DNA from: a virus | Taxonomy: Duplodnaviria; Caudoviricetes | Virus record (IMG/VR): IMGVR_UViG_3300025389_001457 | Location: 1-62,859 of that record | Length of the DNA: 62,859 nt | Strand: one strand, 5' to 3' | Shown here: in pieces, positions 1 through 62,859 of the stretch | Position numbering within the stretch: position 1 is the first letter of the stretch | Layout of the letters: each line of letters starts with the position of its first letter | The notes under the pieces: generated by a model | Told to the model about the DNA's origin: nothing | The model's input: the letters and a program-made list of their open reading frames with translations, nothing else | Databases searched by the model: none | Made by a program: the position numbers and the translations under genes

Positions 1-553
1 AGTTGAACTATTGCAACAGCATGAAGATAGAGGCTATATTGGCAATCTGCACAGCACACCACGAAGAATTTTGTACCCACATTATCAATATCCATTTATT
101 AGTAATATTGATGAATTAACAAAAGAGAGCAGTGATGTTGATGATAAAAAAATATTTTTAGCACCTGTGCATAATGCATATTATAGCGATACATTTTTAA
201 GCGTTTATGGCGAAACCATTGAATATGGCAATAGCATAGTGGTTACTGAAAAAACTTATACAGCACTTATAAAAGGTCATTTTATATTGCCATTTAGTAA
301 TTATGGATTTTTAGCAAGATTAAAATCTTGTGGATTTGTTTTGCCACAATTTATTAATTATGAATATGATTCAATTAAAGATGCCGATACGCGATTTGTT
401 GCATATATTGATGAATTGAACCGCTTGCTATCATTAGACTTGGATACTTGGAAACAGCATTGGAATGATAATTTGCATTTGTTGTTGCACAATCAACGAA
501 TCTTTCATAACAGACCATATGACCGAATTGATTTAAGTAAATTAAAAACTTGA
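1..553 (+). CDS. 'E...TEK' family putative glycosyltransferase-like protein (5' partial)
   Basis: ETIEY..VVTEKTY..L..G..F..I..EYD motif block shared with 9709 and 34304; probably begins upstream of the window. Confidence 0.5.
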   Translation, partial: VELLQQHEDRGYIGNLHSTPRRILYPHYQYPFISNIDELTKESSDVDDKKIFLAPVHNAYYSDTFLSVYGETIEYGNSIVVTEKTYTALIKGHFILPFSNYGFLARLKSCGFVLPQFINYEYDSIKDADTRFVAYIDELNRLLSLDLDTWKQHWNDNLHLLLHNQRIFHNRPYDRIDLSKLKT

Positions 554-577
554 CATTATATTTTATTGTGTTATATT
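550..577 (+). promoter_or_regulatory. sigma70-like promoter TTGACA-N16-TATATT
   Basis: ttgacattatattttattgtgttatatt; ATG follows at 584. Confidence 0.65.
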
Positions 578-583
578 GATAAT

Positions 584-1135
584 ATGATGAAACATAGAGA
601 TATAATGATCGATATCGAGACGTTAGGCAATACACCTGACGCCACAGTTTTAACCATTGCTGGCATTGCCTTTGATCGTATGGGCAATTATGGCAGTATA
701 GCAGACCCTACTACACTGGATTATTTCTACTGCAGAGTAGATGTAGAATCGCAAAAGCGCGAAATCAATGAAGATACAGTTCAATGGTGGGCAAAACAAA
801 CAGACGAAGCAAAGGCAGAAGCTTTTGCAGAAGATAATCGTTTGCCACTAAGTGAAGCAATGCGTGGTCTCAATGCTTGGGCAGCGGGCGCTGATCGTTA
901 TTGGGCAAATGGTGTAGGTTTTGATTTTAATATTCTTGAGAGTTGCAATCGACAATTAGGCTATAATAGTGCTTGGCATTTTTGGCAAGTTTTAGATGCT
1001 CGCACAATCTACAAGTTAGTTCCTGACCACTTTATTCCACAGAATAACAAACACCATGCACTGTGGGATTGCTTATCGCAGATACAACGACTAACCGAAT
1101 GTTTCCATAAGTTAGGCGTATATCCAAATAAGTAA
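584..1135 (+). CDS. DEDDh 3'-5' exonuclease/exoribonuclease
   Basis: MIDIETLG, WANG..FD, HHALWDC motifs. Confidence 0.85.
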   Translation: MMKHRDIMIDIETLGNTPDATVLTIAGIAFDRMGNYGSIADPTTLDYFYCRVDVESQKREINEDTVQWWAKQTDEAKAEAFAEDNRLPLSEAMRGLNAWAAGADRYWANGVGFDFNILESCNRQLGYNSAWHFWQVLDARTIYKLVPDHFIPQNNKHHALWDCLSQIQRLTECFHKLGVYPNK

Positions 1136-1138
1136 GCA

Positions 1139-2173
1139 ATGTTTGATAAGCAGCAAATTTTTGACTTACTTAAAAAAGATAAATCTAGTTGGCTAACGGC
1201 ACATTGTGATGTGCCGTTTAATACTATAAGCATAGATTATAATGGCGACATATATCAATGTACATGCAGCGATTGGTTGCCAAAAAAATTAACTAACATT
1301 TTAAACTGCGCAAACAAAGAAGAATTTTTAAAATTGCTTGATAGCAATCCTGTTAAAGATAGTATTTTAGATCGCAGTCACAGATATTGTCTTGGCATTA
1401 AATGTCCAGCATTACAAGGCGAGTATAGCCAGCCTAAATCATATTTTACTGATTATAAAACTGTCATTGACGAAGGAATAGAATTTTTACATCTGAATAT
1501 AGATAATAGTTGCAATCTTGCTTGTCCAACTTGTCGTAACAGCACTATTATTAATAAAAATAATGAACCGTATCAGTCACGTTTGCAAAATATTTTGGAT
1601 AAAATTGATGAATATTTTTTTAATCCACAAACAATTAAAGTTATTCATTGTGTTGGAAACGGTGAATTTTTAAGCAGCAAGCTATTAGTAGATTGGTTAT
1701 TAGAAAAAAGTAAGTTAGATATTAAATTTGCTTTACAAACTAATGGCACACTTCTTTATAAAAATCAAACAAAAATTTCCGCTATCTTAAAAAAGACCAA
1801 AGAGTTATATATTAGTATTGATGCAAGCAATAGCGAGTTATATTCTGCAGTGCGATTGAATGGCTCGTGGAATGATTTGTTAAAAAGTTTAAATTGGATT
1901 AAATTTTTCTCCAAATATAACAACATTGAAATTAGTTATAACTTTACAGTTAGTAATGCCAACTATCATGATATGTTAAACTTTATTGCATTTGCGCAAT
2001 CATATGATGTACATAAAGTTTATTTTAGCAAAGTAGATCGCTGGCCACATATTAGTGATGAGCAATGGAAATCTATGAATGTCTTTAATGCATCTCATCC
2101 AAACAACAAACACTTATTGCAAATTTTAGAAAATGATGCATTTAATTTGCCATTTGTACAAAAAAACTTTTGA
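1139..2173 (+). CDS. radical SAM protein with N-terminal SPASM/twitch-like Cys cluster
   Basis: CNLACPTC (CxxxCxxC), GNGE, QTNG, ISIDA; N-terminal C..PF....I..NG.I..C. Confidence 0.85.
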   Translation: MFDKQQIFDLLKKDKSSWLTAHCDVPFNTISIDYNGDIYQCTCSDWLPKKLTNILNCANKEEFLKLLDSNPVKDSILDRSHRYCLGIKCPALQGEYSQPKSYFTDYKTVIDEGIEFLHLNIDNSCNLACPTCRNSTIINKNNEPYQSRLQNILDKIDEYFFNPQTIKVIHCVGNGEFLSSKLLVDWLLEKSKLDIKFALQTNGTLLYKNQTKISAILKKTKELYISIDASNSELYSAVRLNGSWNDLLKSLNWIKFFSKYNNIEISYNFTVSNANYHDMLNFIAFAQSYDVHKVYFSKVDRWPHISDEQWKSMNVFNASHPNNKHLLQILENDAFNLPFVQKNF

Positions 2174-2234
2174 CAAAATTACAAAATTAGTATATAAATA
2201 ATTCTTCAAACTGCTATTAATCAAGGAGACTGGC

Positions 2235-2597
2235 ATGAGCAAAACTTGGGGCTACCACCTACTATTAGACTGCACCGCTGGCGATAAGGAACTTATCGGA
2301 TCAAAGGAAAATATCTATAACTTTATCAAGGAACTAGTTGTTGTTATTGACATGACAGCATTTGGCGAACCTTGGATTGAGCGTTTCGCAACGCATGCGG
2401 CAGACAAGGCTGGCTATAGTCTTTGTCAGATGATTGAGACATCAAACATCACTGGTCACTTCTGTGATAATGATGGCAATTTCTATATTGACGTATTCTC
2501 ATGCAAGCCATTTGAAAATGAACTTGTGTTCTCTACTGTGGAAAAGTATTTTAAGCCACAGAAGATTCGTCATCACTATATTTCACGTGATGCTTAA
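2235..2597 (+). CDS. speD: S-adenosylmethionine decarboxylase proenzyme
   Basis: GYHLLLD, IETSNITGH, YIDVFSCK; SD AAGGAG and upstream TAAATA. Confidence 0.85.
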   Translation: MSKTWGYHLLLDCTAGDKELIGSKENIYNFIKELVVVIDMTAFGEPWIERFATHAADKAGYSLCQMIETSNITGHFCDNDGNFYIDVFSCKPFENELVFSTVEKYFKPQKIRHHYISRDA

Positions 2598-2601
2598 TGC
2601 G

Positions 2602-2626
2602 AAGGGGGCTTTTAGCCCCCTTTTTT
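2602..2626. terminator. bidirectional intrinsic terminator
   Basis: AAGGGGGCT-ttt-AGCCCCCTT plus T tract between convergent genes. Confidence 0.8.
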
Positions 2627-3995
2627 ATTTCACATAAAAACCAGGTAGTCCGCTGTTTGGAGCATCGGCATACGAAGTAAATTCAAAGGTTATTCTACCT
2701 GTAGCAAGTTGTCTATTAGGCCAAACAACACTAAAATTTAAACCTTTTTTACTATCTTTAGCAAAAATTTGAATAAAGTTTTGCTGTAATATTTCACGAG
2801 CTAGTGGTTCCCAATTAGGTAGCGCATTATTAATATTGATAGCTGCCTTTAAATCTTTAAGGCAAAGATAATGCATTATGCCTCCAGGCGTTGCAGTTTG
2901 ACTTTTAATTTTAGATATATCATGTTTGCTTAAAAATGTTCTAAATCTTTTAGGCATATCAACTATATTTTTGCGACTATATTTTTTAGAATCCATCCAT
3001 TCTGTTGTAATTAATACTATTTCTTCTCTGGTAAAAGGAGACATTCTAGCTAATTTACCCATACTTTCTGGAGCAACAGCAAGAATATAATTAAAAAGTA
3101 GGAACGGAACCACAAGACTTGCGGTACCGAGTGACTTCTCTGGATTTTGAATAATTTTTAAAAATTTTACTTCTTTTGCAAACTTTCTACTATTAATTAA
3201 ATTACCAGGTATTTTCAAATTTACAAGAGAAGGTGCATTGCCTTTTGATCCACCTTTGCTACTAATATAAATTTCATTACCTGCCGCGTTTTTAAAATAA
3301 CCAATACTATCACCCAATGGCGCATTTTTTTCTCGTGGAAAATAAAGAGAAATACTATTAAAACTTCTAGTGTCCATATGGTCCAAAAATGCATCGGCTG
3401 TTGGAAAATCTGCAATGCCTTTTACTAATGCAAGAACTCCCAAATATTCGCCAGCATAATCTCTGATTGCTGGTTTATATTCTGGTTTAATCGAAACCCA
3501 GCTTGCAGTAGAACCTTGTCTTATATCCTCTGCCAATTTCATTACATCTCTGCCAATTTCAGTGCTTGCAAGAACTTGGTTATTAATAACTTCATCAAAA
3601 ATAGCGGAGGCACGAAATTTTCGATCACGAAAAATATCGCTTGGTTTAATAACAAAACTTTCTTTTGTTTCTGCGTATATATCACCAATAGCAACTTTTT
3701 CAAAAGCTAAATCTGGTGTTTTAAATAATTGACCTAATGACAATGTTTCACCATTAGTGCCAACAATTTTTATCTGATTTGCTTTAGTTTGTGGATTTGT
3801 AAGTAATTCTTTTAATTCTTCGTACTGACTTTTATCAGCAATAAATTCAGTTTTCTGATCTTTTTTTAAAAAAGGACTTCCTATATGAATTTTTTCTAAA
3901 AACCTATCAACTCTCCACGGATGTTTTTTAATTTCTGGCAAACTTAAATTTGCCTCATCTAGTATATTTTCAATTAAAAATTCATTTGCTCTCAT
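2625..3995 (-). CDS. putative virion-packaged protein with PD-(D/E)xK-like nuclease motif
   Basis: Start MRANEFLIENILDEA (CTS-like) overlaps the stop of the upstream gene; PLGDS...YISSKGG resembles a variant PD-(D/E)xK site. Confidence 0.5.
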   Translation of the reverse strand: MRANEFLIENILDEANLSLPEIKKHPWRVDRFLEKIHIGSPFLKKDQKTEFIADKSQYEELKELLTNPQTKANQIKIVGTNGETLSLGQLFKTPDLAFEKVAIGDIYAETKESFVIKPSDIFRDRKFRASAIFDEVINNQVLASTEIGRDVMKLAEDIRQGSTASWVSIKPEYKPAIRDYAGEYLGVLALVKGIADFPTADAFLDHMDTRSFNSISLYFPREKNAPLGDSIGYFKNAAGNEIYISSKGGSKGNAPSLVNLKIPGNLINSRKFAKEVKFLKIIQNPEKSLGTASLVVPFLLFNYILAVAPESMGKLARMSPFTREEIVLITTEWMDSKKYSRKNIVDMPKRFRTFLSKHDISKIKSQTATPGGIMHYLCLKDLKAAININNALPNWEPLAREILQQNFIQIFAKDSKKGLNFSVVWPNRQLATGRITFEFTSYADAPNSGLPGFYVK

Positions 3996-4717
3996 CTTCT
4001 TTCTTCCCAATTTGGGTCATTGCGTATATCAGCTAATATTCTTTGTGCTTGATCTTGCGGCATAGCGCCAAGAATAGCTTCTACACTGCCTAAATCTTTT
4101 CCGCTTGCATTTTGACCTATTAATGTTTTAGCAACCGTATCAATATCATTACTTATAAATTCACCTTTTTTGCCGCTTTCATCACGCTTAAACAAACCTT
4201 GCCATGGACTCCATAGCATACCACGTTGTTTGGCAAGTAGGGTCATAAGCAATATTTTATTCTTACCTTTGTATGGGCTTCCTTGTGGTATGCTATGCAC
4301 ATGAAATTTAGAAATAGTGCTAGCTTGTGGCGTGACCATAATATCAGTTTGCGCTTTTGCACCATCGGGTAGGGGAATAAGGATATGCACATTAATGCCG
4401 CTTTGTGCAGTTTCAAAACCTAATCCACGCAAATAATCTGCAAGTGCTTTGCGAGCAGTTTTTGCATCATTTTGTTTGAACACTTTTTTTACAGATTCTT
4501 CATCTGCCATTACATCAAAGTCGCCACTCATCTTACCAGCAGTTGGTGTTGCGCCACTGCCGACAGGTATAACAGTAATACCTGTTTTGCCAAGCGCCTT
4601 ATTAACCATATCAACTATATTTTTGGCATATTTTTGATCAAATTGTGTAGCAGCAGCAAACATGTTGCCGCCTTCCAACAATAGTTTTGATTCTACAATA
4701 AACTCACGACTGCGCAT
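3992..4717 (-). CDS. Pol-beta-superfamily nucleotidyltransferase-like protein with CTS-like N-terminus
   Basis: MRSREFIVESKLLLEGGN; GSG...SGDFD and QTD acidic triad. Confidence 0.65.
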   Translation of the reverse strand: MRSREFIVESKLLLEGGNMFAAATQFDQKYAKNIVDMVNKALGKTGITVIPVGSGATPTAGKMSGDFDVMADEESVKKVFKQNDAKTARKALADYLRGLGFETAQSGINVHILIPLPDGAKAQTDIMVTPQASTISKFHVHSIPQGSPYKGKNKILLMTLLAKQRGMLWSPWQGLFKRDESGKKGEFISNDIDTVAKTLIGQNASGKDLGSVEAILGAMPQDQAQRILADIRNDPNWEERR

Positions 4718-4732
4718 AGGGTATTTATTGAA

Positions 4733-5359
4733 TTAGTGCTGTGCCTGACTAATTGCTGCGCCAAGTGCTGCACCAATCATAACACCAATAGCAAGTGCGG
4801 CCCCATCATTGCCGCCACCACGATTTGGTTCATAATAACCACGTGGCATTTCACGATGATGACCTCTTTGATACATCATTGCTCTTTGACGTTCCCAATT
4901 TGCTTGGTTCTGCATCTGCATCTGTTGTGCCTGAAATGGCGACATACGCATAAACATGTCATGTGCTTGCGCAGGCGTTGCTTGTGCTAAGCTACTTGCA
5001 ACAGCCAATGCTGCTGCAATCTTAACACTGTTGTTTTTCCAATTACTGCCACCTTTTTTTGCCATTTCAGTTTCAATGGCATCAGCAGCTTCATCACCTT
5101 GTTTAGCACGAACTTGTGCTAATACATTATCAAACTTTTGTGTAATACTTGGTAGGATATTTTTTGCACTACTCTTTACTTTATCAGCAAAGTTTGCAGC
5201 TTTATCTTTTATAGTATCTAAAACGCCTTCATCAAGCTGTTCGCTTTCAACCATTACTCCACGAATCAGTTCTAATACTTCGCTGTCCATGCGATGGTTG
5301 ATTTCAAGTCCTTCAAGGACTAACATTGTATATCTGATATCGTTGTTCATGGTGGGCAA
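4733..5359 (-). CDS. hypothetical membrane-associated protein (internal signal-like segment and C-terminal glycine zipper)
   Basis: QLDEG motif, KIAAALAVASSLAQATPAQA, GAALAIGVMIGAALGAAI. Confidence 0.55.
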   Translation of the reverse strand: MPTMNNDIRYTMLVLEGLEINHRMDSEVLELIRGVMVESEQLDEGVLDTIKDKAANFADKVKSSAKNILPSITQKFDNVLAQVRAKQGDEAADAIETEMAKKGGSNWKNNSVKIAAALAVASSLAQATPAQAHDMFMRMSPFQAQQMQMQNQANWERQRAMMYQRGHHREMPRGYYEPNRGGGNDGAALAIGVMIGAALGAAISQAQH

Positions 5360-5373
5360 TCTCCTACAATTAT

Positions 5374-6588
5374 TTAGGAGATTACTATCGCTGGGAAATA
5401 CTTGATGAACACATCGCCTTTGAAATTACGAACCTTACGAATGCGTCCTACAATCTCGTCAAAGAAGTTCCATGCTAACGGCACAAAGCAAATTTCACGA
5501 TCTGGATATTTTTTAAGTTCATCAATGGTAACAACAGGTATGCTCATGCCTGGCGTATATTTGCCTTGCTTGAGCGGATTATCATCAATAATAAAGTCCA
5601 TATCAATGTTACCAAAGTTGAGTATCGTATTGCCCTTTGCAGGTGCTCCATAACCTACAATCAGCCGCTGGTGAGCCTTACGCTGCCCGTCTAAGACCAT
5701 AGAAAGGTCATTGACTGTGCGTCTTGCACCATCTGCCCATGCTTGATAAGTTGTGTAATCATGTAGCCCTTGAATACGTTCCCAATCAAGATATGAGGAT
5801 ATACGAGCAGGACTGTGCTGGTCCGTTGAGAACACAAAGATATTACTGCCACCATGAATAGTGCCTTTGAACACATCAATCATGTTTAGGCCAACGCTAT
5901 TAGCAAGTGTATATAAACTTTTCACACTAAAGAAGTTACGATGTTCATGATAAATGGTATCAAATTCATTATTCTGAATCATATCACTCTGCGAATTTTG
6001 AATAAACAACAGCGTGTTAGGATTCATAATATTGCGACACAATTTTAAAAATGTCTCTGGATCATCCTGATGCGCAAATACATTTTGTGCGTAAATGATA
6101 TCGGGTGTCTTGCCTACTTTGAGTAGTGCTTCTGGTGTCAAGAAATCACAAATAATCTTATGATTTTTAGAAGAGATTGGATAGATGTTTTCAGCAGGAT
6201 CAATGCCAATGGTTTCTAATCCATGCTTCTTAAAATAGTTTAGCTGGGTGCCATCATTGCAGCCAATTTCTAAAACTTTACGAGGCTTGACATCTGGAAA
6301 ATATTCCATGACAAAATCTGCAAACCATGCAAAATAATTCTGCATAGTGAGACTAGTGCCACTGACATAAAGATAATTCTTAAATATAATATTTGCATCC
6401 ACTGCATGCGTTAATTGTAGATGCGAACAGTCGCCGCAATAATTAACCGCAAGTGGATAAGTGTTTTCAGGCTCCGCAACCGTTGCCTTGAAACTATTGG
6501 CAAGCGGTTGGGAACCTAAGTCTAGCGTAAGTTTAAGGTTATGATTGCCGCAGCATAAGCAACGGCGTAGAGGTTTGCAATCGGTCAT
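5374..6588 (-). CDS. NDP-sugar C-methyltransferase (Zn-binding, SAM-dependent)
   Basis: CLCCG..LDLG.QPLAN, EIGCNDG, FDTIYHEH, HGGS, YGAPAKG, DDNPLKQG. Confidence 0.9.
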   Translation of the reverse strand: MTDCKPLRRCLCCGNHNLKLTLDLGSQPLANSFKATVAEPENTYPLAVNYCGDCSHLQLTHAVDANIIFKNYLYVSGTSLTMQNYFAWFADFVMEYFPDVKPRKVLEIGCNDGTQLNYFKKHGLETIGIDPAENIYPISSKNHKIICDFLTPEALLKVGKTPDIIYAQNVFAHQDDPETFLKLCRNIMNPNTLLFIQNSQSDMIQNNEFDTIYHEHRNFFSVKSLYTLANSVGLNMIDVFKGTIHGGSNIFVFSTDQHSPARISSYLDWERIQGLHDYTTYQAWADGARRTVNDLSMVLDGQRKAHQRLIVGYGAPAKGNTILNFGNIDMDFIIDDNPLKQGKYTPGMSIPVVTIDELKKYPDREICFVPLAWNFFDEIVGRIRKVRNFKGDVFIKYFPAIVIS

Positions 6589-6598
6589 ATGGTAGTTA

Positions 6599-6820
6599 TT
6601 ACAGTCCGATCATCTTGCTAAAATATTTGAAGCCACCACCACGATAGTCCTCTACAAGATAGTCTGCGAGGATTTCAAAGCGGATAGCCGCATCTTGATC
6701 GCCACACTTTTCCAAATCGTTCTTAGCTTCTTTTAAGAACTTGATAAGCGACGTAAGGGAAACCTTGTCGCTATCGACGAGGGCTGCTGCATGGGTCTTG
6801 CCTGCACGTTGGTTACTCAT
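6599..6820 (-). CDS. hypothetical protein
   Basis: ORF with SD GGAG and an upstream TTGACA promoter on the minus strand. Confidence 0.7.
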   Translation of the reverse strand: MSNQRAGKTHAAALVDSDKVSLTSLIKFLKEAKNDLEKCGDQDAAIRFEILADYLVEDYRGGGFKYFSKMIGL

Positions 6821-6889
6821 GGTATTTTCTCCATTGCTAATATACTCATATTATCACATTTATAGGGTTTGTCAAGCAGAAAATAACAC

Positions 6890-6917
6890 TTGACAATCCT
6901 TATTTTTGTGTTATATT
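6890..6917 (+). promoter_or_regulatory. sigma70-like promoter
   Basis: TTGACAatccttatttttgtgtTATATT. Confidence 0.7.
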
Positions 6918-6949
6918 AGGTTAAATGATTCTTACCAGAGGATAAAACA

Positions 6950-7597
6950 ATGAATCCGCAGGCTCCACAAATTCTTAACGATATCGTCGATGCCCTACGT
7001 GGCGCAAATCTTGTTGCCGTTACGGAAGATAACGAGGGTCGTGTCAATAGTAAAAAAGATGAAAATAATGTTATTGAATGGTTAATGGCGCAACCACAAT
7101 TTAATGGCGCAGTTCGTCCTGTTGCGCTACGTGCGTTTGGCGACATGATTGTGACAGATGAAAATGGCACTGACCATTATGTTAATATCAAGACAAGCCG
7201 TGGTTCTAATGATAACGCTTTTTCAAAGCTAGGGTTCTTGTGGGCATTTACCGATTTGCCTATTGAAAAGATGCCTCGTAGCATCGGCAATAACAAATGG
7301 TTTGAACTTATTACCAAGCATCGTGCTAATATTAATCGTGACTATTGGTTCTTAAGTCTTGATAAGAATGATATGAGCCATGTTATTATTCGTGGCGTAA
7401 AACAAATTCAATTTTGGGGTCGCAACCCTACAAACAATCTACAGATTAATTGGCAGAAAGAACACGCCAATGAACTAACATCTTATACATTTGACGAAGC
7501 ATGGCGCAATGTTATCGTTGATGGTGTATTATACTGTTGGGAAAAATATTGCGAAGGCATGCTCAATGGTATAAAGTATCGTCAGGAGAATATTTGA
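6950..7597 (+). CDS. putative type II restriction endonuclease (PD-(D/E)xK variant)
   Basis: E..V...FGDMIV.....YVNIKTS motif; abuts a DNA methyltransferase. Confidence 0.55.
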   Translation: MNPQAPQILNDIVDALRGANLVAVTEDNEGRVNSKKDENNVIEWLMAQPQFNGAVRPVALRAFGDMIVTDENGTDHYVNIKTSRGSNDNAFSKLGFLWAFTDLPIEKMPRSIGNNKWFELITKHRANINRDYWFLSLDKNDMSHVIIRGVKQIQFWGRNPTNNLQINWQKEHANELTSYTFDEAWRNVIVDGVLYCWEKYCEGMLNGIKYRQENI

Positions 7598-8497
7598 ATG
7601 AGTGTCACGCTACACAACGCCAACTGCTTTGATATTTTTGCGCAACTGCCTGATGCCAGTGTTGATATGGTATGTGTTGATCCGCCATATGGAACTACAA
7701 GTATCAAGTGGGACAATGTGTTAAACTTTAGTGATATGTGGGTTGCACTTGAACGTATTGTAAAGCCGAGTGGTAACATTATTATCTTTGGCTCGCAACC
7801 ATTTACAAGTTTAATGATTACCAGCAAGATTGATTGGTTTCGCTATGAACTTATTTGGAACAAGAACAAGTGCGGCAGTCCTGGCTTAGCCAAGATTCGT
7901 CCGCAAAAGGTCCATGAAAACATTATGGTCTTTAGTCGTGAAAGTGGCGCTACCTATAATCCAATTATGGAAAGTGGCGGTGCTTATAAACGTGTAGCCA
8001 AAGACCAAGAAAAAGGTTATGGCAGTGGCATTAATAATCATGGCTATGGATTTGCCAAGAAGCCACTGTTAGGCAGTGAAAACAGTGGCACACGTTATCC
8101 TAAAAGTATTCTTCATGCAAGCCGTAATTTTAGCGCACAACAAACCGTGCATCCAACGCAGAAGCCAACCAACATCTTAAACTGGTTGCTTATGACCTAC
8201 TCAAATGGCGGCGATACTGTTATGGACTTTACAATGGGCAGTGGCAGTTGTGGCGTAAGTGCTGTCATGACAGGTCGTAACTTTATTGGCATTGAGCAAG
8301 ATACCAACTATTATAACATTGCAGTATCACGAATTAACGGCACTACTCCAAATGTAGTGGGCCCACTTGACTTCCAACTAACTACACAAATTCCTGAAAC
8401 AATGAAAACTGTGCCTGATGCTAAGCATGAAGTTGGCGTGTTAGAAAAGCTACGTGGTGGCACAAGCACAGAGCCAGCAGATACTCTATTTGAATAA
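7598..8497 (+). CDS. DNA N4-cytosine/N6-adenine methyltransferase (beta class)
   Basis: DPPY, HPTQKP, DFTMGSGS, FIGIE. Confidence 0.92.
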   Translation: MSVTLHNANCFDIFAQLPDASVDMVCVDPPYGTTSIKWDNVLNFSDMWVALERIVKPSGNIIIFGSQPFTSLMITSKIDWFRYELIWNKNKCGSPGLAKIRPQKVHENIMVFSRESGATYNPIMESGGAYKRVAKDQEKGYGSGINNHGYGFAKKPLLGSENSGTRYPKSILHASRNFSAQQTVHPTQKPTNILNWLLMTYSNGGDTVMDFTMGSGSCGVSAVMTGRNFIGIEQDTNYYNIAVSRINGTTPNVVGPLDFQLTTQIPETMKTVPDAKHEVGVLEKLRGGTSTEPADTLFE

Positions 8498-8501
8498 TTG
8501 C

Positions 8502-8529
8502 TTGACAAAGCAAAATCCTATGTTATATT
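8502..8529 (+). promoter_or_regulatory. sigma70-like promoter
   Basis: TTGACAaagcaaaatcctatgtTATATT. Confidence 0.7.
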
Positions 8530-8551
8530 AGGTCATAGATGGAGAATAGTT

Positions 8552-8998
8552 ATGGCAAAAGTTATCGTTTTTGACATTGATGGCACACTTGCCAACACTG
8601 AACATCGTAAGCATTGGGTTGCAAGCAAGCCTAAGAATTGGGCTGCTTGGAACGCTGGTATGGCTAACGATACTGTTCATACAGAAATTGCGTGGTTACT
8701 CAATCTATGCGATAACAGAAATCATAACACACGCATTATTCTTTGTAGTGGGCGTGGCGAAGAAACTCGTGCTGTAACTGAGCAGTGGTTAGCAGATAAT
8801 GACATCTACTTCGATGCGCTGTATATGCGGCGTGAAAAAGACTATCGCAAGGATAGCATTGTCAAGGTAGAATTGCTTGAACAAATCCGTAGCGACTTTG
8901 GCGAACCTTGGCTGTGGTTTGATGATCGTCAGCAAGTTGTTGATGCTATCCGTGCGTGTGGCGTTCGTGTTTTACAAGTTGCCGAAGGTAATTTCTGA
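8552..8998 (+). CDS. HAD 3'-phosphatase (T4 PseT C-terminal domain-like)
   Basis: DIDGT, SGR, MR..D.R.D..VK, FDDR..VV. Confidence 0.85.
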   Translation: MAKVIVFDIDGTLANTEHRKHWVASKPKNWAAWNAGMANDTVHTEIAWLLNLCDNRNHNTRIILCSGRGEETRAVTEQWLADNDIYFDALYMRREKDYRKDSIVKVELLEQIRSDFGEPWLWFDDRQQVVDAIRACGVRVLQVAEGNF

Positions 8999-8999
8999 T

Positions 9000-9227
9000 A
9001 TGACTACTATTATCCATATCAACCGAAATATTATACAGGCTAACTCTAAGCACAATAAGAGTGAGCCTGTAGTTCGCGTTGAACAAAATGGTGTGGTAAC
9101 ATATTGCATGGAAGTAGATATTAAGGGTCCATCTCGTATGGTGTATAGTCCGCATAAACCACGAAAATGCGGTGCTAAACTTTGGATTGAAACTGATAGT
9201 GAAATTGAAATGATAGGGGTAAAGTAA
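9000..9227 (+). CDS. conserved phage hypothetical protein
   Basis: IHINRN...GPS.MVY.P.KP..CGAK.WIET; coupled to both neighbours. Confidence 0.7.
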   Translation: MTTIIHINRNIIQANSKHNKSEPVVRVEQNGVVTYCMEVDIKGPSRMVYSPHKPRKCGAKLWIETDSEIEMIGVK

Positions 9228-9697
9228 TGCCAAAGCTGTATATGTTAGTAGGTGTGCCAGGCAGTGGTAAATCTACCTGGGTGGCAAATCAAAAGTTTGT
9301 GGATGCTATCATTGCATCAAGTGATGCTTATATCGATACGGTTGCCTCTGCGCAAGGCAAAACCTATAACGATGTTTTCTCACGTGAGATTGGTAGGGCT
9401 ATGGATTTTTGCAAGGCGCAAGTAGCGACTGCTATTGAGTTAGGCAAAGATTTAGTATGGGATCAAACTAATACTATGGCAAAAGGTCGTAAATATAAGT
9501 TAGAGCAGTTTGGTGACGAGTGGCTTAAGATTGCTGTATTCTTTCCTACGCCAGAACTGCCTGAATTAGAGCGGCGTTTAAAGTCACGTGTTGGCAAAGA
9601 TATTCCTCAAAACGTACTACAAGGCATGATAGATGCGCTTCAAGTACCAACTCTTAAGGAAGGGTTTGACGAGATTATAATGCTTGACAAGCCTTGA
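9227..9697 (+). CDS. polynucleotide kinase-like P-loop kinase
   Basis: GVPGSGKST, WDQTN, P...EGFD. Confidence 0.85.
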   Translation: MPKLYMLVGVPGSGKSTWVANQKFVDAIIASSDAYIDTVASAQGKTYNDVFSREIGRAMDFCKAQVATAIELGKDLVWDQTNTMAKGRKYKLEQFGDEWLKIAVFFPTPELPELERRLKSRVGKDIPQNVLQGMIDALQVPTLKEGFDEIIMLDKP

Positions 9698-9708
9698 ATA
9701 AGTAACCG

Positions 9709-10839
9709 ATGAATAGTTTTCCACTCTTTGATAACTTAAACATTACTGAATACCCAATGGTGTATGGCTATTACACCTTGGGTATTTTTCTGCAACACAG
9801 ACAAGATATAGAACCAATCTATATTAGAATGAATGCAAATAATGCTGGTTATTGTGGGCATGATGAAGAAAATTATGATTGGTTAGAGCCACAAATTAAT
9901 GCTGCATTGGCTAATGGAAAAATAGTTTGTTTGATTGTATGGGATGAAAATGTTATTTTTCTGCGCAATCGCCAACTTGAACAAATCTGTAACAAATATG
10001 CAGATGATCGTTTTTATTTGATAACACAAATTGAAGAACCTGCAAACGATGTGTATAAGGTTCCGCATAAGTGGCAAGGATATCACTTACTCAAATGCAA
10101 AATTATAGAATTGCCATGGTGGTTATTAAATGATTGTTTAACATATTATCGAGTTGCCGACCGCACACCGCACACTTATACATACTCTCAGAAAAATTAT
10201 CTTTCAATGGTAGGCAATGCATGGTATGAACATAAGTTTAATCTTCTGCGGCAGCTTGTAAAGTATAATTTACAAAATTATGGTATTTTGACCGCTCAAC
10301 AGCAAAGCGATATTCCAGAAGATTTAGTAAATTATTGCATTCCAAATGAAGCACCGCCATATCAAAATTGTAATCCTCAATATGCAAAGATGGCAGCGCA
10401 GGTAATGGTAGGTGATACTTGGATTAGTAAGAATGTAGAAAACTACATGTATATACAAAATAGATATAGTGATGTTCCGCTTATCATGAATAGTGAAACA
10501 GTTATGATAAAATTATTTGCTACAGAAAAAAGCATTTGGCCAATTCTGTTAGGCAAATTATTTTTAACATATGGCAGACCACGCATTATGCAATATGTAC
10601 AACGTTTTTACGATGTAGATATATCAAGCTATGCTAATTTAGATTTTGATGCGGTTGAAGGCTATTCATATGAAAGTCAAATATTACGAGCAATGACCAT
10701 GATTGAAAAGAATCATAATTTGATTAGAGATTGTAGTGGTATGCATGCATCGCTACAGCCGCAATTAGAAGCAGCGCGTTGGACATTTGGTAAAAACATG
10801 TATAATTATTTTGTTAGCCAAATTGAAAAAATTGTTTGA
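9709..10839 (+). CDS. 'E...TEK' family putative glycosyltransferase-like protein
   Basis: SETV...FATEKSIWP..LGK.F; AT-rich. Confidence 0.5.
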   Translation: MNSFPLFDNLNITEYPMVYGYYTLGIFLQHRQDIEPIYIRMNANNAGYCGHDEENYDWLEPQINAALANGKIVCLIVWDENVIFLRNRQLEQICNKYADDRFYLITQIEEPANDVYKVPHKWQGYHLLKCKIIELPWWLLNDCLTYYRVADRTPHTYTYSQKNYLSMVGNAWYEHKFNLLRQLVKYNLQNYGILTAQQQSDIPEDLVNYCIPNEAPPYQNCNPQYAKMAAQVMVGDTWISKNVENYMYIQNRYSDVPLIMNSETVMIKLFATEKSIWPILLGKLFLTYGRPRIMQYVQRFYDVDISSYANLDFDAVEGYSYESQILRAMTMIEKNHNLIRDCSGMHASLQPQLEAARWTFGKNMYNYFVSQIEKIV

Positions 10840-10872
10840 CAAAAATGCAATAATAGAATAAATTATAACAAT

Positions 10873-10948
10873 GGGCGGTTAGCTTAGCGACTAAAGCCGG
10901 TTCCTCATAAGAATTTGATCGGGGGTTTGAGTCCCTCACTGCCCACCA
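10873..10948 (+). tRNA. tRNA with CAT anticodon (probably Ile2, otherwise elongator Met)
   Basis: Full cloverleaf, paired G1-C72, C4-G69, encoded CCA; A19/U56 in place of G19/C56. Confidence 0.9.
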
Positions 10949-10966
10949 TTTTTTGAAAGAAATTAG

Positions 10967-11260
10967 ATGACAGAATATATTGAGTTTAATACGGAAGTTC
11001 AACCAAGCATTGATATGATACGCAGTATGTTACACGATAACGTATGCGAAGTAACTTTTACTAAAGTAAATGGTGATTTACGCACGATGCCTTGTACGCT
11101 TAAACCTGATATGTTGCCACCTATAGTAGTCAATGAATCGCAAGAAATTGAAACACCAAAGCGCAAGGCAAGTGATAAATCACTTGCAGTGTGGGTCACT
11201 GATATTAATGAATGGCGTTCGTTTCGTATTGACAGCATACATAGTATTAGTGTAAAATAA
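10967..11260 (+). CDS. WYL-like/SH3-fold phage protein
   Basis: VTFTKVNG..R.M.CTL...WRSFR. Confidence 0.7.
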   Translation: MTEYIEFNTEVQPSIDMIRSMLHDNVCEVTFTKVNGDLRTMPCTLKPDMLPPIVVNESQEIETPKRKASDKSLAVWVTDINEWRSFRIDSIHSISVK

Positions 11261-11267
11261 AGATAAT

Positions 11268-11350
11268 GCGCTCTTGGTGGAATAGGTAGACACAAGAGAC
11301 TTAAAATCTCTCGCTTCGGCGTACCAGTTCGATTCTGGTAGAGCGCACCA
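11268..11350 (+). tRNA. tRNA-Leu(TAA)
   Basis: Cloverleaf with long variable arm, AGAGA-CTTAAAA-TCTCT, CCA end. Confidence 0.95.
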
Positions 11351-11364
11351 ACTATAAGTAACAC

Positions 11365-12003
11365 ATGCAAAAAACGCTAAACATTATTGTTTATAAACCT
11401 GGTTATGGCGGAACATTTATAAGTTTTTTGCTTTCACTTAATTCGCTATCATATCATATTATTCCACGATTTGATGACAATCATGATTTTAGCGAAAACG
11501 ATCATGAAAAACTTTATTCTTATAAAAATATTAGGCAACGTTATGGCAGTTGGCGCAATCATCATGATGCATATGCTATTCACAATCTACAGCACATAAA
11601 AGCATTTGCCAATAATACACAATATCCAATTTATAATTGGGCAATACATCCTAGAGTTTTTTATAGCAAGAAATTAAAGATAAAAATTTTTCGTGAATGG
11701 CAAGTAAATTATCTTCACGTTAAACTAAGCCCGCATCTTGAATATATTAATGATGCATTTAAAGCAGCCAATGGTGGATTTCCACAGCTATTAGACGGCG
11801 AAGACCAACAAGACAATCATTATGTTCGTGATTATAGTCCATATGAAATAAACTTTGATAACTTTATATTAGGTGAAGAAAGTTTTATTAGCGAATACCA
11901 AAATGTTTGCAATCATCTACAACTTCCGTTAAATTTAGATACTGCATTAGAACTATACCGTGATTGGTATGTGGAGAGAAAATTTGCAGAATTTATCAGA
12001 TAA
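11365..12003 (+). CDS. hypothetical protein, sulfotransferase-like P-loop start
   Basis: YKPGYGGTFI, similar to 24114; AT-rich. Confidence 0.45.
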   Translation: MQKTLNIIVYKPGYGGTFISFLLSLNSLSYHIIPRFDDNHDFSENDHEKLYSYKNIRQRYGSWRNHHDAYAIHNLQHIKAFANNTQYPIYNWAIHPRVFYSKKLKIKIFREWQVNYLHVKLSPHLEYINDAFKAANGGFPQLLDGEDQQDNHYVRDYSPYEINFDNFILGEESFISEYQNVCNHLQLPLNLDTALELYRDWYVERKFAEFIR

Positions 12004-12250
12004 CCAAACTTATAAAATTGACATCACGCTGCCCGCTACTCATGCTGCTTTTTCTAAATCATATTGGATTGACCAGATGTGCAAATGGTGTGAAGAAAAC
12101 AATGTTAAATTTGCAATAAATCAATGGCCACGTGCCAACGAAAATCATGGTTGGACAAGCCAATGGACATTTAACAACAGCGAAGATGCTGTATTATTTG
12201 CACTACGTTGGAAAGATAATGATTGGGGGATAGCATGGTTTCCAGTATAA
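11969..12250 (+). CDS. hypothetical protein (DA..F.LRW family)
   Basis: WC...W.F....DAVLFALRW. Confidence 0.55.
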   Translation: MWRENLQNLSDNQTYKIDITLPATHAAFSKSYWIDQMCKWCEENNVKFAINQWPRANENHGWTSQWTFNNSEDAVLFALRWKDNDWGIAWFPV

Positions 12251-12918
12251 AAAATATTGTAGTTATCGGCGATAGTCATCTTGCTGGCGCAGAATTAAAA
12301 TTAGAAAAAGAATCGGTTTGGACATCAATAGTAGGTAAAAAAACAGGGTTAGGTGTAAAAAATTTTTCTAAAGGCGCAACAAGCAATGAAAGAAATATGC
12401 GATTGCTGCCTGAAATATTATTAGGAAGCAAAGATTGCTTGGTCATTTATGGTTTAACAAGTTGGTTACGTAGTGAAATATTTTCTCAAAAAACATACTA
12501 TCCAGTAGGCATTAATTTTGCTAAATTATTAGAAAAAAATTTAGGACAGATACAGTCACATCACAAAAAATTAAATGATGTGTATATTGATAATTTATTG
12601 CAATCCTCTATTGATGAAATGAGCGATAATAATTATAGAATATTAAATCATTTAATCTATGTTGAAAGTTTATGCAAACGATTTGCCAACGATTATTTGT
12701 TTTTTCCAACTATGACAGGCTTAATTCCACATGATATTAAAAAGCAAAAAGTAATTTTACAAGCGTTAGATACAAACAAAATTATTAAATTTGGTAATCA
12801 TAATAATTGGCATGATTGGTGTGCATCACACTCTTTTGCTCAAGGCGCATTAGGTCATTTTTTAGAAGAAGCACATGAAAAATTTGCTGATTTGTTTATA
12901 AAGAACTACTTAAATTAA
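12235..12918 (+). CDS. SGNH/GDSL hydrolase-like protein
   Basis: IGDSH, N.S..A.SN, T...R, GH..E.AH. Confidence 0.7.
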   Translation: MVSSIKNIVVIGDSHLAGAELKLEKESVWTSIVGKKTGLGVKNFSKGATSNERNMRLLPEILLGSKDCLVIYGLTSWLRSEIFSQKTYYPVGINFAKLLEKNLGQIQSHHKKLNDVYIDNLLQSSIDEMSDNNYRILNHLIYVESLCKRFANDYLFFPTMTGLIPHDIKKQKVILQALDTNKIIKFGNHNNWHDWCASHSFAQGALGHFLEEAHEKFADLFIKNYLN

Positions 12919-13799
12919 TCAGTAATGTGACCTAAATTCGTAGGTATGCTTGGATCATCTTCGCCAGTGCGCAACACACGATTGGTAAGCAATTCAACCC
13001 ACATCTTGTTATCCTTTGCGCCATTAAGTTTCCAGAAGTTAAACTTAATATTGCTTTGAATAGGACGCACAAACATTGTTAGGTCTTTTGGCACTAGCAT
13101 AAGTTGTGCAGTGGTACGCATCATCTTCTTTTCATCACTGAGACGCATTGCATTTAGTTGCCAATTATCAACATATTTCTTGGTTAGCCAATCAATAAGT
13201 TGTGCTGGTGTCTCTGCGCTATCAACAACATGCTGTGCAATAAGCAAACGACTGCGGCTACTAATAGCACTCATGCTTTCGCTATCATCTGCGCCATATT
13301 GATAACCTGCCCACTTTAACCATACACCATGGTTTGTACGAGCAACAGTTGTGTCTTGGTCAATTTTTTCAATCTTGTATTTGTAGTCTTTATCTTCATA
13401 ACCGCCAGGTGCCCAAGCACCTTCAAGTAGATAACATTCTTCGCGATTAAAAATAAGAGTACAGCCTGGTAGCTTTTGTTTAATTAAACTCATGCATACT
13501 GCTTTAATATCAGTAAGAGTTAGTGCTTTTTTAATTTTGATACCATCTTTACTTGGAGTCTTTGTGCGAACAGTAATTTCTTTTTCATCGTCCAACACCA
13601 TAAGCGATGCAGAGAGAATACAAATACCGCTATCATTCATGCCTTCGCAGTATTGTGTAATATCATCCCAAAAGTAAAGAGTTTCGGTGTTTTTATTTTT
13701 CTTTTTACGGAATGATAGATCAGGCACATAGTTGCGGTCACGATTTTTAACCCCAACCCAGCCAGTTCCTTCAAAATATTTTGCAATTACAACGCACAT
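12915..13799 (-). CDS. N-terminal-nucleophile (Cys) hydrolase/amidotransferase
   Basis: MCVV..., KNRDR, EGMND.G, RTNHG, SS.SR; ATAAATA 5 nt before the ATG. Confidence 0.7.
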   Translation of the reverse strand: MCVVIAKYFEGTGWVGVKNRDRNYVPDLSFRKKKNKNTETLYFWDDITQYCEGMNDSGICILSASLMVLDDEKEITVRTKTPSKDGIKIKKALTLTDIKAVCMSLIKQKLPGCTLIFNREECYLLEGAWAPGGYEDKDYKYKIEKIDQDTTVARTNHGVWLKWAGYQYGADDSESMSAISSRSRLLIAQHVVDSAETPAQLIDWLTKKYVDNWQLNAMRLSDEKKMMRTTAQLMLVPKDLTMFVRPIQSNIKFNFWKLNGAKDNKMWVELLTNRVLRTGEDDPSIPTNLGHITD

Positions 13800-13863
13800 G
13801 TAAGTATTTATGTGACATATTGTGAATGGTAAATAGTCGTATAACCCAAAAGGAAAACTCATA

Positions 13864-14478
13864 ATGGCAAGCATTGACCAACTAAAAGAAATTTTTCATG
13901 GTGCAAAAGAAGAGAATCTAGACAAGTTTTGTGATGCACTCAATGAAGCAATGAACGAATTTGAAATCAATACAACTGCACGTGAAGCAATGTTCCTTGC
14001 ACAGTGTGGTCACGAAAGTGGCATGTTTAGTGCAGTAAGTGAAAACTTAAACTATAAAGCAGAAACTCTCGTAAAAGTATTTCCAAAGTATTTCCATGAT
14101 GTTGATCCTAATGACTTTGCAAAGCAACCAGAAAAGATTGCTAATCGTGTTTATGCATCACGCATGGGTAATGGTGATGAAGGCAGCGGTGATGGTTATC
14201 GCTATCGTGGGCGTGGTCTAATTCAATTGACTGGTAAGAGTAACTATGAGCGTTGTGGCGCAGCATTAGGTAAAGACCTAACAAGCGATAGTGATTATCT
14301 ATCAACGCCAGAAGGCGCTGCTCGCAGTGCTGCTTGGTTCTTCCAAGAAAACGGCTGCAACGAAGCTGCTGACGCTGGCGATTGTGTAAAAGCTACTAAG
14401 ATCATCAATGGTGGCACAATTGGTTTAGAAGAGCGTGAAGCACTATATAAGAAGGCATCGGAAGTACTAGGTGGCTAA
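13864..14478 (+). CDS. glycoside hydrolase family 19 endolysin
   Basis: FLAQCGHES, ENLNY, YRGRGLIQLTGK.NY, INGG..GL..R. Confidence 0.92.
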   Translation: MASIDQLKEIFHGAKEENLDKFCDALNEAMNEFEINTTAREAMFLAQCGHESGMFSAVSENLNYKAETLVKVFPKYFHDVDPNDFAKQPEKIANRVYASRMGNGDEGSGDGYRYRGRGLIQLTGKSNYERCGAALGKDLTSDSDYLSTPEGAARSAAWFFQENGCNEAADAGDCVKATKIINGGTIGLEEREALYKKASEVLGG

Positions 14479-15284
14479 TGCCATTATTAATTAGTGGCGG
14501 CGATTCTTTTACGTGGGGCAGCGAACTAGGAGACGAAAATGATAAGTCTCCTAGTAAATTTACATGGAGCGCATTGTTAGCAAACAAACTTGGTTATGAT
14601 TATAAATGTGTGGCAAAACCAGGTTGCGCAAATAATACTATTACTCGCAGAGTGCTACAAGCTGTAGGTGAAGCTGATACACAAGATTTATTTGTAGCTG
14701 TTATGTGGACTTATACACATCGCAGCGAAATCAGATTGCGCAATGCGCATCCATACAATACTATAGTTCATGATTCACGCCTTGCAAATCAATTTGGCAT
14801 TGATGATTACTATATTAATTTTAATGCATGGCATGGATTATCACTTGATGAAAAATTAAGTTTTTTTCCTAATGGATTAAGCGATGGTCAGCGTAAATTT
14901 TTTAGTGAGCAGCATAACAAGCTTACAGAAATAGGCGTGACGCAAGCGGCTGATCAATTTTACAAAATAACAGGCGATCCGATTAGCCATCATATCGCCA
15001 CAGCAAAAGAAATTATACTGCTGCAATTATTTTTAAGTAGCAAAAACATACCATATTTCTTTTGTTGCGCTACTAACGAATTATATGATGCTCAACCACA
15101 AGAAGTGTTAAGCAATGCATGTTATCAAAACATTGATTGGAATCACTGGAAAGTTGGTGTTGGTTTTCATAATTGGTCACAGCAAAATAACTATGCTATA
15201 AGTGGAAATCATCCTGGCAAAGAAGCACATAGCGATTGGTTAGATTTATGCTACCCACAAATAAGCACATGTTTAAAAAATTAA
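14478..15284 (+). CDS. SGNH/GDSL hydrolase-like protein
   Basis: GGDSFTWG, A.PG..N, WT...R, NHP...AH. Confidence 0.75.
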   Translation: MPLLISGGDSFTWGSELGDENDKSPSKFTWSALLANKLGYDYKCVAKPGCANNTITRRVLQAVGEADTQDLFVAVMWTYTHRSEIRLRNAHPYNTIVHDSRLANQFGIDDYYINFNAWHGLSLDEKLSFFPNGLSDGQRKFFSEQHNKLTEIGVTQAADQFYKITGDPISHHIATAKEIILLQLFLSSKNIPYFFCCATNELYDAQPQEVLSNACYQNIDWNHWKVGVGFHNWSQQNNYAISGNHPGKEAHSDWLDLCYPQISTCLKN

Positions 15285-15856
15285 TTTGCAGCGGCGATAG
15301 TTTTAGCAGTGGTTATGGATTACGTGATGCACAATACTCATGGCCGCATTTGCTTGGACAAAAATTGCAACTGCCTGTTATAAACCTTGCTCGCGAAGGC
15401 ATGGGCAATGAATATATTTTCCATTCAATTATAGAAGAAAATTTACAAGATTGTTTAGTCATACTTGGTTTAACTGCGTATAGTAGAATCGAATTTATAA
15501 ATGCTGCAACTAAAAAAATATTTACTACTATTCCCAATCGTCGCGGCACTACACAATTTGATGAACTATTTTGGAAATATTATTATTCTGACGATTATTA
15601 TTTCAACAAGTTTTGTAAGCAATGGATGATGTTTGATGCTTATATGAGTCAAAGAAATGCACAATATTATATGTTTGACGCATTGCCTGTAGCAAGAACT
15701 ATGCCAGTGATACCGCACAACTATCTATGGCATGGTGATGAAAATATGTGCAGTATTACCTACCCACACAAGCTTACGGATGGTCACCCTACCGAAATTG
15801 CCCATGAAATAATGGCAGAAAAATTATCAAAAATAATGCTTGACAAAACTGGATAA
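15269..15856 (+). CDS. SGNH/GDSL hydrolase-like protein
   Basis: GDSFS.G, NLA..G.GN, T...R.E, DGHP...AH. Confidence 0.75.
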   Translation: MFKKLICSGDSFSSGYGLRDAQYSWPHLLGQKLQLPVINLAREGMGNEYIFHSIIEENLQDCLVILGLTAYSRIEFINAATKKIFTTIPNRRGTTQFDELFWKYYYSDDYYFNKFCKQWMMFDAYMSQRNAQYYMFDALPVARTMPVIPHNYLWHGDENMCSITYPHKLTDGHPTEIAHEIMAEKLSKIMLDKTG

Positions 15857-15885
15857 TATAAGTATATTAAGAATATAAGAGAAGT

Positions 15886-15961
15886 GGGCGGTTGGCACAG
15901 TGGTTAGCGCATCTCGTTTACACCGAGAGGGTCCGGGGTTCGAATCCCTGACTGCCCACCA
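15886..15961 (+). tRNA. tRNA-Val(TAC)
   Basis: Canonical cloverleaf, TCTCG-TTTACAC-CGAGA, CCA. Confidence 0.95.
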
Positions 15962-15972
15962 TTCTTATATAC

Positions 15973-16063
15973 GGTGAGGTGCCTGAGAGGCCGAAAGGAG
16001 CGGTTTGCTAAACCGTCGTACCCCACAAGGGTACCCAGGGTTCGAATCCCTGTCTCACCGCCA
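15973..16063 (+). tRNA. tRNA-Ser(GCT)
   Basis: Long variable arm, GCGGT-TTGCTAA-ACCGT, G73, CCA. Confidence 0.95.
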
Positions 16064-16080
16064 TTATTTTTGGATGCGGC

Positions 16081-16470
16081 ATGAAAGTATTATTTCTTGT
16101 AGAAGATATGGAATGTGCTGCACCACTGCATGCGTTAGGCGATGTAAAAATCATAACTGAAACTGAAATTACTAAAGATACGCCGTATGAAGATAGTAGC
16201 ACTAAAGTAGGTTATAGTCAATATGTTGTAAGTCGTGCTGGTAACTTAGCTAAAATTTATAATTTTAAACCACCGCTTGCTATTGTAATGCAACAGGATC
16301 ATCAAACAGCAATTAGTAACATTGTTCATGACAAGAGTGTGCGGATAGTCCATAGCATAATTCCACGGCGATTAACTCAAAGTGTTACATACAAATGTGA
16401 TTATACATTTTTATCAAGTGAAGTATCGCAAGATGTTTTGCGTGATATATTTGAACAAGTGGTCTCGTAG
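16081..16470 (+). CDS. hypothetical protein
   Basis: 129-aa ORF filling the gap between tRNAs; its stop codon lies inside tRNA-Arg. Confidence 0.55.
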   Translation: MKVLFLVEDMECAAPLHALGDVKIITETEITKDTPYEDSSTKVGYSQYVVSRAGNLAKIYNFKPPLAIVMQQDHQTAISNIVHDKSVRIVHSIIPRRLTQSVTYKCDYTFLSSEVSQDVLRDIFEQVVS

Positions 16471-16537
16471 CTTAACTGTATAGAGCAAGTGGCTTCTACC
16501 CACTAGGTTGCAGGTTAGAGTCCTGCCGAGATCGCCA
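16461..16537 (+). tRNA. tRNA-Arg(TCT)
   Basis: Cloverleaf, AGTGG-CTTCTAC-CCACT, A20 identity base, CCA; U19/A56 in place of G19/C56. Confidence 0.92.
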
Positions 16538-16538
16538 A

Positions 16539-17534
16539 TTACTCACGCTGTGGAAAATAATCTTGTTGCACACCTTCACGATCTATATCACTGGTGATAC
16601 AGTGTAAGCCGCCATCCCAAAAATAACGATGGCGAAAATTTATGATATGTGGCGTAATTCCATAGCGTTCAAATACATCAAATACAGTTTTGTTATAATT
16701 GTTACAAACTACATTTTTCTCATCAATGACGAGCATATTAACATCAAAAACTGTTTCTTCTACATATCCAACCCAATGCCCTAACCAGTGTTCCACATAC
16801 TCAGTAAAATCATCATTAAGTTCTTCGCCACTTACCCACCACTTGCCAGCGTTTTTCTTTTTTAATTGCAAAAATGGTTGAATCGCATCCCAACTTTGAT
16901 CAGGCAAGTAAATTACTTCCCAATCAGGAAAAGTTTGAGCATATGTTTTTATTTCATCAATGGTTATAATTAAACCAGGCACAACTGGACAAAAACAACC
17001 ATCAATGTGTCCGCCTGTTGGAACAACATGACACCTATAATTTGGAAATAACATTGTTTTTTTAATTACATCAGATTTTTTTTCATCAAATGCTGTGCCA
17101 AAATATAAATCTTTTCCAACTCTAGTAATACTTGAAGCATCTATCCCTTTTTCAAAAGATATTTTGTTTTTTTGATTAGCAATAAATTTTAAAATTTCGC
17201 CATAAGAAACTTTATTTTGTACATTTGTGTTTAAGAAAAAATTATTGCCAACCATTATACTATCATCTCTTGGAGTCATTGGTGGTTTTTTATAAACACC
17301 GTTTTCTTGTTTATAGTCTTCGTTTGAATTGCTTAAGTGTGGTCTCAAAACATTTACATCAAAACTTTTTAATAGTGTAATTAATTTTTGATAATCTTCT
17401 TCTGTTTCGCTTGCAATTCGTTCCATAACATTGCGCACACGTGAATTGGTAATATAACTATAAAATTCCGGCGGATAAGAACGACCTACAATACATGTTT
17501 TTAATTTATTCCAATGTTGATGCACACTATACAT
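16539..17534 (-). CDS. amidinotransferase (glycine/inosamine-phosphate amidinotransferase-like)
   Basis: L...IVG, PRD, GHID, DVNML, GGLHCIT. Confidence 0.85.
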   Translation of the reverse strand: MYSVHQHWNKLKTCIVGRSYPPEFYSYITNSRVRNVMERIASETEEDYQKLITLLKSFDVNVLRPHLSNSNEDYKQENGVYKKPPMTPRDDSIMVGNNFFLNTNVQNKVSYGEILKFIANQKNKISFEKGIDASSITRVGKDLYFGTAFDEKKSDVIKKTMLFPNYRCHVVPTGGHIDGCFCPVVPGLIITIDEIKTYAQTFPDWEVIYLPDQSWDAIQPFLQLKKKNAGKWWVSGEELNDDFTEYVEHWLGHWVGYVEETVFDVNMLVIDEKNVVCNNYNKTVFDVFERYGITPHIINFRHRYFWDGGLHCITSDIDREGVQQDYFPQRE

Positions 17535-17589
17535 TATTGATTGACTTTCTCTACAAATATGTTATATTTAAGTCAATAAATATTTGAGC

Positions 17590-18048
17590 ATGAAAATGAA
17601 TGAGATAATCCTAGAAGCAGGCGGTCAGCCAATTTACTATTTTGCATACGGTATGCTAACCGATCCTGGTATTATGAGTGATGCTAAGTTTATTGGGCGC
17701 GGGCAGTTACAAAATTATAAGTTTGAATTTTATAAGTTTGCCGATGTTATAGAAACCGCTGGCTCGCATGTTGATGGTGTCCTATGGGAACTTCCAGATG
17801 AAGCCATGCTGCGCTATCTTGACCATATTGAAAGCTATCCAAATATGTATGGTAGGAAGATTGTCCCAATCTTTGTGGGCGGTCAAAAGTATGAAGCATG
17901 GGTTTATTATATGACGCCATCTACTCGTGAATGGGCAGGCAGAGACCGCCGCCCTAGTGATTCCTATGTTACAACCATCGTAAATGGCTATAAACATGCT
18001 GGAATTACCACAAATCAGGTCGGAAAAGCCTATAAAGAAATTGCTTGA
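17590..18048 (+). CDS. gamma-glutamylcyclotransferase (GGCT/AIG2-like) with CTS-like N-terminus
   Basis: MKMNEIILEA, YFAYG, V.GVLW, LD..E.YP..Y, PS..Y. Confidence 0.85.
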   Translation: MKMNEIILEAGGQPIYYFAYGMLTDPGIMSDAKFIGRGQLQNYKFEFYKFADVIETAGSHVDGVLWELPDEAMLRYLDHIESYPNMYGRKIVPIFVGGQKYEAWVYYMTPSTREWAGRDRRPSDSYVTTIVNGYKHAGITTNQVGKAYKEIA

Positions 18049-18072
18049 CAACCCACAAATCTGTGTTATATT
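18045..18072 (+). promoter_or_regulatory. sigma70-like promoter
   Basis: TTGACAacccacaaatctgtgtTATATT. Confidence 0.7.
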
Positions 18073-18096
18073 AGATTATAAACAGGAGTAGGACCA

Positions 18097-19281
18097 ATGC
18101 ACTACGAATTTCCCCGTATCACCCACCTTGATCAGGTTCGTCCTGCTATTGAAGGTCGTGATGAATTTATCATTGCAGAGCGTGATTGGGGCTATGTAGT
18201 CAATTACATGGTCAGCATGACCGATACCTTTCCTCCTGTTGAGACGGAGTTGGATGCGATTCGTCGTGAATGTCGTGGTATGCTGTTCCACAAGGACGGC
18301 TCTATCATGTCACGCCGACTGCACAAGTTCTTTAACATCGGTGAGCGTGATGAAACGCAGTTTGGGGCGATTGACTTCACGCAGCCACATGTTATCTTGG
18401 AAAAGTTAGACGGCTCTATGATTACGCCTGTTTCTATACCCGATGGTAGCATCCGTTGGGGGACAAAAATGGGCTTGACCGAAGTTTCCATGCAAGCAGA
18501 AGAGTTTGTTGCTCGTCATCCACAGTATGAGCAGTTTGCTCGTATGGTCATGGATAACTTGGGCTTTACTCCTATCTTTGAGTGGTGTTCTCGTAAGCAA
18601 CGTATCGTTGTGGACTATCCAGAAGATCGTCTTGTGCTGATTGCTGCTCGTAACACTATAAGCGGCAAGTATTTCAGCCTTCGTTGGTTGCAAGAATACG
18701 GCGAGATGTATGACATAGAAGTTGTAAAGACCTATGAGGGTTCTGCACAATCTATGGCACACCTTATGGATGAAACTCGTGATGCCGAAGGCATTGAGGG
18801 TTATATCATTCGCTTTGATGATGGTCACATGGTCAAGTGCAAGGGTGAATGGTATCTGCGTATCCACAAGACTAAGGACAATCTGCTTCACGAGAAGAAC
18901 ATCATTGAACTTCTTGTAGAAGAAAAGATGGATGATGCTAAGGCGTTTATGTTAGATGATGACCGCAAGCGTGTTGAAGAATTTGAAACTGACTTTTGGA
19001 TGGGTGTTGCCCAAGTCATCAAGTCATATGACCAATACTACGACACGGTTGTTGCTCATGGTCTTGACCGTAAGCGTTATGCGTTAGAGTGGATGCCTAC
19101 TATCAAGGCACAAGACCAGTTCGCACCTGGCATTGTGTTTGGTAAGTTTGATGGTAAGGATACTCGCAAGATGGTTATGGACTTGATCCGCAAGCATCTT
19201 GGTAGCCAGACTAAAGTAGATGAAGCCCGTTCACTGTGGGGTTCATTCCGTTGGACTTATCACTTTGAGGGCGATGCCTAA
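18097..19281 (+). CDS. rnlA: RNA ligase 1 (T4 RnlA-like)
   Basis: ECRG, KFFNIGE, EKLDGS, FE, EGYII, K.K..WY. Confidence 0.9.
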   Translation: MHYEFPRITHLDQVRPAIEGRDEFIIAERDWGYVVNYMVSMTDTFPPVETELDAIRRECRGMLFHKDGSIMSRRLHKFFNIGERDETQFGAIDFTQPHVILEKLDGSMITPVSIPDGSIRWGTKMGLTEVSMQAEEFVARHPQYEQFARMVMDNLGFTPIFEWCSRKQRIVVDYPEDRLVLIAARNTISGKYFSLRWLQEYGEMYDIEVVKTYEGSAQSMAHLMDETRDAEGIEGYIIRFDDGHMVKCKGEWYLRIHKTKDNLLHEKNIIELLVEEKMDDAKAFMLDDDRKRVEEFETDFWMGVAQVIKSYDQYYDTVVAHGLDRKRYALEWMPTIKAQDQFAPGIVFGKFDGKDTRKMVMDLIRKHLGSQTKVDEARSLWGSFRWTYHFEGDA

Positions 19282-19694
19282 TGTTGGTAATTGAAATACC
19301 ATATTGGGTTATCACAACTGATGCAATCATGGTTGTATGCTACGGTGTATGTGCCATGATTGCAGTAGGATTTGATATTCATAGGAATAACTGGCGTAGC
19401 AAATTAAAAGACTGCAAATCGTGGGTGCTTTCCAAATATAGTAATTATCAGTATAAACACCAGGCTAATGTTACAATTGTTGAGGGCGCTCACGTATCTA
19501 CTATTAAAGAATTATATCTTGAAATACGACAATGGGTTGCAGAAAACATTGACAATCCTGAAAAAACATCATGGTCGGAAGCTAACGATATTGTAGCAAA
19601 TAATGTTACACTTATAAGTTTAGAGCCAACCGTGTTTGTTTTTAAGTTCAAGCGAGCAAAAGATTTAACACACTTTGTAATGCGGTGGTCATAA
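19281..19694 (+). CDS. hypothetical membrane protein
   Basis: N-terminal TM segment; C-terminal F.F....D...F..RWS. Confidence 0.6.
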   Translation: MLVIEIPYWVITTDAIMVVCYGVCAMIAVGFDIHRNNWRSKLKDCKSWVLSKYSNYQYKHQANVTIVEGAHVSTIKELYLEIRQWVAENIDNPEKTSWSEANDIVANNVTLISLEPTVFVFKFKRAKDLTHFVMRWS

Positions 19695-19990
19695 TGATAG
19701 GATTTCATTTACGGATAGGCAATCCATTTGCCAAATCTTGGGTATTTACTCGTGATAAGTTTTTACGAAATTATCGCATTACCAAACATAAAAACTTGGA
19801 AATACAAGTTTCATTTTGGAGTGGTTTAGATGAATTTTTTAGTATCAATCTTGACACTTGGTGGTTTGGTCGTGATCATGCTGGTCCAGAATTTGACTTG
19901 ACAATCTTATGGTTTTATGTTAGTGTTAAATTATATGATGATCGTCATTGGGACGATGCGAATGAGTGTTGGGAAAAGCACGATGAATGA
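19694..19990 (+). CDS. hypothetical protein
   Basis: Translationally coupled; DHAG...YD.RHW. Confidence 0.65.
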   Translation: MIGFHLRIGNPFAKSWVFTRDKFLRNYRITKHKNLEIQVSFWSGLDEFFSINLDTWWFGRDHAGPEFDLTILWFYVSVKLYDDRHWDDANECWEKHDE

Positions 19991-20213
19991 ACGAATTAAA
20001 GAACTTGCGCTAGATGCTGGTCTGTTGAACTATGTAGATCATGAAACACCAAGGCACTACTTCATTAATGGCCATGCCGAACAAGAAGATGTTGAAAAGT
20101 TTGCTGAACTAATTGTGCGTGAATGTATGGAATGGTGTGATGCGCATGCTACAATTGATGGCACTGCTCAAAAGATTCGTGATGATATAAAGAAATATTT
20201 TGGAGTTGAATAA
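19983..20213 (+). CDS. hypothetical protein
   Basis: MNERIKELA...FAELIVREC...FGVE pattern typical of small phage ORFs. Confidence 0.7.
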   Translation: MNERIKELALDAGLLNYVDHETPRHYFINGHAEQEDVEKFAELIVRECMEWCDAHATIDGTAQKIRDDIKKYFGVE

Positions 20214-20662
20214 TGAGATTAGGAACACCATTTGATGCACTGCATGAAGCCGTAGCCGCTGCTGTGCATCGTGACTTGCCTGAAATTACCTATCAAGACC
20301 GAGATTGGGATGCTTACCGTGCCTTGAGCAAGGAACAGCAAGGTGCGGCAATGAAGACCGACACTGTGCCAAGGGTTACTAAAACTCGTCGTGTTCAGGC
20401 AGATGAAGTAGAAGTAGTAATGTTCCCACAGACTTGGGGCAGCACTGCGCTTGGCTATGGCGGCATGGGTGGTGCTGCAATTTCGGGTGCATACACAGTG
20501 GTGGTCAGTCACAAAACCCACCTATGTGTATATTTTGGATGTGGTCGGTTGGCATACAGATTAGATTATGCTGAAATGAGTGCAGAAGGTCGTGATAACT
20601 TCCGCAAGGACTTGCATGGTCATACCTTAAAAGATATTGCTGGATCAGGAGTGTATCGGTAA
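20213..20662 (+). CDS. hypothetical protein
   Basis: FPQTWGSTALGYGG; coupled TAATG start. Confidence 0.7.
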   Translation: MRLGTPFDALHEAVAAAVHRDLPEITYQDRDWDAYRALSKEQQGAAMKTDTVPRVTKTRRVQADEVEVVMFPQTWGSTALGYGGMGGAAISGAYTVVVSHKTHLCVYFGCGRLAYRLDYAEMSAEGRDNFRKDLHGHTLKDIAGSGVYR

Positions 20663-20838
20663 TGGAAGCGGAAATTGCAGCAATCCGTGAAAAGATTGCC
20701 AAATTAGAGAAGTATCGTGATCTTGTGCGGTTTATTGCTAATGACTCGTATGAATTGAGTTATGAAAAAGCACAACAGCAGCGTGATGATTGGCGCAAAC
20801 GCTGTCAGCGGTTGTTGATGGAAGTAGAGACTTACTGA
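20662..20838 (+). CDS. small hypothetical protein (58 aa, absent from the ORF track)
   Basis: MEAEIAAIREK...EVETY; TAATG and TGATG coupling on both sides. Confidence 0.6.
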   Translation: MEAEIAAIREKIAKLEKYRDLVRFIANDSYELSYEKAQQQRDDWRKRCQRLLMEVETY

Positions 20839-21125
20839 TGGGTTTAGATACCTTCACAGTTAAAACATATCATATTACGCTTACATGTGATGCATGCAAT
20901 CATACGGAAGAACACGCACACGAGGAAAACGATAAAGATAATTTGGCTGATAATATTGACAATCGCAGTGCCAAGCGTAGAGAACAATTGCGTGGTTGGA
21001 ACTATTCTTATTACAAGATGGAACCAGTATGGGATGCATATGCAAGATTTGAAAATCCAGAGACACAAGAAATGACACGCACTCTGTTGTGTCCAAAATG
21101 CAGTGAGGAGAATATAAATGTTTGA
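20838..21125 (+). CDS. putative Zn-ribbon protein
   Basis: CDAC...CPKC. Confidence 0.6.
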   Translation: MGLDTFTVKTYHITLTCDACNHTEEHAHEENDKDNLADNIDNRSAKRREQLRGWNYSYYKMEPVWDAYARFENPETQEMTRTLLCPKCSEENINV

Positions 21126-21279
21126 AGCAGAATATAAGTGGTATTTTATTATGATGGCAGTTGTTATGTCTGCCATTATGGTTGGTGCAGGTGTTGATAG
21201 TTGGCAGAAGAGCAGTTGTAAAGTAGAATATGCCAAGACCACACGCACAGTTGCAGAAATCAACGAGATTTGTAAGTGA
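21118..21279 (+). CDS. small membrane protein (53 aa, absent from the ORF track)
   Basis: MFEAEYKWYFIMMAVVMSAIMVGAG...EICK; SD GAGGAG. Confidence 0.6.
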   Translation: MFEAEYKWYFIMMAVVMSAIMVGAGVDSWQKSSCKVEYAKTTRTVAEINEICK

Positions 21280-21500
21280 CCTATACTACAAGTGAATTGT
21301 TTAGACTGTGGGCAGAAGATAAGTTGCGGCTTGTTCATGACCCAGAAACATTTGAAGGTTTCATGATGTTTGCGGATAGTAAAAAAATAATTCCAAACGC
21401 CGAAAAACCATGGGTGGTCAGTAAAGAGTTTAATGATATAATGTCACAGTTAGTAGATGCTAATCGCCAAAGGTATATGAACAGATATGATCACTGTTGA
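21276..21500 (+). CDS. hypothetical protein
   Basis: Coupled ORF (GTGA overlap). Confidence 0.55.
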   Translation: MTYTTSELFRLWAEDKLRLVHDPETFEGFMMFADSKKIIPNAEKPWVVSKEFNDIMSQLVDANRQRYMNRYDHC

Positions 21501-21717
21501 AAAATCCGATACTGTAAGTGTAGGTCCAAATCATAGACAATTCAGGTTTATTGATGGTTTGCGTCTTGTGCCTCGTGCCGAAATTAGAATACACAACGGT
21601 GTTCAAGAACATGAACGCAAACTGATTGAAAAGTGGATTAAGTCTGGTCATATTCAAGCCTATGCTAATATGACCAGTGAAGAATATGTGTTGGCATCAT
21701 TGAGAAATGGACAATGA
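21487..21717 (+). CDS. hypothetical protein
   Basis: ORF in the small-gene array. Confidence 0.6.
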   Translation: MITVEKSDTVSVGPNHRQFRFIDGLRLVPRAEIRIHNGVQEHERKLIEKWIKSGHIQAYANMTSEEYVLASLRNGQ

Positions 21718-21845
21718 AAGTTAATTATGATATACTTAAAACTATTGTGGTAATCGCTCTCATTGCTGGCGGTGCTTATTCTTCTGGCGTTAGTCATAAT
21801 GGTGAGTGGGCAGGATTTTTGTTTTTGGCTTGGTGGATTTGGTAA
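21714..21845 (+). CDS. small membrane peptide (43 aa, absent from the ORF track)
   Basis: MKVNYDILKTIVVIALIAGG...WAGFLFLAWWIW; ATGA and TAATG coupling. Confidence 0.55.
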   Translation: MKVNYDILKTIVVIALIAGGAYSSGVSHNGEWAGFLFLAWWIW

Positions 21846-22132
21846 TGGATAAAGTATCGGTAGAAGAAATCTTAACTGATTGGAAATATATTTCACTGGC
21901 AGAATATGCTCGTCACATTAATCTTGCACAGGTTGGCATTGATGCTGCGCTTGTCACGAGTAAAAGTGAGTTTAATCGCCTGGTAGATAGCGGTGGCATA
22001 CGGCTAAATGGCACCAAAGTAAATGACCCCAATGCTTTCATCTTCTTTCCACCAAATAAAGATTTGACAGATATTAACAGCAGTGTTATTATGAGTATAG
22101 ATCGTAAAAGAGCAGAGGCAGTAGGCATATGA
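21845..22132 (+). CDS. stand-alone S4-like RNA-binding domain (TyrRS C-terminal type)
   Basis: L..SKSE..RL...GGI.LNG.KV.D. Confidence 0.7.
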   Translation: MDKVSVEEILTDWKYISLAEYARHINLAQVGIDAALVTSKSEFNRLVDSGGIRLNGTKVNDPNAFIFFPPNKDLTDINSSVIMSIDRKRAEAVGI

Positions 22133-22488
22133 CCAAAATTGTATATAATGCGTGTCACGGTGGATTTGGATTGAGCCATGAGGCTACCATGCGGTATGGC
22201 GAACTTGCTAATCTTAACCTTCTGTATGTTGAGGGCGATCACAGATGGACTAGCCATTACTACAAGGATGGCATTGAAGACGATGACCATTTCTTTTCTG
22301 CTAGTGATATTGAGCGTGATGACCCTATCCTTGCACAGGTTGTAGAAGAATTATGTGCAGCAGCAAACGGTGATTTTGCTCGCTTGGCTATCCGTGAATT
22401 GGCACCTGGTACGCAGTATCGTATTGATGAATATGATGGATATGAAAGCGTGATGACCATTGATGATTATGTGTGGAGCGTAGCATGA
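22129..22488 (+). CDS. conserved phage hypothetical protein
   Basis: KIVYN.C.GGFGLS, R.DP.L..VVEEL, I.EYDG.E. Confidence 0.75.
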   Translation: MTKIVYNACHGGFGLSHEATMRYGELANLNLLYVEGDHRWTSHYYKDGIEDDDHFFSASDIERDDPILAQVVEELCAAANGDFARLAIRELAPGTQYRIDEYDGYESVMTIDDYVWSVA

Positions 22489-22724
22489 AGAAGTATTTTA
22501 ATATATGGAACTTTTTTATGTTGTGTTGTGCAGCAATTTTCACGCTGTCACTATATCAAATGACACTGCCGTATGAACCAAAAGATGATAGTGATGGTCC
22601 GCACGAAAATAGCCATATGGATGTCTTTACTGATTATCTAACAGGTTGTCAGTATCTGTATCGCTATTCACTTACGCCTCGCATGGGTGCTGATGGAAAA
22701 CAAATTTGTAAGAAAGTAAACTAA
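22485..22724 (+). CDS. small membrane-anchored protein
   Basis: TM segment then D..TGCQYL...LTPR...DG.Q.C. Confidence 0.7.
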   Translation: MKKYFNIWNFFMLCCAAIFTLSLYQMTLPYEPKDDSDGPHENSHMDVFTDYLTGCQYLYRYSLTPRMGADGKQICKKVN

Positions 22725-22725
22725 A

Positions 22726-23052
22726 ATGAAAAAGATTTTACTAGCAGCAACCTTGCTATTTGCTACACCAGTATTGGCAGATAATCCTGCTACCCTTAGT
22801 TGTTATTTCCAAAGTGGCGAACACTTTACTGTTGTGGGTAGTGGTGGCACAACTATGATCCAGTGGGAAAATAAAGGTTTCCGCAGTGCTATTTCAAATT
22901 TTGAAAACCCTTGGCTAGTCATCGTTGAAGTTGCCGATAATGGTAATCGGTTTAAGATGATGATGAACGTTAAAACAAAAGAAGCATTTGGCGAAACACA
23001 ATTTACAGATGGTCACAAAAATGGTGGTCCGCTGTGGTGTGCATTTCAGTAA
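22726..23052 (+). CDS. exported protein with signal peptide
   Basis: MKKILLAATLLFATPVLA; two Cys. Confidence 0.7.
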   Translation: MKKILLAATLLFATPVLADNPATLSCYFQSGEHFTVVGSGGTTMIQWENKGFRSAISNFENPWLVIVEVADNGNRFKMMMNVKTKEAFGETQFTDGHKNGGPLWCAFQ

Positions 23053-23079
23053 TTAGCAATGAAAAAAGGAGAAAAACAC

Positions 23080-23271
23080 ATGGCTAAGATTAGTGATAAA
23101 TTGGCGAAGGTCAATGATAATTATACCATCAACATGTATGACAATGGTTTCATGATTGAAGTTGGCGGTCGTGATCATGATGATGATTGGAAGACTGCCA
23201 AGATCATTGTAAGTTCAGTTGATGAACTTGTTGCTCTTGTAAAAGAAGTAGCAGAACTTCCTCGTGACTAA
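23080..23271 (+). CDS. hypothetical protein
   Basis: SD AAGGAG; YDNGFMIEVGGR. Confidence 0.75.
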   Translation: MAKISDKLAKVNDNYTINMYDNGFMIEVGGRDHDDDWKTAKIIVSSVDELVALVKEVAELPRD

Positions 23272-23482
23272 AAAGAAAAACACGAGCGGCATTCATATTT
23301 TTGTTGCTGAACTTGCCAAGATTAAAGATTGGTTAGACAGCGACCTAATGATGAGCGCCAAAAGTGTAAAGATCATCGTATCAAATAGCACTGGCATTGG
23401 CGAAAATGTTGATGCCATTGCTATTGACGAGCATGGTGAAGAAATAGCAAAACTTGATGTAACTGATTATGAGAACTGGTGA
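23264..23482 (+). CDS. hypothetical protein
   Basis: S.GIG...DVTDYENW. Confidence 0.65.
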   Translation: MTKKKNTSGIHIFVAELAKIKDWLDSDLMMSAKSVKIIVSNSTGIGENVDAIAIDEHGEEIAKLDVTDYENW

Positions 23483-23688
23483 TGTTAGCAGACGGATATT
23501 TTTGGGACATCAATCCTTTTGGGCTTATATTAGATGAAGACCTTCCCATCGCAAAAATGGGTTGGAAAGATGGCGATAAGTTTATATTACACATTAGACC
23601 TAATGGGCATCGTGCGCTAGTTAGGCTTGATCCACTTCGTGAAGTAGTGGAAGATTATCAACGCAAATTGGATAGTGAAAATGAGTGA
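23479..23688 (+). CDS. hypothetical protein (AbrB-like GWK.GD motif)
   Basis: MGWKDGD. Confidence 0.55.
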   Translation: MMLADGYFWDINPFGLILDEDLPIAKMGWKDGDKFILHIRPNGHRALVRLDPLREVVEDYQRKLDSENE

Positions 23689-23881
23689 AAAGAAAAAGTT
23701 TCCTACACTGAAATTTAGTTGGACACAGCCATATCCTGAATTAAATGGATATGCCTGGGTAGATGAACTTGATGAAAGTGATATGATGATGATTTATCTT
23801 GACATGCTCGAATTTGAAGTTGAGAATGGCAAGGTAGATGATGCCGTAAAAATGTTGAATGACATTGGTATCAAATGCTAA
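23681..23881 (+). CDS. hypothetical protein
   Basis: Last ORF of the small-gene array. Confidence 0.55.
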   Translation: MSEKKKFPTLKFSWTQPYPELNGYAWVDELDESDMMMIYLDMLEFEVENGKVDDAVKMLNDIGIKC

Positions 23882-23941
23882 ATAAAAATGTAGGGTCACT
23901 CTGAATGGCACCTATAACTAGATAAAAATATAGACAGTAGT

Positions 23942-23976
23942 AAAAACTAACTTTGAAAACTAACTTTGAAAACTAG
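23942..23976 (+). repeat. 13-bp tandem repeat AAAACTAACTTTG x2 plus a partial copy
   Basis: aaaactaactttg aaaactaactttg aaaactag. Confidence 0.8.
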
Positions 23977-24066
23977 CTTATAAATTAAAAATAATAATAC
24001 ATGTAAAATAACTAGCAGAATGTGAAGAGTAGAAACTAAACATTATCGTATTAACTAGAAGATAAG

Positions 24067-24099
24067 AACACCGTAGATTAATTTCTGCGGTGTTTTTTT
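24067..24099 (+). terminator. intrinsic terminator
   Basis: AACACCGTAGA-loop-TCTGCGGTGTT plus T tract. Confidence 0.85.
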
Positions 24100-24113
24100 G
24101 AATAAGTAACATC

Positions 24114-24713
24114 ATGTTGCAACCAGATCACGATATATTTTTTGTTCATGGTACTGGCGGAAGTTTTATAGATACAATTTTTTTATTTTATTTTTATCTT
24201 TCACATAAACAATATACAATACGTGAATTACAAGAAAAATTCTTGCTAATAGGTAAAATGGGCGAGTGTCATGATGCTACTCAATCTCCGCATTATCATA
24301 CTGTAAGTGATTTAGAATTTTATAATCCAAATAAAAAAAATATTGCTATACGATATACACAAGATGATGAACAATTTATTTTAGATATGGCATATAACAA
24401 ACTATTTTTACAAGAATCACATACTACCGATAAATTTTTATCCAATTTTAAATTGAATAAAAAAATGTTAAAAAACAAAAAAACATTAGAAGACACTATA
24501 AAAAAATTATGTCAAAAAAATGTAACACATTGGAGAGAAAATTTTGATTTTTCAAAAATGAATTTGCTAATAGATTTTAATACAATTTATGGTAGAAATA
24601 AGGAAAATTTGCATGATATTATTGGTGATTTTTTAAAAATTGAAAAATTGCCAATTATTGATGATTATATTAAATTTTATCAAAATAAAAATTCAAAATA
24701 CTTTATTATCTAA
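24114..24713 (+). CDS. hypothetical protein, sulfotransferase-like P-loop start
   Basis: FVHGTGGSFI; very AT-rich; ATAAGTA leader. Confidence 0.45.
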   Translation: MLQPDHDIFFVHGTGGSFIDTIFLFYFYLSHKQYTIRELQEKFLLIGKMGECHDATQSPHYHTVSDLEFYNPNKKNIAIRYTQDDEQFILDMAYNKLFLQESHTTDKFLSNFKLNKKMLKNKKTLEDTIKKLCQKNVTHWRENFDFSKMNLLIDFNTIYGRNKENLHDIIGDFLKIEKLPIIDDYIKFYQNKNSKYFII

Positions 24714-24739
24714 ATACTATACCCAAAAAGGAAATATCA

Positions 24740-25573
24740 ATGAAGAAAATTCTAGTAGTACTACTCGCACTTCTAGTTCCAACATTAGCACATGCTTGGA
24801 ACCAACGTCCAAATCAGCCAGATGCTGTCTGTGCTGCGTTCATGCCTTATGGCAAGATCACTGATACACAAAAACACGATACTACTCCACTCTGCCGTCA
24901 AGGTTATTTTATTCAGCATGATAATGCTGCTAAGGAACCACTATGGGCAGCATGGGAAATCACTCCACAGCATGTCAATGGCTGCGTAGCGCGTAGCAAC
25001 GCATTTACTGCTGATAATGCTCTACCTGCTGACAAGCGTAGTGCGCCAAGTGATTATGCTGCAAGTGGTTATGATCAAGGACACATCGCCAATGATGCAC
25101 ATCAGTCTTGGGATCAACAGGTTGAATATGAATCATTCTTAATGAGCAATATGTCACCACAGTTACCAGGTCTTAATCGTGGTATCTGGAAGTTACTTGA
25201 AGGTTCAACAGGCGCTTGGACATTCTCACGCAATCATACACTTCTCATCTATGCTGGTAACATTTACACAGTTGGCAAGGATAAGACAATCGGTGCTAAC
25301 AAGGTAACTGTTCCAAACAAGTTGTGGAAAATTGTTATTGATACACAGACCAAGGAAGTTTATGCGTTCCTATTCCCACAGGCTGAAAATCAAGGCAATG
25401 ACCTAACCAAAGTTCAAGTTAGCGTTGCTGATGTTGAAGCTGCAAGTGGATTAGTATTTCCACTTCCACCAGGCGCTGACAAGAAAGCAAAACCTGCTCT
25501 TTGGCCAGTAGATTTTAAGGCAGTTGCTGCTGCAAAGAAAACTCTCTGCAAGGGCGATCCAGGTAACGACTAA
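24740..25573 (+). CDS. secreted DNA/RNA non-specific endonuclease (NucA/EndoG family)
   Basis: Signal peptide; DY..SGYDQGH, ESF.MSNMSPQ...LNRG.W..LE. Confidence 0.9.
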   Translation: MKKILVVLLALLVPTLAHAWNQRPNQPDAVCAAFMPYGKITDTQKHDTTPLCRQGYFIQHDNAAKEPLWAAWEITPQHVNGCVARSNAFTADNALPADKRSAPSDYAASGYDQGHIANDAHQSWDQQVEYESFLMSNMSPQLPGLNRGIWKLLEGSTGAWTFSRNHTLLIYAGNIYTVGKDKTIGANKVTVPNKLWKIVIDTQTKEVYAFLFPQAENQGNDLTKVQVSVADVEAASGLVFPLPPGADKKAKPALWPVDFKAVAAAKKTLCKGDPGND

Positions 25574-25585
25574 TATAACGGTACC

Positions 25586-25614
25586 AAAGGGGAAGTTAAT
25601 ACTTCCCCTTTTTT
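25586..25614 (+). terminator. intrinsic terminator
   Basis: AAAGGGGAAGT-taat-ACTTCCCCTTT plus T tract. Confidence 0.85.
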
Positions 25615-25629
25615 GTAATAAATATTTCA

Positions 25630-26067
25630 ATGGCTGACAGCATTTTATATTTTTCATATGGGCATAATACTAATATACCCGAATTAAAACACCGTATTCC
25701 AAAAGCAAAACGAATCGGTGTTGCTGTAGCACCAAATCAACAATTAGAAATAAATCATTATACTAATATTGTGGCAAAAGATGGCGCTAAAACCTATGGT
25801 GTGTTATGGGCAGTAGATACTGAATCATTAAAAGTGTTAGATTGGTATGAAGGCGATGGCAAAGATTATGACCACGCTTTTATTGAAGTGTTATACAAAG
25901 GCAAGTTGTATAAAGTTTTAACCTATGTTATGATTAAAAACCGCAGCGATGTAGGCAAACCACCATCACACAAATACCTAAAACATGTGTATGATGGGTA
26001 TAGAATGAATGGCATACCTGCAGACCAACTAAGCATTGCAGTGCGAAATCGTCAAAATAATTATTGA
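25630..26067 (+). CDS. gamma-glutamylcyclotransferase (GGCT/AIG2-like)
   Basis: YFSYG.N, GVLW, LD.YEG, PS..Y. Confidence 0.85.
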   Translation: MADSILYFSYGHNTNIPELKHRIPKAKRIGVAVAPNQQLEINHYTNIVAKDGAKTYGVLWAVDTESLKVLDWYEGDGKDYDHAFIEVLYKGKLYKVLTYVMIKNRSDVGKPPSHKYLKHVYDGYRMNGIPADQLSIAVRNRQNNY

Positions 26068-26098
26068 CTATTACAGTTAAAATCCCTATAGTAATACA

Positions 26099-26335
26099 AT
26101 GAAACCAACAAGTGCAAACGGCGTAAGCGGAGTTCTTCTTCCAATTGGTAGAACATGGGTATTCCGTGTTTATCATGATGGCGGCGAATTTACCGATTAT
26201 GATATTTTCCATAGCGACCTACAAGTAACCATTAATGATGCGGATGCTTACTTCTATGAACGAGAAGATGGCGAATCATACCTTGACCACTCTCCACAGA
26301 CATTAGGAATTCGTAATGGCCTCTTGGATTTATGA
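26099..26335 (+). CDS. hypothetical protein
   Basis: FRVY.....F.DY...H.D....LDHSP.TLG; TTGACT promoter upstream. Confidence 0.7.
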   Translation: MKPTSANGVSGVLLPIGRTWVFRVYHDGGEFTDYDIFHSDLQVTINDADAYFYEREDGESYLDHSPQTLGIRNGLLDL

Positions 26336-26597
26336 AAGTCCAGACGGTGGCAAAACCGTTACTCGTCGTCCGTTTGGAAGCCATGATCCAAATGATAAAG
26401 AAATTCGTGTGCGTATTAATATGCTGCCACACAATGATCGTGAAGAAATTTGGACTACAAAAAATGCAGCACATGAAATTGTAGAAAATGCATTTTTTGA
26501 AGCACTAATTCGTGAGCAGAATCCTACTGTCATGGAAGCATGGGAACACTATCAGGTACTACTTAATATTTGCAAAGGCAACTTAAATAAAGGATAA
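26316..26597 (+). CDS. hypothetical protein
   Basis: IYESPDGG.TV.RR. Confidence 0.7.
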   Translation: MASWIYESPDGGKTVTRRPFGSHDPNDKEIRVRINMLPHNDREEIWTTKNAAHEIVENAFFEALIREQNPTVMEAWEHYQVLLNICKGNLNKG

Positions 26598-26605
26598 TTA
26601 TAGTA

Positions 26606-27181
26606 ATGCAGGAAATTTATGAAAACATCGCAGAAAATATCGGCAGCAATCCACAACTTCTTGGTCTCATGGATTGGTGTCGGAGAGTTGATAGTATTAC
26701 TATTGTTGGCTTTGGGAATGGGCTTTCTACTCTCGTCGCATTAAGCACCAAGCCAAAAACCATTACTGTATATGACCATGTGCTGCATGATGGCGTTAGT
26801 GATTATCAGGCACTTGCAAATGAATATGGCGTTCAATTTGTTTATCATAATCAAATGATTATTGATTTAGAAAAAATTTCTGACTGTGATATGCTAATCG
26901 TCGATAGTTTTGCAGAAGGTAATTTTATTAATACAATTTGTAGCAAATTTGCGCAGTTTGTAAATCGCTATATTGTTGTTAATAATTCATTCAAATATGC
27001 ACATCAACCTGATCCAGTAATTAAATTGGGCAATGGTGCGCAGCCGATTGGTATTGTTTTTGGTATCAATCATTTCTTGCAAAACAATGACCCATGGCAT
27101 ATTGCTGAAAACATGTATTGGACACCTGGTTTAACGTTGCTTTACCGTAGAAAGGATTTACTTGACAATGGCTCAAACTAA
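26606..27181 (+). CDS. degenerate class I SAM-methyltransferase-like protein
   Basis: G.G.G.ST, DML.VDS, GI..GI..FL..N..W, GLT.L.R. Confidence 0.55.
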   Translation: MQEIYENIAENIGSNPQLLGLMDWCRRVDSITIVGFGNGLSTLVALSTKPKTITVYDHVLHDGVSDYQALANEYGVQFVYHNQMIIDLEKISDCDMLIVDSFAEGNFINTICSKFAQFVNRYIVVNNSFKYAHQPDPVIKLGNGAQPIGIVFGINHFLQNNDPWHIAENMYWTPGLTLLYRRKDLLDNGSN

Positions 27182-27641
27182 TTTAATAGAACAATTGCGA
27201 GAATTAGACGCAGTTTTAGCATCACGTGATCCGACTGTAATAGATGCTTTTAAGCAAGCCGTTGTGTTGAGCAAGGTGGCAGAAAATGTCACTGCGCGAG
27301 GTCCGCTTGAACAAATGTTTTGGGAACTAAACGAGATGCGTCGTGAATTAGACCAACTTAAAGTCGAAACAGTCAATAGAGAACGTGGCACATATTGGTC
27401 AAAAGATACCTATGAGCGTGGCAGAAACTATAATAATTGGGGCATCACCACAATGCCATACACACCCAATGTAACATTGACTGATGAGCAAATTTCAGAA
27501 TTAACAGACATACTACATAGAAATCCTGTCACTACATCTACAACTAGTGGAACAGTGATGCCAGCATCGCCTACTGATGCGGATGCCTTTACAATGTTTG
27601 ATCCAGACACAGGCGACAGTATGTCGGTTAAATATAAGTAA
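27168..27641 (+). CDS. hypothetical protein
   Basis: ORF in operon. Confidence 0.65.
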   Translation: MAQTNLIEQLRELDAVLASRDPTVIDAFKQAVVLSKVAENVTARGPLEQMFWELNEMRRELDQLKVETVNRERGTYWSKDTYERGRNYNNWGITTMPYTPNVTLTDEQISELTDILHRNPVTTSTTSGTVMPASPTDADAFTMFDPDTGDSMSVKYK

Positions 27642-27644
27642 TTC

Positions 27645-27860
27645 ATGGCAAAAGAAGAATTATTAACGATTGATGGCAAGGTGGTAGAAGTTTTACCTAA
27701 TGGCGTGTTTCGTGTAGATATAGACAATCATATCGTCCTTGCTTATACAAGCGGCAATATTCGTAAAAATAAAATAAAGATTATTCAAGATGATCGTGTG
27801 AGCGTAGAATTAACTCCTTATGATTTAAGTCGTGGAAGAATTGTTTATAGGTACAAATAA
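27645..27860 (+). CDS. infA: translation initiation factor IF-1
   Basis: MAKEELL..DG.V.E.LPN..FRV...ELTPYDL.RGRI.YR. Confidence 0.95.
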
Positions 27861-28208
27861 ATGCAAGCAGTAACCCTAACAGAAGCAGCAAGAACTCATA
27901 TTCGCAATGTATTGACTAAAATGGACAAACCATATCTTGTATTTGGGCTTAAGGGTGGTGGTTGCGCAGGTTTTGAATATTTTTGGGAACCTGCTGACGA
28001 TGAATTGTATGCGCAGAATGGCACACCACACCTTGATGAAATGATTAGTGTAGGCGAAGGCAAGAGTCTAATCGTAGATGGCAGTGGCTTAATGTATCTA
28101 CTTGGTAGCGAAATAGATTATAAAAGCGACTTTGTAAGTAGCCAATTGGTTGTCAATAATCCGATGGCCAAAAGTAGTTGCGGTTGCGGAACATCAATTA
28201 GTGTCTAA
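27861..28208 (+). CDS. iscA: Fe-S cluster A-type carrier (IscA/HesB family)
   Basis: GGGCAG, NP.A..SCGCG.S. Confidence 0.9.
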   Translation: MQAVTLTEAARTHIRNVLTKMDKPYLVFGLKGGGCAGFEYFWEPADDELYAQNGTPHLDEMISVGEGKSLIVDGSGLMYLLGSEIDYKSDFVSSQLVVNNPMAKSSCGCGTSISV

Positions 28209-28209
28209 G

Positions 28210-28244
28210 AAAAACTCCTGCTAAATATCTTGCAGGAGTTTTTT
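28210..28244 (+). terminator. terminator hairpin with late promoter in the loop and SD in the 3' arm
   Basis: AAAAACTCCTGC-TAAATATCTT-GCAGGAGTTTTT. Confidence 0.8.
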
Positions 28245-28248
28245 GTTA

Positions 28249-30450
28249 ATGAGTCAAGAAGTAATTAATTTGGGTGCCTTTGCCAACGATGGTTCAGGCG
28301 ATCCACTAAGAACAGCTTTACAGAAAACAAATAATAATTTTGGTCAATTGTTCACTACAATTGGTACTAGTAGTTTATATCTTAGTGGAAACTCAATTGT
28401 CACTGCTACTATTGGTGATAATATTAATCTTGCTCCAACTAGCAATGTAACAGCAATTGGTAGTGTCGTAGTTGCGCCCCAAAATCAATTTGTAGCAAAC
28501 AATGCTGTATTTAATGGCACAGTGACAGTTAGTTCTGCTTATAGTTTCATTGGTAATTTGACTGGTGTGGCAAGTAGTGCCACTACTGCTGCTGCTGCAA
28601 CTTATGCAACAACTGCAGGCACAGCATCTATTGCAATTAATGCACAAAATTACAGTGGCACACAGTTGCCAAACGTGACTGCAATTGGTAACTTAAACTA
28701 TATCAACGTTGGTATTATGAACGTTGCTACAATTAATACAAATGCTAACATCTATGCAACAGGTAACTTAAGCACAAGCGGATTCGTAACAGGAAATGGA
28801 TACTATCTAAGTGGGCTAAGTGTAGGACCATCAAGCTATGGTAATACAAATGTTGCTGCTTATTTGACATCTTATAATGGAAATATAGGCAATGTAAGTC
28901 AAATTAGCAATATCTATGCTAAAAACATTGTTTCCAATACACTTACAACACTTAGTGGCAGCGGTGCTAACCTAACAATTGATCCAGACGGAATTGCCGA
29001 TCTTGTAGTTAGTAGTGCAACAGAAATGTACTTGCTCAGCACAGTAGCAAGTAACAGTTATACAAATGGTGCATTGGTTACGTTAGGCGGTGTTGGTGTT
29101 ACTGGCAATGTTAATGCAAGTGGTAATATTAATGCTGCAAATTTAACTGCAAGCAGCAATATTACTGTTAGTGGTGGCAATGTTTATGCTGGCAATCTTT
29201 TGGCACAATATGATATTATCGTAGGACCGCCTGGCACTGTTCCAACTGCAAATCTAACAGCGCAGTTTGTTGATAGCTCTAACTATTATACACAAATCAA
29301 TATTCAAAATATTGGAAGTGGCAGTTCTACAAGTTCTGACGTAGTTGCAACAGCTAATGATGGTAGCGATAGCGCAAACTATATTGATATGGGTATTAAT
29401 AGCAGTACATACACTGACCCAAGCTTTACCATTGGCACGGCACATGATGGTTATCTATATGTAAATGGCGGAAACATTTCGCTTGGTACGCAGACCAGTG
29501 GCAAAGCAATTGTATTCCATACTGATGGCACATTAGCTGCCAACGAAGCAGGTCGCATCACCAGCAGCCGTTGGGTGATTGGTGGCAGCGATGATGCTAC
29601 AAACAAACTACAAGTTACTGGCACCGCTAAGTTCAACAGTAATGTTACTGTTGCTAATATTACCAGTACTGGTAATGTCACCGCAACCTATCATTATGGC
29701 AATGGCAGCACACTTAGCGGCATGTACGGCAATACACAAGCAAGTGCTTATCTTGGAACTTATCTTCCTACAAATACAGCAAATGTCAGTGCAGGTAATC
29801 TTGTAGCAACTGGTAATGTTGGCGGTACATACTTTATTGGTAATGGTAGCTTGCTTACAGGTATGTATAGCAATATTCAGGCAGCAGCATACTTGCCAAC
29901 TTATAGTGGAAACCTAAATGTTGGTAATGTTAATACTACAAGCAATGTATATGCAACATATTTTATTGGCAGTTCGCAATACTTAACTGGACTATATAGC
30001 AATGCTAGTGTAGCTTCATATCTACCAACCTATTATCAAAATGCAAATCTTACTGCAAATGGCGTTGGAAGCACAAGCTATATTCTAGGATATGTAACTA
30101 TTAATGGTTATATATACGCAAATCTAGCAAACTCGCTTAGCAATTCAGTCACTTTAAGTGGAAATACCTCAACACTGATTCTTGATTATACTCTTGGACA
30201 AACTGTTCCTGTAGCAAATGTGTATTTGCCTGCAAATTCAGTTGTTGGTGATGGTACAAAAATTACTATTACTAGCAATATCAATGTTACTAGCCTTCGA
30301 ATTATTGCAAATGACAGCAGTGTAAGTGGAAATGTCACATCAATAAGTCCAAGTACGCCTTATAGTTGGCACTATGTAAAGTATGCGCCATACAACGGTA
30401 ATCCAGTTCCTGGTCAATTGCCAGGTGGGCCACGTTGGGTACGTGTTTAA
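28249..30450 (+). CDS. virion structural protein (baseplate/tail-fibre-like)
   Basis: INLG..ANDG.GDPLR.A..K.N.NF N-terminus; repeated YGN.NV.AYLPTY.GN; rich in G, N, S and T. Confidence 0.8.
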   Translation: MSQEVINLGAFANDGSGDPLRTALQKTNNNFGQLFTTIGTSSLYLSGNSIVTATIGDNINLAPTSNVTAIGSVVVAPQNQFVANNAVFNGTVTVSSAYSFIGNLTGVASSATTAAAATYATTAGTASIAINAQNYSGTQLPNVTAIGNLNYINVGIMNVATINTNANIYATGNLSTSGFVTGNGYYLSGLSVGPSSYGNTNVAAYLTSYNGNIGNVSQISNIYAKNIVSNTLTTLSGSGANLTIDPDGIADLVVSSATEMYLLSTVASNSYTNGALVTLGGVGVTGNVNASGNINAANLTASSNITVSGGNVYAGNLLAQYDIIVGPPGTVPTANLTAQFVDSSNYYTQINIQNIGSGSSTSSDVVATANDGSDSANYIDMGINSSTYTDPSFTIGTAHDGYLYVNGGNISLGTQTSGKAIVFHTDGTLAANEAGRITSSRWVIGGSDDATNKLQVTGTAKFNSNVTVANITSTGNVTATYHYGNGSTLSGMYGNTQASAYLGTYLPTNTANVSAGNLVATGNVGGTYFIGNGSLLTGMYSNIQAAAYLPTYSGNLNVGNVNTTSNVYATYFIGSSQYLTGLYSNASVASYLPTYYQNANLTANGVGSTSYILGYVTINGYIYANLANSLSNSVTLSGNTSTLILDYTLGQTVPVANVYLPANSVVGDGTKITITSNINVTSLRIIANDSSVSGNVTSISPSTPYSWHYVKYAPYNGNPVPGQLPGGPRWVRV

Positions 30451-30453
30451 TAA

Positions 30454-30474
30454 TCCACTAAATATTATAGTGGA
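30454..30474 (+). promoter_or_regulatory. hairpin overlapping late promoter TAAATA and the SD of the next gene
   Basis: TCCACTA-aatatta-TAGTGGA(G). Confidence 0.65.
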
Positions 30475-30480
30475 GCACAC

Positions 30481-33400
30481 ATGACAGCATCATACAGTGG
30501 CATTGCTATTAACAAAGATTTAGGTCGTTTAATTAATGTTAGCAGCAATTGGACGATAGTTCCTAATGTTTTTATAAATGGTTCATATCAAACAACCATA
30601 AATCTTACATCTGTTGGTTTGCCATATCATGGATATGGTAATATAACACAAGTAAATGTTCCGCTTGCACAATACTATAATCGCAGTTGGGTATATCGTG
30701 GTGGGTTAGATGCTAGTGCTGCATCACCAAATACTACAACACCTAATACTGTTATTGGATTTTGGTTAAACGGCGTAGCAATTTTTAACCCAAGTGCTGG
30801 CGATGCTGCTCCTTTAGGATATTCAAAACCAACCAATTATCATTTTAATTCAAGCTATGCTGAAGAAAATACTCTTGGTTATACATTTCATGAAGATTTA
30901 GCAGGCGGCGTTGCAGATACAACTGGCAAATATCATTATAACAGTTATAGCTTTGTTAATGCTTGGAACACAGGGCTAGGCGGAACGCCTTATAGTAGCA
31001 CAGTCCATGGGCTACCAGAAATCGATGTTATTCCATATTTAAGTGGTGGTTTAACGCATCCTGATGGTCATAGTAAAATCGTAGGTTTTGCGCTTGACGG
31101 ATATCCTATCTATGGTCCCTATGGTTATGCTACAGCAACAAACAACTCAAGCGGAGTAAAATCACTTACAAGTGGTTATACTCTTAAAAATTCTAGTTAT
31201 AGACACAGCACTGCTGCTGAAAATACAGCAATTTATCCTATGGGAATTTTCGTAGAGGATTATGAATACACTGGCGTTGGTGATTTAGATACACATAATG
31301 GTAGATATTGTGTAACTCCTGATTTTCCACTAGGAACCTATGCTTATTTTTGTACGCTTGGCGTTGATAATAATCCATGCTATCCTTATGTAATTGGCAA
31401 TACTTATTTTGGTGATGTTGATATTTTAACTCTTGAACAATCAGTTGGAGTAGCTTCTGGCTACCCTGAGTGGGTTACGCCAAGCGGAAATTTAGGTAAA
31501 ATACAAGCTTTACAATTTTTTGAATTAGGCTTACAAGCAGTTGATCCAACTGGTAATCCTGATGGCAGCGATGTTAATTATAAATTAGTAGCTGGTAGAT
31601 TGCCTGCTGGTATGCAAATAGATAATAGCGGCAAAGTTACTGGCAATCCTAAAGACACATATAGTATTGATGGTGTGCCTGAAGCAGTTACACAAGATCG
31701 TACAAGTAATTTTACAATTCGTGCAATCAGCAGCAGTGGTAAAATTACAGATCGTTCATTTACAATTACAGTTACTGGAAATTATCCACCACAATTGCTA
31801 ACCAGTAATTATCTGCCACTTGGTGAATTTCTAGATGGCACACAAATATCCTACCAATTAAGCGCCGTAGATTTAAATGCCGATTCTTTAACTTACAGTT
31901 TGATAGCTGGTGAATTGCCGCCAGGCGTTACTTTATCATCTAGCGGTTTGATAAGCGGTATCATTATACCACAAAATAAAACTACGCCAACAGCAAGTTA
32001 TAATTTTACAGTTAGTTTGACTGACGGTAAAAGTTTTGATATTAAACAATATAGTATTCTTGTACATAATCATAGCGATATTCGTGCAGATAACACAACC
32101 GTAACTGATGATAGTTCAATTATTACAGCAGATACAACAAATGTAAGAACGCCAATATTATTAACTACATCATTGGGAGATTATTCAACAGTCGTAAGTG
32201 GTAATTATTTTGCTTTTAAATTTGATGGTATAGATTACGATGGTATTCCTGTAAATTATAGTTTATCGGCAACAAGTGGCACTGGATGGGATAGTGATAC
32301 AGTTTTTTGGGATAATTCGCCGTGGGATCAAAGCGATCTTGCACTTCCACCTGGTTTAACTCTAGATAGTATTACAGGTTGGATGACTGGATTTATACCA
32401 GCACAAAGTTTAGTCACACATCCTTATTCATTTGGTGTGCAAGTCTATAATAGTTTAGATTCAAGCGTAACAAGCCCACTTAAAATTTTTACAATTACAA
32501 TATTAGGTTCATTAAACCTTAATGTAACATTTACTACGCCAAGTGATCTTGGATATATTGATGCAGGTTCAGTAAGCACACTATCAATAAATGCAGTTGC
32601 TGCAAGTGGCAGACAACTTTACTATAGTTTAGCAGAGGGCAGCAGATTACCGCAAGGTCTAAAACTGTTAAATGATGGCAGTTTAAGTGGCAGAACAAGT
32701 TTTCAGGCATTTAGTTTAGATAAAGGATTAACCACATTTGATGTGAAGAATGTAGGATTGGGAATATATACTCTACCAACAACCATCGACAAAACTTACA
32801 CATTCACTGTACTTGCACAAGATTATAGTACAAATGTAAGTGGTAGTAAAACTTTTAAATTACAAATTAATACTGTAACATATGGTCCTTATGATAATCT
32901 ATATATTGCTTGTCGCCCAAATGCAAATAAACGTGAATTGCTAAACACAATATTGGGCAATACTGATTACTTTGCATTAGATGATATTTACAGACCTAAT
33001 GATCCATGGTGGGGCATACAAAAAGATATCAAAATTCTTGTTGGATATGGTTTAACTCCAAGCCAAAGCAGTTCATATATCGCAGCAATGAAAAAACGTC
33101 ACTATAACAAAAAGTTTTATTTTGGTGATTATCATTATGCAAGTGCAAAAGATAAAGATGGAAATGCGCTGTATGATGTCATTTATGTTGATTTATTAGA
33201 AGATACAAAAACATATACTACTCAAAATGGTGTAACAACAAAAAACATTCCTACCACTGATTTTGTAACATTTTTTAATGGCAACTATAAACTTGATACA
33301 GTTATAGATTTGCAAACAACTTTCTTCGATAATCGATATACAATATTTGAAGAAAATCTTGATCATATTACATTATATCCAAATGATTTAGATTTAATGA

Positions 33401-34293
33401 TTAATGATATTATTGTTGCAGTTGGCGAAGCAAATTCTAATACACTTCCACAGTGGCAAACAAGTATTCAAAGCAATGGAAAGATTATTGGTTTTCAAAC
33501 TGCAGCAGTTCTTGCTTATTTAAAACCTGGCACAGGCGAAAAAGTACTTTACAAACTAAAACACAGTATTCCAACTGATATTAAAACTATACCATTTATT
33601 TCAGACAGATATATTTTAGATAATAATTTAGACAAAAATTTTGATATTACTACACAGAAGTGGGCAGCAAAAAAATATACTACTTTTGACACAGGTTATG
33701 TTTTGACTATTACTCCAAGTGCCATTGTTGATTATGCGGTTGATATTCCATTTAATTCTATTGATGGCAATACTATATCACAAATACAAGCATTGGGCGG
33801 ATTAGATGGCAATAAGAGTGGCGATTGGAATGGCAAGCAAATAATTTTTAGTACGCAAGAACTTTATGATCCTACTTTATTTCCATCATTAACCAACAAT
33901 GGTTGGATACAAAACAATACAGCAATACCTGGCTATGCAGAAGTTCAGCAAGGAACTGCTAGTGTTAATAAAAGAGGCGGTGTATGGTCAATTTCTATAG
34001 CTAATAACTTAGTAACACTTACTTTTGTAAAACAAATACTAGTTAATCAAGTAGTATCAGTGCGTTTTGGTGCTAAATCTAGTAAAACTCTAGACTACAG
34101 TGCTGCAACGGTTGGTGTTGCAGGTCAAACAGTTCCAAAATATGTTTCAGTTAATGTTAATACTATTCAACTTAAATCACCAACAACATTCGATAAAAAG
34201 GCAACTGTATTCATTAACAATGAAGATCAATATTCTGTACCATTTACAAATGATAGTTATTTGAAATTTCCTCGTGAAAATATATTAGAATAA
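30481..34293 (+). CDS. large virion protein: YHYH domain, Ig-like repeats and a baseplate-like C-terminus
   Basis: YHY, HS.I.G.ALDGYPIYGPYG, LD.HNGR; repeated G.LP.G..L...G..SG. Confidence 0.75.
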   Translation: MTASYSGIAINKDLGRLINVSSNWTIVPNVFINGSYQTTINLTSVGLPYHGYGNITQVNVPLAQYYNRSWVYRGGLDASAASPNTTTPNTVIGFWLNGVAIFNPSAGDAAPLGYSKPTNYHFNSSYAEENTLGYTFHEDLAGGVADTTGKYHYNSYSFVNAWNTGLGGTPYSSTVHGLPEIDVIPYLSGGLTHPDGHSKIVGFALDGYPIYGPYGYATATNNSSGVKSLTSGYTLKNSSYRHSTAAENTAIYPMGIFVEDYEYTGVGDLDTHNGRYCVTPDFPLGTYAYFCTLGVDNNPCYPYVIGNTYFGDVDILTLEQSVGVASGYPEWVTPSGNLGKIQALQFFELGLQAVDPTGNPDGSDVNYKLVAGRLPAGMQIDNSGKVTGNPKDTYSIDGVPEAVTQDRTSNFTIRAISSSGKITDRSFTITVTGNYPPQLLTSNYLPLGEFLDGTQISYQLSAVDLNADSLTYSLIAGELPPGVTLSSSGLISGIIIPQNKTTPTASYNFTVSLTDGKSFDIKQYSILVHNHSDIRADNTTVTDDSSIITADTTNVRTPILLTTSLGDYSTVVSGNYFAFKFDGIDYDGIPVNYSLSATSGTGWDSDTVFWDNSPWDQSDLALPPGLTLDSITGWMTGFIPAQSLVTHPYSFGVQVYNSLDSSVTSPLKIFTITILGSLNLNVTFTTPSDLGYIDAGSVSTLSINAVAASGRQLYYSLAEGSRLPQGLKLLNDGSLSGRTSFQAFSLDKGLTTFDVKNVGLGIYTLPTTIDKTYTFTVLAQDYSTNVSGSKTFKLQINTVTYGPYDNLYIACRPNANKRELLNTILGNTDYFALDDIYRPNDPWWGIQKDIKILVGYGLTPSQSSSYIAAMKKRHYNKKFYFGDYHYASAKDKDGNALYDVIYVDLLEDTKTYTTQNGVTTKNIPTTDFVTFFNGNYKLDTVIDLQTTFFDNRYTIFEENLDHITLYPNDLDLMINDIIVAVGEANSNTLPQWQTSIQSNGKIIGFQTAAVLAYLKPGTGEKVLYKLKHSIPTDIKTIPFISDRYILDNNLDKNFDITTQKWAAKKYTTFDTGYVLTITPSAIVDYAVDIPFNSIDGNTISQIQALGGLDGNKSGDWNGKQIIFSTQELYDPTLFPSLTNNGWIQNNTAIPGYAEVQQGTASVNKRGGVWSISIANNLVTLTFVKQILVNQVVSVRFGAKSSKTLDYSAATVGVAGQTVPKYVSVNVNTIQLKSPTTFDKKATVFINNEDQYSVPFTNDSYLKFPRENILE

Positions 34294-34303
34294 GTATTTT
34301 TTG

Positions 34304-35401
34304 ATGGCAATAATTTTTAGTGACGATAATGCAATTGATTATCACTATATAAAAAATTTTAAATTAAACAAAGAATTTATTGTAACTCATGATCTAAATG
34401 AGTTCGAAAATTCTTCAGAAAGTATAAAAATTTCTATTACACGAGGCAGAACTTTTGGCGCAATTGTAAATTTTTCTGTAAATCAAGAAGATATCTTTAT
34501 TGATTATATTAATAAGTTAAGCAATCTTAGTACAATAGTTTTTACATTTGACGGTGAATTGCATGAATTTCATTGGGATATATGGAACCAATGTCATCAC
34601 GATAATGTATATTGGGTTATAAGTGGGATGGTCAATGATGATCCTATACAATCAAATATTATAACATGGCCTTATTTCTTTCAAAGTTTAATGTTTTTAT
34701 ATAATAATAACTTAAATGTTAAATTAGCAGAATTAACCTATACAATTAAACCTAAAATGTTTGATGCTTTATTAGGCAGACCGCGAAAGCATAGAACATT
34801 CATATATAATGCAATAAAAGAAAACCAATTAGATGATAAATTTATTTTATCTTATCAACTAAGCGATGCAGGTAACGATTTTAAAAAATATTGGGATGAT
34901 TTTATTTGGGAAGAAGGTTTTTCAAATATTGAAGAAGAAAAAATTCAAGGCACACACCATTATCTAAAATACAACAATGTTAATGCAGCAATTAGTCATA
35001 TTATTCCAATACAAATTTATAATGAAAGCGCGTACAGTATAGTGGCAGAAACTGGTTATAAAAATTCTTATACTTTTTTTACAGAAAAGACCGCAAAACC
35101 ACTTATTGCAAAACGATTATTTGTTATGTTTAGTGGTTATAAATTTTTAGAAAATCTAAGAAGTTTAGGATTTCAAACTTTTTCAGATGTAATTGATGAA
35201 AGTTATGATACTATTGAGGATGATGAGAGCAGATGGTCTGCAGCGTTTGAACAAGTTAAGTTTTTGTGCGGCGCAGATCAGCAAACAATTTACAATAAAA
35301 TATCACATATTTTAGAACATAATCATAATCATATTTTAAAAACCAATTGGCATGATTATGCTTGCAACAAAATACAAAACAAAATAAATTTGTTAAAATA
35401 A
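34304..35401 (+). CDS. 'E...TEK' family putative glycosyltransferase-like protein
   Basis: R.HR, YSIVAET, FFTEKTAKP....R.F, L.SLGF.TF...IDESYD. Confidence 0.55.
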   Translation: MAIIFSDDNAIDYHYIKNFKLNKEFIVTHDLNEFENSSESIKISITRGRTFGAIVNFSVNQEDIFIDYINKLSNLSTIVFTFDGELHEFHWDIWNQCHHDNVYWVISGMVNDDPIQSNIITWPYFFQSLMFLYNNNLNVKLAELTYTIKPKMFDALLGRPRKHRTFIYNAIKENQLDDKFILSYQLSDAGNDFKKYWDDFIWEEGFSNIEEEKIQGTHHYLKYNNVNAAISHIIPIQIYNESAYSIVAETGYKNSYTFFTEKTAKPLIAKRLFVMFSGYKFLENLRSLGFQTFSDVIDESYDTIEDDESRWSAAFEQVKFLCGADQQTIYNKISHILEHNHNHILKTNWHDYACNKIQNKINLLK

Positions 35402-35442
35402 ATAATTGAAATGGCTAAATACCACAGATATGGAAACAGAAA

Positions 35443-36348
35443 ATGAGCAATATTAATCCTAACAATATCAATGGTGCATATCCTGTAGCAGGCGTTGACA
35501 ATGACAGCCAAGGATTCCGTGATAATTTTACGAATATCCTTAATAACTTTGCATATGCTGCAAGTGAAATCACTGATTTACAGAATAAAGTTATTGTTAA
35601 AAGTGCGCTAACTGGTACTACGCTAAACAATAACATGGCTGGCACCTTATTAAGTAGTGCGCAGATTCAAGATTTCCGTGAAACTGAATATGATAATGGT
35701 ATTGTTAGTACCAATGTCACGCTTGATCACACTCGCGGACACTATCAAAAAGTTCAAACTAATGGCACAATTACTCTTTCATTTGCTAACTTTCCAGCTG
35801 CAGGCACAGTTGGTCGTATTCGTTTAAAACTAACTGTGACAAGCACAAGTCATCGCATGATTCTCCCAAGCAGTGTAAGCATTGGCACACAATATTTGCA
35901 AGATTACAACGCTAATAATAACAGTGTTGGTTATACTCAGAGTGGAACTGGAACTTATTGGTATGAGTTTGTAAGTGATGATGCTGGTGCTACGGTCACT
36001 GTATTCCCACTATCACGTGCGCGTAACAATACAGATTATACCTATGCAAATATTTCAAATGGTACAGTTGCAAGCCCAACTGCTACCACTATGGTCACTA
36101 AACTTATTCTTGATAGCACTAATGGTCTGCCATTAGCAAACGTGAGTGTTACTTTGCCAACTTATCCAGTAGATGGTCAAGTAGTTCAACTTTCAGCTAA
36201 TGTTAATGTAAGCAACTTATTCTTGCTGCATGCCAACACAATTAATGGTAACACCACTACAATAACAAGTGGTACCCATCTTGGTTTTACATATGTTGGT
36301 GCGCCGCGTAATCCTACCATTAATAAGTGGTTCCGCACACAGATTTAA
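35443..36348 (+). CDS. virion structural protein
   Basis: YPVAG.DNDSQGFRDNF..I...F..A..EI.DLQ; upstream TAAATA; C-terminus similar to that of 28249. Confidence 0.75.
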   Translation: MSNINPNNINGAYPVAGVDNDSQGFRDNFTNILNNFAYAASEITDLQNKVIVKSALTGTTLNNNMAGTLLSSAQIQDFRETEYDNGIVSTNVTLDHTRGHYQKVQTNGTITLSFANFPAAGTVGRIRLKLTVTSTSHRMILPSSVSIGTQYLQDYNANNNSVGYTQSGTGTYWYEFVSDDAGATVTVFPLSRARNNTDYTYANISNGTVASPTATTMVTKLILDSTNGLPLANVSVTLPTYPVDGQVVQLSANVNVSNLFLLHANTINGNTTTITSGTHLGFTYVGAPRNPTINKWFRTQI

Positions 36349-36395
36349 TATTGACTAATTCCGCATCTAACGTTATATTAGAGTAGGAGTAAATC

Positions 36396-36812
36396 ATGAA
36401 AGACCTTAACCTGTATCAAAATTTTGTACTAGAAGTTACTAGTGCTGAAAGCAAATATGAGTATGCTTTTGAAAAACGTTTCCAAGAATTGTGCGAGTAC
36501 CAACCAGACCGCACAAATATTCGACCTGCTTTGCTGCTAACGGCTGGCATGGGGTTAAGCGCAGAAAGCGGTGAATTTAACGAAATCATTAAGAAAATGT
36601 TCTTTCAGGGCAAGCCGCTCAACGAGGAAAATGTTTTCCATATGAAACGTGAGTTAGGTGACATTATGTGGTATTGGATGAACGCTTGCACTGCACTTGG
36701 ACTTGATCCAAATGATGTCATAGATGAAAATGTAAAGAAGTTAGAATCACGTTACCCAGGCGGTTCTTTTGATGCTTGGCACAGCGAAAACCGCAAAAAA
36801 GGTGATCTGTAA
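36396..36812 (+). CDS. mazG: MazG-like NTP pyrophosphohydrolase
   Basis: GL.AE.GE..E..KK, ELGD..WY, N..KL..RY. Confidence 0.9.
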   Translation: MKDLNLYQNFVLEVTSAESKYEYAFEKRFQELCEYQPDRTNIRPALLLTAGMGLSAESGEFNEIIKKMFFQGKPLNEENVFHMKRELGDIMWYWMNACTALGLDPNDVIDENVKKLESRYPGGSFDAWHSENRKKGDL

Positions 36813-37045
36813 TGCATCCACTCATGGATGATTTAAGTAACAAAACACTTGATGAGTTGTTGCAAACTGTTAATGGGTTGCATAAAAAAATGAATTGGCT
36901 TGCTCGTATGGGCAACAATACAATGATTCAACAAATGCGAAATGTTGTAGATACTTACCAAGAAGAAATTAATAAACGTTATCGTGCAGAAGCAAATGCT
37001 GCAAAAGAAAATCCAATTTTTAAGGATAGTTTGGATATAGGATGA
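36812..37045 (+). CDS. hypothetical protein
   Basis: MHPL..DLS; coupled start. Confidence 0.7.
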   Translation: MHPLMDDLSNKTLDELLQTVNGLHKKMNWLARMGNNTMIQQMRNVVDTYQEEINKRYRAEANAAKENPIFKDSLDIG

Positions 37046-37695
37046 GTGATATCAGTTGGACAGCAGAATTTACTGCAATAAATTGTTACAAAGATTTACT
37101 TGAACCATGCACATATACTATTAGTATAGACTTTGACGATCAATCACAAGAAGAACAAGACCCTTATACTGCTTTTGGCCGTATTCGTAGTTTAATTAAA
37201 GACTTATACCAAGACGCAATTTTTGTTTATATTGCCAATCCATTGCTGCCCACACTACATAAGAAATTTAGCTCACGTATTGTAACAATGCCTTATGCTC
37301 CTAGTAACTTTGCTATTGGGTTAGTTACTTGGTATAAAATTTTAAGTATAACACAAGGCAGAGTAGAAATTGAACATATTGGTGTAAGTTGTGATAAAAG
37401 CGATGATTTAACTCTACATATTGATGAAGAACTTGCCACAAGCGATGAAGTTATGGCCGATATGAATTATGCTAATTGGGAAAAACCAGCATGGTGGTTC
37501 AGACAAACACCTACTACTTGGGATATTCCACTTGTAAAGAAAAAAGATATACAAGTTTTATATGATGATAATGAATGGCCAGAAGTATTGCAATGGGAAC
37601 AAAAACCTGTTATAATCACAAAGAAAAAACCAAAAAACAATATTATTCCACTAAAAAAATGGAAGCCAGAGGTTATTAAAGGTGATAAGAACTGA
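37042..37695 (+). CDS. hypothetical protein
   Basis: Coupled ORF preceding the DnaE fragment. Confidence 0.7.
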   Translation: MSDISWTAEFTAINCYKDLLEPCTYTISIDFDDQSQEEQDPYTAFGRIRSLIKDLYQDAIFVYIANPLLPTLHKKFSSRIVTMPYAPSNFAIGLVTWYKILSITQGRVEIEHIGVSCDKSDDLTLHIDEELATSDEVMADMNYANWEKPAWWFRQTPTTWDIPLVKKKDIQVLYDDNEWPEVLQWEQKPVIITKKKPKNNIIPLKKWKPEVIKGDKN

Positions 37696-38197
37696 CGAAT
37701 ATGGTCGCAGTATAATTAGTGACAGCGAATTAGCAAACTTATTATATACGAATCCACAACTTGTGGTCGATGATGTTGATATTGTTGATCCAGAAAAGTA
37801 TAATTCTGCTATCAAGAGTTTATATCTTGATTATCAACCATTAAAAAAATTAGCAACATTAAACGGCACTATACATGATTATCATGCTAAAAACCAACAA
37901 GAATGGTTTATGCCCCAAGAGTATAAAGACTTAGATATTGCCAAGTGGGTGTTGGACCAGTGCAGTGATCAAAATGAACTACAACGTGCTGGTGCAGAAC
38001 TTATGGAATATGCAGATCGTGGATTATTGCCACTGCTACAATACTTAAAATATCTTGTTGACATGATGCGCAAAAATAATATAGTATGGGGTGTTGGTCG
38101 TGGTAGTAGTGTGGCAAGTTTTGTATTGTACTTAATTGGCGTCCATAGAATACACAGCTTAAGACAAAATTTAGACTTCGCAGAATTTATGCGGTAA
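37682..38197 (+). CDS. DNA polymerase III alpha (DnaE) fragment
   Basis: R...EL...LVD..R...I.WGVGRGSSVAS.V.Y.IG..RI....L.F..F. Confidence 0.8.
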   Translation: MIRTDEYGRSIISDSELANLLYTNPQLVVDDVDIVDPEKYNSAIKSLYLDYQPLKKLATLNGTIHDYHAKNQQEWFMPQEYKDLDIAKWVLDQCSDQNELQRAGAELMEYADRGLLPLLQYLKYLVDMMRKNNIVWGVGRGSSVASFVLYLIGVHRIHSLRQNLDFAEFMR

Positions 38198-38216
38198 ATA
38201 GTTAAAAGGAATTAGA

Positions 38217-38639
38217 ATGAGCGTACATAGAACAGCAGGTGGAAAGTATTTGGATATAAATGCGTTAAAAATTCAACAAGAACGCACTATTGCTGTTGGA
38301 AACAGTCGCCAAAATGCTCGTGGTGATATTATTGGACCTGGCGGAATTATTGCTAAAACAAGGGATGAGATTATGAGAGAACATTATGAAAGTCAAAAAG
38401 GCAGTGTTTTATCAGATGGTCCAGTTTATGATAACATTGAACATGCAAATCAATTGGCAGTAGCAGATGTATTGACTACAAATATCAGTGATCCTTCTGC
38501 GGATGTAATTGAAAATAAAGAAAATACAGAAGTAATTGATCCTAAAACAGGAGCACCGACTAGCGGCGGTTACGCAGATGCTCTTGCTCGTAGTCAAGAA
38601 TTAGCTAATAAATTAAGAAACCAGAGAAACAGAATATGA
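38217..38639 (+). CDS. conserved hypothetical protein
   Basis: AVGN...NARGD.IG.GG.I; TAAATA and SD upstream. Confidence 0.75.
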   Translation: MSVHRTAGGKYLDINALKIQQERTIAVGNSRQNARGDIIGPGGIIAKTRDEIMREHYESQKGSVLSDGPVYDNIEHANQLAVADVLTTNISDPSADVIENKENTEVIDPKTGAPTSGGYADALARSQELANKLRNQRNRI

Positions 38640-39031
38640 ATACTGATAAAATCGGACCACGTAGCAGTACGCTACATTACAATCAAGATTATCGCAAAAT
38701 TACCCCAACAAAGAATAATGTGTTAGTCAAAGATATGGAATTTGGCGAACGTATGACAGTAGGCGGTATTATCATTCTCGATGATGACAAGAAAGGTCAA
38801 GGTATTCGCCCACGTTGGGCAGAAGTAGTAGCTGTTGGACGCCTACAAGAAGATGTAAAACCAGGTGAATATATTCTTGTTGCTCATGGTCGTTGGACAC
38901 GTGGTCTTGATATGACAGACGAAGATGGCGTAACAACTACTGTTCGTCTTGTTGATCCAAAGGACATTCTTATGAGCAGTGATGAACCGCCAAAGGAAGA
39001 TTTGACCTTTGGTATTAATCCAACTTACTAA
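38636..39031 (+). CDS. groES: co-chaperonin GroES-like
   Basis: T.GGII, VVAVG, VK.G..ILV. Confidence 0.8.
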   Translation: MNTDKIGPRSSTLHYNQDYRKITPTKNNVLVKDMEFGERMTVGGIIILDDDKKGQGIRPRWAEVVAVGRLQEDVKPGEYILVAHGRWTRGLDMTDEDGVTTTVRLVDPKDILMSSDEPPKEDLTFGINPTY

Positions 39032-39071
39032 AACAATTGACATTCCTCTAACACAGTGTTAGTATAATCAT

Positions 39072-40007
39072 ATGACAAAAAATTATCTTTGGGTTGAGAA
39101 ATACCGTCCCAATAGCGTGACGGATTATGTGTGGCGTGATGCCGCACAAGAAGTACAAGTTCGCCAATGGATTAGTGATAGTACTATCCCGCATCTGCTA
39201 TTCAGTGGCGGACCAGGCACAGGCAAGACTACCTTGGCAAAGGTTCTAATCCATGATTTGGGCGTTGATGATTATGATGTGTTACAAATCAATGCTTCCC
39301 GTGATAACGGTGTAGATTTTATCCGTGATAAGATTGAAGGATTTGTTTCTACAATGCCATTTGGCGAGTTTAAGATTGTTTTGCTGGATGAGGCAGATTA
39401 TTTGTCACCTAATGCACAGGCTGTGTTGCGTGGATTAATGGAAACATATAGTGCAAGCGCACGTTTTATTATGACTTGCAATTATCCTAATAAAATTATT
39501 CCAGCACTGCATAGTCGTTGCCAAGGATTTCATATTGAACGACTTGATAAAACAGAATTTACAGCACGTGCTGCTACTATTTTAGTAAGCGAAAGTGTTG
39601 ATTTTGATTTAGATACGTTAGATGTTTATGTAACTGCAACATATCCTGATTTGCGTAAATGTATTAATAGTTTGCAAAGTGCAAGCAATGGTGGGACGTT
39701 AAGTTCTTCAAGTAGCGATTCTCAAAGCAGCACAGATTATCGCATTGCTGCCGTTGATTTGTTTAAGAATGGCAAGATACGAGAAGCACGTAAATTACTC
39801 TGTAATCAGGTTAGGGCAGACGAGATTGAAGAAGTGTTTCGTTGGATGTATGATAATCTTGAACTATTCTCAACAAGCGATGAGGGGCAAGATCGTGCCA
39901 TTGTTATTATTCGCAATGGTTTAGTTAATCATTCTATGGTTGCCGATGCTGAAATTAATTTAAGTGCTACCCTGTGCGAGTTGGCGGAAATTAATGGAAA
40001 TTCTTAG
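39072..40007 (+). CDS. clamp loader AAA+ subunit (gp44/RFC-like)
   Basis: WVEKYRP, GGPGTGKTT, NAS, DEAD, SRC. Confidence 0.92.
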   Translation: MTKNYLWVEKYRPNSVTDYVWRDAAQEVQVRQWISDSTIPHLLFSGGPGTGKTTLAKVLIHDLGVDDYDVLQINASRDNGVDFIRDKIEGFVSTMPFGEFKIVLLDEADYLSPNAQAVLRGLMETYSASARFIMTCNYPNKIIPALHSRCQGFHIERLDKTEFTARAATILVSESVDFDLDTLDVYVTATYPDLRKCINSLQSASNGGTLSSSSSDSQSSTDYRIAAVDLFKNGKIREARKLLCNQVRADEIEEVFRWMYDNLELFSTSDEGQDRAIVIIRNGLVNHSMVADAEINLSATLCELAEINGNS

Positions 40008-40329
40008 TCATATACATAACACGTATAAGAAAACACGCAAAAAGAAATTTACAGCGGAAGAAAAACGTATATTGCGTCCTATTGCAGAAACAATTGCTAT
40101 TATGGATGGCAATGCGTTTTTTGGCTTACAAAAAGATGATAATGGCAATGATACTTGGTATGAACAGTATCTAGTAGAAGCATGGATGATTGCATCACAT
40201 AAAAATAAAATAAACGGATGGGTTTGTGAAACCAGTTGGGTAAAAGATATGACTCACGAAAACCCATCCGTAGAAGAAGCCTATAATAATTGGCAACTAT
40301 TAAAGATATTAAGTCGTTCTAATAATTAA
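39994..40329 (+). CDS. hypothetical protein
   Basis: LRPIAET.A..DGNAFF. Confidence 0.6.
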   Translation: MEILSHIHNTYKKTRKKKFTAEEKRILRPIAETIAIMDGNAFFGLQKDDNGNDTWYEQYLVEAWMIASHKNKINGWVCETSWVKDMTHENPSVEEAYNNWQLLKILSRSNN

Positions 40330-41087
40330 ATATCTCCATAAATTCGCAGAATTTCTTCAACTGCAGGATGACGTTCAATGTCACCGCCGTTAAATTCAAC
40401 AGTGCCAACATATTCGCTGTCACGGAAACGATCCATTAGACGATTGAAATCTAACAATCCATTTTCACCTTCGGTTCTATCAGTCTGACGAATATCACCT
40501 GTAACAACAATTTTGCTGCTTTCGCCAATGCGTGTTAGCAACATCTTCATTTGATTAGGTGTTGCGTTCTGCATTTCATCAGCAATAATCATACTTTTCT
40601 TAAAAGTACGACCACGCATAAATGCAAGTGGGCAAATTTCAATCACACCTGTTTCAACCATTTGTTGAGTTTCACGAATACTATAATATTCATGTAGAAC
40701 GTCAAATAGTGGCTTTGTCCAAGGTTCCATTTTTTGATTTAAATCGCCTGGCAAGAAACCATGCTTTTCGCCTTCTACTCCAACTGCTGGACGTGTGAGG
40801 ATTATTTTTTCAATCTCACGCTCTTTAAGTGCTTTAATTGCAGCTTGCATTGCCAATAGTGTTTTACCAGTACCTGCTGGACCGCTTGCGATGACGATAG
40901 AGATATCTGGATTTAGTAGTAGGTCAAGATATGTTTCTTGATTTAAATTACGAGGAATAATTTCAACTCGTCGTTTCTTTTCTGGAAGAAATTGTTCTAT
41001 TTGAGTTATGTTGTTGTAGTTTTTGCTGTAGGACTGATTGTTTGGGTTCATGTTTTGATTGTACTTCTGTCTACGCTTATTCTGCAT
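40326..41087 (-). CDS. phoH: PhoH-like ATPase
   Basis: GPAGTGKT, GFLPG, FMRGRT, DE.QN, TGD..Q.D, RH. Confidence 0.93.
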   Translation of the reverse strand: MQNKRRQKYNQNMNPNNQSYSKNYNNITQIEQFLPEKKRRVEIIPRNLNQETYLDLLLNPDISIVIASGPAGTGKTLLAMQAAIKALKEREIEKIILTRPAVGVEGEKHGFLPGDLNQKMEPWTKPLFDVLHEYYSIRETQQMVETGVIEICPLAFMRGRTFKKSMIIADEMQNATPNQMKMLLTRIGESSKIVVTGDIRQTDRTEGENGLLDFNRLMDRFRDSEYVGTVEFNGGDIERHPAVEEILRIYGDI

Positions 41088-41198
41088 TTTATATCCCTGT
41101 GTTGGTTGTAACACAAAATTATTTAAGATTATAATATGACAATAATATTGTAATCTATTATCACTGTTTAAAATCATAAATATCTCAAAGGTGTTGCT

Positions 41199-41771
41199 AT
41201 GAGTGTAAAACCAAATTTAGATAGTGTTAAAAAATTATATATGAGTGATGCTAGTCTTAGCATGCTTTGTGACTTTGAACGTGTGCTTGATAGCATGGAT
41301 TTCTATGCTTTTCCAAACTGGCGTTTAGGAGAATTAGTAGAAGGTCCAATTATTAGTCGTTATTGGGTAAAATGCAAATTTATGTGGCCCCGTGATCGTA
41401 TGCCTGATCCTGCTGCTGCAAAAAGATTAATGCCCTATGGTGCTAAGATTATCTACACAAAAGATAAAGTACAAATCCCAGTAAGTATTAGAAGTCCCGC
41501 CGATATTAGACCAGGCAGTCATAAAGGCAAATTAATGGATTTTCCAATTTGGTATGTGGAAATGATGTTGCCTAAAAAACTTATGAGTGATATTAAGCAT
41601 GGTTCAGTAGATATAGCAGGCGAAGAAGTTGATTTAGCTGATTTGCAAACTAGTATTGAAAAAGGTTTAAGTGATAAGAGTGTTGCACAAAATTCAGCGC
41701 CACAAGCACAAGGGCAACCGCCAGAAGAAGCACCAGGAGTTGAAGCAAATGTCCCGCAACCAAATATCTGA
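41199..41771 (+). CDS. conserved jumbo-phage protein
   Basis: DFERVLD..D.Y.F.NW..GELV.GP, MPDP; upstream TAAATA. Confidence 0.75.
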   Translation: MSVKPNLDSVKKLYMSDASLSMLCDFERVLDSMDFYAFPNWRLGELVEGPIISRYWVKCKFMWPRDRMPDPAAAKRLMPYGAKIIYTKDKVQIPVSIRSPADIRPGSHKGKLMDFPIWYVEMMLPKKLMSDIKHGSVDIAGEEVDLADLQTSIEKGLSDKSVAQNSAPQAQGQPPEEAPGVEANVPQPNI

Positions 41772-42273
41772 AGGTTTGCAAATGGGCGACCTTAATTATC
41801 TTGTTAGTGATACAATTCATATTGATGAATATAACAGCAAGATGGGTCAGGCTAGTGATGTTATTACATTAAGTTTTAAAATTCGTGATATTATGCCAGC
41901 AAACGACCTTGTAAGTTTTCTTGAAAATGGTTATGATTGGGTACTTGATGCTGATGTTAGCACAGGCGAAGTAAGCGATAATGATCGTTTAGTATTTGTT
42001 GAAGTACAACGCAGACCTGGCATTTACAAATATATTAACGAAATGCTTACTGATCTTGATCATTTGACTGGAATTAAATCAGATGAATGGAAATTTCGTT
42101 GGTATAAAAGCAGCGATTATGTACCAATGAATGAAGAAGAATTTAATACTCTTGTGCCGCTAACTGCTGACAAGTACGAGGAAAGCGTGAAAAATTTTCG
42201 TGCAATGAAAAATGAAGCAGAAAAGTTAAATAAAGATATAGACGACATCAAAAGACTTAGCGGGATTATCTAA
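41749..42273 (+). CDS. probable head-associated protein
   Basis: ISEGL N-terminus, IDEY.SKMG, C-terminal IKRLSGI. Confidence 0.65.
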   Translation: MSRNQISEGLQMGDLNYLVSDTIHIDEYNSKMGQASDVITLSFKIRDIMPANDLVSFLENGYDWVLDADVSTGEVSDNDRLVFVEVQRRPGIYKYINEMLTDLDHLTGIKSDEWKFRWYKSSDYVPMNEEEFNTLVPLTADKYEESVKNFRAMKNEAEKLNKDIDDIKRLSGII

Positions 42274-42674
42274 TGTTTGGTTTTTCAATTTATAAAATAC
42301 TGGCTGTAGTATTACTAATTGGCGCAGTAGTTGGTTACTTCAAATATACACAAGATGAATTGGCAAGATTAAATCAGGAAGTTGCAAGCAAAGATTTTGC
42401 TCTTAAAACTACTACTGCAACACTTGAAAAAACACAAGCAGATTTAAAAGAACAACAAGCAATTTCACAAAAAACATTTGATGATTATCAAGCTGCTCGC
42501 AATGAAGTGCAAGACATTCAGTCAAAATTTACAAAAAACAATCGTGATCTTGGTGCATTCGCTGCTGCAAAGCCAATAGAAGTTAAAAAACGCATGAATG
42601 ATGCAACAGCCAAATCATTTCGTTGTATAGAAGATACAGTCAATAAAGGTATAGCCAATGCTCAAGGTTGTTAA
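42273..42674 (+). CDS. i-spanin (Rz-like)
   Basis: N-terminal TM followed by coiled coil; overlaps a lipoprotein gene. Confidence 0.75.
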   Translation: MFGFSIYKILAVVLLIGAVVGYFKYTQDELARLNQEVASKDFALKTTTATLEKTQADLKEQQAISQKTFDDYQAARNEVQDIQSKFTKNNRDLGAFAAAKPIEVKKRMNDATAKSFRCIEDTVNKGIANAQGC

Positions 42675-43056
42675 AACACTTCCGTTATGTTTATTACTTG
42701 CTGCTTGTCAAACAGCGCAGCCTACTACTGCAGTTGTAACTGTTGAACGTCCAACTCTTGTGCTACCAAGCGTAGATCAAATTAAGTTAAATGACATTGA
42801 GTGGCACGTGGTAAATAAGAGCGCAAAACCAGGAAGTGAAGATCACATTGACACGGCATTTGGAGCGGCACATAGCGAAAGCCTTTTCGCCATTAATCCA
42901 AGAGATTATGAAGACTTGGCAGTTAACCAAGCCAATCTTGTTAAAGTTATTAGACAATATCAAGCACAAATTAACGCCTATAAACAATACTACGATTCAC
43001 AAGCCTCTACTACAGGTACAACTAAAGCAGGAAGCACCAGTGGCAGCACCAATTGA
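42658..43056 (+). CDS. o-spanin (Rz1-like lipoprotein)
   Basis: Lipobox LLLAAC; Pro-containing segment. Confidence 0.75.
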   Translation: MLKVVKTLPLCLLLAACQTAQPTTAVVTVERPTLVLPSVDQIKLNDIEWHVVNKSAKPGSEDHIDTAFGAAHSESLFAINPRDYEDLAVNQANLVKVIRQYQAQINAYKQYYDSQASTTGTTKAGSTSGSTN

Positions 43057-43666
43057 TGACGATGATGAACCAGTCGGCCCTCGTCGCATGGCTGATGATG
43101 AACGACCAGCAGATGCGCAGTTAAAAACTGCTGCACCAACTGAACCCGTTGCTCCGCCTGTTCCTCTCTCAAATGATATTGAACTTCGAAAGATCATGCT
43201 TGAAGAAATGCGTTTTCATCTAGAAGAGCGTAAAGAACTTCACAAAATGGCAATTGAAATTCGCCATGAAGAACAACGTGAAGATGAAATTGCATATGAA
43301 CGTGCGCAAATAGCCAAAGATGAAAACAAAAAAGAAGAAAAAGCCAGCGAACATTGGATGAAAGCATATTGGCGTCCTGCAATGGGTTGGCTTTATATGC
43401 TTATTTGTTTCTTTGATTTTGTTATTGCACCAGTGTTGAGTATGCTTATGCCAATATTCTTAAAAAGTCTTGGCGCAAATACAGTTACCTATACACAATG
43501 GCAAAGTTTGACACTTGCTAATGGTGGATTAATACATCTTGCATTTGGTGCTATTTTAGGTGTAACTGCTTGGGGACGCACACAAGAAAAGAACGCAGCA
43601 AATAATGCAGCAAATGCCGCAAATAATGGTACTAAACCATCAGGTGGTTCAATCAGCACCACTTAA
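43040..43666 (+). CDS. holin-like membrane protein
   Basis: WRPAMGW.Y, H.AFGAILG..AW.R..EK; GTG start with AGGA SD; next to the spanins. Confidence 0.7.
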   Translation: MAAPIDDDDEPVGPRRMADDERPADAQLKTAAPTEPVAPPVPLSNDIELRKIMLEEMRFHLEERKELHKMAIEIRHEEQREDEIAYERAQIAKDENKKEEKASEHWMKAYWRPAMGWLYMLICFFDFVIAPVLSMLMPIFLKSLGANTVTYTQWQSLTLANGGLIHLAFGAILGVTAWGRTQEKNAANNAANAANNGTKPSGGSISTT

Positions 43667-43717
43667 TAATTGACAATGTATGTTGTTTGTAGCATAATTA
43701 TCTAAAAGGATATATTA

Positions 43718-44722
43718 ATGCTAAACAACTTTTATCAAGATTTTTGTGAATATTTTAAATTTCTAAGACTAAAACTTAACAAATTAAACAAAACAAAAAT
43801 AGTATATGATGGACCAATTTTTGATGCGATGGGCCAAATAAACAGTGATGTTAGTGGCGAGCATATCATTAACGTTATGCAACAAAGTGGAGTATATCGT
43901 TTAGCATTATTTGGACGATATTCTCAAGAAAAAGATGCTACTCAACATACGATAGATATTGCAAACAAATATCCAGAACAAATTGTTCTTGGTACGCATA
44001 AGAGAATGGATCAACGAGATGATCTTACAAAACAATTTGTAAATGATACAATAAAAGAAGTGAAAAATGGTGCCAAATTTATTGGCGAACTGCATTATGT
44101 TCATGCTGATAAACAACATGATATTGAATATAAAGAAAATAATCTAACAGGCGAAAGATATGTAAATTGTCTGGCACCAAATAGCAGATCACTTATGAAT
44201 TGGTTGCGTGGGCGCAATATTCCTACTATGGTTCATTGGGAAAATTATAATTGGGAACGTGATTATCCAGATTTTAATGAACTATTTTCAGAATACAGTG
44301 ATATTGATTTTATTATTCCACATTGTGCATACACAGATGATGCGCATATGAACGAAATCTTAAGTCGGCATAAAAATGTTTATGTTACTATTAGTAAAAA
44401 AGATATGTACCACTTCCGCAAAACATGGCTTGACAAATATGGTGATTGGGTAGGTCGCTATAGTCTTAAAAGCAAAGAAAAACAAGCTATATTAGAAGGT
44501 GGTTTTTTAGAACCAAATGGTAAAATTAAATATGATTGGATGGCATTTATAACTCGTTGGCAAGATCAAATCATGTTTGCTACAGATTGTCATACACCTG
44601 CTGCATGGGAACACTATCCACAAATTATAAGCGTATGGCGTGAATTACTTGCACAGTTGCCACCACATATCCTTGAAAAAGTTGCTTATAAAAATGCAGA
44701 GAAACTGTATAATAAAAAATGA
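43718..44722 (+). CDS. amidohydrolase family metallo-hydrolase
   Basis: IGEL, P..VH, I.PH, MFATD, NAEKL. Confidence 0.75.
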   Translation: MLNNFYQDFCEYFKFLRLKLNKLNKTKIVYDGPIFDAMGQINSDVSGEHIINVMQQSGVYRLALFGRYSQEKDATQHTIDIANKYPEQIVLGTHKRMDQRDDLTKQFVNDTIKEVKNGAKFIGELHYVHADKQHDIEYKENNLTGERYVNCLAPNSRSLMNWLRGRNIPTMVHWENYNWERDYPDFNELFSEYSDIDFIIPHCAYTDDAHMNEILSRHKNVYVTISKKDMYHFRKTWLDKYGDWVGRYSLKSKEKQAILEGGFLEPNGKIKYDWMAFITRWQDQIMFATDCHTPAAWEHYPQIISVWRELLAQLPPHILEKVAYKNAEKLYNKK

Positions 44723-45585
44723 ATCATTATGAAGCATTGGGTGTGGCGCAAAATGCCACACCAGAAGAAGTTAAGAGTGCATTTAGAAAATTAGCAAAAC
44801 AACATCATCCTGACGTAGGCGGTGATCAAGCTAAATTTCAGCAAATTAATGAAGCATATACGACGCTGAGTGATACTAATTCTCGTGCGCACTATGACCA
44901 CACATTACGCAATCCGCAACCACAGTATAATCCTAATACCCAATCTAGTCGCAACCCATTTGAATTTCATTTCAATTTTGGCGGCGGACCTGATCCAATG
45001 GGCGCTTTTCATGATCAATTTTTTCAACAATTTGGATTTGCGACTCGTCAGCAACCAAGAAATCGCAATATAAGAGTTACACTTGAACTTGATTTTTTAG
45101 AAACGTTGAATAAGCAAATCAAGGTTATTGAGTATAGGACTGCTAATCAAACTGATGTGTTACAATTAGAAATACCGCCTGGCATTGAAAGTGGCAATAT
45201 TTTTACTATCGCAAATCGAGGTGATGATGCTAATACTGCTATACCACGCGGTAACTTAGAAGTACAAGTTATTGTTCGTCCGCATAATCGTTTTCAACGA
45301 AATGGTGAAAATATTATAGAGGATATAACGATTGATTGTTTTCAAGCTATTTTAGGCTGCAATATACCGTTAAATTTGCCTAGTGGAAAATCAATAGAAA
45401 TTAATATTCCTCGTGGCACACAACATCAAAGTCAGTTTGGTATAACGGACGAAGGGTTTCCTAGACCAAACGGCACACGTGGCAAATATATAGTAAAAGT
45501 TAATATTCTGATTCCATCTGCATTAACCTCACAGCAGCTTAATTTAGTAGAAGAAATTGTTAAATTAAAACCAGTAAATACTTGA
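44719..45585 (+). CDS. dnaJ: DnaJ/CbpA-like co-chaperone (no Zn finger)
   Basis: HHPD J-domain, G/F-rich region, C-terminal IP.G repeats. Confidence 0.9.
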   Translation: MNHYEALGVAQNATPEEVKSAFRKLAKQHHPDVGGDQAKFQQINEAYTTLSDTNSRAHYDHTLRNPQPQYNPNTQSSRNPFEFHFNFGGGPDPMGAFHDQFFQQFGFATRQQPRNRNIRVTLELDFLETLNKQIKVIEYRTANQTDVLQLEIPPGIESGNIFTIANRGDDANTAIPRGNLEVQVIVRPHNRFQRNGENIIEDITIDCFQAILGCNIPLNLPSGKSIEINIPRGTQHQSQFGITDEGFPRPNGTRGKYIVKVNILIPSALTSQQLNLVEEIVKLKPVNT

Positions 45586-45609
45586 CATTAAAAATAAACG
45601 TGTTATATT
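45582..45609 (+). promoter_or_regulatory. sigma70-like promoter, leaderless
   Basis: TTGACAttaaaaataaacgtgtTATATT followed 6 nt later by ATG. Confidence 0.65.
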
Positions 45610-45615
45610 AAAATT

Positions 45616-47856
45616 ATGGCAAATTCATTTAATAGTAACAGTGACTTAGAAAAAATCGTAAAGTTTGCAAAACAATTTGCAAGCGAAAACAATCATCAAT
45701 ATTTTACCGTAGAGCATTTATTGCTTTCTATGCTACATGAAAAAAGTTTTATTTCTGTGCTAGAAACTATTGGCGTTGATGTTCAACAATTAGTTAAAGA
45801 AGTTGAAGATTATATTTTTGAAAATGTACCAGTTAATACAGCAAACACTGTAGAACCTAAAAAAACACAAATTATTGAACGAGTTTTTAATCGTGCTTTT
45901 ACTCAAGTAATTTTACTTGGTCGCAATACAATTCATATCAGTGATTTATATCTTTCTATTTCTAAAGAAACACATAGTCACGCTGCTTACTTTTTGAACA
46001 AATATGGTGTAGAACCAGAAAAAGTTATTGAAGCATATAACAAAAATAAAAATAAAAAATCAAGTAGTTATGCTACAAATACCTTAGAAGAATACTGCAT
46101 TAATTTAAATGAAAATGCACGTAATGGAAAAATTGAGCAATTAATTGGTCGCGAAAGCGAACTTGCTGATATGACACAAATTCTTGCTCGTAAGAATAAG
46201 TGCAATGTGTTACTTGTCGGTGATGCCGGTGTCGGTAAAACAGCGATTGCAGAAGGTCTTGCTCTTAACATTGTTAATGGCGATGTGCCTAAATTTCTAA
46301 AAAATCATGAAGTTTATAGCTTAAACATTGGTTCGCTATTAGCTGGCACAAAATATCGTGGTGATTTTGAAGAACGCTTACAAGAAATTATGAATGCTGC
46401 TACTGAACTTGGCAACATTATTTTGTTTATTGACGAAGCACATCAGATGCGAGGCGCTGGCAGCGGCAGTAATAGCAGTGTAGATTTTTCCAACATGTTA
46501 AAACCAGCACTTGCTCGTGGTGATTTTAAAGTTATTGCTTCTACTACATGGGAAGAATATACACAACATTTTGAAAAAGACCGTGCGCTTATGCGTCGTT
46601 TTAATCGTGTGAGTGTCGATGAACCTAGTGTTGCCGATACCAAGACTATTCTTCTAGGTATTAAGAGCAGCTATGAAACATTTCATAACGTTAAAATTAC
46701 TGATGCAGCAATTACAGAAGCTGTAGAATTAAGTGCGCGCTATCAAGCAGATAAAAAACTGCCAGATAAAGCTATTGATCTAATAGATAGTGCCGCTGCT
46801 CTTCGCCGCACACAGTCACGTGGCTCTCGTACAATTGACGTTAATCATATTCGTCGTGAATTAAGTCGTATTACTAAAATTCCTGAATCACAATTGGGCG
46901 CAGAAAATACACAAAAGATTATGCCCAACATCGGCGCTGAAATCAAAGCAGTTGTATATAATCAAGATACAGCCGTCGATAAGGTTCTTGATCGTGTATG
47001 GGTATCCCAAGCAGGATTAAAAGCTGATAACAAACCAGTTGGTTCATTCCTGTTCCTTGGACCCACTGGAACAGGTAAAACCGAACTTGCTAAACAATTA
47101 GCTGATCGGTTGAGCATGAAGTTACTGCGCTTTGATATGAGTGAATATCAAGAGCGTCATTCTATCTCACGCCTTATTGGTGCGCCACCAGGCTATGTTG
47201 GTTATGAAGATGCTAACCTTGCTGGTGGTTTGTTGATTAGTGAGATTGCCAAGAATCCACATTGTATTATTCTTTTTGACGAGATTGAAAAAGCACATCC
47301 TGATGTATCACAGGTGTTGCTGCAAGTTATGGACGAAGGTTTCATTACTGGTACCAATGGCAAACGTGCTGATTGCCGCCAATCTATCCTTATCATGACA
47401 AGTAATTTGGGTGCTGCTGATAGCGAACGCAATGTTATTGGATTTGGCGGTGGAACAAATGTGGATGCAGTTGATGCTGCTGTTAAAGAATTCTTCCGTC
47501 CAGAGTTCCGCAATCGTGTAGATGCGATTGTTACATTCAACAAACTTGATAACGTTACAATTCGCAAGGTTGCAGAAAAGTTTATTCGTGATCTAAATGA
47601 ACAATTATTATTAAAGAATACATCCGTATCACTCACTGATGCTGCATGGGATTGGCTGTGTAAAAAAGGCTATACTCCAAGTCTTGGCGCACGACCAATG
47701 CATCGTACAATTCATGAACATATCAAAGTTCCGTTAGCAAAGAAAATACTGTTTGACAAGACAGCAAATCATGCTATTATTAAGGTAGACTTAATTGATG
47801 ATAAGTTAGAATTGGTAGCGCAAGATGACAGAGATAACGGAACTAACCTTAATTGA
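45616..47856 (+). CDS. clpA: ATP-dependent Clp protease ATP-binding subunit ClpA
   Basis: Two AAA modules (GDAGVGKT, GPTGTGKT), KYRGDFEER, PPGYVG, IGF loop. Confidence 0.93.
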   Translation: MANSFNSNSDLEKIVKFAKQFASENNHQYFTVEHLLLSMLHEKSFISVLETIGVDVQQLVKEVEDYIFENVPVNTANTVEPKKTQIIERVFNRAFTQVILLGRNTIHISDLYLSISKETHSHAAYFLNKYGVEPEKVIEAYNKNKNKKSSSYATNTLEEYCINLNENARNGKIEQLIGRESELADMTQILARKNKCNVLLVGDAGVGKTAIAEGLALNIVNGDVPKFLKNHEVYSLNIGSLLAGTKYRGDFEERLQEIMNAATELGNIILFIDEAHQMRGAGSGSNSSVDFSNMLKPALARGDFKVIASTTWEEYTQHFEKDRALMRRFNRVSVDEPSVADTKTILLGIKSSYETFHNVKITDAAITEAVELSARYQADKKLPDKAIDLIDSAAALRRTQSRGSRTIDVNHIRRELSRITKIPESQLGAENTQKIMPNIGAEIKAVVYNQDTAVDKVLDRVWVSQAGLKADNKPVGSFLFLGPTGTGKTELAKQLADRLSMKLLRFDMSEYQERHSISRLIGAPPGYVGYEDANLAGGLLISEIAKNPHCIILFDEIEKAHPDVSQVLLQVMDEGFITGTNGKRADCRQSILIMTSNLGAADSERNVIGFGGGTNVDAVDAAVKEFFRPEFRNRVDAIVTFNKLDNVTIRKVAEKFIRDLNEQLLLKNTSVSLTDAAWDWLCKKGYTPSLGARPMHRTIHEHIKVPLAKKILFDKTANHAIIKVDLIDDKLELVAQDDRDNGTNLN

Positions 47857-48523
47857 ATACCGTGATCGGTTTAAAGACCACTTGTTTAAGTGGTATATTG
47901 GCACTGAAAATAAACTATGGTATGGCAAGTATCACTTTCGTGTAGAATTAGCAGTTCCAAGAGATTGGGATATTCGTGAAAATATGCGAAAGACTTTGAA
48001 AAATCTTGATCCAGATTGTCGGCTTCGTAAAGAATCATATTTGCGTTTCTTTACCAATAGTACCACAGCACTTGACGCAATTCTTGATGATCCATCATTG
48101 CTTGCATCAGTCAAGGGATTTACCACAAGCAATAATCAGTATATTGCTGAAATGAATAATCTTGACAATATCGCGGTTGATGTTAAACTTGTAAGTGAAT
48201 TGAAGTATAATCCTAATGTTCCTTATCAGGTTGATTTCGACACGTATTGGGGATGGCAAAGCGGCGGTTATGGTGGCAGAAAAACACAACGAGATAACTT
48301 GCTTGAATTACATAAATTTGTAACTGATAATAGCGATGATTTGTTTATGCCATACGAATTAAACCGTTGGTGTGTTCGTACCAGTACAGGTCTTGAAACA
48401 GGTTATTACTATGGTTCAGTCCGTGTATTTTGCAGAAGTGCAGACAACATTCCGCTGCTGTATATGTTATTCCAAGATGGAATCAATAAAGTCTATAAGT
48501 TAGTAAAGAAAGAGAAAGCGTAA
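47825..48523 (+). CDS. hypothetical protein
   Basis: 232-aa ORF; TTGACA promoter near 47753. Confidence 0.7.
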   Translation: MTEITELTLIEYRDRFKDHLFKWYIGTENKLWYGKYHFRVELAVPRDWDIRENMRKTLKNLDPDCRLRKESYLRFFTNSTTALDAILDDPSLLASVKGFTTSNNQYIAEMNNLDNIAVDVKLVSELKYNPNVPYQVDFDTYWGWQSGGYGGRKTQRDNLLELHKFVTDNSDDLFMPYELNRWCVRTSTGLETGYYYGSVRVFCRSADNIPLLYMLFQDGINKVYKLVKKEKA

Positions 48524-48527
48524 CATT

Positions 48528-48878
48528 ATGAATATTGAATTAGCAACAGCCCTTATTAATCGTGGTGTCGTGAATACAAAGACTCGTATTCTAGCACGTT
48601 GTCCTGTACCAGCCTTTGGTGGCATGCCGATGGAGAAACAATTATTTCTTAATGTAGATAAAGTTGTTAGTGATGAGGGCACGATGAAGTTCATTTCTTC
48701 ACATCGAAGTGGGCGAAAGTTTAGTGTGCCTATTGATAAGATTGATGAAATTGATGGCATGGAACCTACTCGTCTTGGTCTTGCTTATGATATTAAACCT
48801 AATGGTGTGGTACGTGGCGGTGGTAAAAAGCGCGGACGTAAGCCTAGAATAAATACATTGGAGAATATCAATGGCTAA
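48528..48878 (+). CDS. hypothetical protein (basic C-terminus)
   Basis: IDGM...R....Y..K..G......KKRGRKP. Confidence 0.7.
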   Translation: MNIELATALINRGVVNTKTRILARCPVPAFGGMPMEKQLFLNVDKVVSDEGTMKFISSHRSGRKFSVPIDKIDEIDGMEPTRLGLAYDIKPNGVVRGGGKKRGRKPRINTLENING

Positions 48879-49041
48879 AATCTACGAAGAAGTATTAGTT
48901 ATCAAAGTAAGCAAACTTGTTGCTGACAAAAATTCAAACAATCAAGACATCCTACGTGATGATATTGTTGAAAGTATTGAAAGTGTTGTTCAGGAATTAG
49001 TTGGCAATAATATAATTGTTGAAGTTGAAAAAGCGGAATAA
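48871..49041 (+). CDS. small hypothetical protein (56 aa, absent from the ORF track)
   Basis: MAKIYEEVLVIKVSKLV...IIVEVEKAE; TAAATA and SD GGAG upstream. Confidence 0.7.
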   Translation: MAKIYEEVLVIKVSKLVADKNSNNQDILRDDIVESIESVVQELVGNNIIVEVEKAE

Positions 49042-49043
49042 TA

Positions 49044-49415
49044 ATGGCTAGTTTACCACAAGTAGTGTTAAGTTCAATACAGTACGGACAAGTTTATCCG
49101 CCATATGATGGCACGAGTACTACTTGGAGCAGCAATCAATTTAAAGGTAATGGCTACTATGGTTATACAGATGGATTACACACAGTAACATATAGTTTAA
49201 GTGGATTTGTTGGCATATTAAAATTTCAAGCAACACTATTAACAAATCCAACAGACAGTGATTGGTTTGATGTTACTGGAACATCTATTGGAGATGGAAC
49301 AACTCCAATAAGCGGCACAACTTTTTATAATTTCACAGGCAATTTCGTCTGGTGTCGTGCGCACATCACAAACTTTTCTGGTGGTAACATTAATAGAGTG
49401 CTATATAATACATAA
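49044..49415 (+). CDS. probable virion structural protein
   Basis: G.GYYG..DG.HT, QATL...P...DWF, NFTGNFVW.RA. Confidence 0.65.
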   Translation: MASLPQVVLSSIQYGQVYPPYDGTSTTWSSNQFKGNGYYGYTDGLHTVTYSLSGFVGILKFQATLLTNPTDSDWFDVTGTSIGDGTTPISGTTFYNFTGNFVWCRAHITNFSGGNINRVLYNT

Positions 49416-49447
49416 TACTCAATTAACCAAGGAAAGATTATTAATCA

Positions 49448-50299
49448 ATGAATGATACTACACAGCAGCCACAAAATGAGTTTGGCTTACCGCCAGAAGC
49501 ACTAGATTTTTTACGCAAACAACATATTCATTTCTGCTTACCAATGTATGGTGGTCTTTGTAATGAAGCAACTTTTATTGCAATGATCAAGTTTGGTATT
49601 ATTGCAGGCAAGATGGGACTTAATTATTCAATTGATACAATGGTTAATGAAAGTCTTATTACTCGTGGGCGAAACAACCTTGTTGCAAAGTTCTTGTTTA
49701 ACCAAGCTGCAACACACTTGATGTTTATTGACGTTGATTTAGGATTTGATCCAGAAGCAATTATTCGTTTGCTTCTTGCCAATCAGGATGTTGTTGGCGG
49801 CGTTTATCCAATGAAGCGTATTCCAATTCGTTATGTTATTAACACTGTTCCTAATCCTGCTATTTTAGGTGACCTAGTTGAAGTTTCAACACTTGGAACA
49901 GGATTCATGATGGTCAAGCGTGGGGTTATCGAACAACTAATTGCTCTGCATCCAGAATTAAAATATCGCGATAATATTGGTATTGGTGCGCAATATGAGC
50001 CACTTATGTATGGTTTGTTTGACACAATGATTGATAAGGATGACAACTATCTGAGTGAAGATTGGACATTCTGTTATCTATGGCGTATGGCTGGCGGCAA
50101 GGTATTTGCTGATACAGGCATTAAACTTGACCATACTGGTTATCACAAGTATGAAGGCAATGTTGAAGAACTTAAGAAAGTGCTAACAAATCAAACTTCA
50201 AATGGTGGCCCACATCATCTTGATGCGCCACAAGCAGCACCTGCCGCTCCAACAAACACGCCACAACCTATTAAATTAAAATTAAATAAAAAGGTATAA
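49448..50299 (+). CDS. GT-A fold glycosyltransferase-like protein
   Basis: ESLITRGRN, THLMFIDVD (DxD), GTGFM, YLSEDW.FC. Confidence 0.75.
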   Translation: MNDTTQQPQNEFGLPPEALDFLRKQHIHFCLPMYGGLCNEATFIAMIKFGIIAGKMGLNYSIDTMVNESLITRGRNNLVAKFLFNQAATHLMFIDVDLGFDPEAIIRLLLANQDVVGGVYPMKRIPIRYVINTVPNPAILGDLVEVSTLGTGFMMVKRGVIEQLIALHPELKYRDNIGIGAQYEPLMYGLFDTMIDKDDNYLSEDWTFCYLWRMAGGKVFADTGIKLDHTGYHKYEGNVEELKKVLTNQTSNGGPHHLDAPQAAPAAPTNTPQPIKLKLNKKV

Positions 50300-50310
50300 A
50301 GGATACTTTA

Positions 50311-50790
50311 ATGTCTGATGATTTAGAAACAGTAGAATTTAAAGTTCAATTAAGCAGTTCATGGCATAATGATCCGCCTAAATTTGAAATACTCATCAAT
50401 GATGATATTGTTGAATCAGGCGAAGTTTCTGAATTAGAAAGCGATAGCAATGTAAAAACTATCGCTTTTTCCAGAGATTTACCAGAAGGCGACCACACTT
50501 TAAAAATCAGACTTGTTAATAAAAAACCCAAACATACAGAAGTAGATGATAGTGGTAACATTATTTCTGATCAACTATTACATCTTAAAGAAATTGAACT
50601 TGACGAGATTGAATTAGAATGGTTGGCATATTTCAACGGTAAATTTTATAAACAAATTGGTGCCAAAAGCGGCAAACCAATTTACGAAGATGAACCACTG
50701 CCAGAAAAGTTTAATGTAATTGGTTTAAATGGTGAGTGGCGTCTTGGTTTTAGTGTGCCCACATATATGTGGTTCCTAGAAAACCTATAA
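50311..50790 (+). CDS. hypothetical protein (paralog of 60056)
   Basis: P...I..N, L.I...NK, NG.W...F..P.Y.W. Confidence 0.65.
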   Translation: MSDDLETVEFKVQLSSSWHNDPPKFEILINDDIVESGEVSELESDSNVKTIAFSRDLPEGDHTLKIRLVNKKPKHTEVDDSGNIISDQLLHLKEIELDEIELEWLAYFNGKFYKQIGAKSGKPIYEDEPLPEKFNVIGLNGEWRLGFSVPTYMWFLENL

Positions 50791-50797
50791 ATATTTG

Positions 50798-51925
50798 ATG
50801 TTCATTAATCAGATTATCAGCGAAGCGCCTAAAGTTGGTCGTGCTTTTCAGCACGTAGAAGACCTTGTTCTCATTGAAGGTAGCATGGGCGCTGAAAAAG
50901 CTATTAATCGACTCGCCCAAATTGCAAGCAATCCACAAACCGTGCGTTGGAAATGGGATGGCAAACCTCAAGTCTATTGGGGACGTGAGCCAGATGGTAA
51001 ATTTATTATGGTTGGTCACAATGGTTGGCTAAAACCAGATGGCAGCGGTAAAAGCCAAAGCCCACAAGAATTAGTACGTTTTATCATGAGCACTGGTAAA
51101 GTAGAAGCGGGCAAAGAAGACGAACGCATGCGGTTTGCCAACGAATACGCAAGTTTATGGTCATTGTTTGAAGCTGCAACTCCACAAGATTTTCGTGGCT
51201 ATGTATATGGTGATTTGTTGTTTATGCGCAGACCACCACTAGAAAATAATGCATATACTTTTACACCAAATAATGTAACATATAGCATACCTGCTTCAAC
51301 AGAACTTGGGCAACGAATATCAAAAGCAACTGCAGCAGTCGTAGGACATGCATACTTTCCACAATTTGGCATGGGCGATGACCAACAACAACCTATTGAT
51401 GATTTTACACCATTTAATAAGTCACAAGGCTTGATTGTATTGGGTCCGCGATATGCACAGCAGCCTGTTAAGATTGACACTAAGAAATTGCAAGATTTAC
51501 AAAAATATGTTGCAGCAAATAAAAGCGCAATAGATAATTTCTTGAACGATGAGCGCCTCGCTGCTATGAAAATGGCAAGCTTTAAGGGTGTGCTTTATAA
51601 TTTTAATAATCAAATGGCAAGAGTTGGCAGAACAAGTGATCTTGCAAGCGAATTTACAAATTGGATAAGCAGCGGTAGCAAACAAAATGCAACAATGCAG
51701 CAGAAGATAAAGGATTGGATTGCGCAAAACCAAAAAGGGTTTATTGCTACATTTGCAGTTCTTGAGAACCTACGCAATATTAAAAATGCAATCATTGATC
51801 AATTAGATAGTGAAGGCGGCGATATACAACAAACTACCAAGGGACAAAAGGGCGGAGAAGGTTATGTCAATTATGGCGAACCTAACATTAAACTTGTGCC
51901 TCGTCATCGCTGGACACCAAATTAA
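50798..51925 (+). CDS. ligase-like nucleotidyltransferase with CTS-like N-terminus
   Basis: MFINQIISEA; HVEDL; KWDG (motif I-like), GDLLF, EGYV...K (motif IV/V-like). Confidence 0.6.
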   Translation: MFINQIISEAPKVGRAFQHVEDLVLIEGSMGAEKAINRLAQIASNPQTVRWKWDGKPQVYWGREPDGKFIMVGHNGWLKPDGSGKSQSPQELVRFIMSTGKVEAGKEDERMRFANEYASLWSLFEAATPQDFRGYVYGDLLFMRRPPLENNAYTFTPNNVTYSIPASTELGQRISKATAAVVGHAYFPQFGMGDDQQQPIDDFTPFNKSQGLIVLGPRYAQQPVKIDTKKLQDLQKYVAANKSAIDNFLNDERLAAMKMASFKGVLYNFNNQMARVGRTSDLASEFTNWISSGSKQNATMQQKIKDWIAQNQKGFIATFAVLENLRNIKNAIIDQLDSEGGDIQQTTKGQKGGEGYVNYGEPNIKLVPRHRWTPN

Positions 51926-51939
51926 TACCTATTGACATA

Positions 51940-51960
51940 CCAGATAAATATTTTATCTGG
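51940..51960 (+). promoter_or_regulatory. hairpin containing late promoter TAAATA
   Basis: CCAGATAAA-tat-TTTATCTGG, 8 nt before the ATG. Confidence 0.6.
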
Positions 51961-51968
51961 ATTGTATA

Positions 51969-54900
51969 ATGACCCTAAGCCACCGCACTATCTTTAATGA
52001 AGCACCAAATCCTCATGTTGCATTTGCATTTGGGCGCATGAATCCGCCGCATTTTGGTCACGAAGGGCTTATTAAAACCCTACAAAGTGTAGCAAAAAAA
52101 GGCAGTTGGGCGTTATTTCTAAGTAAAAGCCAAGATGCCAAAAAGAATCCACTTAACTATGAACAAAAAGTTAAATGGGTTAAAGCACTTTATCCACAAA
52201 CACAAGGACATCTCGTTGAAGAACCATCAATCAAAACATTCCTACAAGCAGCCGCATATCTTTATGACAAAGGTTTCCGCAGTGCCACTTTTGTGGCTGG
52301 CGAAGACGACATGGCAAGTATGCGACCAGTATTGGAACAATACAACGGCAAGCAAGTAACACATGGTTTCTATCATTTTGAGCCGCTTTCTTTTATGGAA
52401 AGCCCACGATTAACCTCCGCGACAAATGCACGTGAAGCAGCCAAAAGCGGCGATCCAGAAGCATTTGAACGTGCTACACGTGTGCCACCAAATATCACAG
52501 TAGATGGCAAGACACTTATGCAAGCAGTTCGCATTGGTATGGGACTTGGTGAAAGTGTTGAAGAAAGTATCATCACTGAAAGTTTATCAGTAGAACAACT
52601 TGCTCACATAAGTGATAAAGCACTTGATGACGCTTATCATTATGGGTTATCTACACCTAACAATAACTTTGGTTGGTTGGCAAATATTGAAAGTGCCACT
52701 GCTGCAAAGCGTATGATTGATAGTGGCATTACAGATGTAGAAGCCATTGCCAACGCTATCCACGATGGTTGGAATAAAACTGCTATGGCTGATTATATGG
52801 GCAAGTTGCAGCTAGATACGCCAACCATTCCCGATAAGAAAAAGAAGCGTTATGCTCTTGCCCAACAAACTTATGCACAGTTGCCAGAAGTAGAAAAAGA
52901 AAAAGACCGTGTAGTTGCTCGTGCTATGTTGAAGGCAATGGGTATCGTTACCGAAGCACCAGGCATTGGTGGCGATTGGGGTGATAATCCTAAACTAGTC
53001 AAACGTGGTCGCAAACCATATGAACCCAATAAGGATGATACCTATTACGGCTCTGCCCACGGCACAGACCTTGATTTATATGGTTTGCCAAAATATGAAT
53101 TAGATGAAGACCTAACTCCTGACCAATGGGCAGAGTTGCGCATTACTGATCCAAAAGCCTATATGGGTAATAAGGATTATACTAATCGTCGTTGGTGGAC
53201 TCTGCAGTTTAAGAAGGCTCGTGCTGCTGCCCGTGATCAAGGTGCTAATCGTTTTGAGTTTCCGCCAGGTTCTAAGAACAGTTATATGGTTGCTCCTGAC
53301 TTGGCAAATGAAAATTTAGATGAAGCCGCAGAAAAATCAACCAAAGCCGAAGCCAAGTATCAGGCAATGCCTCGCAATGGTCAGCGTTGTGATTACTGCA
53401 CTATGTGGCGTCCTCCGCATGGTTGTTCGGCTGTTAGTGGCAAGATTGCGGCAAATGGTTGGTGTTCATATTACAAGCGTAGTCATCGTAAAGATTTAGA
53501 TGAAACTATTGAACCAAATAGCAATATGTTAGCAATAGCACAACGTCTCGAAGATTATGCTAATGAACATATTCCACACGAAGACGATGGTTTTGGTGAT
53601 TTTATGTATCACGCAGAACTTATTCGCAAAGGTCATCTTGACATACATCGTGAAGATATGGTGAAGGTTCAACCACGCTATCTTCCGATTATGAAATCTA
53701 TCACAAAGAATGAATTAGTATCAGAATCACAACTTGACGAAGCAGCATCACCAGTGTTGTTCCATTATACAGGCAGTGTGGGTGCAGCATTAAACATTCT
53801 TAAAAACAATGAGTTTATGTTGAGCATTTCTACTGGTAGTGTAGAAGACCAATATGCACCACGTGGTTATAACTATTTCTTATCCACAACACGCAGCAAA
53901 GTAGGTGGATATCACGAGTTTACTGGCGGCACTGCTGTTATGTTCAACCTTGATGGCAATTGGTTCAATCGTCGCTATCCAGTTAAAGCAATTGACTATT
54001 GGGCAGGATTTGATAAGCAAAAGCACAGCGAAAGCGAAGACCGTGTATTCTCACGTGAGCCAACTATACCAGCAGATGCGATTACAGCAGTTCATATCTT
54101 ACTTAAAGAAGCAGGTGAGTTTGCAAGTCCAACTACTCGCCAGTTGATGATTGTAGCAAAGAAGCGTGGATTACCAACCTATCTTTACAGTGATGAAAAT
54201 GCGTGGAAATTACAGGACACCAAGCGAGCAATACCAGTAAGCAAAGCCCAAGATTTAATTCGTGGTCAAAAGAAGACTGGTTATATAAGCACCTTTAATG
54301 GTAAGAAATATCTTGCTCCTTGGTTAGAACTTATCTTTAAGAAGAAACGCAGTGAGTTATCCAAAGAAGCAAATAAACTGCGTTATAGTTTAACCTATTG
54401 GAGCGGTGGTCAGTTTGCTGATGACCTTGGGTTACGTAATGAAATTACCAATGCTCGCAAACCAGGCAACAGTGGCTATGAAGCAGCAACTAAAATTATT
54501 GCAGCAATGCGCAAAATCGGTGCCAATGATGTAAAAGGTTTGCTGACATTCTTGCACAAGAAGTGGGATGCAGAAGCACAACAGCCACTTAAAAGCGACA
54601 ATGATGCACAACGAGCAATTGCTAATATTCGTGCCGATAGTGCTAAAAAAGAAAGTGTTGAAGAAGCACTTGATCCAAATGAAACACACGGTTGGATTTT
54701 GCCTAATCGCAAAGTTGAATATGTTACGAAGGAAGAACATCTGGGATGGCTTTATAGTAAAGACATTGATGGATATGAAGAAGCATTTAAACTTGGATAT
54801 GTGCGTTTTGCAAAAGCAACCGTTTCGTTTTTTGTTCAAGGTTTCTTGCCTGACCTTAAAAAGATGTATCGTGTATATGCACAAACTGCACTTGGATTTA

Positions 54901-55169
54901 AGCATATTGCAGTTGATATAATAGTTGATGAGCGAGGCAGAATTGATAACCAAATTTCATTAGACTACGAAATGCCAAAAGACAAAGCAAAGTTTATAAA
55001 GAAATTTGGACCGCAACAAAATGAACACGCTGGTTCTATCATAGGAACTGTTGGTGGCGGCAATGATTATCCTGACCGTCAAGTAGCTACATTTCCGTGG
55101 GACCGTGAGGTTGAACCAGATGAAAATGGCGCAAAAGTACAGTATCTGAATAAACAACGCAAACTTTAA
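51969..55169 (+). CDS. multidomain polyprotein: HIGH-type nucleotidyltransferase, RyR-like, HiPIP-like, ART-like and other modules
   Basis: FGRMNPPHFGH; IHDGW..Y.QLPE.EKEKDR; YQ.....QRC..C......C..V.G.I...GWC; FHYT..STT..ESE; modules joined by [ILV]xE linkers. Confidence 0.75.
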   Translation: MTLSHRTIFNEAPNPHVAFAFGRMNPPHFGHEGLIKTLQSVAKKGSWALFLSKSQDAKKNPLNYEQKVKWVKALYPQTQGHLVEEPSIKTFLQAAAYLYDKGFRSATFVAGEDDMASMRPVLEQYNGKQVTHGFYHFEPLSFMESPRLTSATNAREAAKSGDPEAFERATRVPPNITVDGKTLMQAVRIGMGLGESVEESIITESLSVEQLAHISDKALDDAYHYGLSTPNNNFGWLANIESATAAKRMIDSGITDVEAIANAIHDGWNKTAMADYMGKLQLDTPTIPDKKKKRYALAQQTYAQLPEVEKEKDRVVARAMLKAMGIVTEAPGIGGDWGDNPKLVKRGRKPYEPNKDDTYYGSAHGTDLDLYGLPKYELDEDLTPDQWAELRITDPKAYMGNKDYTNRRWWTLQFKKARAAARDQGANRFEFPPGSKNSYMVAPDLANENLDEAAEKSTKAEAKYQAMPRNGQRCDYCTMWRPPHGCSAVSGKIAANGWCSYYKRSHRKDLDETIEPNSNMLAIAQRLEDYANEHIPHEDDGFGDFMYHAELIRKGHLDIHREDMVKVQPRYLPIMKSITKNELVSESQLDEAASPVLFHYTGSVGAALNILKNNEFMLSISTGSVEDQYAPRGYNYFLSTTRSKVGGYHEFTGGTAVMFNLDGNWFNRRYPVKAIDYWAGFDKQKHSESEDRVFSREPTIPADAITAVHILLKEAGEFASPTTRQLMIVAKKRGLPTYLYSDENAWKLQDTKRAIPVSKAQDLIRGQKKTGYISTFNGKKYLAPWLELIFKKKRSELSKEANKLRYSLTYWSGGQFADDLGLRNEITNARKPGNSGYEAATKIIAAMRKIGANDVKGLLTFLHKKWDAEAQQPLKSDNDAQRAIANIRADSAKKESVEEALDPNETHGWILPNRKVEYVTKEEHLGWLYSKDIDGYEEAFKLGYVRFAKATVSFFVQGFLPDLKKMYRVYAQTALGFKHIAVDIIVDERGRIDNQISLDYEMPKDKAKFIKKFGPQQNEHAGSIIGTVGGGNDYPDRQVATFPWDREVEPDENGAKVQYLNKQRKL

Positions 55170-55186
55170 AAACGGTAAATATATAA

Positions 55187-58100
55187 ATGAGCGACAAAGA
55201 CCTGATACTTGAAGAAATCCTAAATGAAGTGAATATGAGTCCGTCAGCCCTTCGTGCGGCAGTGGCAAAGATTCCCAATGCCAAGGCAGGTCTTGAATTT
55301 GAACTTATCGTCACTAATCTTGAAGAAGAGGAAGATGATGATTATGATCCATATGAGGACTTTGAATCCGAACCAGACTATGACCAAGATGAGCGTATCT
55401 CTACCGCAAGTTTCAACGCACTAGCACAAGATGTTATGCAGTTCTTTAATGGTGATCACAATAGTCGCCGTGATGTAAACCGTGCGATTGATTTGATGCG
55501 TGAAGCGTGGAGTGATTATATTGAAGGTCCGCTATGGGATAATTATACTAGCGCCCGTATTCAAGATTTTATTGACCAACGCTATGGTCGTGATTATGCT
55601 AATCAAGCAGAGTTATTTAAAGAAATTGATACGATTGATCCATATGAAGAGTTTAAATCACGATATTTCCAAACTTGGGTAGATAATCTTGAAGATGATG
55701 ATAACATAGATGATTATCTTGAACAATTTTTAGAAGACAACTATGGTGGTCAATATATGAGTAATTTGGCAAGTGATAGCAGTCTTGGGCTATCTTGGCC
55801 AGTTTGGACTGAACCTGATTATTATGACCGCAGAACTCGCTCTACTGTTGATGTAGGTGATTTCCGCCGTGCTGTTGGTATGAAGACTATCAAGAGCGGC
55901 TCTTATCACGGTATTACAAAGCCAAATGATGCTTATGTTATTGAACCAGATAGCAGCTTACAACCCACTCGTGGTAAAGGTGGCGAAGGTTTAGAGTTTG
56001 TATCACCACCGCTAGATATTCCAACAATGATTGACCAAATCAATAAGGTCAAGGCGTGGGCAAAAGATGGCAATGCTTATACCAATGATAAAACTGGTCT
56101 GCATATGAACATCTCTATACTAGGTTATAAGTTAGATAAACTTGATTATGTTAAACTTGCGTTATTTTTAGGCGACAAGTATATTCTTGAAAAGTTTGGT
56201 CGTCTTGGCAACTCTTATGCTCGCAGTGCATTTGAACAGATTGCTTCATTCATTAAACAAAATCCAGAAAAGGCTAATAAAGCCGTTGATGCGATGCGTC
56301 AGAATTTAAACCTAGTAGCATCCAAACTTATTCATAGCGGTTATACTAACAAGTTTACAAGTATCAATACAAAAGATAATCGTGTAGAGTTCCGTTCTCC
56401 AGGCGGCAACTGGCTTGATATGGATACTGATGAAGTAGTGAATACGCTGCTTCGTGTTGTATATGCAATGAACATTGCTCTTGACCCAGAAGCAGAACGC
56501 AAAGAGTATCAAAAGAAATTTTCAAAGCTACTTACTGCTGATAAGAAAGATGAAACTGATACTATCAAGTATTTCACACAATTTGCAACAGGTAATATGC
56601 CTCGTTCTGCACTTATAAGTTTTGTTAAAACAGCGCAAAGCAAGCGTGATTTTGCAAAGAAAGCAAAAGCAGAAAAACCAAATGATCCGTATGCTAAACA
56701 ACAGGGCGATGATACACCGTATGTTGATTATACAGGTATGGCTGGCATTACATTCCAAATTATTAGTCGTGTAACTGGCGAAGAATTAGAATCATTCGTA
56801 GTATCACCAAGACTAACTTATAGTGATGTATATGATATTGCCACACGTAAAGTGCGAGCAAGTGGTCGTTCATTTGACCTAGTAGCGTTAAAAGATACTC
56901 GTGACGGTGAAGTAAGTGATATTCTAACACGTGAGCCAATACACAACACTGTATCCCCATCAACACCATCCATACAACCAATGTATGTTATCCGCAGAGC
57001 AAACACACAACAGGCTGTATCACAGTTTCGTGCGCCAGATAATGAGCAAGCACGTGATATTGCTACACGTATGGCACGTGAATATGGTTATCGTGATAGT
57101 GATTGGTTTTTATCCCTTGCAAGTGATGATACAAATAGACCAATACCTGGTGCGGGTACACAAGCATTACAATTGCCCAGTGGTGGTGCAGCAACCTATG
57201 TTGTTGTAAACCGTAGCGATGGCACAGAATTATTAACAACACAAGCACAAAGTTTTTACGCAGCAACGCAAGCAGCCCAAAGATTTGCGCAAGAACGTAG
57301 TCTACCATTAGCAAGTATTGCTATAAGATCACCAAACAACAATAATCTATGGGATACGCAAGGTCAACTAATTCCTCAACCAAGCCCACAACCAGAACAA
57401 CCTCGCCAATATACACAAGCAGAAATTGATCGTGGTTATGATATTACGGGCAATGCTATTCCAGCAAACGCAACAGCAACATCTTCTAACATTACTGCAA
57501 CCGAAGGTGTAAAATACCAAATCATTGCCAGAGGTGGCGTAGTCCACGAGTTCCGTGCAGCATCACCTCGTGGTGCTGAACGCTATGCTGAATCTTGGTC
57601 AAATGAACATCTTGGTGATGAGAGTTATGAAGTTCAACTTGCTCCACGCAGCGAAAGTATTGAAGAAAGTATCCTAAATGAAATCAATATGAGTCCTACA
57701 TCTCTTGAAAAATTTGCCGATACACCATTTGCCAAGAGTATGAAAGTTGGTTTTGAAACTGAAATGTATATTCCTGGTCTTGGCGGCGAAGAAGGCGAAG
57801 AGGAAGAAGAAGAGGATATGGATGCCAACGAAGAGTTTCCAAGCAGTGCATCCTATCGTGATCGTCAGCGTGATGTTATGAACTTCTTTAGTGGCAATTA
57901 CAATACTCGCCGTGATGTCGAAAGTGCGTTAGATGCGTTATATGAAGCATTTAGTGAATATCAGTATGAAACCTATGATAATGAATTTGAAGGCACTGAT
58001 GATTACAATGACGCAGTTCAAGAAGAATTAGGCGATACGCCTATGGGCGAAGCAAGTGAGCGAGAACTTGATGATGCCAAAGATAATGTTCGCACCGCTT

Positions 58101-60013
58101 GGATAGAAAACAACGAAGAATATACTTGGGGTAGATTCATAAGTCGCAATGGCATTGATGATATGTATGACTTTATGCGTTGGGTAAATCGCAATACTCG
58201 TGAATCGCTATCTTGGCCATATTATACATTTAGCAGCAGTAGAGAAGAACCAACAACAGATATTGGCGATGTTGTTGATGATTTTAGACGCAATACTGGT
58301 TATAAGGCACGAGCAAGCAGTGGTTATCATGGAGCAGATCGTGATGAAACCACTTGGATATTTGAACCAGATAGTTCGCTAGATAGCCCAAGCAACGATG
58401 GCGACGGTGGCATTGAACTTGTATCACCACCTATGAACCTAGAAGATGGTTTGGCTGCGTTAGAGAATGTATTCAGTTGGGCAAAGAGCAATGATTATTA
58501 TACTAACCGCACAACTGGTTTCCATATTGGCGTGTCTATTCCACTACAAACAATGGAAAACATTGACCATCTTAAAGTAATCATGTTGCTTGGCGATGAA
58601 TATGTATTAAAAGCATTTGGTCGTGCTGGCTCACGTTGGACCAAGAGTAGTTTTGACCAAGCCAAACGTGAAGTGCGTGGCAGAGCAGCCCGAAAGAATG
58701 TGCCAGCAATCCTTGACAAGATGCGTGGTGGATTGCAAGATATTGCTAAACAAGAAATCAACAAACTGTTGGTTCCTCGTGGCGACCGCTATGTTAGCGT
58801 AAACATCAAGCCAAATTATATTGAGTTCCGCAGTGCTGGTGGCAATTACTTTGAGCAATATGAAGAAATCCGCAAGACCATGTTGCGTTATGTTCGTGTT
58901 ATGGCAGCAGCGGCTGATCCAGAAGATGCAAGCAGAGAATATCAAAAGAAACTGTATAAGTTTGTAAGTGCTGGTATAGGTGAAAAAGACAATACTATGC
59001 AGCTATTCGCCAAGTATACTGCTGGCGCTATTGACAAAGAACAACTTGTTAAAGAATTACGCACTGCCCAAGAGCGTCGTAAGCCTGTTGCACCACTTGG
59101 GTCTGGTCCAGTTGATGGTTTCCTAGAAGATGAAAACGGTGATCAAGTTGTAAAGATCAAGGGAACAAACCCATATGAAATGATTGAACTTGGTGTGAAG
59201 TTTGCTAACACTCGTCAGATACCATTGGGTGATACAAACCTACGTTATCCTGGTTACAGTATGGTTCGTGTGCAATATTATTCTACACACCAAACTGAAA
59301 AGGATAGTGTAACACTGGTTTATATACCTGCTGTTGATTTATACAATACGTATAGTAGTGAAATAACAAAAACCGCTGTTCCTGTTGCAGAAAAACATTG
59401 GGGTTTAAGTAAATTACCAATAGAACGTTTTGCTGTGAGAGTGCTAGACGAGTATTCGCTACAATATATGCGTGATGAAATGATGCGCATTACGTCTCGT
59501 GGTGAAGATCGTGCGCCAACACCACCACAAGCACAAGCACAGGCACAAGCCGCACCAGATAGCGATGATGAGGGCAGACAAGTTAGATATATCTTGAAAT
59601 ATACATCTAACGGCAACGAACTTACTAACTTTTCTACAAGTAGTCCAAGTCAAGCAAAAATATATAGTAATAATTTGGTAAGAAATAACAGTCAACTTCG
59701 CTGGGGCGGAACATTTGGCGGTGTTCGTGGTGTTGTATTGTTTAGAGTTGATCCAGATACCCAAGAACAAGAATTGTTCTACATGGGTCCAGGCGAGGCT
59801 ATTGTAAATCAACCTGCTGCTGAACCTGCGCCAGCATCTAGACCTAACGTTGCAAATCCAGGTGGTCGTGGAACTTATGCTTTATTTGTTCAAAATGGGA
59901 CGCAGATATCCGAAGAATTAGAATTTAATTCGTATCAAGATGCGCTGCGCCATTTCACACCGCTGGCGAATAGTTCAGGTTTCACAGGTTGGAGCGTAAA
60001 GCAACTATCATAA
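55187..60013 (+). CDS. tandem double amidoligase (COOH-NH2 ligase-like) with small repeated domains
   Basis: Twice: G.E.E, EPDSSL, G.E.VSPP, TG.H, EFRS.GG; ILNE[VI]NMSP opens each half. Confidence 0.8.
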   Translation: MSDKDLILEEILNEVNMSPSALRAAVAKIPNAKAGLEFELIVTNLEEEEDDDYDPYEDFESEPDYDQDERISTASFNALAQDVMQFFNGDHNSRRDVNRAIDLMREAWSDYIEGPLWDNYTSARIQDFIDQRYGRDYANQAELFKEIDTIDPYEEFKSRYFQTWVDNLEDDDNIDDYLEQFLEDNYGGQYMSNLASDSSLGLSWPVWTEPDYYDRRTRSTVDVGDFRRAVGMKTIKSGSYHGITKPNDAYVIEPDSSLQPTRGKGGEGLEFVSPPLDIPTMIDQINKVKAWAKDGNAYTNDKTGLHMNISILGYKLDKLDYVKLALFLGDKYILEKFGRLGNSYARSAFEQIASFIKQNPEKANKAVDAMRQNLNLVASKLIHSGYTNKFTSINTKDNRVEFRSPGGNWLDMDTDEVVNTLLRVVYAMNIALDPEAERKEYQKKFSKLLTADKKDETDTIKYFTQFATGNMPRSALISFVKTAQSKRDFAKKAKAEKPNDPYAKQQGDDTPYVDYTGMAGITFQIISRVTGEELESFVVSPRLTYSDVYDIATRKVRASGRSFDLVALKDTRDGEVSDILTREPIHNTVSPSTPSIQPMYVIRRANTQQAVSQFRAPDNEQARDIATRMAREYGYRDSDWFLSLASDDTNRPIPGAGTQALQLPSGGAATYVVVNRSDGTELLTTQAQSFYAATQAAQRFAQERSLPLASIAIRSPNNNNLWDTQGQLIPQPSPQPEQPRQYTQAEIDRGYDITGNAIPANATATSSNITATEGVKYQIIARGGVVHEFRAASPRGAERYAESWSNEHLGDESYEVQLAPRSESIEESILNEINMSPTSLEKFADTPFAKSMKVGFETEMYIPGLGGEEGEEEEEEDMDANEEFPSSASYRDRQRDVMNFFSGNYNTRRDVESALDALYEAFSEYQYETYDNEFEGTDDYNDAVQEELGDTPMGEASERELDDAKDNVRTAWIENNEEYTWGRFISRNGIDDMYDFMRWVNRNTRESLSWPYYTFSSSREEPTTDIGDVVDDFRRNTGYKARASSGYHGADRDETTWIFEPDSSLDSPSNDGDGGIELVSPPMNLEDGLAALENVFSWAKSNDYYTNRTTGFHIGVSIPLQTMENIDHLKVIMLLGDEYVLKAFGRAGSRWTKSSFDQAKREVRGRAARKNVPAILDKMRGGLQDIAKQEINKLLVPRGDRYVSVNIKPNYIEFRSAGGNYFEQYEEIRKTMLRYVRVMAAAADPEDASREYQKKLYKFVSAGIGEKDNTMQLFAKYTAGAIDKEQLVKELRTAQERRKPVAPLGSGPVDGFLEDENGDQVVKIKGTNPYEMIELGVKFANTRQIPLGDTNLRYPGYSMVRVQYYSTHQTEKDSVTLVYIPAVDLYNTYSSEITKTAVPVAEKHWGLSKLPIERFAVRVLDEYSLQYMRDEMMRITSRGEDRAPTPPQAQAQAQAAPDSDDEGRQVRYILKYTSNGNELTNFSTSSPSQAKIYSNNLVRNNSQLRWGGTFGGVRGVVLFRVDPDTQEQELFYMGPGEAIVNQPAAEPAPASRPNVANPGGRGTYALFVQNGTQISEELEFNSYQDALRHFTPLANSSGFTGWSVKQLS

Positions 60014-60055
60014 TTAAGGCTTGACTTATCCACATAACAAGTGGTAGTATATGAT

Positions 60056-60622
60056 ATGAAAATTAATATTATGTTACAAGCAACGTATTGCAATAATCGT
60101 TGGCCACAATTAAAAATATACAATAATGGAATTGTGTTAGATGATTATCTTTGCAATCAAACCCATATAATTTTAGAATATGATGTTGTAACAAAACAAG
60201 ATAATCAATTAAAATTAGAATTTTATAATAAATGCTTTGGTGATGGTGGCATATGGGATGTTAGTAATAGCGGCGAGATGAAATTAAAGTTAGTTGATTT
60301 GGCATTTGATGATGTTTCAATTGATCATTTAATTCATACATTAGAATATGAAACCAATTGGACACCAAACCAATTAATATATGAACCACAAGAAAGTATT
60401 AAAAATTATAGTAAGTATTGTAGCAATGGAATAATGTCATTTAATGGGTGTTTCATTTTTGAATACTCTATGCCAATTTATAATTTTTTGATTAATAAAA
60501 AATATAAAAAGCAATACAATTCTAATTTAGCGTATTTTAGTAATTATACAGAATCTTTTCACTATGAAACAGGCATAGATAAAATTGCAGAGATTAGAAA
60601 GATAATTAAAACGCATGACTAA
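60056..60622 (+). CDS. hypothetical protein (paralog of 50311)
   Basis: WP.L.I..N, NK, FNG.....Y..P.Y; coupled to a radical SAM gene. Confidence 0.65.
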   Translation: MKINIMLQATYCNNRWPQLKIYNNGIVLDDYLCNQTHIILEYDVVTKQDNQLKLEFYNKCFGDGGIWDVSNSGEMKLKLVDLAFDDVSIDHLIHTLEYETNWTPNQLIYEPQESIKNYSKYCSNGIMSFNGCFIFEYSMPIYNFLINKKYKKQYNSNLAYFSNYTESFHYETGIDKIAEIRKIIKTHD

Positions 60623-62108
60623 TATTTTAGTTTTATCAATTCCAAGAATAGAACCACATAGACCGCCGTTGGGTGTATCTATCTTAGGAACTGTATGTGA
60701 AAATGCTGGTCATAATGTTACAGTAGCAGATTTAAATATAAAATTTTTCAATCATTGTAAAACACACGGAGTTGATTACTTTAATTTTGATGACATATGG
60801 GATTCATATCGTGAAGAAACGCTTGCAGAATCAAAATTTATTGACCAATTTATTGTACAATTTATAAATGATTATAATCTTAATTCTTATGATTATATTA
60901 TGCTTAGTATTTTTGGCATCAGTAATCATATTTTTGCTGAAAAATTATTAGAAAAAATAGCACCAAATCGTAATTATAAAATATTAGTGGGTGGAAGCGG
61001 TGCTTTTATTTCTCTAAAAAATTCAAATAGTATAGTTGTTGATAATTTTAAAAGCAGAAATTTAATAGATGATTATATTCGTGGCGAATGCGAAGAGTCA
61101 GTGCTGCAATATTTGCAGCATGGCAATGGCAGTGGAATTAATAACAGCAATTTCAAACAAATTTCTAATCTTGACTCTTTGCCTATACTCAGTTACAAAT
61201 TTTTAAATCTTGATGAATATGATTATTTGAATAATAAAAAGAGTGTTTATATAGAAGGCAGTCGTGGTTGTGTCCGTAGCTGTACATACTGTGATGTTGT
61301 AGCTTATTGGCCAAAATATAGATTTCGTAGCGGAAAGCATATTGCAAGCGAAATTATAAAACATTACGAAACACATGGCGTAACTGATTTTTATTTTACT
61401 GATAGTTTAGTAAATGGCAGTCTAAAAGCATTTTCAGAAATGTGTAATGTGCTTGCCAATCATAATTTTACTGATAAAATTAGTTGGAGCGGACAATTTA
61501 TTTTTAGAGATCGACGTAGTGTGCAGCCTGAACACTTTGAAATGATTGCCAAAGCTGGTGGTGATACTTTTTTTGTTGGAATTGAAACAGGCAGTGATCG
61601 CGTTCGCAAGGCAATGGGTAAAAATTTTTCTAATGATGATATTGAATATCAATTAGAACAATTTCATAAAAATAAACTTAAAACAACTTTCTTAATGTTT
61701 CCTGGTTATGTTACAGAAACCATTGAGGATCATAATGATACACTTAATATGTTACAAAGATGGCAAAAGTATGTTGCTAACGGTGTCATCAATGGTTTAG
61801 AACTTGGTTCGCCACTTGTTTTCCTAGAAAATAGTCCGCTTGCTCACATGATAGATGAATATAAAATTAAATTTTTAGAACTTGATAATATTTCAAACAA
61901 AAGATTTTGGATAAGAGAAGATGATCCAGAATATAATTTTATTACTCGTGTCGAGCGACAACTTGAGTTATATGAAGAAGCTGTAAAATATAACTGGCCG
62001 ATTTGGAGATTTACAAGTAGAGCAGAATCTCTACTAAATTCTGTAAAAACATATTATAAAAACATCGAAAATAACGCAGAATATAAAAAATTACCTGTGA
62101 TAAATTAA
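60615..62108 (+). CDS. B12-binding-type radical SAM protein
   Basis: PPLG, GG, GE.E, SRGCVRSCTYC, FTDSLVNG, GIETGS, GY.TET.ED. Confidence 0.88.
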   Translation: MTNILVLSIPRIEPHRPPLGVSILGTVCENAGHNVTVADLNIKFFNHCKTHGVDYFNFDDIWDSYREETLAESKFIDQFIVQFINDYNLNSYDYIMLSIFGISNHIFAEKLLEKIAPNRNYKILVGGSGAFISLKNSNSIVVDNFKSRNLIDDYIRGECEESVLQYLQHGNGSGINNSNFKQISNLDSLPILSYKFLNLDEYDYLNNKKSVYIEGSRGCVRSCTYCDVVAYWPKYRFRSGKHIASEIIKHYETHGVTDFYFTDSLVNGSLKAFSEMCNVLANHNFTDKISWSGQFIFRDRRSVQPEHFEMIAKAGGDTFFVGIETGSDRVRKAMGKNFSNDDIEYQLEQFHKNKLKTTFLMFPGYVTETIEDHNDTLNMLQRWQKYVANGVINGLELGSPLVFLENSPLAHMIDEYKIKFLELDNISNKRFWIREDDPEYNFITRVERQLELYEEAVKYNWPIWRFTSRAESLLNSVKTYYKNIENNAEYKKLPVIN

Positions 62109-62170
62109 ACTTGACTTTGTATTCAACTATGTTATAATAAAATATGACAAAATTACGGATAAATAATTTC

Positions 62171-62701
62171 ATGCGTATAGATGAAGTCGTAAAGACTGAA
62201 TTCAAGGTCTATTTGGATATGGATGGCGTACTTGCTGATTTTTTTGGCGAGTGGGCTAGACTTGACGGAAAAGACCATTATAAAGATATTGATAATCCAG
62301 AAGCAAAGCTACAACTTGTGCGAGATCATCCTACATTTTGGATAGACCTTCCCTTACTTCCTCATGCAAGGGAACTTGTTCGCACTGTCAAAGAAACATT
62401 TGGTGAATATTACATTTGTTCAACTCCACTTGCTGGCGATACTCGTAGCGAAAGTGGCAAACGTGCTTGGATTAGCATGCATTTTAGCGATATGTTGCCA
62501 AGTGGAATTGAATTAACACACAATAAAGCACAGTTTGCAACAAATGAACGTGGCGTTTCAAACATTCTTGTTGATGATTATGGTAAAAATATAGCTGCTT
62601 GGCAAATGGCTGGCGGTATTGGTATAAAATACGAAGATCAAAATTTCTCCCAAGTTAAAAAAACCTTAATTAGGTTTGCTAAAATGGGAGCACTAGCATG
62701 A
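62171..62701 (+). CDS. 5'(3')-deoxyribonucleotidase (HAD) with CTS-like N-terminus
   Basis: MRIDEVVKTE; YLDMDGVLADF, K..W, ILVDD..KN...W...GG.GI. Confidence 0.85.
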   Translation: MRIDEVVKTEFKVYLDMDGVLADFFGEWARLDGKDHYKDIDNPEAKLQLVRDHPTFWIDLPLLPHARELVRTVKETFGEYYICSTPLAGDTRSESGKRAWISMHFSDMLPSGIELTHNKAQFATNERGVSNILVDDYGKNIAAWQMAGGIGIKYEDQNFSQVKKTLIRFAKMGALA

Positions 62702-62711
62702 GGGGACTAAG

Positions 62712-62859
62712 ATGCGTGATTCACAATGGCTCCAAGTTACAAACTTATGGGAAGAATTCCAACAAACAACAATATACCAACAGCCTGTCAATTTAAAAAG
62801 ACAGGCTTTATTTTTTCTGCGAAAAAAAATTAATAGAAAAATTACACGCAGTGATATAC
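62712..62859 (+). CDS. hypothetical protein (3' partial)
   Basis: SD GAGGGG; frame open to the window end. Confidence 0.45.
   Translation, partial: MRDSQWLQVTNLWEEFQQTTIYQQPVNLKRQALFFLRKKINRKITRSDI

Follow-up and report, generated by a model that had tools for sequence, protein, structure and literature searches.

A common N-terminal leader

The window, a stretch of 62,859 nt, is part of the genome of an uncultured jumbo phage, kin of T4, the RaK2 group, and PA5oct. About 10 proteins encoded in these 63 kb begin with the same type of short leader, 8–15 residues of the form M-[RK]-x-x-[ED]-[FIL]-(0–6 residues)-[LI]-x-E followed by A/G/S, and 16–20 do so in a complete 338-kb relative (G001) whose gene order is syntenic with the window. 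Carriers, candidate carriers, and late-promoter-like elements are given below (a slash marks the predicted cut).

2625–3995, − strand: 456-aa protein; 9-residue tag MRANEFLIE/N, tag codons 3969–3995
3992–4717, − strand: 241-aa Pol-beta-type nucleotidyltransferase-like protein (NTase); propeptide MRSREFIVESKLLLE/GG at 4673–4717
4733–5350, − strand: 205-aa protein; first 45 residues with several [VL]xE sites (MNNDIRYTMLVLE/G .. QLDE/G)
17590–18048, + strand: gamma-glutamyl cyclotransferase (GGCT; GGACT/AIG2); tag MKMNEIILE/A, 17590–17616
26606–27181, + strand: 191-aa protein; 10-residue N-terminus resembling a T4 capsid-targeting sequence (CTS), MQEIYENIAE/N, 26606–26635
41749–42273, + strand: 174-aa protein; short tag MSRNQISE/G, 41749–41772
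50798–51925, + strand: DUF6267 protein with KWDG and EGYV motifs; tag MFINQIISE/A, 50798–50824
51969–55169, + strand: 1066-aa multidomain protein; N-terminus MTLSHRTIFNE/A, 51969–52001
55187–60013, + strand: 1608-aa protein; starts MSDKDLILEEILNE/V, 55187–55228
62171–62701, + strand: 5'-deoxynucleotidase (NT5C/HAD); N-terminus MRIDEVVKTE/F, 62171–62200
50788–50793, + strand: late-promoter-like TAAATA; the ATG follows after only 4 nt, which leaves no space for a Shine-Dalgarno site
17577–17582, 55176–55181, and 62160–62165, + strand, and 4722–4727, − strand: abutting TAAATA in a like layout
51942–51958, + strand: palindrome AGATAAATATTTTATCT, which contains the TAAATA preceding the 1066-aa gene

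A sequence-only reading had proposed nine such tags: MRANEFLIE (3995, − strand), MRSREFIVES..LLE/GG (4717, − strand), MKMNEIILE/A (17590), MSRNQISE/G (41749), MFINQIISE/A (50798), ..IFNE/A (51969), ..ILEEILNE (55187), MRIDEVVKTE (62171), and QLDE/G (ORF 4733–5359). All nine N-termini were found in the sequence at these starts; the observation is real and the tags are portable, but two of the nine are doubtful.

The leader is enriched at the starts of proteins. Start codons were assigned by our own heuristic gene caller, of which a six-frame motif scan is independent. Scanned from ATG in six frames, a strict core motif (M-x3-[EDQN]-[FILVM]-[ILVF]-x-E) matched six times in the window, five of them at the first ATG of ORFs of 152–1608 aa, and 13 times in G001, where 11 matches begin ORFs of at least 117 aa. 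A looser rule ([LI]xE[AGS], with the E at residue 7–14) held for 9 of 81 N-termini versus 36 of 2110 internal windows in our stretch (p about 1e-5) and for 17 of 387 versus 150 of 11,567 in G001, a three- to sixfold enrichment. As a positive control, a 10-codon DNA pattern matched T4 three times, two of the matches being ipII and ipIII; MKTYQEFIAE/A, read from these two genes, bears out the proposed likeness to the T4 CTS.

Conservation of the leader and identity of its cargo

The leader sits on GGCT, NT5C, DUF6267, Pol-beta-like NTase, and cytidylyltransferase proteins and on several orphans. It is an add-on in five families: homologs without it start at the predicted cut site or close to it. 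Tags are borne by 9 of 9 NTase homologs, 29 of 32 GGCT homologs, 114 of 120 homologs of the 456-aa protein, and 25 of 25 DUF6267 homologs among those listed. The cargo had been described as mostly nucleotide- and peptide-modifying enzymes; several enzymes are confirmed by profiles, but "mostly" is an overstatement because most tagged proteins of G001 fall in no known family.

At the minus-strand locus, the start of the 456-aa gene overlaps the NTase stop (ATGA). Metagenomic homologs of the 456-aa protein (30–47% identity) begin with M-R-[YFA]-x-[DE]-[FIL]..[LI]-x-E-[AGS] in the 114 tagged cases, with L/I at P3 in 95, A/G/S at P1' in 97, and a tag length of 10 in 81. Pfam, PHROG, NCBIfam, and PADLOC searches returned no match to it; the earlier "nuclease-like" label draws on one line of evidence, an Atlas lead to HaeIII/HinP1I/MspI-type endonucleases (0.89–0.91), and a variant PD-(D/E)xK nuclease is possible. 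The Pol-beta assignment of the NTase is likewise tentative, coming solely from an invariant GS..DxD..D signature and an Atlas lead to NTP_transf_2 (0.95). Invariant positions in its alignment (A2) are L14 E15 G16 G17 and G53 S54..D66 F67 D68..D125. Nine distant NTase homologs start MGG[NK]VF, exactly the predicted mature end. LxEGG is also retained in many untagged homologs (MILNEGGNVF), so the cleavage-site Glu may belong to the fold. The cargo 3' of the NTase belongs to at least two unrelated families across relatives, with the leader unchanged. For ORF 4733–5359 the likelier start is the ATG at 5350, with GGAG upstream. The resulting 205-aa protein has hydrophobic segments in its middle and at its C-terminus, matched no family in Pfam, PHROG, or NCBIfam, and keeps its N-terminus in five of five related loci holding the gene. 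The QLDE/G site is present but is one among several [VL]xE sites, making this a weak member of the set and an uncertain tag carrier.

Among the single-domain carriers, the GGCT was correctly identified (Pfam PF06094, 1e-15; domain from residue 17). Its three most distant homologs start at YYFAYG, and an untagged paralog in the window (25630–26067) starts MADSILYFSYG. The 174-aa gene overlaps the end of gene 41199–41771 and its product matches PHROG 13138, "virion structural protein" (9.9e-18); orthologs start MNKHNQLNE/G (G001) and MQRPSLISE/G (G002), and PA5oct gp296 has no such site. The DUF6267 protein (Pfam PF19782, 6.3e-29) keeps its tag in all the orthologs listed, down to 55% identity. 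Only P2 varies freely, P1 Glu and P3 Ile/Leu being fixed, which indicates that the peptide itself is under selection. Cyanophage homologs have an N-terminus shorter by about nine residues. The name "ligase-like" for this protein found no support (hhalign probability 0.1%), and no tool returned a match for "ART-like". The nucleotidase identity of NT5C held (Pfam PF06941, 4.9e-8), and its tag retains the first half of the leader but lacks the second, a weak member; 83 of its 120 homologs open with M-[KR..]-x-x-[EDQ]-hydrophobic, 14 of 120 begin directly with the domain, and the ortholog in G001 is untagged, starting MAYQKFRVYLDMDG. The 191-aa protein was absent from the sequence-only list. The window, G001, and G002 all keep its N-terminus, MQ[ED]IYENIAEN, and Pfam and NCBIfam searches with the protein returned no match.

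Two giant proteins complete the set. The 1066-aa protein has an N-terminal HIGH-type cytidylyltransferase-like domain, a HiPIP Fe-S domain, and a large remainder without assignment. The HIGH nucleotidyltransferase proposed earlier is a cytidylyltransferase by PHROG 3041 (9.4e-36; Pfam below cut-off), and the HiPIP domain (residues 455–503, nt 53331–53477) matches PDB PioC (1.1e-7) and NCBIfam Iro (2.1e-8; 34.4 bits against a cut-off of 100). The ending ..NE/A or ..KE/A is found in 9 of 11 distinct N-termini of its orthologs; one relative begins MANNPH at the predicted cut, and one deviates. The 1608-aa protein consists of two related modules. Of the amidoligases proposed, Pfam detects Amidoligase_2 (PF12224, 5.2e-11) only in the second module, at residues 1050–1148. 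Counterparts of both giants are fused in G001 into one 2845-aa protein in which LITEELLNE/V is internal, leaving the 1608-aa "tag" a weak case of an N-terminal leader. Conserved [LI]xE sites lie at module borders of the giant proteins.

Late-promoter-like elements and the head-core module

The T4 late promoter is TATAAATA. TAAATA probably acts as a late promoter here, judging from its likeness to that element and its depletion elsewhere (29 copies on the + strand and 12 on the − strand of the window, with about 55–67 expected per strand). It lies at most 35 nt upstream of 18 of the 90 called genes. The claim that most tags follow TAAATA proved accurate: seven of the nine have it within 30 nt upstream, and the genes at 3995 and 41749 each overlap, at their start, the end of a preceding gene with its own TAAATA. 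Every tagged gene has its own late-type TAAATA or is placed after a gene with one. The motif stands at the start of 4 of 17 TAAATA genes in the window and 6 of 85 in G001, versus 0 of 7 and 0 of 24 early-promoter genes, a contrast in the expected direction but of low power, the early genes being too few for significance. Upstream of the 1066-aa gene, an extended palindrome, CAGATAAATATTTTATCTGG, occurs once in the window and is found in 8 of 11 related loci; two deviate at the first base (GAT) and one differs.

The head module is absent from the window itself. A gp21-type protease (Peptidase_S77) was found in G001 and G003, two of the three records searched. G001 also encodes Gp23, in the T4 gene order of portal, small core protein, 285-aa protein, protease, scaffold, and major capsid protein (MCP). 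Its head-module proteins start MRSQYEQLIE, MNNLLIE, MFEALKPLLE, and MSQELIE, and its small core protein has N in place of the expected Glu. The small core protein after the portal starts MKINDIITE/G in PA5oct, MKLVELFE/A in a Vibrio phage, and MLDEIFE/A in CBB.

PA5oct is the closest cultured relative, with the same head module and an MCP 68.6% identical to that of G001, yet it has only two canonical tags genome-wide (three pattern matches versus one in the backwards control), compared with eight in G001. Its tagged small core protein, gp150, carries an ESI-MS/MS note of detection in virions. Three of five uncharacterized PA5oct proteins with tag-like N-termini were MS-detected in virions versus 93 of 461 coding regions overall, in a list made noisy by the presence of RNR, thymidylate synthase, FtsH, and further proteins not expected in virions. 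Proteins gp271 and gp382 have good tags, yet were not MS-detected; nor was the cytidylyltransferase gp307, whose N-terminal extension lacks the Glu.

Proposed prohead targeting and competing explanations

In T4, gp21 cleaves by the rule L/I-X-E, first seen at a Glu-Ala bond, and CTS propeptides of 10–19 residues carry targeting in their N-terminal part and are processed at residues 8 and 10, as summarized in PMC9026906. The tags here end in [LI]-x-E and then A/G/S, so the proposed Glu cut site agrees with the gp21 rule. As in T4, a leader of about 10 residues stands on unrelated late proteins, with hydrophobic or aromatic positions three residues apart in its first half, and relatives have the Peptidase_S77 protease and the gene order 20-67-68-21-22-23.

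We therefore favor, with a probability of about 0.6, the view that these N-termini are CTS-type propeptides for targeting to the prohead core and that the mature cargo is probably ejected into the next host. Late in infection, unrelated proteins would be made with the common leader, whose first half would dock them onto the scaffolding core of the prohead. A gp21-type serine protease of the phage would then cut after the leader Glu, and the mature protein would stay in the head with the DNA until its probable ejection into the next host cell. The giant cytidylyltransferase–HiPIP–amidoligase protein would be loaded through its N-terminal leader and possibly also cut at the [LI]xE sites between its modules. 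The same short peptide is found on a dozen unrelated late proteins, several of them enzymes, and this uncultured giant T4-related phage therefore probably carries a pre-made protein kit in its capsid. The sequence-only interpretation is supported in part.

The tag might instead target the prohead core while its cargo serves as scaffold or core parts, or acts within the head or during assembly (e.g., on packaged DNA or head proteins); afterwards it would be degraded or expelled, or would persist with no function in the next cell. In T4, according to PMC9026906, most of the core proteins that have L/I-X-E sites are broken into fragments, which are lost from the head; here, the same N-terminal pattern is found on the small and the 285-aa core proteins, many tagged proteins of G001 are small orphans, and the 205-aa protein has several sites within 45 residues, as expected of a scaffold-type substrate. 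Complete catalytic domains behind a single N-terminal site, however, resemble T4 internal proteins (IPs) and Alt, which undergo a single cut and are retained, more than they do scaffold, and the giant proteins hold only six [LI]xE[AGSNV] sites in 1066 aa and three in 1608 aa. We regard an assembly role without an injected kit as unlikely, though more probable than the other alternatives. That the motif arose by chance, or by common descent of paralogous carriers without any shared signal, is disfavored to the point of being nearly negligible: loose [LI]xE is frequent (about 7% of internal 8-residue windows), but the strict motif occurs almost only where ORFs begin, the carriers' Pfam domains are unrelated, and the DNA pattern read backwards gave 0 matches in G001 against eight real ones.

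Two further readings assign the N-terminus another function. Because the start codon can lie 4–7 nt after the promoter-like TAAATA, late mRNAs could be leaderless, with the first codons constrained as RNA for their translation. No gene with this spacing has space for a Shine-Dalgarno site, and five of the six such genes are tagged. This reading has little probability, given that the tags use different codons (CGC/AGA for Arg, GAG/GAA, TTT/ATT/ATA) but keep their residues, that the Glu at position 9–10 and the P3 Ile/Leu are conserved across homologs only 30–47% identical, that tagged genes without an abutting promoter exist (3995, 41749, 26606, 51969), and that the untagged GGCT paralog at 25630 has an equal spacing of 5 nt. 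Slightly less probable still is a signal for another machine, such as a phage Clp-type unfoldase, serving timed degradation, unfolding, or localization. The window does encode a ClpA-like ATPase (45616–47856; PHROG 4871, 1.5e-249) and DnaJ, and PA5oct is annotated with ClpX, ClpP, and ClpS; translocation of unfolded proteins or help in virion assembly has been suggested for Clp ATPases of this kind by Iyer et al. 2021 (PMC7824862). To our knowledge, however, the tag matches no known Clp degron; it ends in the gp21 cleavage rule and is also found on head-core proteins, and PA5oct and the Vibrio phage have Clp genes and almost no tags.

Propeptide targeting as we favor it has partial parallels elsewhere. 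In the phiKZ-like giant phages (phiKZ, 201phi2-1, SPN3US), many head-protein propeptides are cut after Glu by a gp21-related protease, and some propeptide-bearing head proteins are ejected into the host (PMC9026906). Those phages form a different group without T4-type MCP identity at this level; their motif is S/A-X-E, and they have long propeptides in place of a shared short leader. Polyvalent proteins of phages and conjugative elements (Iyer, Aravind, and co-workers, as cited in PMC7824862) are, like the giants here, very large with several enzymatic modules; the proposal is that they accompany the DNA into the cell and take part in the conflict with its defences. The domains found in the present giants (HIGH-type nucleotidyltransferase, HiPIP, and a twice-repeated Amidoligase_2-bearing module) could not be matched to the description cited there, and T4-type leader loading with [LI]xE cutting at module borders would further set these proteins apart. 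Compared with the T4 CTS, most tags are nine residues long instead of 10, position 2 is R where T4 has K, and the register is offset by one. The T4 system has three IPs, small and basic, whereas the more numerous carriers here, known from sequence, include recognizable enzymes and proteins of 119–180 kDa (320 kDa when fused), and several of their genes abut the promoter, leaderless. At a given locus, relatives carry different cargo behind an unchanged leader, much as PMC3012670 describes for T-even IPs.

Leaders on unrelated late proteins

Near-identity searches of cultured phages with two stretches of the window (G+C 33%–41%) returned no match, and neither did tblastn searches of cultured phages with its nucleotidyltransferase (NTase) and a 456-aa protein. 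Many related viral contigs exist in metagenomes, among them G001, a complete genome of 338,435 bp with terminal repeats; we used it as a syntenic stand-in for whole-genome questions: 68 of the 90 called window proteins had matches there (tblastn), nearly all in one collinear block at 234–301 kb. The major capsid protein (MCP) of G001 is of the T4 type (Pfam Gp23, 7.7e-99), its closest cultured relative being that of Pseudomonas phage PA5oct (68.6% identity). Because of this synteny and this MCP, we assign the window to an uncultured jumbo phage of the T4/RaK2/PA5oct kind. It encodes a T4-type clamp loader, a ClpA-like ATPase, a giant baseplate-wedge-like protein, PhoH, DnaJ, a Cpn10-like protein, MazG, an Rnl1-type RNA ligase, a C-methyltransferase, and a radical-SAM protein. 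There is also an IF-1 gene (27645–27860; PF01176, 8.7e-21), with five tRNA genes elsewhere in the window.

The nine N-termini quoted in the sequence-only reading as capsid-targeting-like were all present as described. The carriers of these short leaders, with one addition (26606–27181), are as follows; in the sequences below, a slash marks the predicted cut after Glu.

Candidate leader carriers in the window
2625–3995, minus strand: 456-aa protein
3992–4717, minus strand: Pol-beta-like NTase
4733–5350, minus strand: 205-aa protein
17590–18048, plus strand: gamma-glutamyl cyclotransferase-like protein (GGCT)
26606–27181, plus strand: 191-aa protein
41749–42273, plus strand: 174-aa protein
50798–51925, plus strand: DUF6267 protein
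51969–55169, plus strand: 1066-aa cytidylyltransferase-like protein
55187–60013, plus strand: 1608-aa amidoligase-like protein
62171–62701, plus strand: NT5C nucleotidase

A strict rule built from the strongest four leaders (M-x3-[EDQN]-[FILVM]-[ILVF]-x-E from an ATG) was scanned in six frames, independently of gene calls. Five of its six matches in the window were the first ATG of ORFs of 152–1608 aa (3995, 4717, 17590, 50798, and 55187), and 11 of its 13 matches in G001 started ORFs of 117–450 aa, the other two lying in ORFs of 12 and 22 aa. The DNA form of the rule matched G001 eight times, versus zero for a backwards-read control; elsewhere, it gave three matches in PA5oct (control, one), two in phage CBB (control, three), and none in Vibrio phage 2.275.O. 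Compared between genomes, these counts confine the tag expansion to this clade.

A looser rule ([LI]xE[AGS], Glu at residue 7–14) was satisfied by nine of 81 N-termini in the window versus 1.7% of internal windows, and by 17 of 387 in G001 versus 1.3% (p about 1e-5 in each case). It added the protein at 26606–27181 (MQEIYENIAE/N), missed by the sequence-only reading, whose N-terminus is conserved in three genomes. In the window and G001, leaders were 8–15 residues long and lay at the first ATG. Seven of the 10 window candidates end in L/I-X-E, with exceptions at position P3 in 51969 (F), 62171 (K), and 4733 (V). The carriers are otherwise unrelated, comprising GGACT, NT5C, DUF6267, Pol-beta-like NTase, and cytidylyltransferase families as well as orphan proteins.

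Likeness to the T4 capsid targeting sequence

The T4 capsid targeting sequence (CTS) is described as MKTYQEFIAE (PMC8442874), the one conserved part of otherwise diverse T-even internal proteins (PMC3012670). The T4 protease gp21 is reported to cut after Glu in L/I-X-E, as first seen at a Glu-Ala bond; propeptides of the internal proteins span 10–19 residues, with residues 4 and 7 serving targeting and residues 8 and 10 processing (PMC9026906). As a positive control, a ten-codon pattern run on T4 matched three times, at ipII and ipIII (both MKTYQEFIAE/A) and at ORF 61.1; the 9-codon DNA pattern had no match in T4, so the 10-codon form was needed. ORF 61.1 (NC_000866, 18966–19130; 54 aa), which adjoins the primase gene, is hypothetical by annotation, and its MKTFKEFIKE is a near copy of the IPII/IPIII CTS.

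The window holds no head module, and the protease is known from relatives: Peptidase_S77 (PF03420) was found in G001 and in a second related genome, G003 (90.3 bits each), and a search of a third that is 37% complete (G002) gave no match. Head genes of G001 follow the T4 order (portal, 74-aa protein, 285-aa protein, protease, scaffold, and MCP). Four of their products start as follows: MRSQYEQLIE in the 285-aa protein, MNNLLIE/N in the protease, MFEALKPLLE/S in the scaffold, and MSQELIE/S in the MCP. The small protein after the portal begins MKINDIITE/G in PA5oct, MKLVELFE/A in the Vibrio phage, and MLDEIFE/A in CBB. The cargo leaders therefore reproduce the start of a core protein that is itself conserved.

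That small core protein in PA5oct, gp150, carries an "ESI-MS/MS" virion note in GenBank record MK797984.1, from which we took virion status throughout. Tag-like N-termini occur on five uncharacterized PA5oct proteins, of which gp150, gp237, and gp261 are so marked and gp271 and gp382 are not, against a reported background of 93 of 461 coding regions detected by virion mass spectrometry (PMC7318152). The PA5oct list is not clean, because it includes metabolic enzymes: marks stand also on ribonucleotide reductase, thymidylate synthase, GTP cyclohydrolase, QueD, and FtsH, and further on DNA ligase, ClpP, MazG, and RNase H. Contamination of the preparation could account for these marks; the alternative is real packaging of enzymes in a relative without the expanded tag set.

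Where the rest of a protein diverges, the tag stays, as seen in the NTase, DUF6267, 456-aa, GGCT, and NT5C families. NTase orthologs start MRS[RK]EF[IL][TSV]ES or MLIKDIITES at nine of nine loci; the G001 ortholog, compared apart from these nine, has lost the first Glu, and L-E-G-G is still invariant. Among the matches listed, all 25 DUF6267 orthologs, down to 55% identity, start M[FLQ]I[NST]xI[ILV]xE/A, with only P2 varying freely. The 456-aa family starts M-R-[YFA]-x-[DE]-[FIL]-..-[LI]-x-E-[AGS] in 114 of the 120 matches listed (metagenomic, 30%–47% identical). The tag of these 114 is 10 residues long in 81, nine in 17, and of another length in 16, with L/I at P3 in 95 and A/G/S at P1' in 97. 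The conserved R2, Y/F/A3, E/D5, and F/I/L6 of this family, candidate targeting determinants, give an aromatic-x-x-aromatic spacing that resembles T4 Y4/F7 with the register shifted by one. A tag is present in 29 of 32 GGCT homologs, and 83 of 120 NT5C homologs start M-[KR..]-x-x-[EDQ]-hydrophobic.

The tag is an add-on: proteins of the same families that lack it start at, or close to, the predicted mature end. Nine untagged NTase homologs start MGG[NK]VF; a close ortholog of the cytidylyltransferase has MANNPH as its start, opposite ..NE/APNPH in the window protein; the GGCT paralog in the window, like the three remotest GGCT homologs, begins at the YYFAYG/LYFSYG core; and the untagged G001 NT5C starts MAYQKFRVYLDMDG. 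Cyanophage pairs of DUF6267 and cytidylyltransferase keep the gene order and are about nine residues shorter. Downstream from the NTase, relatives have at least two unrelated cargo proteins with a leader of one kind, which reads MRANEFLIE/N in the window and MRA[FS][EQ]F[LI].E/AKG[VI]FGRK elsewhere.

Putative late promoters and competing explanations

The late-promoter-like element TAAATA is scarcer in the window than expected (29 copies on one strand and 12 on the other, against about 55–67 per strand) and lies at most 35 nt upstream of 18 of 90 window genes. Its distance to the ATG falls into two classes. At tail and other genes it is 15–30 nt (10–30 nt over all TAAATA genes outside the short class), often with a Shine-Dalgarno-like GGAG or AAGGA; at six genes, five of them tagged, it is 4–7 nt, leaving no room for a Shine-Dalgarno sequence.

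TAAATA elements of the 4–7 nt class
4722–4727, minus strand: NTase, tagged
17577–17582, plus strand: GGCT, tagged
25619–25624 region: GGCT paralog, untagged
50788–50793, plus strand: DUF6267 protein, tagged
55176–55181, plus strand: 1608-aa protein, tagged
62160–62165, plus strand: NT5C, tagged

At T4 late promoters, transcription starts a few bases past the element. A similar start here would suggest that genes of the 4–7 nt class are expressed from leaderless late mRNAs. The expectation that the motif belongs to late rather than early genes held in direction: it was absent from all genes with an early-type promoter (TTGAC../GTTATAWT; zero of seven in the window and zero of 24 in G001), and the strict tag was found on four of 17 and six of 85 genes with TAAATA, respectively, the remaining tag carriers directly following a late gene. 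With so few genes showing a recognizable early promoter, the contrast does not reach significance.

At the 1066-aa gene, the upstream TAAATA is enclosed by the palindrome CAGATAAATATTTTATCTGG (51942–51958), which recurs in eight of 11 distinct related loci and differs at the first base in two more; it may act as an operator or form a hairpin that covers the promoter. NT5C has two possible starts (62144–62200 region), an ATG at 62144 right after a sigma-70-like TTGACT-17-TATAAT and an ATG at 62171 right after TAAATA. Its homologs favor 62171 as the common start, and use of both promoters might yield a form in an untagged context from early transcripts and a tagged one from late transcripts.

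We favor the reading that the tags constitute a loading system of the T4 CTS type, much expanded in this clade, and give it a probability of roughly 0.6, with less certainty about injection than about loading. Its main rival, to which we grant a real if clearly smaller chance, keeps head targeting and denies the cargo a role after injection. It is improbable, in our judgment, that the tag merely reflects a constraint from leaderless translation: five of the six genes in the 4–7 nt class fit such a constraint, the sixth is untagged, and other carriers lie outside the class. Slightly less probable again is recognition by another machine, such as Clp; the window does encode a ClpA-like ATPase, and the L/I-X-E ending is that of the prohead protease site. 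Given the enrichment at N-termini over internal windows in both genomes, we hardly credit chance.

Predicted cargo

The claim that the cargo is mostly nucleotide- and peptide-modifying enzymes was borne out in part: profile results for the window and G001 carriers give a mix of enzymes and orphans, with enzymes among them and orphans too. Three assignments were upheld by profile searches, namely, GGCT as GGACT/AIG2-like (PF06094, 58.8 bits vs. a cut-off of 22.8, residues 17–124), the nucleotidase as an NT5C 5'(3')-deoxyribonucleotidase (PF06941, 33.5 bits vs. 24.8, with the HAD motif DxDGV as LDMDGVL), and the amidoligase in the 1608-aa protein as Amidoligase_2 (PF12224, 43.3 bits vs. 22, in two matched stretches, the best at residues 1050–1148). 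The DUF6267 identity was likewise confirmed by profile search. Its proposed ligase-like nature found no backing: an hhalign comparison of the DUF6267 alignment with the window's own Rnl1-like protein gave a probability of 0.1%, and there was no PDB match. Its invariant KWDG and EGYV are a lead only (ligase motif I is KxDG). The suggested ART-like protein also dropped out, with no ART family among the candidates in Pfam, PHROGs, NCBIfam, or PADLOC.

The Pol-beta superfamily signature is hG[GS]-x9-13-D-h-[DE] plus a third acidic residue. In the NTase, G53 S54, D66 F67 D68, and D125 are invariant in nine orthologs, and an Atlas lead pointed to NTP_transf_2; a Pfam search gave no match. For the 456-aa protein there are Atlas leads only, to HinP1I/MspI/HaeIII-type endonucleases. 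PDB sequence searches with the NTase, DUF6267, and 1608-aa proteins returned nothing useful. Ten tagged proteins of G001 yielded only a weak GNAT match, DUF6934/DUF5872, and a sub-threshold Tat-signal match.

The candidate HIGH NTase domain in the 1066-aa protein scored below the cut-off for PF01467 (17.9 bits vs. 21), matched PHROG 3041 "cytidyltransferase" at 9.4e-36, and contains PPHFGH where the family motif is HxGH. DUF6267 and this cytidylyltransferase (50798–55169) are also neighbors in T4-like cyanophages (56 records match DUF6267, with the pair present in two of two inspected), which suggests that they may act together. The 1066-aa protein further holds a HiPIP-type [4Fe-4S] domain (53331–53477, residues 455–503; PDB PioC, 1.1e-7); the region also matches NCBIfam iron oxidase Iro below its cut-off (2.1e-8), the only result of NCBIfam and PADLOC searches of the candidates. 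An electron-transfer domain is unusual in a candidate packaged phage protein. A gene for an IscA-like Fe-S assembly protein lies at 27861–28208 (PF01521).

BLASTP against G001, where the 1066-aa and 1608-aa counterparts form a single 2845-aa protein starting MMTIINSTLKE/A, showed the 1608-aa protein to be an internal duplication of one large module, with Amidoligase_2 found by Pfam in the second copy. The start of the window protein, MSDKDLILEEILNE/V, corresponds to an internal ..LITEELLNE/V of the fusion. Conserved [LI]xE sites follow the cytidylyltransferase domain, mark the junction of the two genes, and separate the two modules, a placement that would fit polyprotein cutting at module borders and a simple structural repeat alike.

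The positional counterpart of 4733–5350 in G001 (297068–297964) starts MRISEIIVE/A, and a twin-arginine-like signal, SRRGFLKGLASIAAST, comes directly after it (19.8 bits for Pfam TAT_signal, whose cut-off is 22.7). Leader plus export signal would imply injection and then export to the periplasm; alternatively, the leader may be only the n-region of the signal peptide.

We read the tags as an expanded variant of a mechanism already known from the T4 CTS; searches of a paper collection with few subscription journals listed no report of such sets of tags, whether in metagenomic phages or in jumbo phages related to T4. The finding is of interest on two counts: it would make the packaged proteome of an uncultured phage group predictable, and the cargo so predicted consists of very large, enzymatic proteins. 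Should the tags function as they do in T4, a motif of ten residues would reveal the capsid-carried proteins of a large group of uncultured giant phages from sequence alone and yield a candidate list of first-minute effectors with recognizable enzyme domains, comprising nucleotidyltransferases, a nucleotidase, a nuclease-like protein, and peptide-bond enzymes; to our knowledge, no such list exists for most phages. CTS-based loading, known from small T-even internal proteins, would then also cover enzymes of 120–320 kDa, and a natural leader would be at hand for packing foreign proteins into jumbo-phage heads.

More tentatively, and with the odds against it, a widespread uncultured clade of jumbo T4-related phages may have generalized the CTS, so that a single portable leader, in many cases carried by leaderless late mRNAs, packs a changing premade arsenal into the head and delivers it with the DNA. 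Among the proteins so delivered would be a restriction-endonuclease-like protein, a Pol-beta nucleotidyltransferase, a 5'-nucleotidase, a gamma-glutamyl cyclotransferase, a GNAT-like protein, the protein with a leader and then a Tat-like export signal, and a 320-kDa Fe-S/nucleotidyltransferase/amidoligase mega-enzyme that the prohead protease would cut into modules. Thus equipped, the phage could alter the host's nucleotides, peptides, or envelope ahead of all phage transcription.

The window also encodes a DNA/RNA non-specific endonuclease (24740–25573; PF01223, 4.4e-41) with TAAATA upstream and a typical N-terminal signal peptide, MKKILVVLLALLVPTLAHA; it is probably a late nuclease, secreted or periplasmic.

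Follow-up and report, generated by a model that had tools for sequence, protein, structure and literature searches.

Introduction

The ipI locus of T-even phages is hypervariable. The internal proteins IPI, IPII, IPIII and Alt of phage T4, the last of which is an ART enzyme, carry an N-terminal leader of 7–19 residues (10–19 in the IPs) that ends in hydrophobic-x-Glu, and are cut after this Glu, often before Ala, by the prohead protease gp21, which cleaves after L/I-X-E and was first observed to act at a Glu-Ala bond; the cargo is ejected together with the DNA (PMC9026906). Asp in place of the junction Glu blocks this processing (PMC9026906). T4 cargo proteins are described as products of separate genes with their own leaders, cut once or at two ends. 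In very large phages such as phiKZ, 201phi2-1 and SPN3US, gp175/gp245 act on head and ejection proteins, and numerous head proteins are cleaved behind the Glu of short motifs, in some cases at several sites and with redundant sites in the propeptides (PMC9026906, PMC10052503). These multiple cuts are reported to strip long propeptides, not to set free a row of unrelated folded enzymes, and both the protease family and the motif are unlike the T4 type. The large polyvalent proteins of phages and conjugative elements combine 2–15 unrelated domains, ARTs included; they have been proposed to move along with the DNA and to be split into units, frequently but not universally by an in-cis metallopeptidase (MPTase) or other peptidase domain (Iyer et al., 2017, PMC5512222).

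The gene analysed here belongs to a very large T4-like phage, known from metagenomes only, and lies in a window of 62,859 nucleotides, the whole stretch of DNA that was analysed. It encodes about nine unrelated modules in one ORF, and since these are separated by site motifs of the T4-type capsid protease, the precursor is probably loaded into the head, cut and injected with the DNA. As in T4, there is a short N-terminal leader ending in hydrophobic-x-Glu, a gp21-family protease in the lineage and an ART fold in the cargo, and we propose cuts after Glu, often before Ala, and DNA-coupled ejection; unlike in T4, a single leader serves all the modules and a site is found at every junction. With the phiKZ-type giants the protein shares a very large phage and short motifs ending in Glu. 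With polyvalent proteins it shares the unrelated domains, the proposed journey with the DNA and the proposed processing into units, but sites for a prohead protease acting in trans are found instead of an in-cis peptidase: searches of the protein against Pfam and PHROGs returned no peptidase family, and it contains no HExxH motif. The main text of PMC5512222 does not use the terms RyR, HiPIP or amidoligase. [quoted passage not shown]

A single gene with a modular anatomy

The ORF (51969..55169, plus strand) encodes 1066 aa, a precursor of 120-kDa. The metagenomic source and the variation in module content among relatives might suggest an assembly or gene-calling artefact that merged separate genes, but a near-identical ORF of 1050–1066 aa (93–95% identity) is found on at least seven independent contigs (L001–L007), one relative (P0001) represents 13 member sequences, no Met or stop codon is found at any junction and translation with the standard code gives an open frame. 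We therefore regard such an artefact as highly improbable and treat the ORF as one real gene.

All eight junction sites named in the initial annotation are present in the ORF translation at the positions given there, and we add a ninth. In what follows a slash marks the proposed cut, all features are on the plus strand, and for each part that closes with a site the second coordinate is the last nucleotide of its P1 Glu codon. The protein starts with an 11-residue leader, MTLSHRTIFNE11/A (51969..52001), a proposed capsid-targeting or propeptide segment, modelled with pLDDT below 50 over residues 1–12. It is conserved; its P3 residue is Phe in place of Leu or Ile, its P4 residue is Ile, and apart from the P3 Phe, in which it differs from T4, it resembles the T4 capsid targeting sequence (CTS) MKTYQEFIAE (PMC8442874).

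Module 1 (residues 12–204; 52002..52580) bears the motifs PPHFGH (HFGH) and SATNAR and closes with GESVEE/SIITE204/S, a linker with two tandem sites and pLDDT below 50 over 196–204. Its early assignment as a HIGH-signature nucleotidyltransferase (NTase) is borne out by a match to the phrog_3041 cytidyltransferase (E 9.4e-36) and by Foldseek, which returned NMNAT, NaMNAT and PPAT structures (NadM 2qjo at E 7.3e-4; NaMNAT and PPAT chains at prob 1.00); the match to Pfam CTP_transf_like (E 0.0037) is below the cut-off. Module 2 (residues 205–329; 52581..52955), ending in GIVTE329/A, is a helical domain of five helices with pLDDT of about 80–90 and recurs as the C-terminal part of further NTase proteins (P0039–P0046). 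The RyR-like repeat suggested for it survives in weak form: Pfam RyR (PF02026) matches with E 0.014 and 16 bits, short of the gathering cut-off of 27.4, PDB sequence matches reach E 0.018 (an RyR1 chimera) and 0.64, and at the sequence level a resemblance to RyR is possible. Segment 3 (residues 330–380, APGIGGDW...YELDE380/D; 52956..53108) is small and unstructured in the model (pLDDT below 50 over 329–382), and segment 4 (residues 381–452, DLTPDQW...NENLDE452/A; 53109..53324) is a short helical module, predicted with low confidence to be partly helical.

Module 5 (residues 453–512; 53325..53504), which ends in DLDE512/T, is a HiPIP-type 4-Cys iron-sulfur domain, as had been proposed: phmmer matched it to 49 of the 54 residues of PioC (6xyv, E 5.6e-10) and aligned each of the four Cys, while the Pfam HIPIP score (E 2.2e-4, 21.9 bits) falls just under the cut-off of 22. 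Module 6 (residues 513–591; 53505..53741) is helical (518–577, pLDDT about 57–72), was assigned to no family and is missing from many relatives, for example P0007 and P0013; its linker, LVSE586/SQLDE591/A, has two sites and pLDDT below 50 over 580–590. Module 7 (residues 592–899; 53742..54665), closed by KESVEE899/A, consists of a DarT/Tpt1-like domain (about 592–750) and a C-terminal helical domain, modelled by AF2 with pLDDT 90.9. The ART fold expected here was recovered by Foldseek (prob 1.00; DarT 7omw, E 2.2e-4) and by VIA, with Z 10.8 to Tpt1 (7yw4, rmsd 2.2 over 109 aligned) and Z 8.7–10.0 to four DarT chains (10.0 for 7yk3). Across 77 sequences H8, S48, E97, E99 and R101 do not vary and T49 and T50 hardly do; the catalytic H/R ... 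S/Y ... E residues of an ART may lie among them. Module 8 (residues 900–1019; 54666..55025) is the GWILP...GYVRF region, which indeed forms a confidently folded alpha/beta domain (pLDDT about 83–90), referred to here as 'GGWI'; it has no PDB sequence match, no Atlas match and no named family, and 26 representatives at E<=0.001 were found among 1.84 billion. It ends at the ninth junction, QNE1019/H1020, where the hydrophobic P3 is missing here and V-x-E/H is found in relatives. The tail (residues 1020–1066, HAGSIIGTVGGG...FPWDR..., with the stop codon; 55026..55169) has pLDDT below 50 over 1016–1066, and its part from 1019 to 1061 is conserved alone in relatives that lack module 8.

To speak of unrelated effector modules is fair as far as the NTase, the HiPIP, the ART fold and at least two more folded domains are concerned, several effector-type domains in one polypeptide; at least three segments (residues 330–380, 381–452 and 1020–1066) are small and poorly predicted, and may be spacers instead of effectors.

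Placement and conservation of the junction motif

Over the whole protein [ILVFM]-x-E is not more frequent than chance, with 18 motifs observed and 16.5 expected from composition, 12 of the 18 being followed by A, S or T. Unlike this total, the placement of the motifs is far from random. All nine junctions lie outside the folded domains, inside or at most one residue from AlphaFold segments with pLDDT below 50, and the seven motifs off the junctions and linkers (84, 85, 123, 144, 307, 714 and 988) are in confidently folded parts; low pLDDT is no proof of disorder, and because the HiPIP module scores about 28 though it belongs to a folded family, the 424–516 stretch is uninformative in this respect. 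The linkers had been called acidic, which is true of them in part, GIVTE329 having no acidic run.

Comparison of module content across homologs points to the same positions. The BLASTP breakpoints of 75 relatives coincide with the junctions, clustering at ~200–206, 325–330, 380–383, 444–452, 513, 580–589, 899 and 1016–1019. Of the 150 alignments that cover an internal module start, 138 have [ILVMF]-x-E no more than three residues from the junction, and where the upstream module differs the figure is still 83 of 88; for 24,000 positions drawn at random from these proteins it is 13.6%. The counts run over related sequences, which are not independent events, and the plus-or-minus 3 window is generous. 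The proposal has thereby withstood two of the refutations set out for it in the initial annotation, motifs inside folded domains and homologs without motifs at the boundaries. The motif is kept at the start of segment 3 in 14/14 relatives, of segment 4 in 14/14 (6/6 with a different upstream module), of module 5 in 21/22 (20/21 with a different upstream module) and of module 7 in 31/31. At the NTase start it is found in 74 of the 85 relatives whose alignment reaches it; 11 lack it, and those of the 11 that are listed include DUF6267-NTase fusions. The linkers are otherwise variable, with NKINE/, SHIVE/, TSIPE/, SVNE/ and PVKE/ all occurring upstream of AEKSTKA, and tandem double sites (ESVEE/SIITE/, VSE/SQLDE/, EFITE/AILDE/) are common in them.

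Could the 120-kDa protein act whole, in the virion or the cytoplasm, as an uncleaved 'polyvalent' protein whose junctions are relics of leaders or a favoured flexible linker? Leader-bearing genes evidently fuse and split, so that relic motifs are to be expected, the motif total is at chance level, cleavage at the junctions is what we infer, and intact multidomain phage effectors do exist, one example being the virion RNA polymerase of N4, which enters the capsid without processing (PMC5512222). However, relics should decay, while the three defining positions persist amid variable linkers in relatives down to 27–50% identity, and many linkers hold two tandem sites. The distribution of the protease, described below, bears on the same question.

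Leaders of stand-alone homologs and neighbouring genes

Homologs of the modules that are encoded as single genes start with N-terminal leaders of 8–17 residues (MRAxEFITE/...) resembling the T4 CTS, and these leaders end where the junctions are. This is the case in 117 of 120 ART-like homologs (the three misses are N-truncated), in the one HiPIP homolog (1/1) and in both cyanophage cytidyltransferases (2/2), and in 21 of the 24 'GGWI' proteins examined the motif or leader end stands at the start of the domain. A frequent form is M-R-A-x-E-F-I-x-E, and the stand-alone homologs fit the EFIxE pattern of T4 (PMC8442874) much better than the leader of the present protein. Canonical leaders are also borne by other genes of the window (MRANEFLIE/NILDE/A, MRSREFIVE/S). 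In Alishewanella phage Slicko01 eight adjacent genes, several of them module 7 homologs, start with MKIxxLYESxLxE/; this array represents the unfused state, with the same module families and leader grammar, whereas here such units are fused in frame.

Both neighbouring genes bear leaders as well. The upstream gene (50795..51925, plus strand; Pfam DUF6267, E 6.3e-29) has the leader MMFINQIISE10/A; in other phages DUF6267 is joined directly to the present NTase family (P0072–P0079, with PF19782 upstream of the NTase match), and phrog_455 matches both the DUF6267 protein and the NTase module. The downstream gene (55187..60013, plus strand) encodes 1608 aa of like construction with two Amidoligase_2-type modules (Pfam Amidoligase_2, E 5.2e-11, two stretches), a leader MSDKDLILEEILNE14/VNMSP and an internal junction SESIEESILNE832/INMSP. 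In seven relatives the gene boundary 55169/55187 is itself an in-frame ..LDE/VNMSP junction that fuses the tail to the amidoligase module.

Prohead protease and genomic setting

No prohead protease and no capsid genes were found in the 62.9-kb window, and the link to the protease rests on a related 111-kb contig (G001). This carries a relative 85% identical to the present protein (L010) and encodes a Peptidase_S77 of the gp21 family (E 2.1e-27) within a cluster of portal, scaffold and gp23-like capsid-protein genes. Leader and S77 protease also go together in 8/8 cultured phages with an ART-like homolog: both are present in Alishewanella Slicko01, Vibrio D484 and Salicola SCTP-2, and both are absent from Dickeya JA11, Lu11, Sen-NF, HRDY3 and RHEph12, where absence of S77 means no HMM match at E<=0.01 and the phages may well have a protease. 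Such tracking would be unexpected of a passive linker, and with the persistence of the motif it makes an intact, uncleaved protein unlikely in our opinion.

The locus itself sits amid auxiliary and nucleotide-metabolism genes (radical SAM, NT5C, GGACT and a ClpA/B-like AAA+ protein), outside any head-morphogenesis cluster. These surroundings, and the NTase, HiPIP and amidoligase modules, which look metabolic and unlike classic anti-host effectors, would suit a precursor that is cut at the same junctions but is not head cargo, with a Glu-specific protease of the phage or the host releasing equimolar cooperating enzymes in the cytoplasm late in infection. We find this quite improbable: the leaders closely resemble the T4 CTS, whose role is head targeting, the sole known protease of such specificity in such phages works within proheads, according to PMC9026906, and the AAA+ protein of the window is a ClpA/B-type unfoldase without a protease domain.

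Proposed mechanism

We consider it likely, on balance, that the gene encodes a polyprotein in which T4-type internal proteins are joined head to tail, and which is packaged in the head and cut in trans by the prohead protease. In such a mechanism the short N-terminal leader would bring the entire precursor into the scaffolding core of the prohead, in the manner of the T4 CTS. The gp21-family (Peptidase_S77) protease would then cut after the Glu of [I/L/V/F]-x-E, both at the leader and at every inter-module junction, so freeing about nine polypeptides inside the capsid, among them the NMNAT/PPAT-like nucleotidyltransferase, the helical RyR-like domain, the HiPIP, the DarT/Tpt1-like ART-fold protein and the 'GGWI' domain. 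At infection these products would exit with the DNA and act, each in a putative role of its own in the host, ahead of any phage gene expression.

Several observations count against this mechanism: the lack of a protease gene in the window, the metabolic surroundings, the non-enriched motif, the P3 Phe of the leader and the QNE/H junction. Three of the predicted products are also very small (51, 47 and 60 residues), and the T4 capsid loses small peptides (PMC9026906).

Because the junction motif alone would suffice for processing, modules could be gained, lost, reordered, split into leader-bearing genes and fused again, and the relatives display every one of these changes. We lean slightly towards a broader view, in which freshwater phages of one lineage, roughly 350-kb in size, have made the T4 'leader plus L-x-E' rule portable, as a grammar of junctions. 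By this grammar cargo enzymes in any number (here an NMNAT-like enzyme, a DarT/Tpt1-like ART and an iron-sulfur electron carrier) may be placed in one precursor under a single leader, cut by the prohead protease and injected jointly; a dsDNA phage would then have a polyprotein strategy in the true sense, with cleavage in trans.

For annotation, a leader or junction of the form [ILV]-x-E/[A/S/G], in a phage with an S77 protease, would flag head-delivered proteins, which would be useful in metagenomic phage genomes, where such genes are mostly 'hypothetical'; for engineering, the protein would offer a natural design for packaging multiple proteins in T4-type capsids. The HiPIP, the NMNAT-like NTase and the amidoligase would be unexpected types of cargo. 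If the proposed mechanism is true, the T4 paradigm of capsid targeting and gp21 processing, built on small internal proteins taken singly, would also take in precursors of several enzymes, and this would explain how huge phages, using one targeting signal, load many different proteins that act early, and do so in fixed stoichiometry; and since genes split and fuse exactly at the junctions, the same grammar, if portable, would also drive rapid shuffling of the injected arsenal.

A single open frame in a large T4-like phage

The candidate polyprotein of 1066 aa is encoded in one open frame (51969..55169, + strand). ORFs 93–95% identical to it are carried by no fewer than seven independent viral contigs and its nearest protein cluster has 13 members, so the frame is not an accident of assembly; with such recurrence on independent contigs, the chance that the long ORF is an artefact is negligible. 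The window is part of a large T4-like phage, with genes for a clamp loader, an RnlA-type RNA ligase, PhoH, MazG, baseplate-wedge-like and virion proteins, spanins and a holin. Contigs bearing relatives reach 364 kb and a related contig of 111 kb is rated 33% complete, hence genomes of this lineage are roughly 350 kb long. Megablast of the polyprotein gene against cultured phages gave no match, and there are no head genes within the 62.9-kb window.

The junction motif is placed at module boundaries

The initial annotation had named eight x-E sites separating unrelated modules and proposed that they are cut by a prohead protease; all eight are found in place, at E11, E204, E329, E380, E452, E512, E591 and E899. 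Over the whole protein [ILVFM]-x-E occurs 18 times against 16.5 expected from composition, which rules out overall enrichment, so that only the placement of the motif is informative and the claim depends on it. Three independent lines (breakpoints, junctions in relatives and the AlphaFold model) show that this placement is not due to chance. BLASTP of the polyprotein against 75 relatives gave blocks with edges at ~200–206, 325–330, 380–383, 444–452, 513, 580–589, 899 and 1016–1019, between which modules are inserted, lost or reordered, differently in each relative. These edges correspond to the seven internal sites named initially and to an extra junction, QNE1019/H1020 (here and below the slash marks the proposed cut).

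Each module was then searched separately against all 120 listed relatives, using alignments that come within 6 residues of where the module starts. Of 150 such alignments (related sequences, not independent events), 138 have [ILVMF]-x-E no more than 3 residues from the predicted junction, compared to 13.6% for 24,000 positions drawn at random from these proteins. Split by module start, this gives 25/29 (205), 14/14 (330), 14/14 (381), 21/22 (453), 1/1 (513), 31/31 (592), 13/13 (900) and 19/26 (1019). As the initial annotation would have it, the motif is kept at module boundaries even when the upstream module is a different one from that in the query (83 of 88 such junctions, again related and not independent). 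The linker is otherwise free to vary: ahead of the HiPIP module it reads NKINE, SHIVE, TSIPE, SVNE, KVEE, PVKE or NLDE. Departures include 11 of 85 NTase relatives lacking the motif at the module start, and the polyprotein itself, which has Phe at P3 of its leader and Gln at P3 of its final junction.

In the AlphaFold model of the whole protein (62-row alignment, mean pLDDT 65.6), pLDDT falls below 50 at residues 1–12, 196–204, 329–382, 424–516, 580–590, 884–899 and 1016–1066, among other stretches. Each junction falls in such a segment or no more than one residue outside it, though low pLDDT is no proof of disorder: the HiPIP module, with pLDDT of about 28, clearly has a real fold. The [ILVFM]-x-E sites that lie away from junctions and linkers, seven in number (84, 85, 123, 144, 307, 714 and 988), are in confidently folded regions.

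Identity of the modules

The initial assignments of an NTase, a HiPIP and an ART-like domain, and of the last domain as a separate unit, proved right, while the RyR-like assignment is tentative. Residues 12–204 form a HIGH-signature nucleotidyltransferase with HFGH and SATNAR motifs, matching the PHROG cytidyltransferase (E 9.4e-36) and, in Foldseek, NMN/NaMN adenylyltransferases and PPAT with the highest possible probability. Residues 205–329 are a five-helix domain with weak RyR likeness (Pfam E 0.014, below the cut-off; PDB sequence E 0.018). Residues 453–512 are a HiPIP, with PioC found at E 5.6e-10 by phmmer against solved structures and all four cysteines aligned. Modelled alone with 77 sequences, residues 592–899 reach pLDDT 90.9; the first ~160 residues have the ADP-ribosyltransferase fold and the remainder is helical. 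The modelled ART fold appears closest to the nucleic-acid-directed branch, with structural matches to Tpt1 (Z 10.8, rmsd 2.2 over 109 residues) and DarT (Z 8.7–10.0; Foldseek E 2.2e-4). In this module His8, Ser48, Glu97, Glu99 and Arg101 do not vary, and Thr49 and Thr50 hardly do. Residues 900–1019, the GGWI domain, are an alpha/beta unit (pLDDT 83–90) that we leave unnamed, since it has no usable Atlas match and no PDB sequence match. Residues 330–380, 381–452, 513–591 and 1020–1066 are small, and predicted poorly or only moderately.

Stand-alone homologs carry leaders ending in the same motif

What appears to be the strongest new tie between the junction motif and the capsid protease is provided by modules that occur as single genes. 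Stand-alone homologs of the ART-like module, mostly 284–300 aa long, begin in 117 of 120 cases with a leader of 8–17 residues (MRAQEFITE/, MRATEFIAE/, MKIAELIVE/AAT, MRLQELLE/AAT), the [ILVMF]-x-E end of which coincides exactly with the position of the polyprotein junction; the three homologs without a leader are all N-terminally truncated. The GGWI domain has 26 representatives among 1.84 billion proteins, with the motif at the domain start in 21 of the best 24, and its stand-alone forms begin with MRAWQLFE/, MKINEIILNELKE/ or MRYWEIIVE/. For the HiPIP, a single stand-alone phage protein was found, with the start MKSLDDFLSE/, and two cyanophage cytidyltransferases begin with MKTLKFFLE/S and MKKFSDFLSE/A. 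Such leaders resemble the capsid targeting sequence of T4, which a passage of PMC8442874 gives as MKTYQEFIAE. According to passages of PMC9026906, leaders of 10–19 residues direct T4 internal proteins to the prohead core, gp21 cleaves after L/I-X-E (originally observed at a Glu-Ala bond), leader positions 8 and 10 control processing, and replacing the leader Glu by Asp blocks it. Taken together, the likeness and the gp21 rules suggest that the leader cleavage site and the polyprotein junction are one element in two settings.

Neighbouring genes

A gene boundary next to the polyprotein appears to say the same. In seven relatives the polyprotein tail runs in frame, via LDE/VNMSP, into an amidoligase module, while in the window a stop codon ends the frame and, after a gap of 17 bases, a new gene follows (55187..60013, +), the 1608-aa product of which begins with MSDKDLILEEILNE/VNMSP, a 14-residue leader ending in ILNE/V. 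The module fused in the relatives is the first of its two Amidoligase_2-type units, a division based on two Pfam stretches and inspection by eye only, as self-BLAST found no internal repeat; the second unit is preceded by an internal junction, SESIEESILNE832/INMSP.

Directly upstream of the polyprotein gene, the DUF6267 protein (50795..51925, +) has the leader MMFINQIISE/A. In other phages (P0072–P0079) DUF6267 immediately precedes this NTase family in a fused protein, with no junction motif, which suggests that the two work together. By eye, its KWDG motif looks like motif I of ligases and capping enzymes. Two adjacent genes on the – strand, 2625..4010 and 3992..4717, without Pfam or PHROG matches, start with (MGRKK)MRANEFLIE/NILDE/A and MRSREFIVE/SKLLLE/G; with such canonical T4-like leaders their products are probably further head cargo. 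A gamma-glutamyl cyclotransferase (GGACT; 17584..18048, +) starts with MSMKMNEIILE/AGG, and an NT5C deoxyribonucleotidase (62144..62701, +), with MRIDE/V near its start, recurs as a C-terminal polyprotein module in other phages (P0051, P0053, P0055 and others; 60–66% identity). Processing of the junctions in the cytoplasm instead of the capsid would agree with this metabolic neighbourhood but not with the likeness of the leaders to a head-targeting signal, and we consider it distinctly improbable.

The gene at 45616..47856 (+) encodes a ClpA/ClpB-type double AAA+ unfoldase (Clp_N, AAA, AAA_2, ClpB_D2-small), labelled 'ATP-dependent protease' in PHROGs, yet no protease domain was found in it. 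Beside the HiPIP there is an iron-sulfur theme in the window, with an IscA-like assembly protein, which has a leader-like start (MQAVTLTE/A), and two radical-SAM proteins (27861..28208, 1139..2173 and 60615..62108).

The sequence TATAAATA, which we take to be the T4 late-promoter consensus, is present in two copies in the window against 9.2 expected from shuffles; the copy at 50786–50793 abuts the DUF6267 start, too near to be its late promoter. The count is uninformative on timing. Between 49000 and 60700, scans for sigma-70 promoters (37 against 38.5) and terminators (8 against 9.6) were at chance. The 43-base gap between the DUF6267 and polyprotein genes contains a perfect 9-bp inverted repeat, CCAGATAAA-TAT-TTTATCTGG (51941..51961), 7 bases ahead of the polyprotein ATG and with no T-run after it.

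Prohead protease in relatives

The related 111-kb contig, which carries an 85% identical polyprotein relative, encodes a Peptidase_S77 protein (gp21 family; E 2.1e-27) within a T4-like head block (5604..11554 of locus L030, – strand). The gene order is portal, a 74-aa protein, a 277-aa protein (highly acidic and rich in His, Asp and Met), S77 protease, a 365-aa coiled scaffold protein and a gp23-like capsid protein (E 1.6e-42 to T4 gp23). VLE/N and LAE/N lie near the N-terminus of the capsid protein, just ahead of the conserved mature start; the exact equivalent of the T4 maturation site is uncertain, as the alignment begins past it.

Eight cultured phages encode a homolog of the ART-like module, and in them leader and protease go together. 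A leader ending in L-x-E is accompanied by an S77 match in Alishewanella phage Slicko01 (S77 E 1.8e-22), Vibrio phage D484 (4.0e-98) and Salicola phage SCTP-2 (9.4e-25), while neither is found in Dickeya JA11, Pseudomonas Lu11, Salmonella Sen-NF, Pseudomonas HRDY3 and Rhizobium RHEph12, a concordance of 8/8 in a small sample in which 'no hit' does not equal 'no protease'. The Lu11 annotation gives no hint of the virion status of its homolog. Slicko01 (vB_AspM_Slicko01, OQ508956.1), which encodes Peptidase_S77, also has eight tandem genes at 375..6045 with leaders of 12–13 residues, MKIxxLYESxLxE/, at least four of them homologous to the ART-like module; this array is the apparent unfused form of the polyprotein system.

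A passive linker would not be expected to follow the protease in this way. If the polyprotein were an uncleaved polyvalent protein, with its junctions the relics of past leaders, the fusion history would be accounted for, but it would be difficult to see why just three specificity positions are kept in otherwise free linkers, and the frequent tandem sites and the S77 link would be left unexplained. We therefore regard relic junctions as unlikely.

Proposed mechanism

Leaders and gp21 processing are already known in T4, as are head proteins cleaved at multiple sites in phiKZ-type phages (passages in PMC9026906 and PMC10052503) and the 'polyvalent protein' concept (Iyer et al., 2017; PMC5512222), where processing is assigned to an in-cis metallopeptidase domain. 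No such domain was found in the polyprotein, which lacks an HExxH motif and has no peptidase family match in Pfam or PHROGs. The novelty appears to lie in the joining of T4-type internal proteins end to end in one ORF, with the site for a trans-acting protease retained at every joint. In the openly accessible main-text literature no description was found of a phage polyprotein cleaved by a prohead protease, and an earlier report may exist.

The likeliest mechanism, to which we give reasonable though far from complete credence, is that of a leader-targeted precursor cut by an S77 protease, the protease being linked to it via relatives. The leader would carry the precursor to the scaffolding core, where the S77 protease would take off the leader and cleave all junctions, and the released modules would be held in the capsid until ejected with the DNA. 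The predicted products include several very small ones, which the capsid might not retain or which might be mere spacers. What the cargo does we infer from its folds alone; an NMNAT-like enzyme together with a DarT/Tpt1-like ART would suggest NAD-linked chemistry on nucleic acids early in infection. With a single leader on the precursor, many proteins would be loaded in a fixed ratio, and the junction grammar would permit modules to be shuffled, split and fused.

Follow-up and report, generated by a model that had tools for sequence, protein, structure and literature searches.

An open reading frame (P0001) in a 62,859-nucleotide stretch of viral DNA, referred to here as the window, is open over 1608 aa and carries the sequence EEILNEVNMSP at aa 9 (nt 55211), which recurs as EESILNEINMSP at aa 826 (nt 57662). 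This arrangement raises the question of whether P0001 is one large enzyme or a precursor from which two enzymes are released. An earlier note had taken it to be a polyprotein of two divergent, complete amidoligases, with the second motif as an internal copy of an N-terminal processing site (Table 1).

Table 1. Features of the amidoligase ORF, its upstream neighbour and the AIG2-like genes of the window
Feature	Position	Strand	Description
P0001	55187..60013	+	leader, amidoligase A, repeat tail A, junction, amidoligase B, tail B
Leader MSDKDLILEEILNE	55187..55228	+	14 residues; ends L12-N13-E14, candidate P3-P1 of a gp21-type site
Amidoligase module A (aa 15-494)	55229..56668	+	PF12224, predicted GS-like fold; helical and acidic insert at aa ~45-230
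Tail A	56669..57643	+	four beta-beta-alpha-beta units of ~50 aa (aa 521-570, 598-648, 669-719, 772-824)
Internal junction PRSESIEESILNE	57644..57682	+	ES[ILV]EE|S (aa 823-828) and L830-N831-E832|I833
Amidoligase module B (aa 833-1315)	57683..59131	+	PF12224, conserved columns, clade separate from A
Tail B (aa 1316-1608)	59132..60010	+	one recognisable repeat unit (aa 1466-1507)
Upstream multi-cassette ORF (P0002), 1066 aa	51969..55169	+	nucleotidyltransferase, weak RyR-like, HiPIP/Iro-like and others
AIG2-like gamma-glutamyl cyclotransferase	17590..18048	+	PF06094 (E 1e-15), domain from aa 17; leader MKMNEIILE|A
Second AIG2-like cyclotransferase	25630..26067	+	without leader (MADSILYFSYG...)

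The presence of two ligase domains is borne out by the self-comparison and the per-half profile search which the earlier note had suggested. BLASTP of aa 1-820 against aa 821-1608 pairs aa 7-487 with aa 825-1298 at 33% identity (164/502 positions, E 2e-70). Against PF12224 (Amidoligase_2) the whole of P0001 scores 43.3 bits in two stretches, and each half taken separately exceeds the Pfam gathering cutoff of 22 bits (23.4 bits for A and 25.8 bits for B). The five motifs and the acidic inserts noted previously are found in both halves, namely G-E-E (G35-E37-E39 and G855-E857-E859), EPDSSL (253-258 and 1060-1065), E-VSPP (270-275 and 1077-1082), TG-H (303-306 and 1110-1113) and EFRS-GG (401-407 and 1213-1219), with the inserts located past the first strand at aa ~45-69 and ~866-884. 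The modules are alike in size at ~485 aa and belong to two deep clades of the module family, so that they do not stem from a recent tandem duplication. P0001 thus contains two complete, anciently diverged amidoligase modules.

Structure prediction points to the fold of glutamine synthetase (GS) relatives. For the AF2 model of half A (pLDDT 69.8), the top 10 VIA matches are all of the GS family (Z 7.6-9.2, 169-191 residues aligned), followed by Dop (Z 6.7) and PafA (Z 6.0), and the best Foldseek rows are also GS, but weak (E 0.025). The model shows a GS-like fold for module A, and for module B the same fold is assigned from its identity to A. The module has in common with GS, PafA and Dop the fold and the acidic, His and Arg motifs on strands, with an identity of about 11-17% over aligned residues; it differs in being without the GS N-terminal domain and in its large family-specific insert. 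Both modules are predicted to be ATP-dependent carboxylate-amine ligases.

The leader lies outside this fold, since structural matches to GS begin at aa 16-19 and the AF2 model gives a pLDDT of 36 for aa 1-10, with the LNE site in coil. The pattern L.E[IV].M occurs twice in P0001 compared with 0.02 expected occurrences, and 0 of 5000 shuffles reached two. The recurrence of the N-terminal motif at the second ligase domain therefore stands, but its standing as a special processing copy does not, as L-x-E-[IVL]-x-M-[SG]-P stands at the start of all aligned modules, N-terminal and internal ones alike, in a family of about 2,000 clusters, and across homologs, where counts are not independent events, the Glu is invariant in 148/148 aligned instances and the Met and Leu in 147/148 each. 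Counted on the same non-independent basis, P3 is Leu or Ile in 269/281 sites with P2 free, P1' is Ile, Val or Leu in 281/281, and the Glu is at position 13-17 in 139/152 N-terminal instances. A CTS-like opening, M-[KR]-x-aromatic/hydrophobic-x-[EDQ]-Phi, fits 61/79 distinct leaders versus 1/67 window ORFs; the leader of P0001 itself (MSDKDL...) does not fit it. An additional [ILVF].E[ASG] is found in the 30 aa preceding 54/99 distinct internal junctions (5.3 expected). In P0001 this region holds ES[ILV]EE, which occurs only three times across the 20,026 aa of window ORFs, the junction included, and in the form ES[ILV]EE[SA] is present in 25/26 orthologs.

The ORF immediately upstream is built in a similar manner. 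P0002 has an 11-residue leader ending in IFNE|A and contains Phi-[DE]-E|[AST] junctions; a count of sites in this ORF gave 11 against 3.25 expected (0/5000 shuffles). In two relatives (L007 and L011) the counterparts of P0002 and P0001 are joined in one frame, one fused frame being at least 2286 aa long and the other 2851 aa, and the leader segment of P0001 becomes internal. Three relatives (L004, L008 and L010) have a third module added behind the same C-terminal domain, and a 76-aa cassette that lies exactly between two Phi-[DE]-E sites is absent in L007 and L008. Gain, loss, fusion and splitting of cassettes thus occur exactly at Phi-x-E junctions. P0001 taken alone contains only amidoligase and repeat domains, and in homologs the module is found alongside lysozyme-like GH19, the zincin M48, ADP-ribosyltransferase, deaminase and NTase domains. 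A single unit of tail A is predicted to fold with a pLDDT of 91.4, and structure comparison revealed no clear structural relative of it; the beta-beta-alpha-beta domains probably bind the target. The proposal of a polyprotein yielding two paralogous ligases is strengthened by the polyprotein-like array with P0002 and its fusion in relatives, and remains a hypothesis. That A and B may act on different targets, as also suggested previously, would fit their deep split and their unlike tails.

Leaders of the same type are found on window ORFs that do not encode amidoligases (MRANEFLIENILDE|A, MRSREFIVE|S and MKMNEIILE|A), amounting to 8/67 window ORFs compared with 2.1 expected (P 1.3e-3). One of them precedes an AIG2-like cyclotransferase, a type of enzyme with which Pfam Amidoligase_2 is linked, as it is with GAT-like peptidases. 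The two AIG2 genes are located 29-37 kb from P0001 and are not adjacent to it; the leader-bearing enzyme is possibly a co-delivered partner.

Which protease might act on such sites is suggested by the relatives. A gp21-type Peptidase_S77 (90-92 bits, cutoff 27) together with gp23 is encoded in 3/4 related records, including a complete 338-kb genome, and the capsid protein of a related record contains the site YLAE|S. From these relatives, at 47-59% identity, a gp21-type protease is predicted for the window's own phage. In T4, the internal proteins IPI-III and Alt carry a capsid-targeting sequence (CTS), are processed by gp21 and are injected with the DNA. The proteins described here have in common with them a short N-terminal leader, the M-[KR]-x-aromatic-x-E-Phi opening, the [LI]-x-E end, a Glu-specific T4-type prohead protease in the lineage and enzyme cargo, Alt being an ADP-ribosyltransferase. 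The [LI]-x-E with free P2 agrees with the gp21 sites given for Alt, ITE-6 and LTE-619 (PMC5694885, in part), and with CTS positions 8 and 10 (PMC9026906, in part). In contrast to T4, the leaders are 13-17 rather than 10 residues long, the motif is also internal, between cassettes of very large ORFs, it is known from sequence alone, and P1' is Ile, Val or Leu instead of the Ala of the IPII/IPIII leader (MKTYQEFIAE|A). A small P1' is absent from the invariant site; ES[ILV]EE|S has one, and so do P0002 and other window ORFs in their leaders. Given the T4-type protease in relatives, the [LI]-x-E specificity and the CTS-like leaders, a cut at LNE|I is plausible, and ES[ILV]EE|S, five residues upstream, could be the true site, being more T4-like with its small P1'. 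Ejection proteins of phiKZ, 201phi2-1 and SPN3US are described, in the sections available of PMC9026906 and PMC5694885, as having multi-site propeptides that are cleaved after Glu at redundant sites. They resemble the present case in their short Glu-containing motifs, in redundant sites and in the many proteins that jumbo phages package, whereas those proteases prefer S/A/G-x-E and the present lineage, being T4-like, has [LI]-x-E. Two results tell against a T4-like scheme: the late-promoter consensus of T4 shows no enrichment (2 matches, 9.2 expected), and RsoM2USA ORF26 is not one of the 10 virion bands identified.

The best explanation, to which a probability of about 0.5 is assigned, is that P0001 belongs to a modular series of effector cassettes of a T4-like jumbo phage and is cut in the prohead into amide ligases that are injected. 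Each unit would be headed by a portable element, a leader or a junction, that ends in [LI]-x-E; the internal junction has ES[ILV]EE|S in addition. The precursor would enter the prohead, where the phage's gp21-type Glu-specific protease would cut the junctions and release two enzymes of roughly 90 kDa each. These may then enter the next host along with the DNA, where they would attach an amine or amino acid to some host or envelope target, the linkage most likely being a gamma-glutamyl-type amide; the leader-bearing AIG2 cyclotransferase is possibly delivered alongside. Packaging, cleavage, chemistry and target are all deduced here by inference.

The main competitor, which deserves serious consideration even though it is on balance doubtful, is that P0001 is an uncleaved, two-headed cytoplasmic enzyme in which L-x-E-[IV]-x-M-S-P is a structural N-terminal cap or hinge, and that neither packaging nor processing takes place. 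The NMSP helix after the Glu (aa 16-27) is part of the fold and aligns with GS structures, and M17 and L22 vary no more than E14 does, so that structural constraint could account for the conservation of the motif; the bulky P1' also favours an uncleaved enzyme. GS-like enzymes often act as oligomers, and the tandem could form a pseudo-dimer. Such an enzyme would stay in the infected cell and might modify the envelope, peptidoglycan or metabolites, which is the kind of role proposed for the LUZ24-type amidoligase cluster. In LUZ24-like phages and prophages, genes for Amidoligase_2 (PF12224/phrog_2443), the Pfam family of both halves, occur in clusters with AIG2/GGCT, ATP-grasp, GATase and COOH-NH2 ligase genes; early-gene clusters that unite phage Amidoligase_2 with AIG2, ATP-grasp and GATase are termed a putative peptidoglycan modification module in the portions available of PMC3890496 and PMC11945000. 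The window likewise contains two AIG2 genes, but at a distance, and a search of it at E <= 1e-4 gave no partner of the ATP-grasp, GATase or PF14395 kind. What sets the module here apart from the LUZ24-like proteins is its large insert, helical and acidic, along with the leader, the beta-beta-alpha-beta tails, the duplication and the embedding in polyprotein-like ORFs. An uncleaved enzyme also leaves unexplained the 13-17-residue leader upstream of the fold, its occurrence in unrelated ORFs and in one AIG2 paralog but not the other, and the about 10-fold enrichment of Phi-x-E|small in linkers before internal modules.

Processing of the array by other means, be it a zincin (e.g. M48), a protease of the host or autoproteolysis, is improbable; it need not be confined to the prohead. 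In its favour, polyvalent proteins, very large chains of unrelated effector domains, are proposed to travel with the DNA and to be split into units by zincin (MPTase) domains (Iyer et al. 2017, PMC5512222, in part); amidoligases have 0 occurrences in the text available of that paper. The array of P0002 and P0001, as well as the homologs, does combine several unrelated effector domains in one polypeptide, and in several homologs Peptidase_M48 lies immediately upstream of the module. However, a profile search found no peptidase family in P0001 or P0002, the junctions resemble prohead-protease sites, and [LI]-x-E with its invariant Glu fits the specificity of the gp21-type protease present in relatives.

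There is similarly a small chance that one module is a catalytically dead, regulatory or scaffolding copy, as the low identity between A and B and a few deviations from the family consensus (P to L312 in A; D to N881 and L to I985 in B) might suggest. All three lie outside the five motif blocks, each half exceeds the Pfam cutoff, both subfamilies are conserved in many lineages, and of the 81 columns that are at least 90% conserved among the 148 aligned module instances A keeps 80 and B keeps 79. An assembly chimera or artefactual duplication is ruled out by the 33% protein identity, the recurrence of the two-module layout in 26 protein clusters (P0001, P0003-P0025 and P0027) and the relatives of P0001 on 13 independent viral contigs.

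Beyond this locus, a tentative and rather unlikely generalisation is that T4-like jumbo phages use a 'cut-here' grammar, in which CTS-like leaders and [LI]-x-E or Phi-[DE]-E|small junctions would define capsid-delivered polyproteins. Arbitrary effector domains would be strung together and diced by the prohead protease into separate injected enzymes. Amidoligases, as the commonest cassette, would mark a host target with gamma-glutamyl-type amide tags as soon as infection begins, and the AIG2 cyclotransferase that carries a leader would be injected with them as the eraser. Should the junctions prove to be genuine prohead-protease sites, some 2,000 uncharacterised protein clusters of one family would become candidate injected enzymes, and the junction motif could serve to predict, from sequence alone, which proteins uncultured jumbo phages pack into their heads and where the mature chains begin and end. 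GS-like amide ligases would then represent a new enzyme class among the effectors delivered with phage DNA, and the T4 capsid-targeting principle, which has already been used to engineer protein delivery, would extend to natural multi-cassette precursors.

The ORF encoding P0001, the amidoligase protein, is uninterrupted for 1608 amino acids and consists of two homologous halves, as the earlier note had proposed; the alignment of residues 1-820 with 821-1608 spans 502 columns, 33% of them identical (E 2e-70), and a Pfam search finds Amidoligase_2 in two stretches, each half alone scoring above the gathering cutoff of 22 (23.4 and 25.8 bits). An NCBIfam search with both halves finds no family. 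Each half is composed of a module of about 485 residues (A, aa 15-494; B, aa 833-1315) and a tail of about 300 residues. The note had also considered that the ORF might be an assembly chimera, which is ruled out, or that one half might have lost its catalytic residues; the five motif blocks are unaffected in A and B in the alignment. An alignment of 148 distinct module instances, drawn from 121 proteins, has 81 columns with at least 90% conservation; A departs from these once (L312 for Pro) and B twice (N881 for Asp, I985 for Leu), and judged by sequence both look active. In a FastTree tree of 51 representatives, A joins the large clade formed by single-module proteins (support 0.97-1.0), and B groups with multi-module proteins and the third module of the related locus L010 (support 0.885). 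A recent tandem duplication is rejected on these separate clades, which make the pair an old combination of two subfamilies. The deep split would fit the suggestion that the two ligases have different targets.

The two copies of the N-terminal motif lie where the note placed them, at aa 9 (nt 55211) and aa 826 (nt 57662). The internal copy is thus present but is not peculiar to this ORF, since every aligned module starts with the same L-x-E-[IVL]-x-M-[SG]-[PT]-x-x-L (Glu in 148/148, Met and Leu each in 147/148), and it is therefore the normal start of B. The pattern is missing in seven of 243 proteins, four or five of which begin at the Met of the motif itself; at least two of the latter nearly fill short contigs, so that these four or five look truncated. 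The family is large and unnamed, with at least 1098 and at least 1267 matches in two length classes; a search of 1.84 billion 50%-cluster representatives yields 2024 matches with E <= 1e-3, of which 1491 have E <= 1e-10 and 819 have E <= 1e-30. Of the first 121 proteins, 91 contain one module, 27 two and 2 three; the remaining one gives only a split match. P0248, a metagenomic homologue of 2938 aa, has four stretches matched to the module; arrays of more than three modules may exist.

Residues 1-820, modelled with AF2 from a 22-row alignment (mean pLDDT 69.8), show a leader helix of low confidence (aa 3-12, pLDDT 36) with L12-N13-E14 in coil, followed by a confident helix (aa 19-27) and a strand (33-42) bearing G35-E37-E39; beyond it come a long insert, helical and acidic, and the remaining strands. 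When the model is compared by VIA with 48,161 PDB representatives, its best ten matches all belong to the glutamine synthetase (GS) family (Z 7.6-9.2, 169-191 residues aligned), with Dop (Z 6.7) and PafA (Z 6.0) next after this family, and Foldseek agrees weakly with a GS-like fold. Matches to the GS family start at model residue 16-19, which places the NMSP helix within the fold and the leader outside it. Amidoligase_2 membership and the GS/PafA-like fold together predict an ATP-dependent ligase that joins an amine to a carboxylate. The tail of A consists of four beta-beta-alpha-beta units, a single one of which folds with a pLDDT of 91.4 from an alignment of 22 repeat instances. Assignment of the repeats to YegP, GB1 or another named domain is rejected, as Pfam gives nothing besides noise at E <= 10; for the single unit a PDB profile search gives nothing below E 0.027 and Foldseek nothing at E <= 0.001, and an ESM Atlas search with the tail returns no usable match. 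VIA ranks PaaB first (Z 6.0), ahead of small alpha+beta proteins of a generic kind, among them anti-CRISPRs and T7 Gp2 (Z 4.1-4.6). The units thus have no convincing structural or sequence relative, and a role in target binding is a guess.

Several features favour processing at the module openings. Of 281 candidate cleavage sites (cut written as a slash, P1 before and P1' after it), 269 have Leu or Ile at P3; P2 is unconstrained and P1 is always Glu, which in N-terminal modules lies at position 13-17 in 139 of 152. The T4 prohead protease gp21 is described as cutting after Glu and trimming Alt at ITE-6 and LTE-619 (PMC5694885). [quoted passage not shown] An M-[KR]-x-aromatic/hydrophobic-x-[EDQ]-Phi opening (Phi, hydrophobic) is found in 61 of 79 distinct leaders of the family, for example MRYQEF...LFE/, and in only 1 of the 67 ATG-initiated ORFs of the window. 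T4 IPII and IPIII have a similar start, MKTYQEFIAE/A, although their P1' is Ala and the invariant site of the amidoligase family has Ile, Val or Leu there. This difference speaks against processing at the invariant site, as does the leader of P0001 itself, which lacks the CTS-like opening; the cut could be at ES[ILV]EE/S instead, or the invariant segment could be conserved for folding. Leaders of the T4-CTS type are present on 8 of 67 window ORFs compared with 2.1 expected (P 1.3e-3). One of them, MRANEFLIENILDE/A, is near-identical to the amidoligase leader MRAREFVIENELLDE/V of the homologue P0174, on an ORF without similarity to the module; this ORF and the one that adjoins it are candidate head cargo proteins. 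Peptidase_S77, the Pfam family of gp21, is encoded in three of four related records, one of them a complete 338-kb genome that has terminal repeats and carries an ortholog, and lies beside a gp23-type capsid protein with YLAE/S in its N-terminal region. Two cultured phages carry stand-alone homologues; that of Atu_ph07 (AUZ94978.1) is two genes from the portal, in a phage for which a large virion-protein cluster is reported at CDS 170-215 (PMC6102473), and that of RsoM2USA (ORF26) is absent among ten identified bands.

Glu sites are also concentrated in the upstream multi-unit ORF, which has five [ILV][DE]E[AST] sites (0.32 expected; 0/5000 shuffles reach 5) and eleven [ILVF].E[ASG] sites (3.25 expected; 0/5000 reach 11). 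In P0001 the latter motif is rare, with two sites, one at the junction, compared with 5.8 expected and fewer in only 84 of 5000 shuffles. Window ORFs, 20,026 aa in total, contain three copies of ES[ILV]EE, two of them in the upstream ORF and the third at the A/B junction. Counted over related sequences, and hence not as independent events, ES[ILV]EE[SA] is kept just upstream of B in 25 of 26 orthologs, and 54 of 99 distinct internal junctions have an extra small-P1' site within 30 aa upstream, where 5.3 are expected. The upstream ORF includes a Cys-rich unit of about 50 aa resembling HiPIP and the iron oxidase Iro, which lies between sites 450 and 510 with NLDE/A and DLDE/T flanks and scores below the family cutoff in NCBIfam (E 2e-8) and at 21.9 bits against 22 for Pfam HIPIP; such a cassette is unusual in a phage polyprotein. 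Loci L001-L003 share with the window the division into an upstream and an amidoligase ORF. L007 and L011 instead have a single frame (at least 2286 aa and 2851 aa, respectively), so that there the P0001 leader is internal (...ITEELLNE/VNMSP). In L004, L008 and L010 the C-terminal domain that ends the upstream ORF of the window leads through ...LDE/VNMSP into a third, B-type amidoligase module (L010 frame aa 1536-2034, for example), which brings the locus to three modules. A 76-aa cassette between DLDE/T and QLDE/A is missing in L007 and L008, where DLEE/TELDE/A remains. The array is thus modular at these Glu sites.

The window is a fragment of a T4-like jumbo phage, with a gp44-type clamp loader, RNA ligase 1, PhoH, five tRNAs and ClpB/DnaJ/GroES-like chaperones; no cultured phage has near-identical DNA, and only RsoM2USA and Atu_ph07 have protein-level matches. 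The T4 late-promoter consensus TATAAATA is not enriched (2 matches, 9.2 expected), which leaves late expression without support. The inverted repeat ahead of the upstream ORF contains GATAAATA, one mismatch from this consensus. A single profile, PHROG 455, extends across the DUF6267 ORF into the beginning of the following one, which suggests fused forms elsewhere. Of the two radical-SAM enzymes, one has a weak B12-binding domain and lies directly downstream of the amidoligase ORF; together with the SAM decarboxylase and the C-methyltransferase they may supply amine substrates, or belong to a pathway that modifies DNA or sugars.

Positions of the amidoligase ORF and other features in the window
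Feature	Position	Strand	Remarks
SAM decarboxylase (polyamine synthesis), radical-SAM enzymes (two), C-methyltransferase	2235-2597, 1139-2173, 5374-6588, 60615-62108	+, +, -, +	
ORF with leader MRANEFLIENILDE/A	2625..3995	-	T4-CTS-like leader; no family match
ORF with leader MRSREFIVE/S	3992..4717	-	T4-CTS-like leader; no family match; adjoins ORF 2625..3995
AIG2-like gamma-glutamyl cyclotransferase	17590..18048	+	9-residue leader MKMNEIILE/A ahead of AIG2 domain
Second AIG2-like gamma-glutamyl cyclotransferase	25630-26067	+	leader absent
GroES-like, DnaJ and ClpB-type chaperones	38636-39031, 44719-45585, 45616-47856	+	just upstream of polyprotein genes
DUF6267 protein	50798-51925	+	E 6e-29; leader MFINQIISE/A
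Perfect inverted repeat	51940-51960		9 bp, 3-nt loop (CCAGATAAA TAT TTTATCTGG); 8 nt before ATG of ORF 51969..55169
Multi-unit ORF (1066 aa)	51969..55169		nucleotidyltransferase, weak RyR-like stretch, HiPIP/Iro-like unit, others
HiPIP/Iro-like unit	53331-53471	+	aa 455-501 of ORF 51969..55169
Amidoligase ORF (P0001)	55187..60013	+	modules A and B

Phage Amidoligase_2 clusters with AIG2/GGCT, ATP-grasp, GATase and COOH-NH2 ligase genes have been termed a putative peptidoglycan modification module (PMC3890496, PMC11945000), and in Clostridium prophages Amidoligase_2 members are reported to adjoin gamma-glutamyl cyclotransferase (PMC11318856). The window has two AIG2-like genes and none of the ATP-grasp, GATase or COOH-NH2 ligase partners at E <= 1e-4; the two could be a packaged and cytoplasmic paralog pair.

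We give a probability of about 0.5 to A and B being an injected pair of amide ligases. In homologues the module is combined with GH19, M48, ADP-ribosyltransferase, deaminase, Pol-beta NTase and NT5C domains, an arrangement in the style of injected polyvalent proteins, and we favour an injected pair over an unprocessed cytoplasmic enzyme, which we regard as less likely. Amidoligases are not mentioned in the paper defining polyvalent proteins (PMC5512222), and our literature searches found no paper tying them to virions, CTS or prohead protease. Amidoligase_2, the T4 CTS with gp21 and polyvalent proteins are all known parts; their combination, a leader-bearing amidoligase cassette repeated in polyprotein-like ORFs with Glu junctions, appears to be undescribed.
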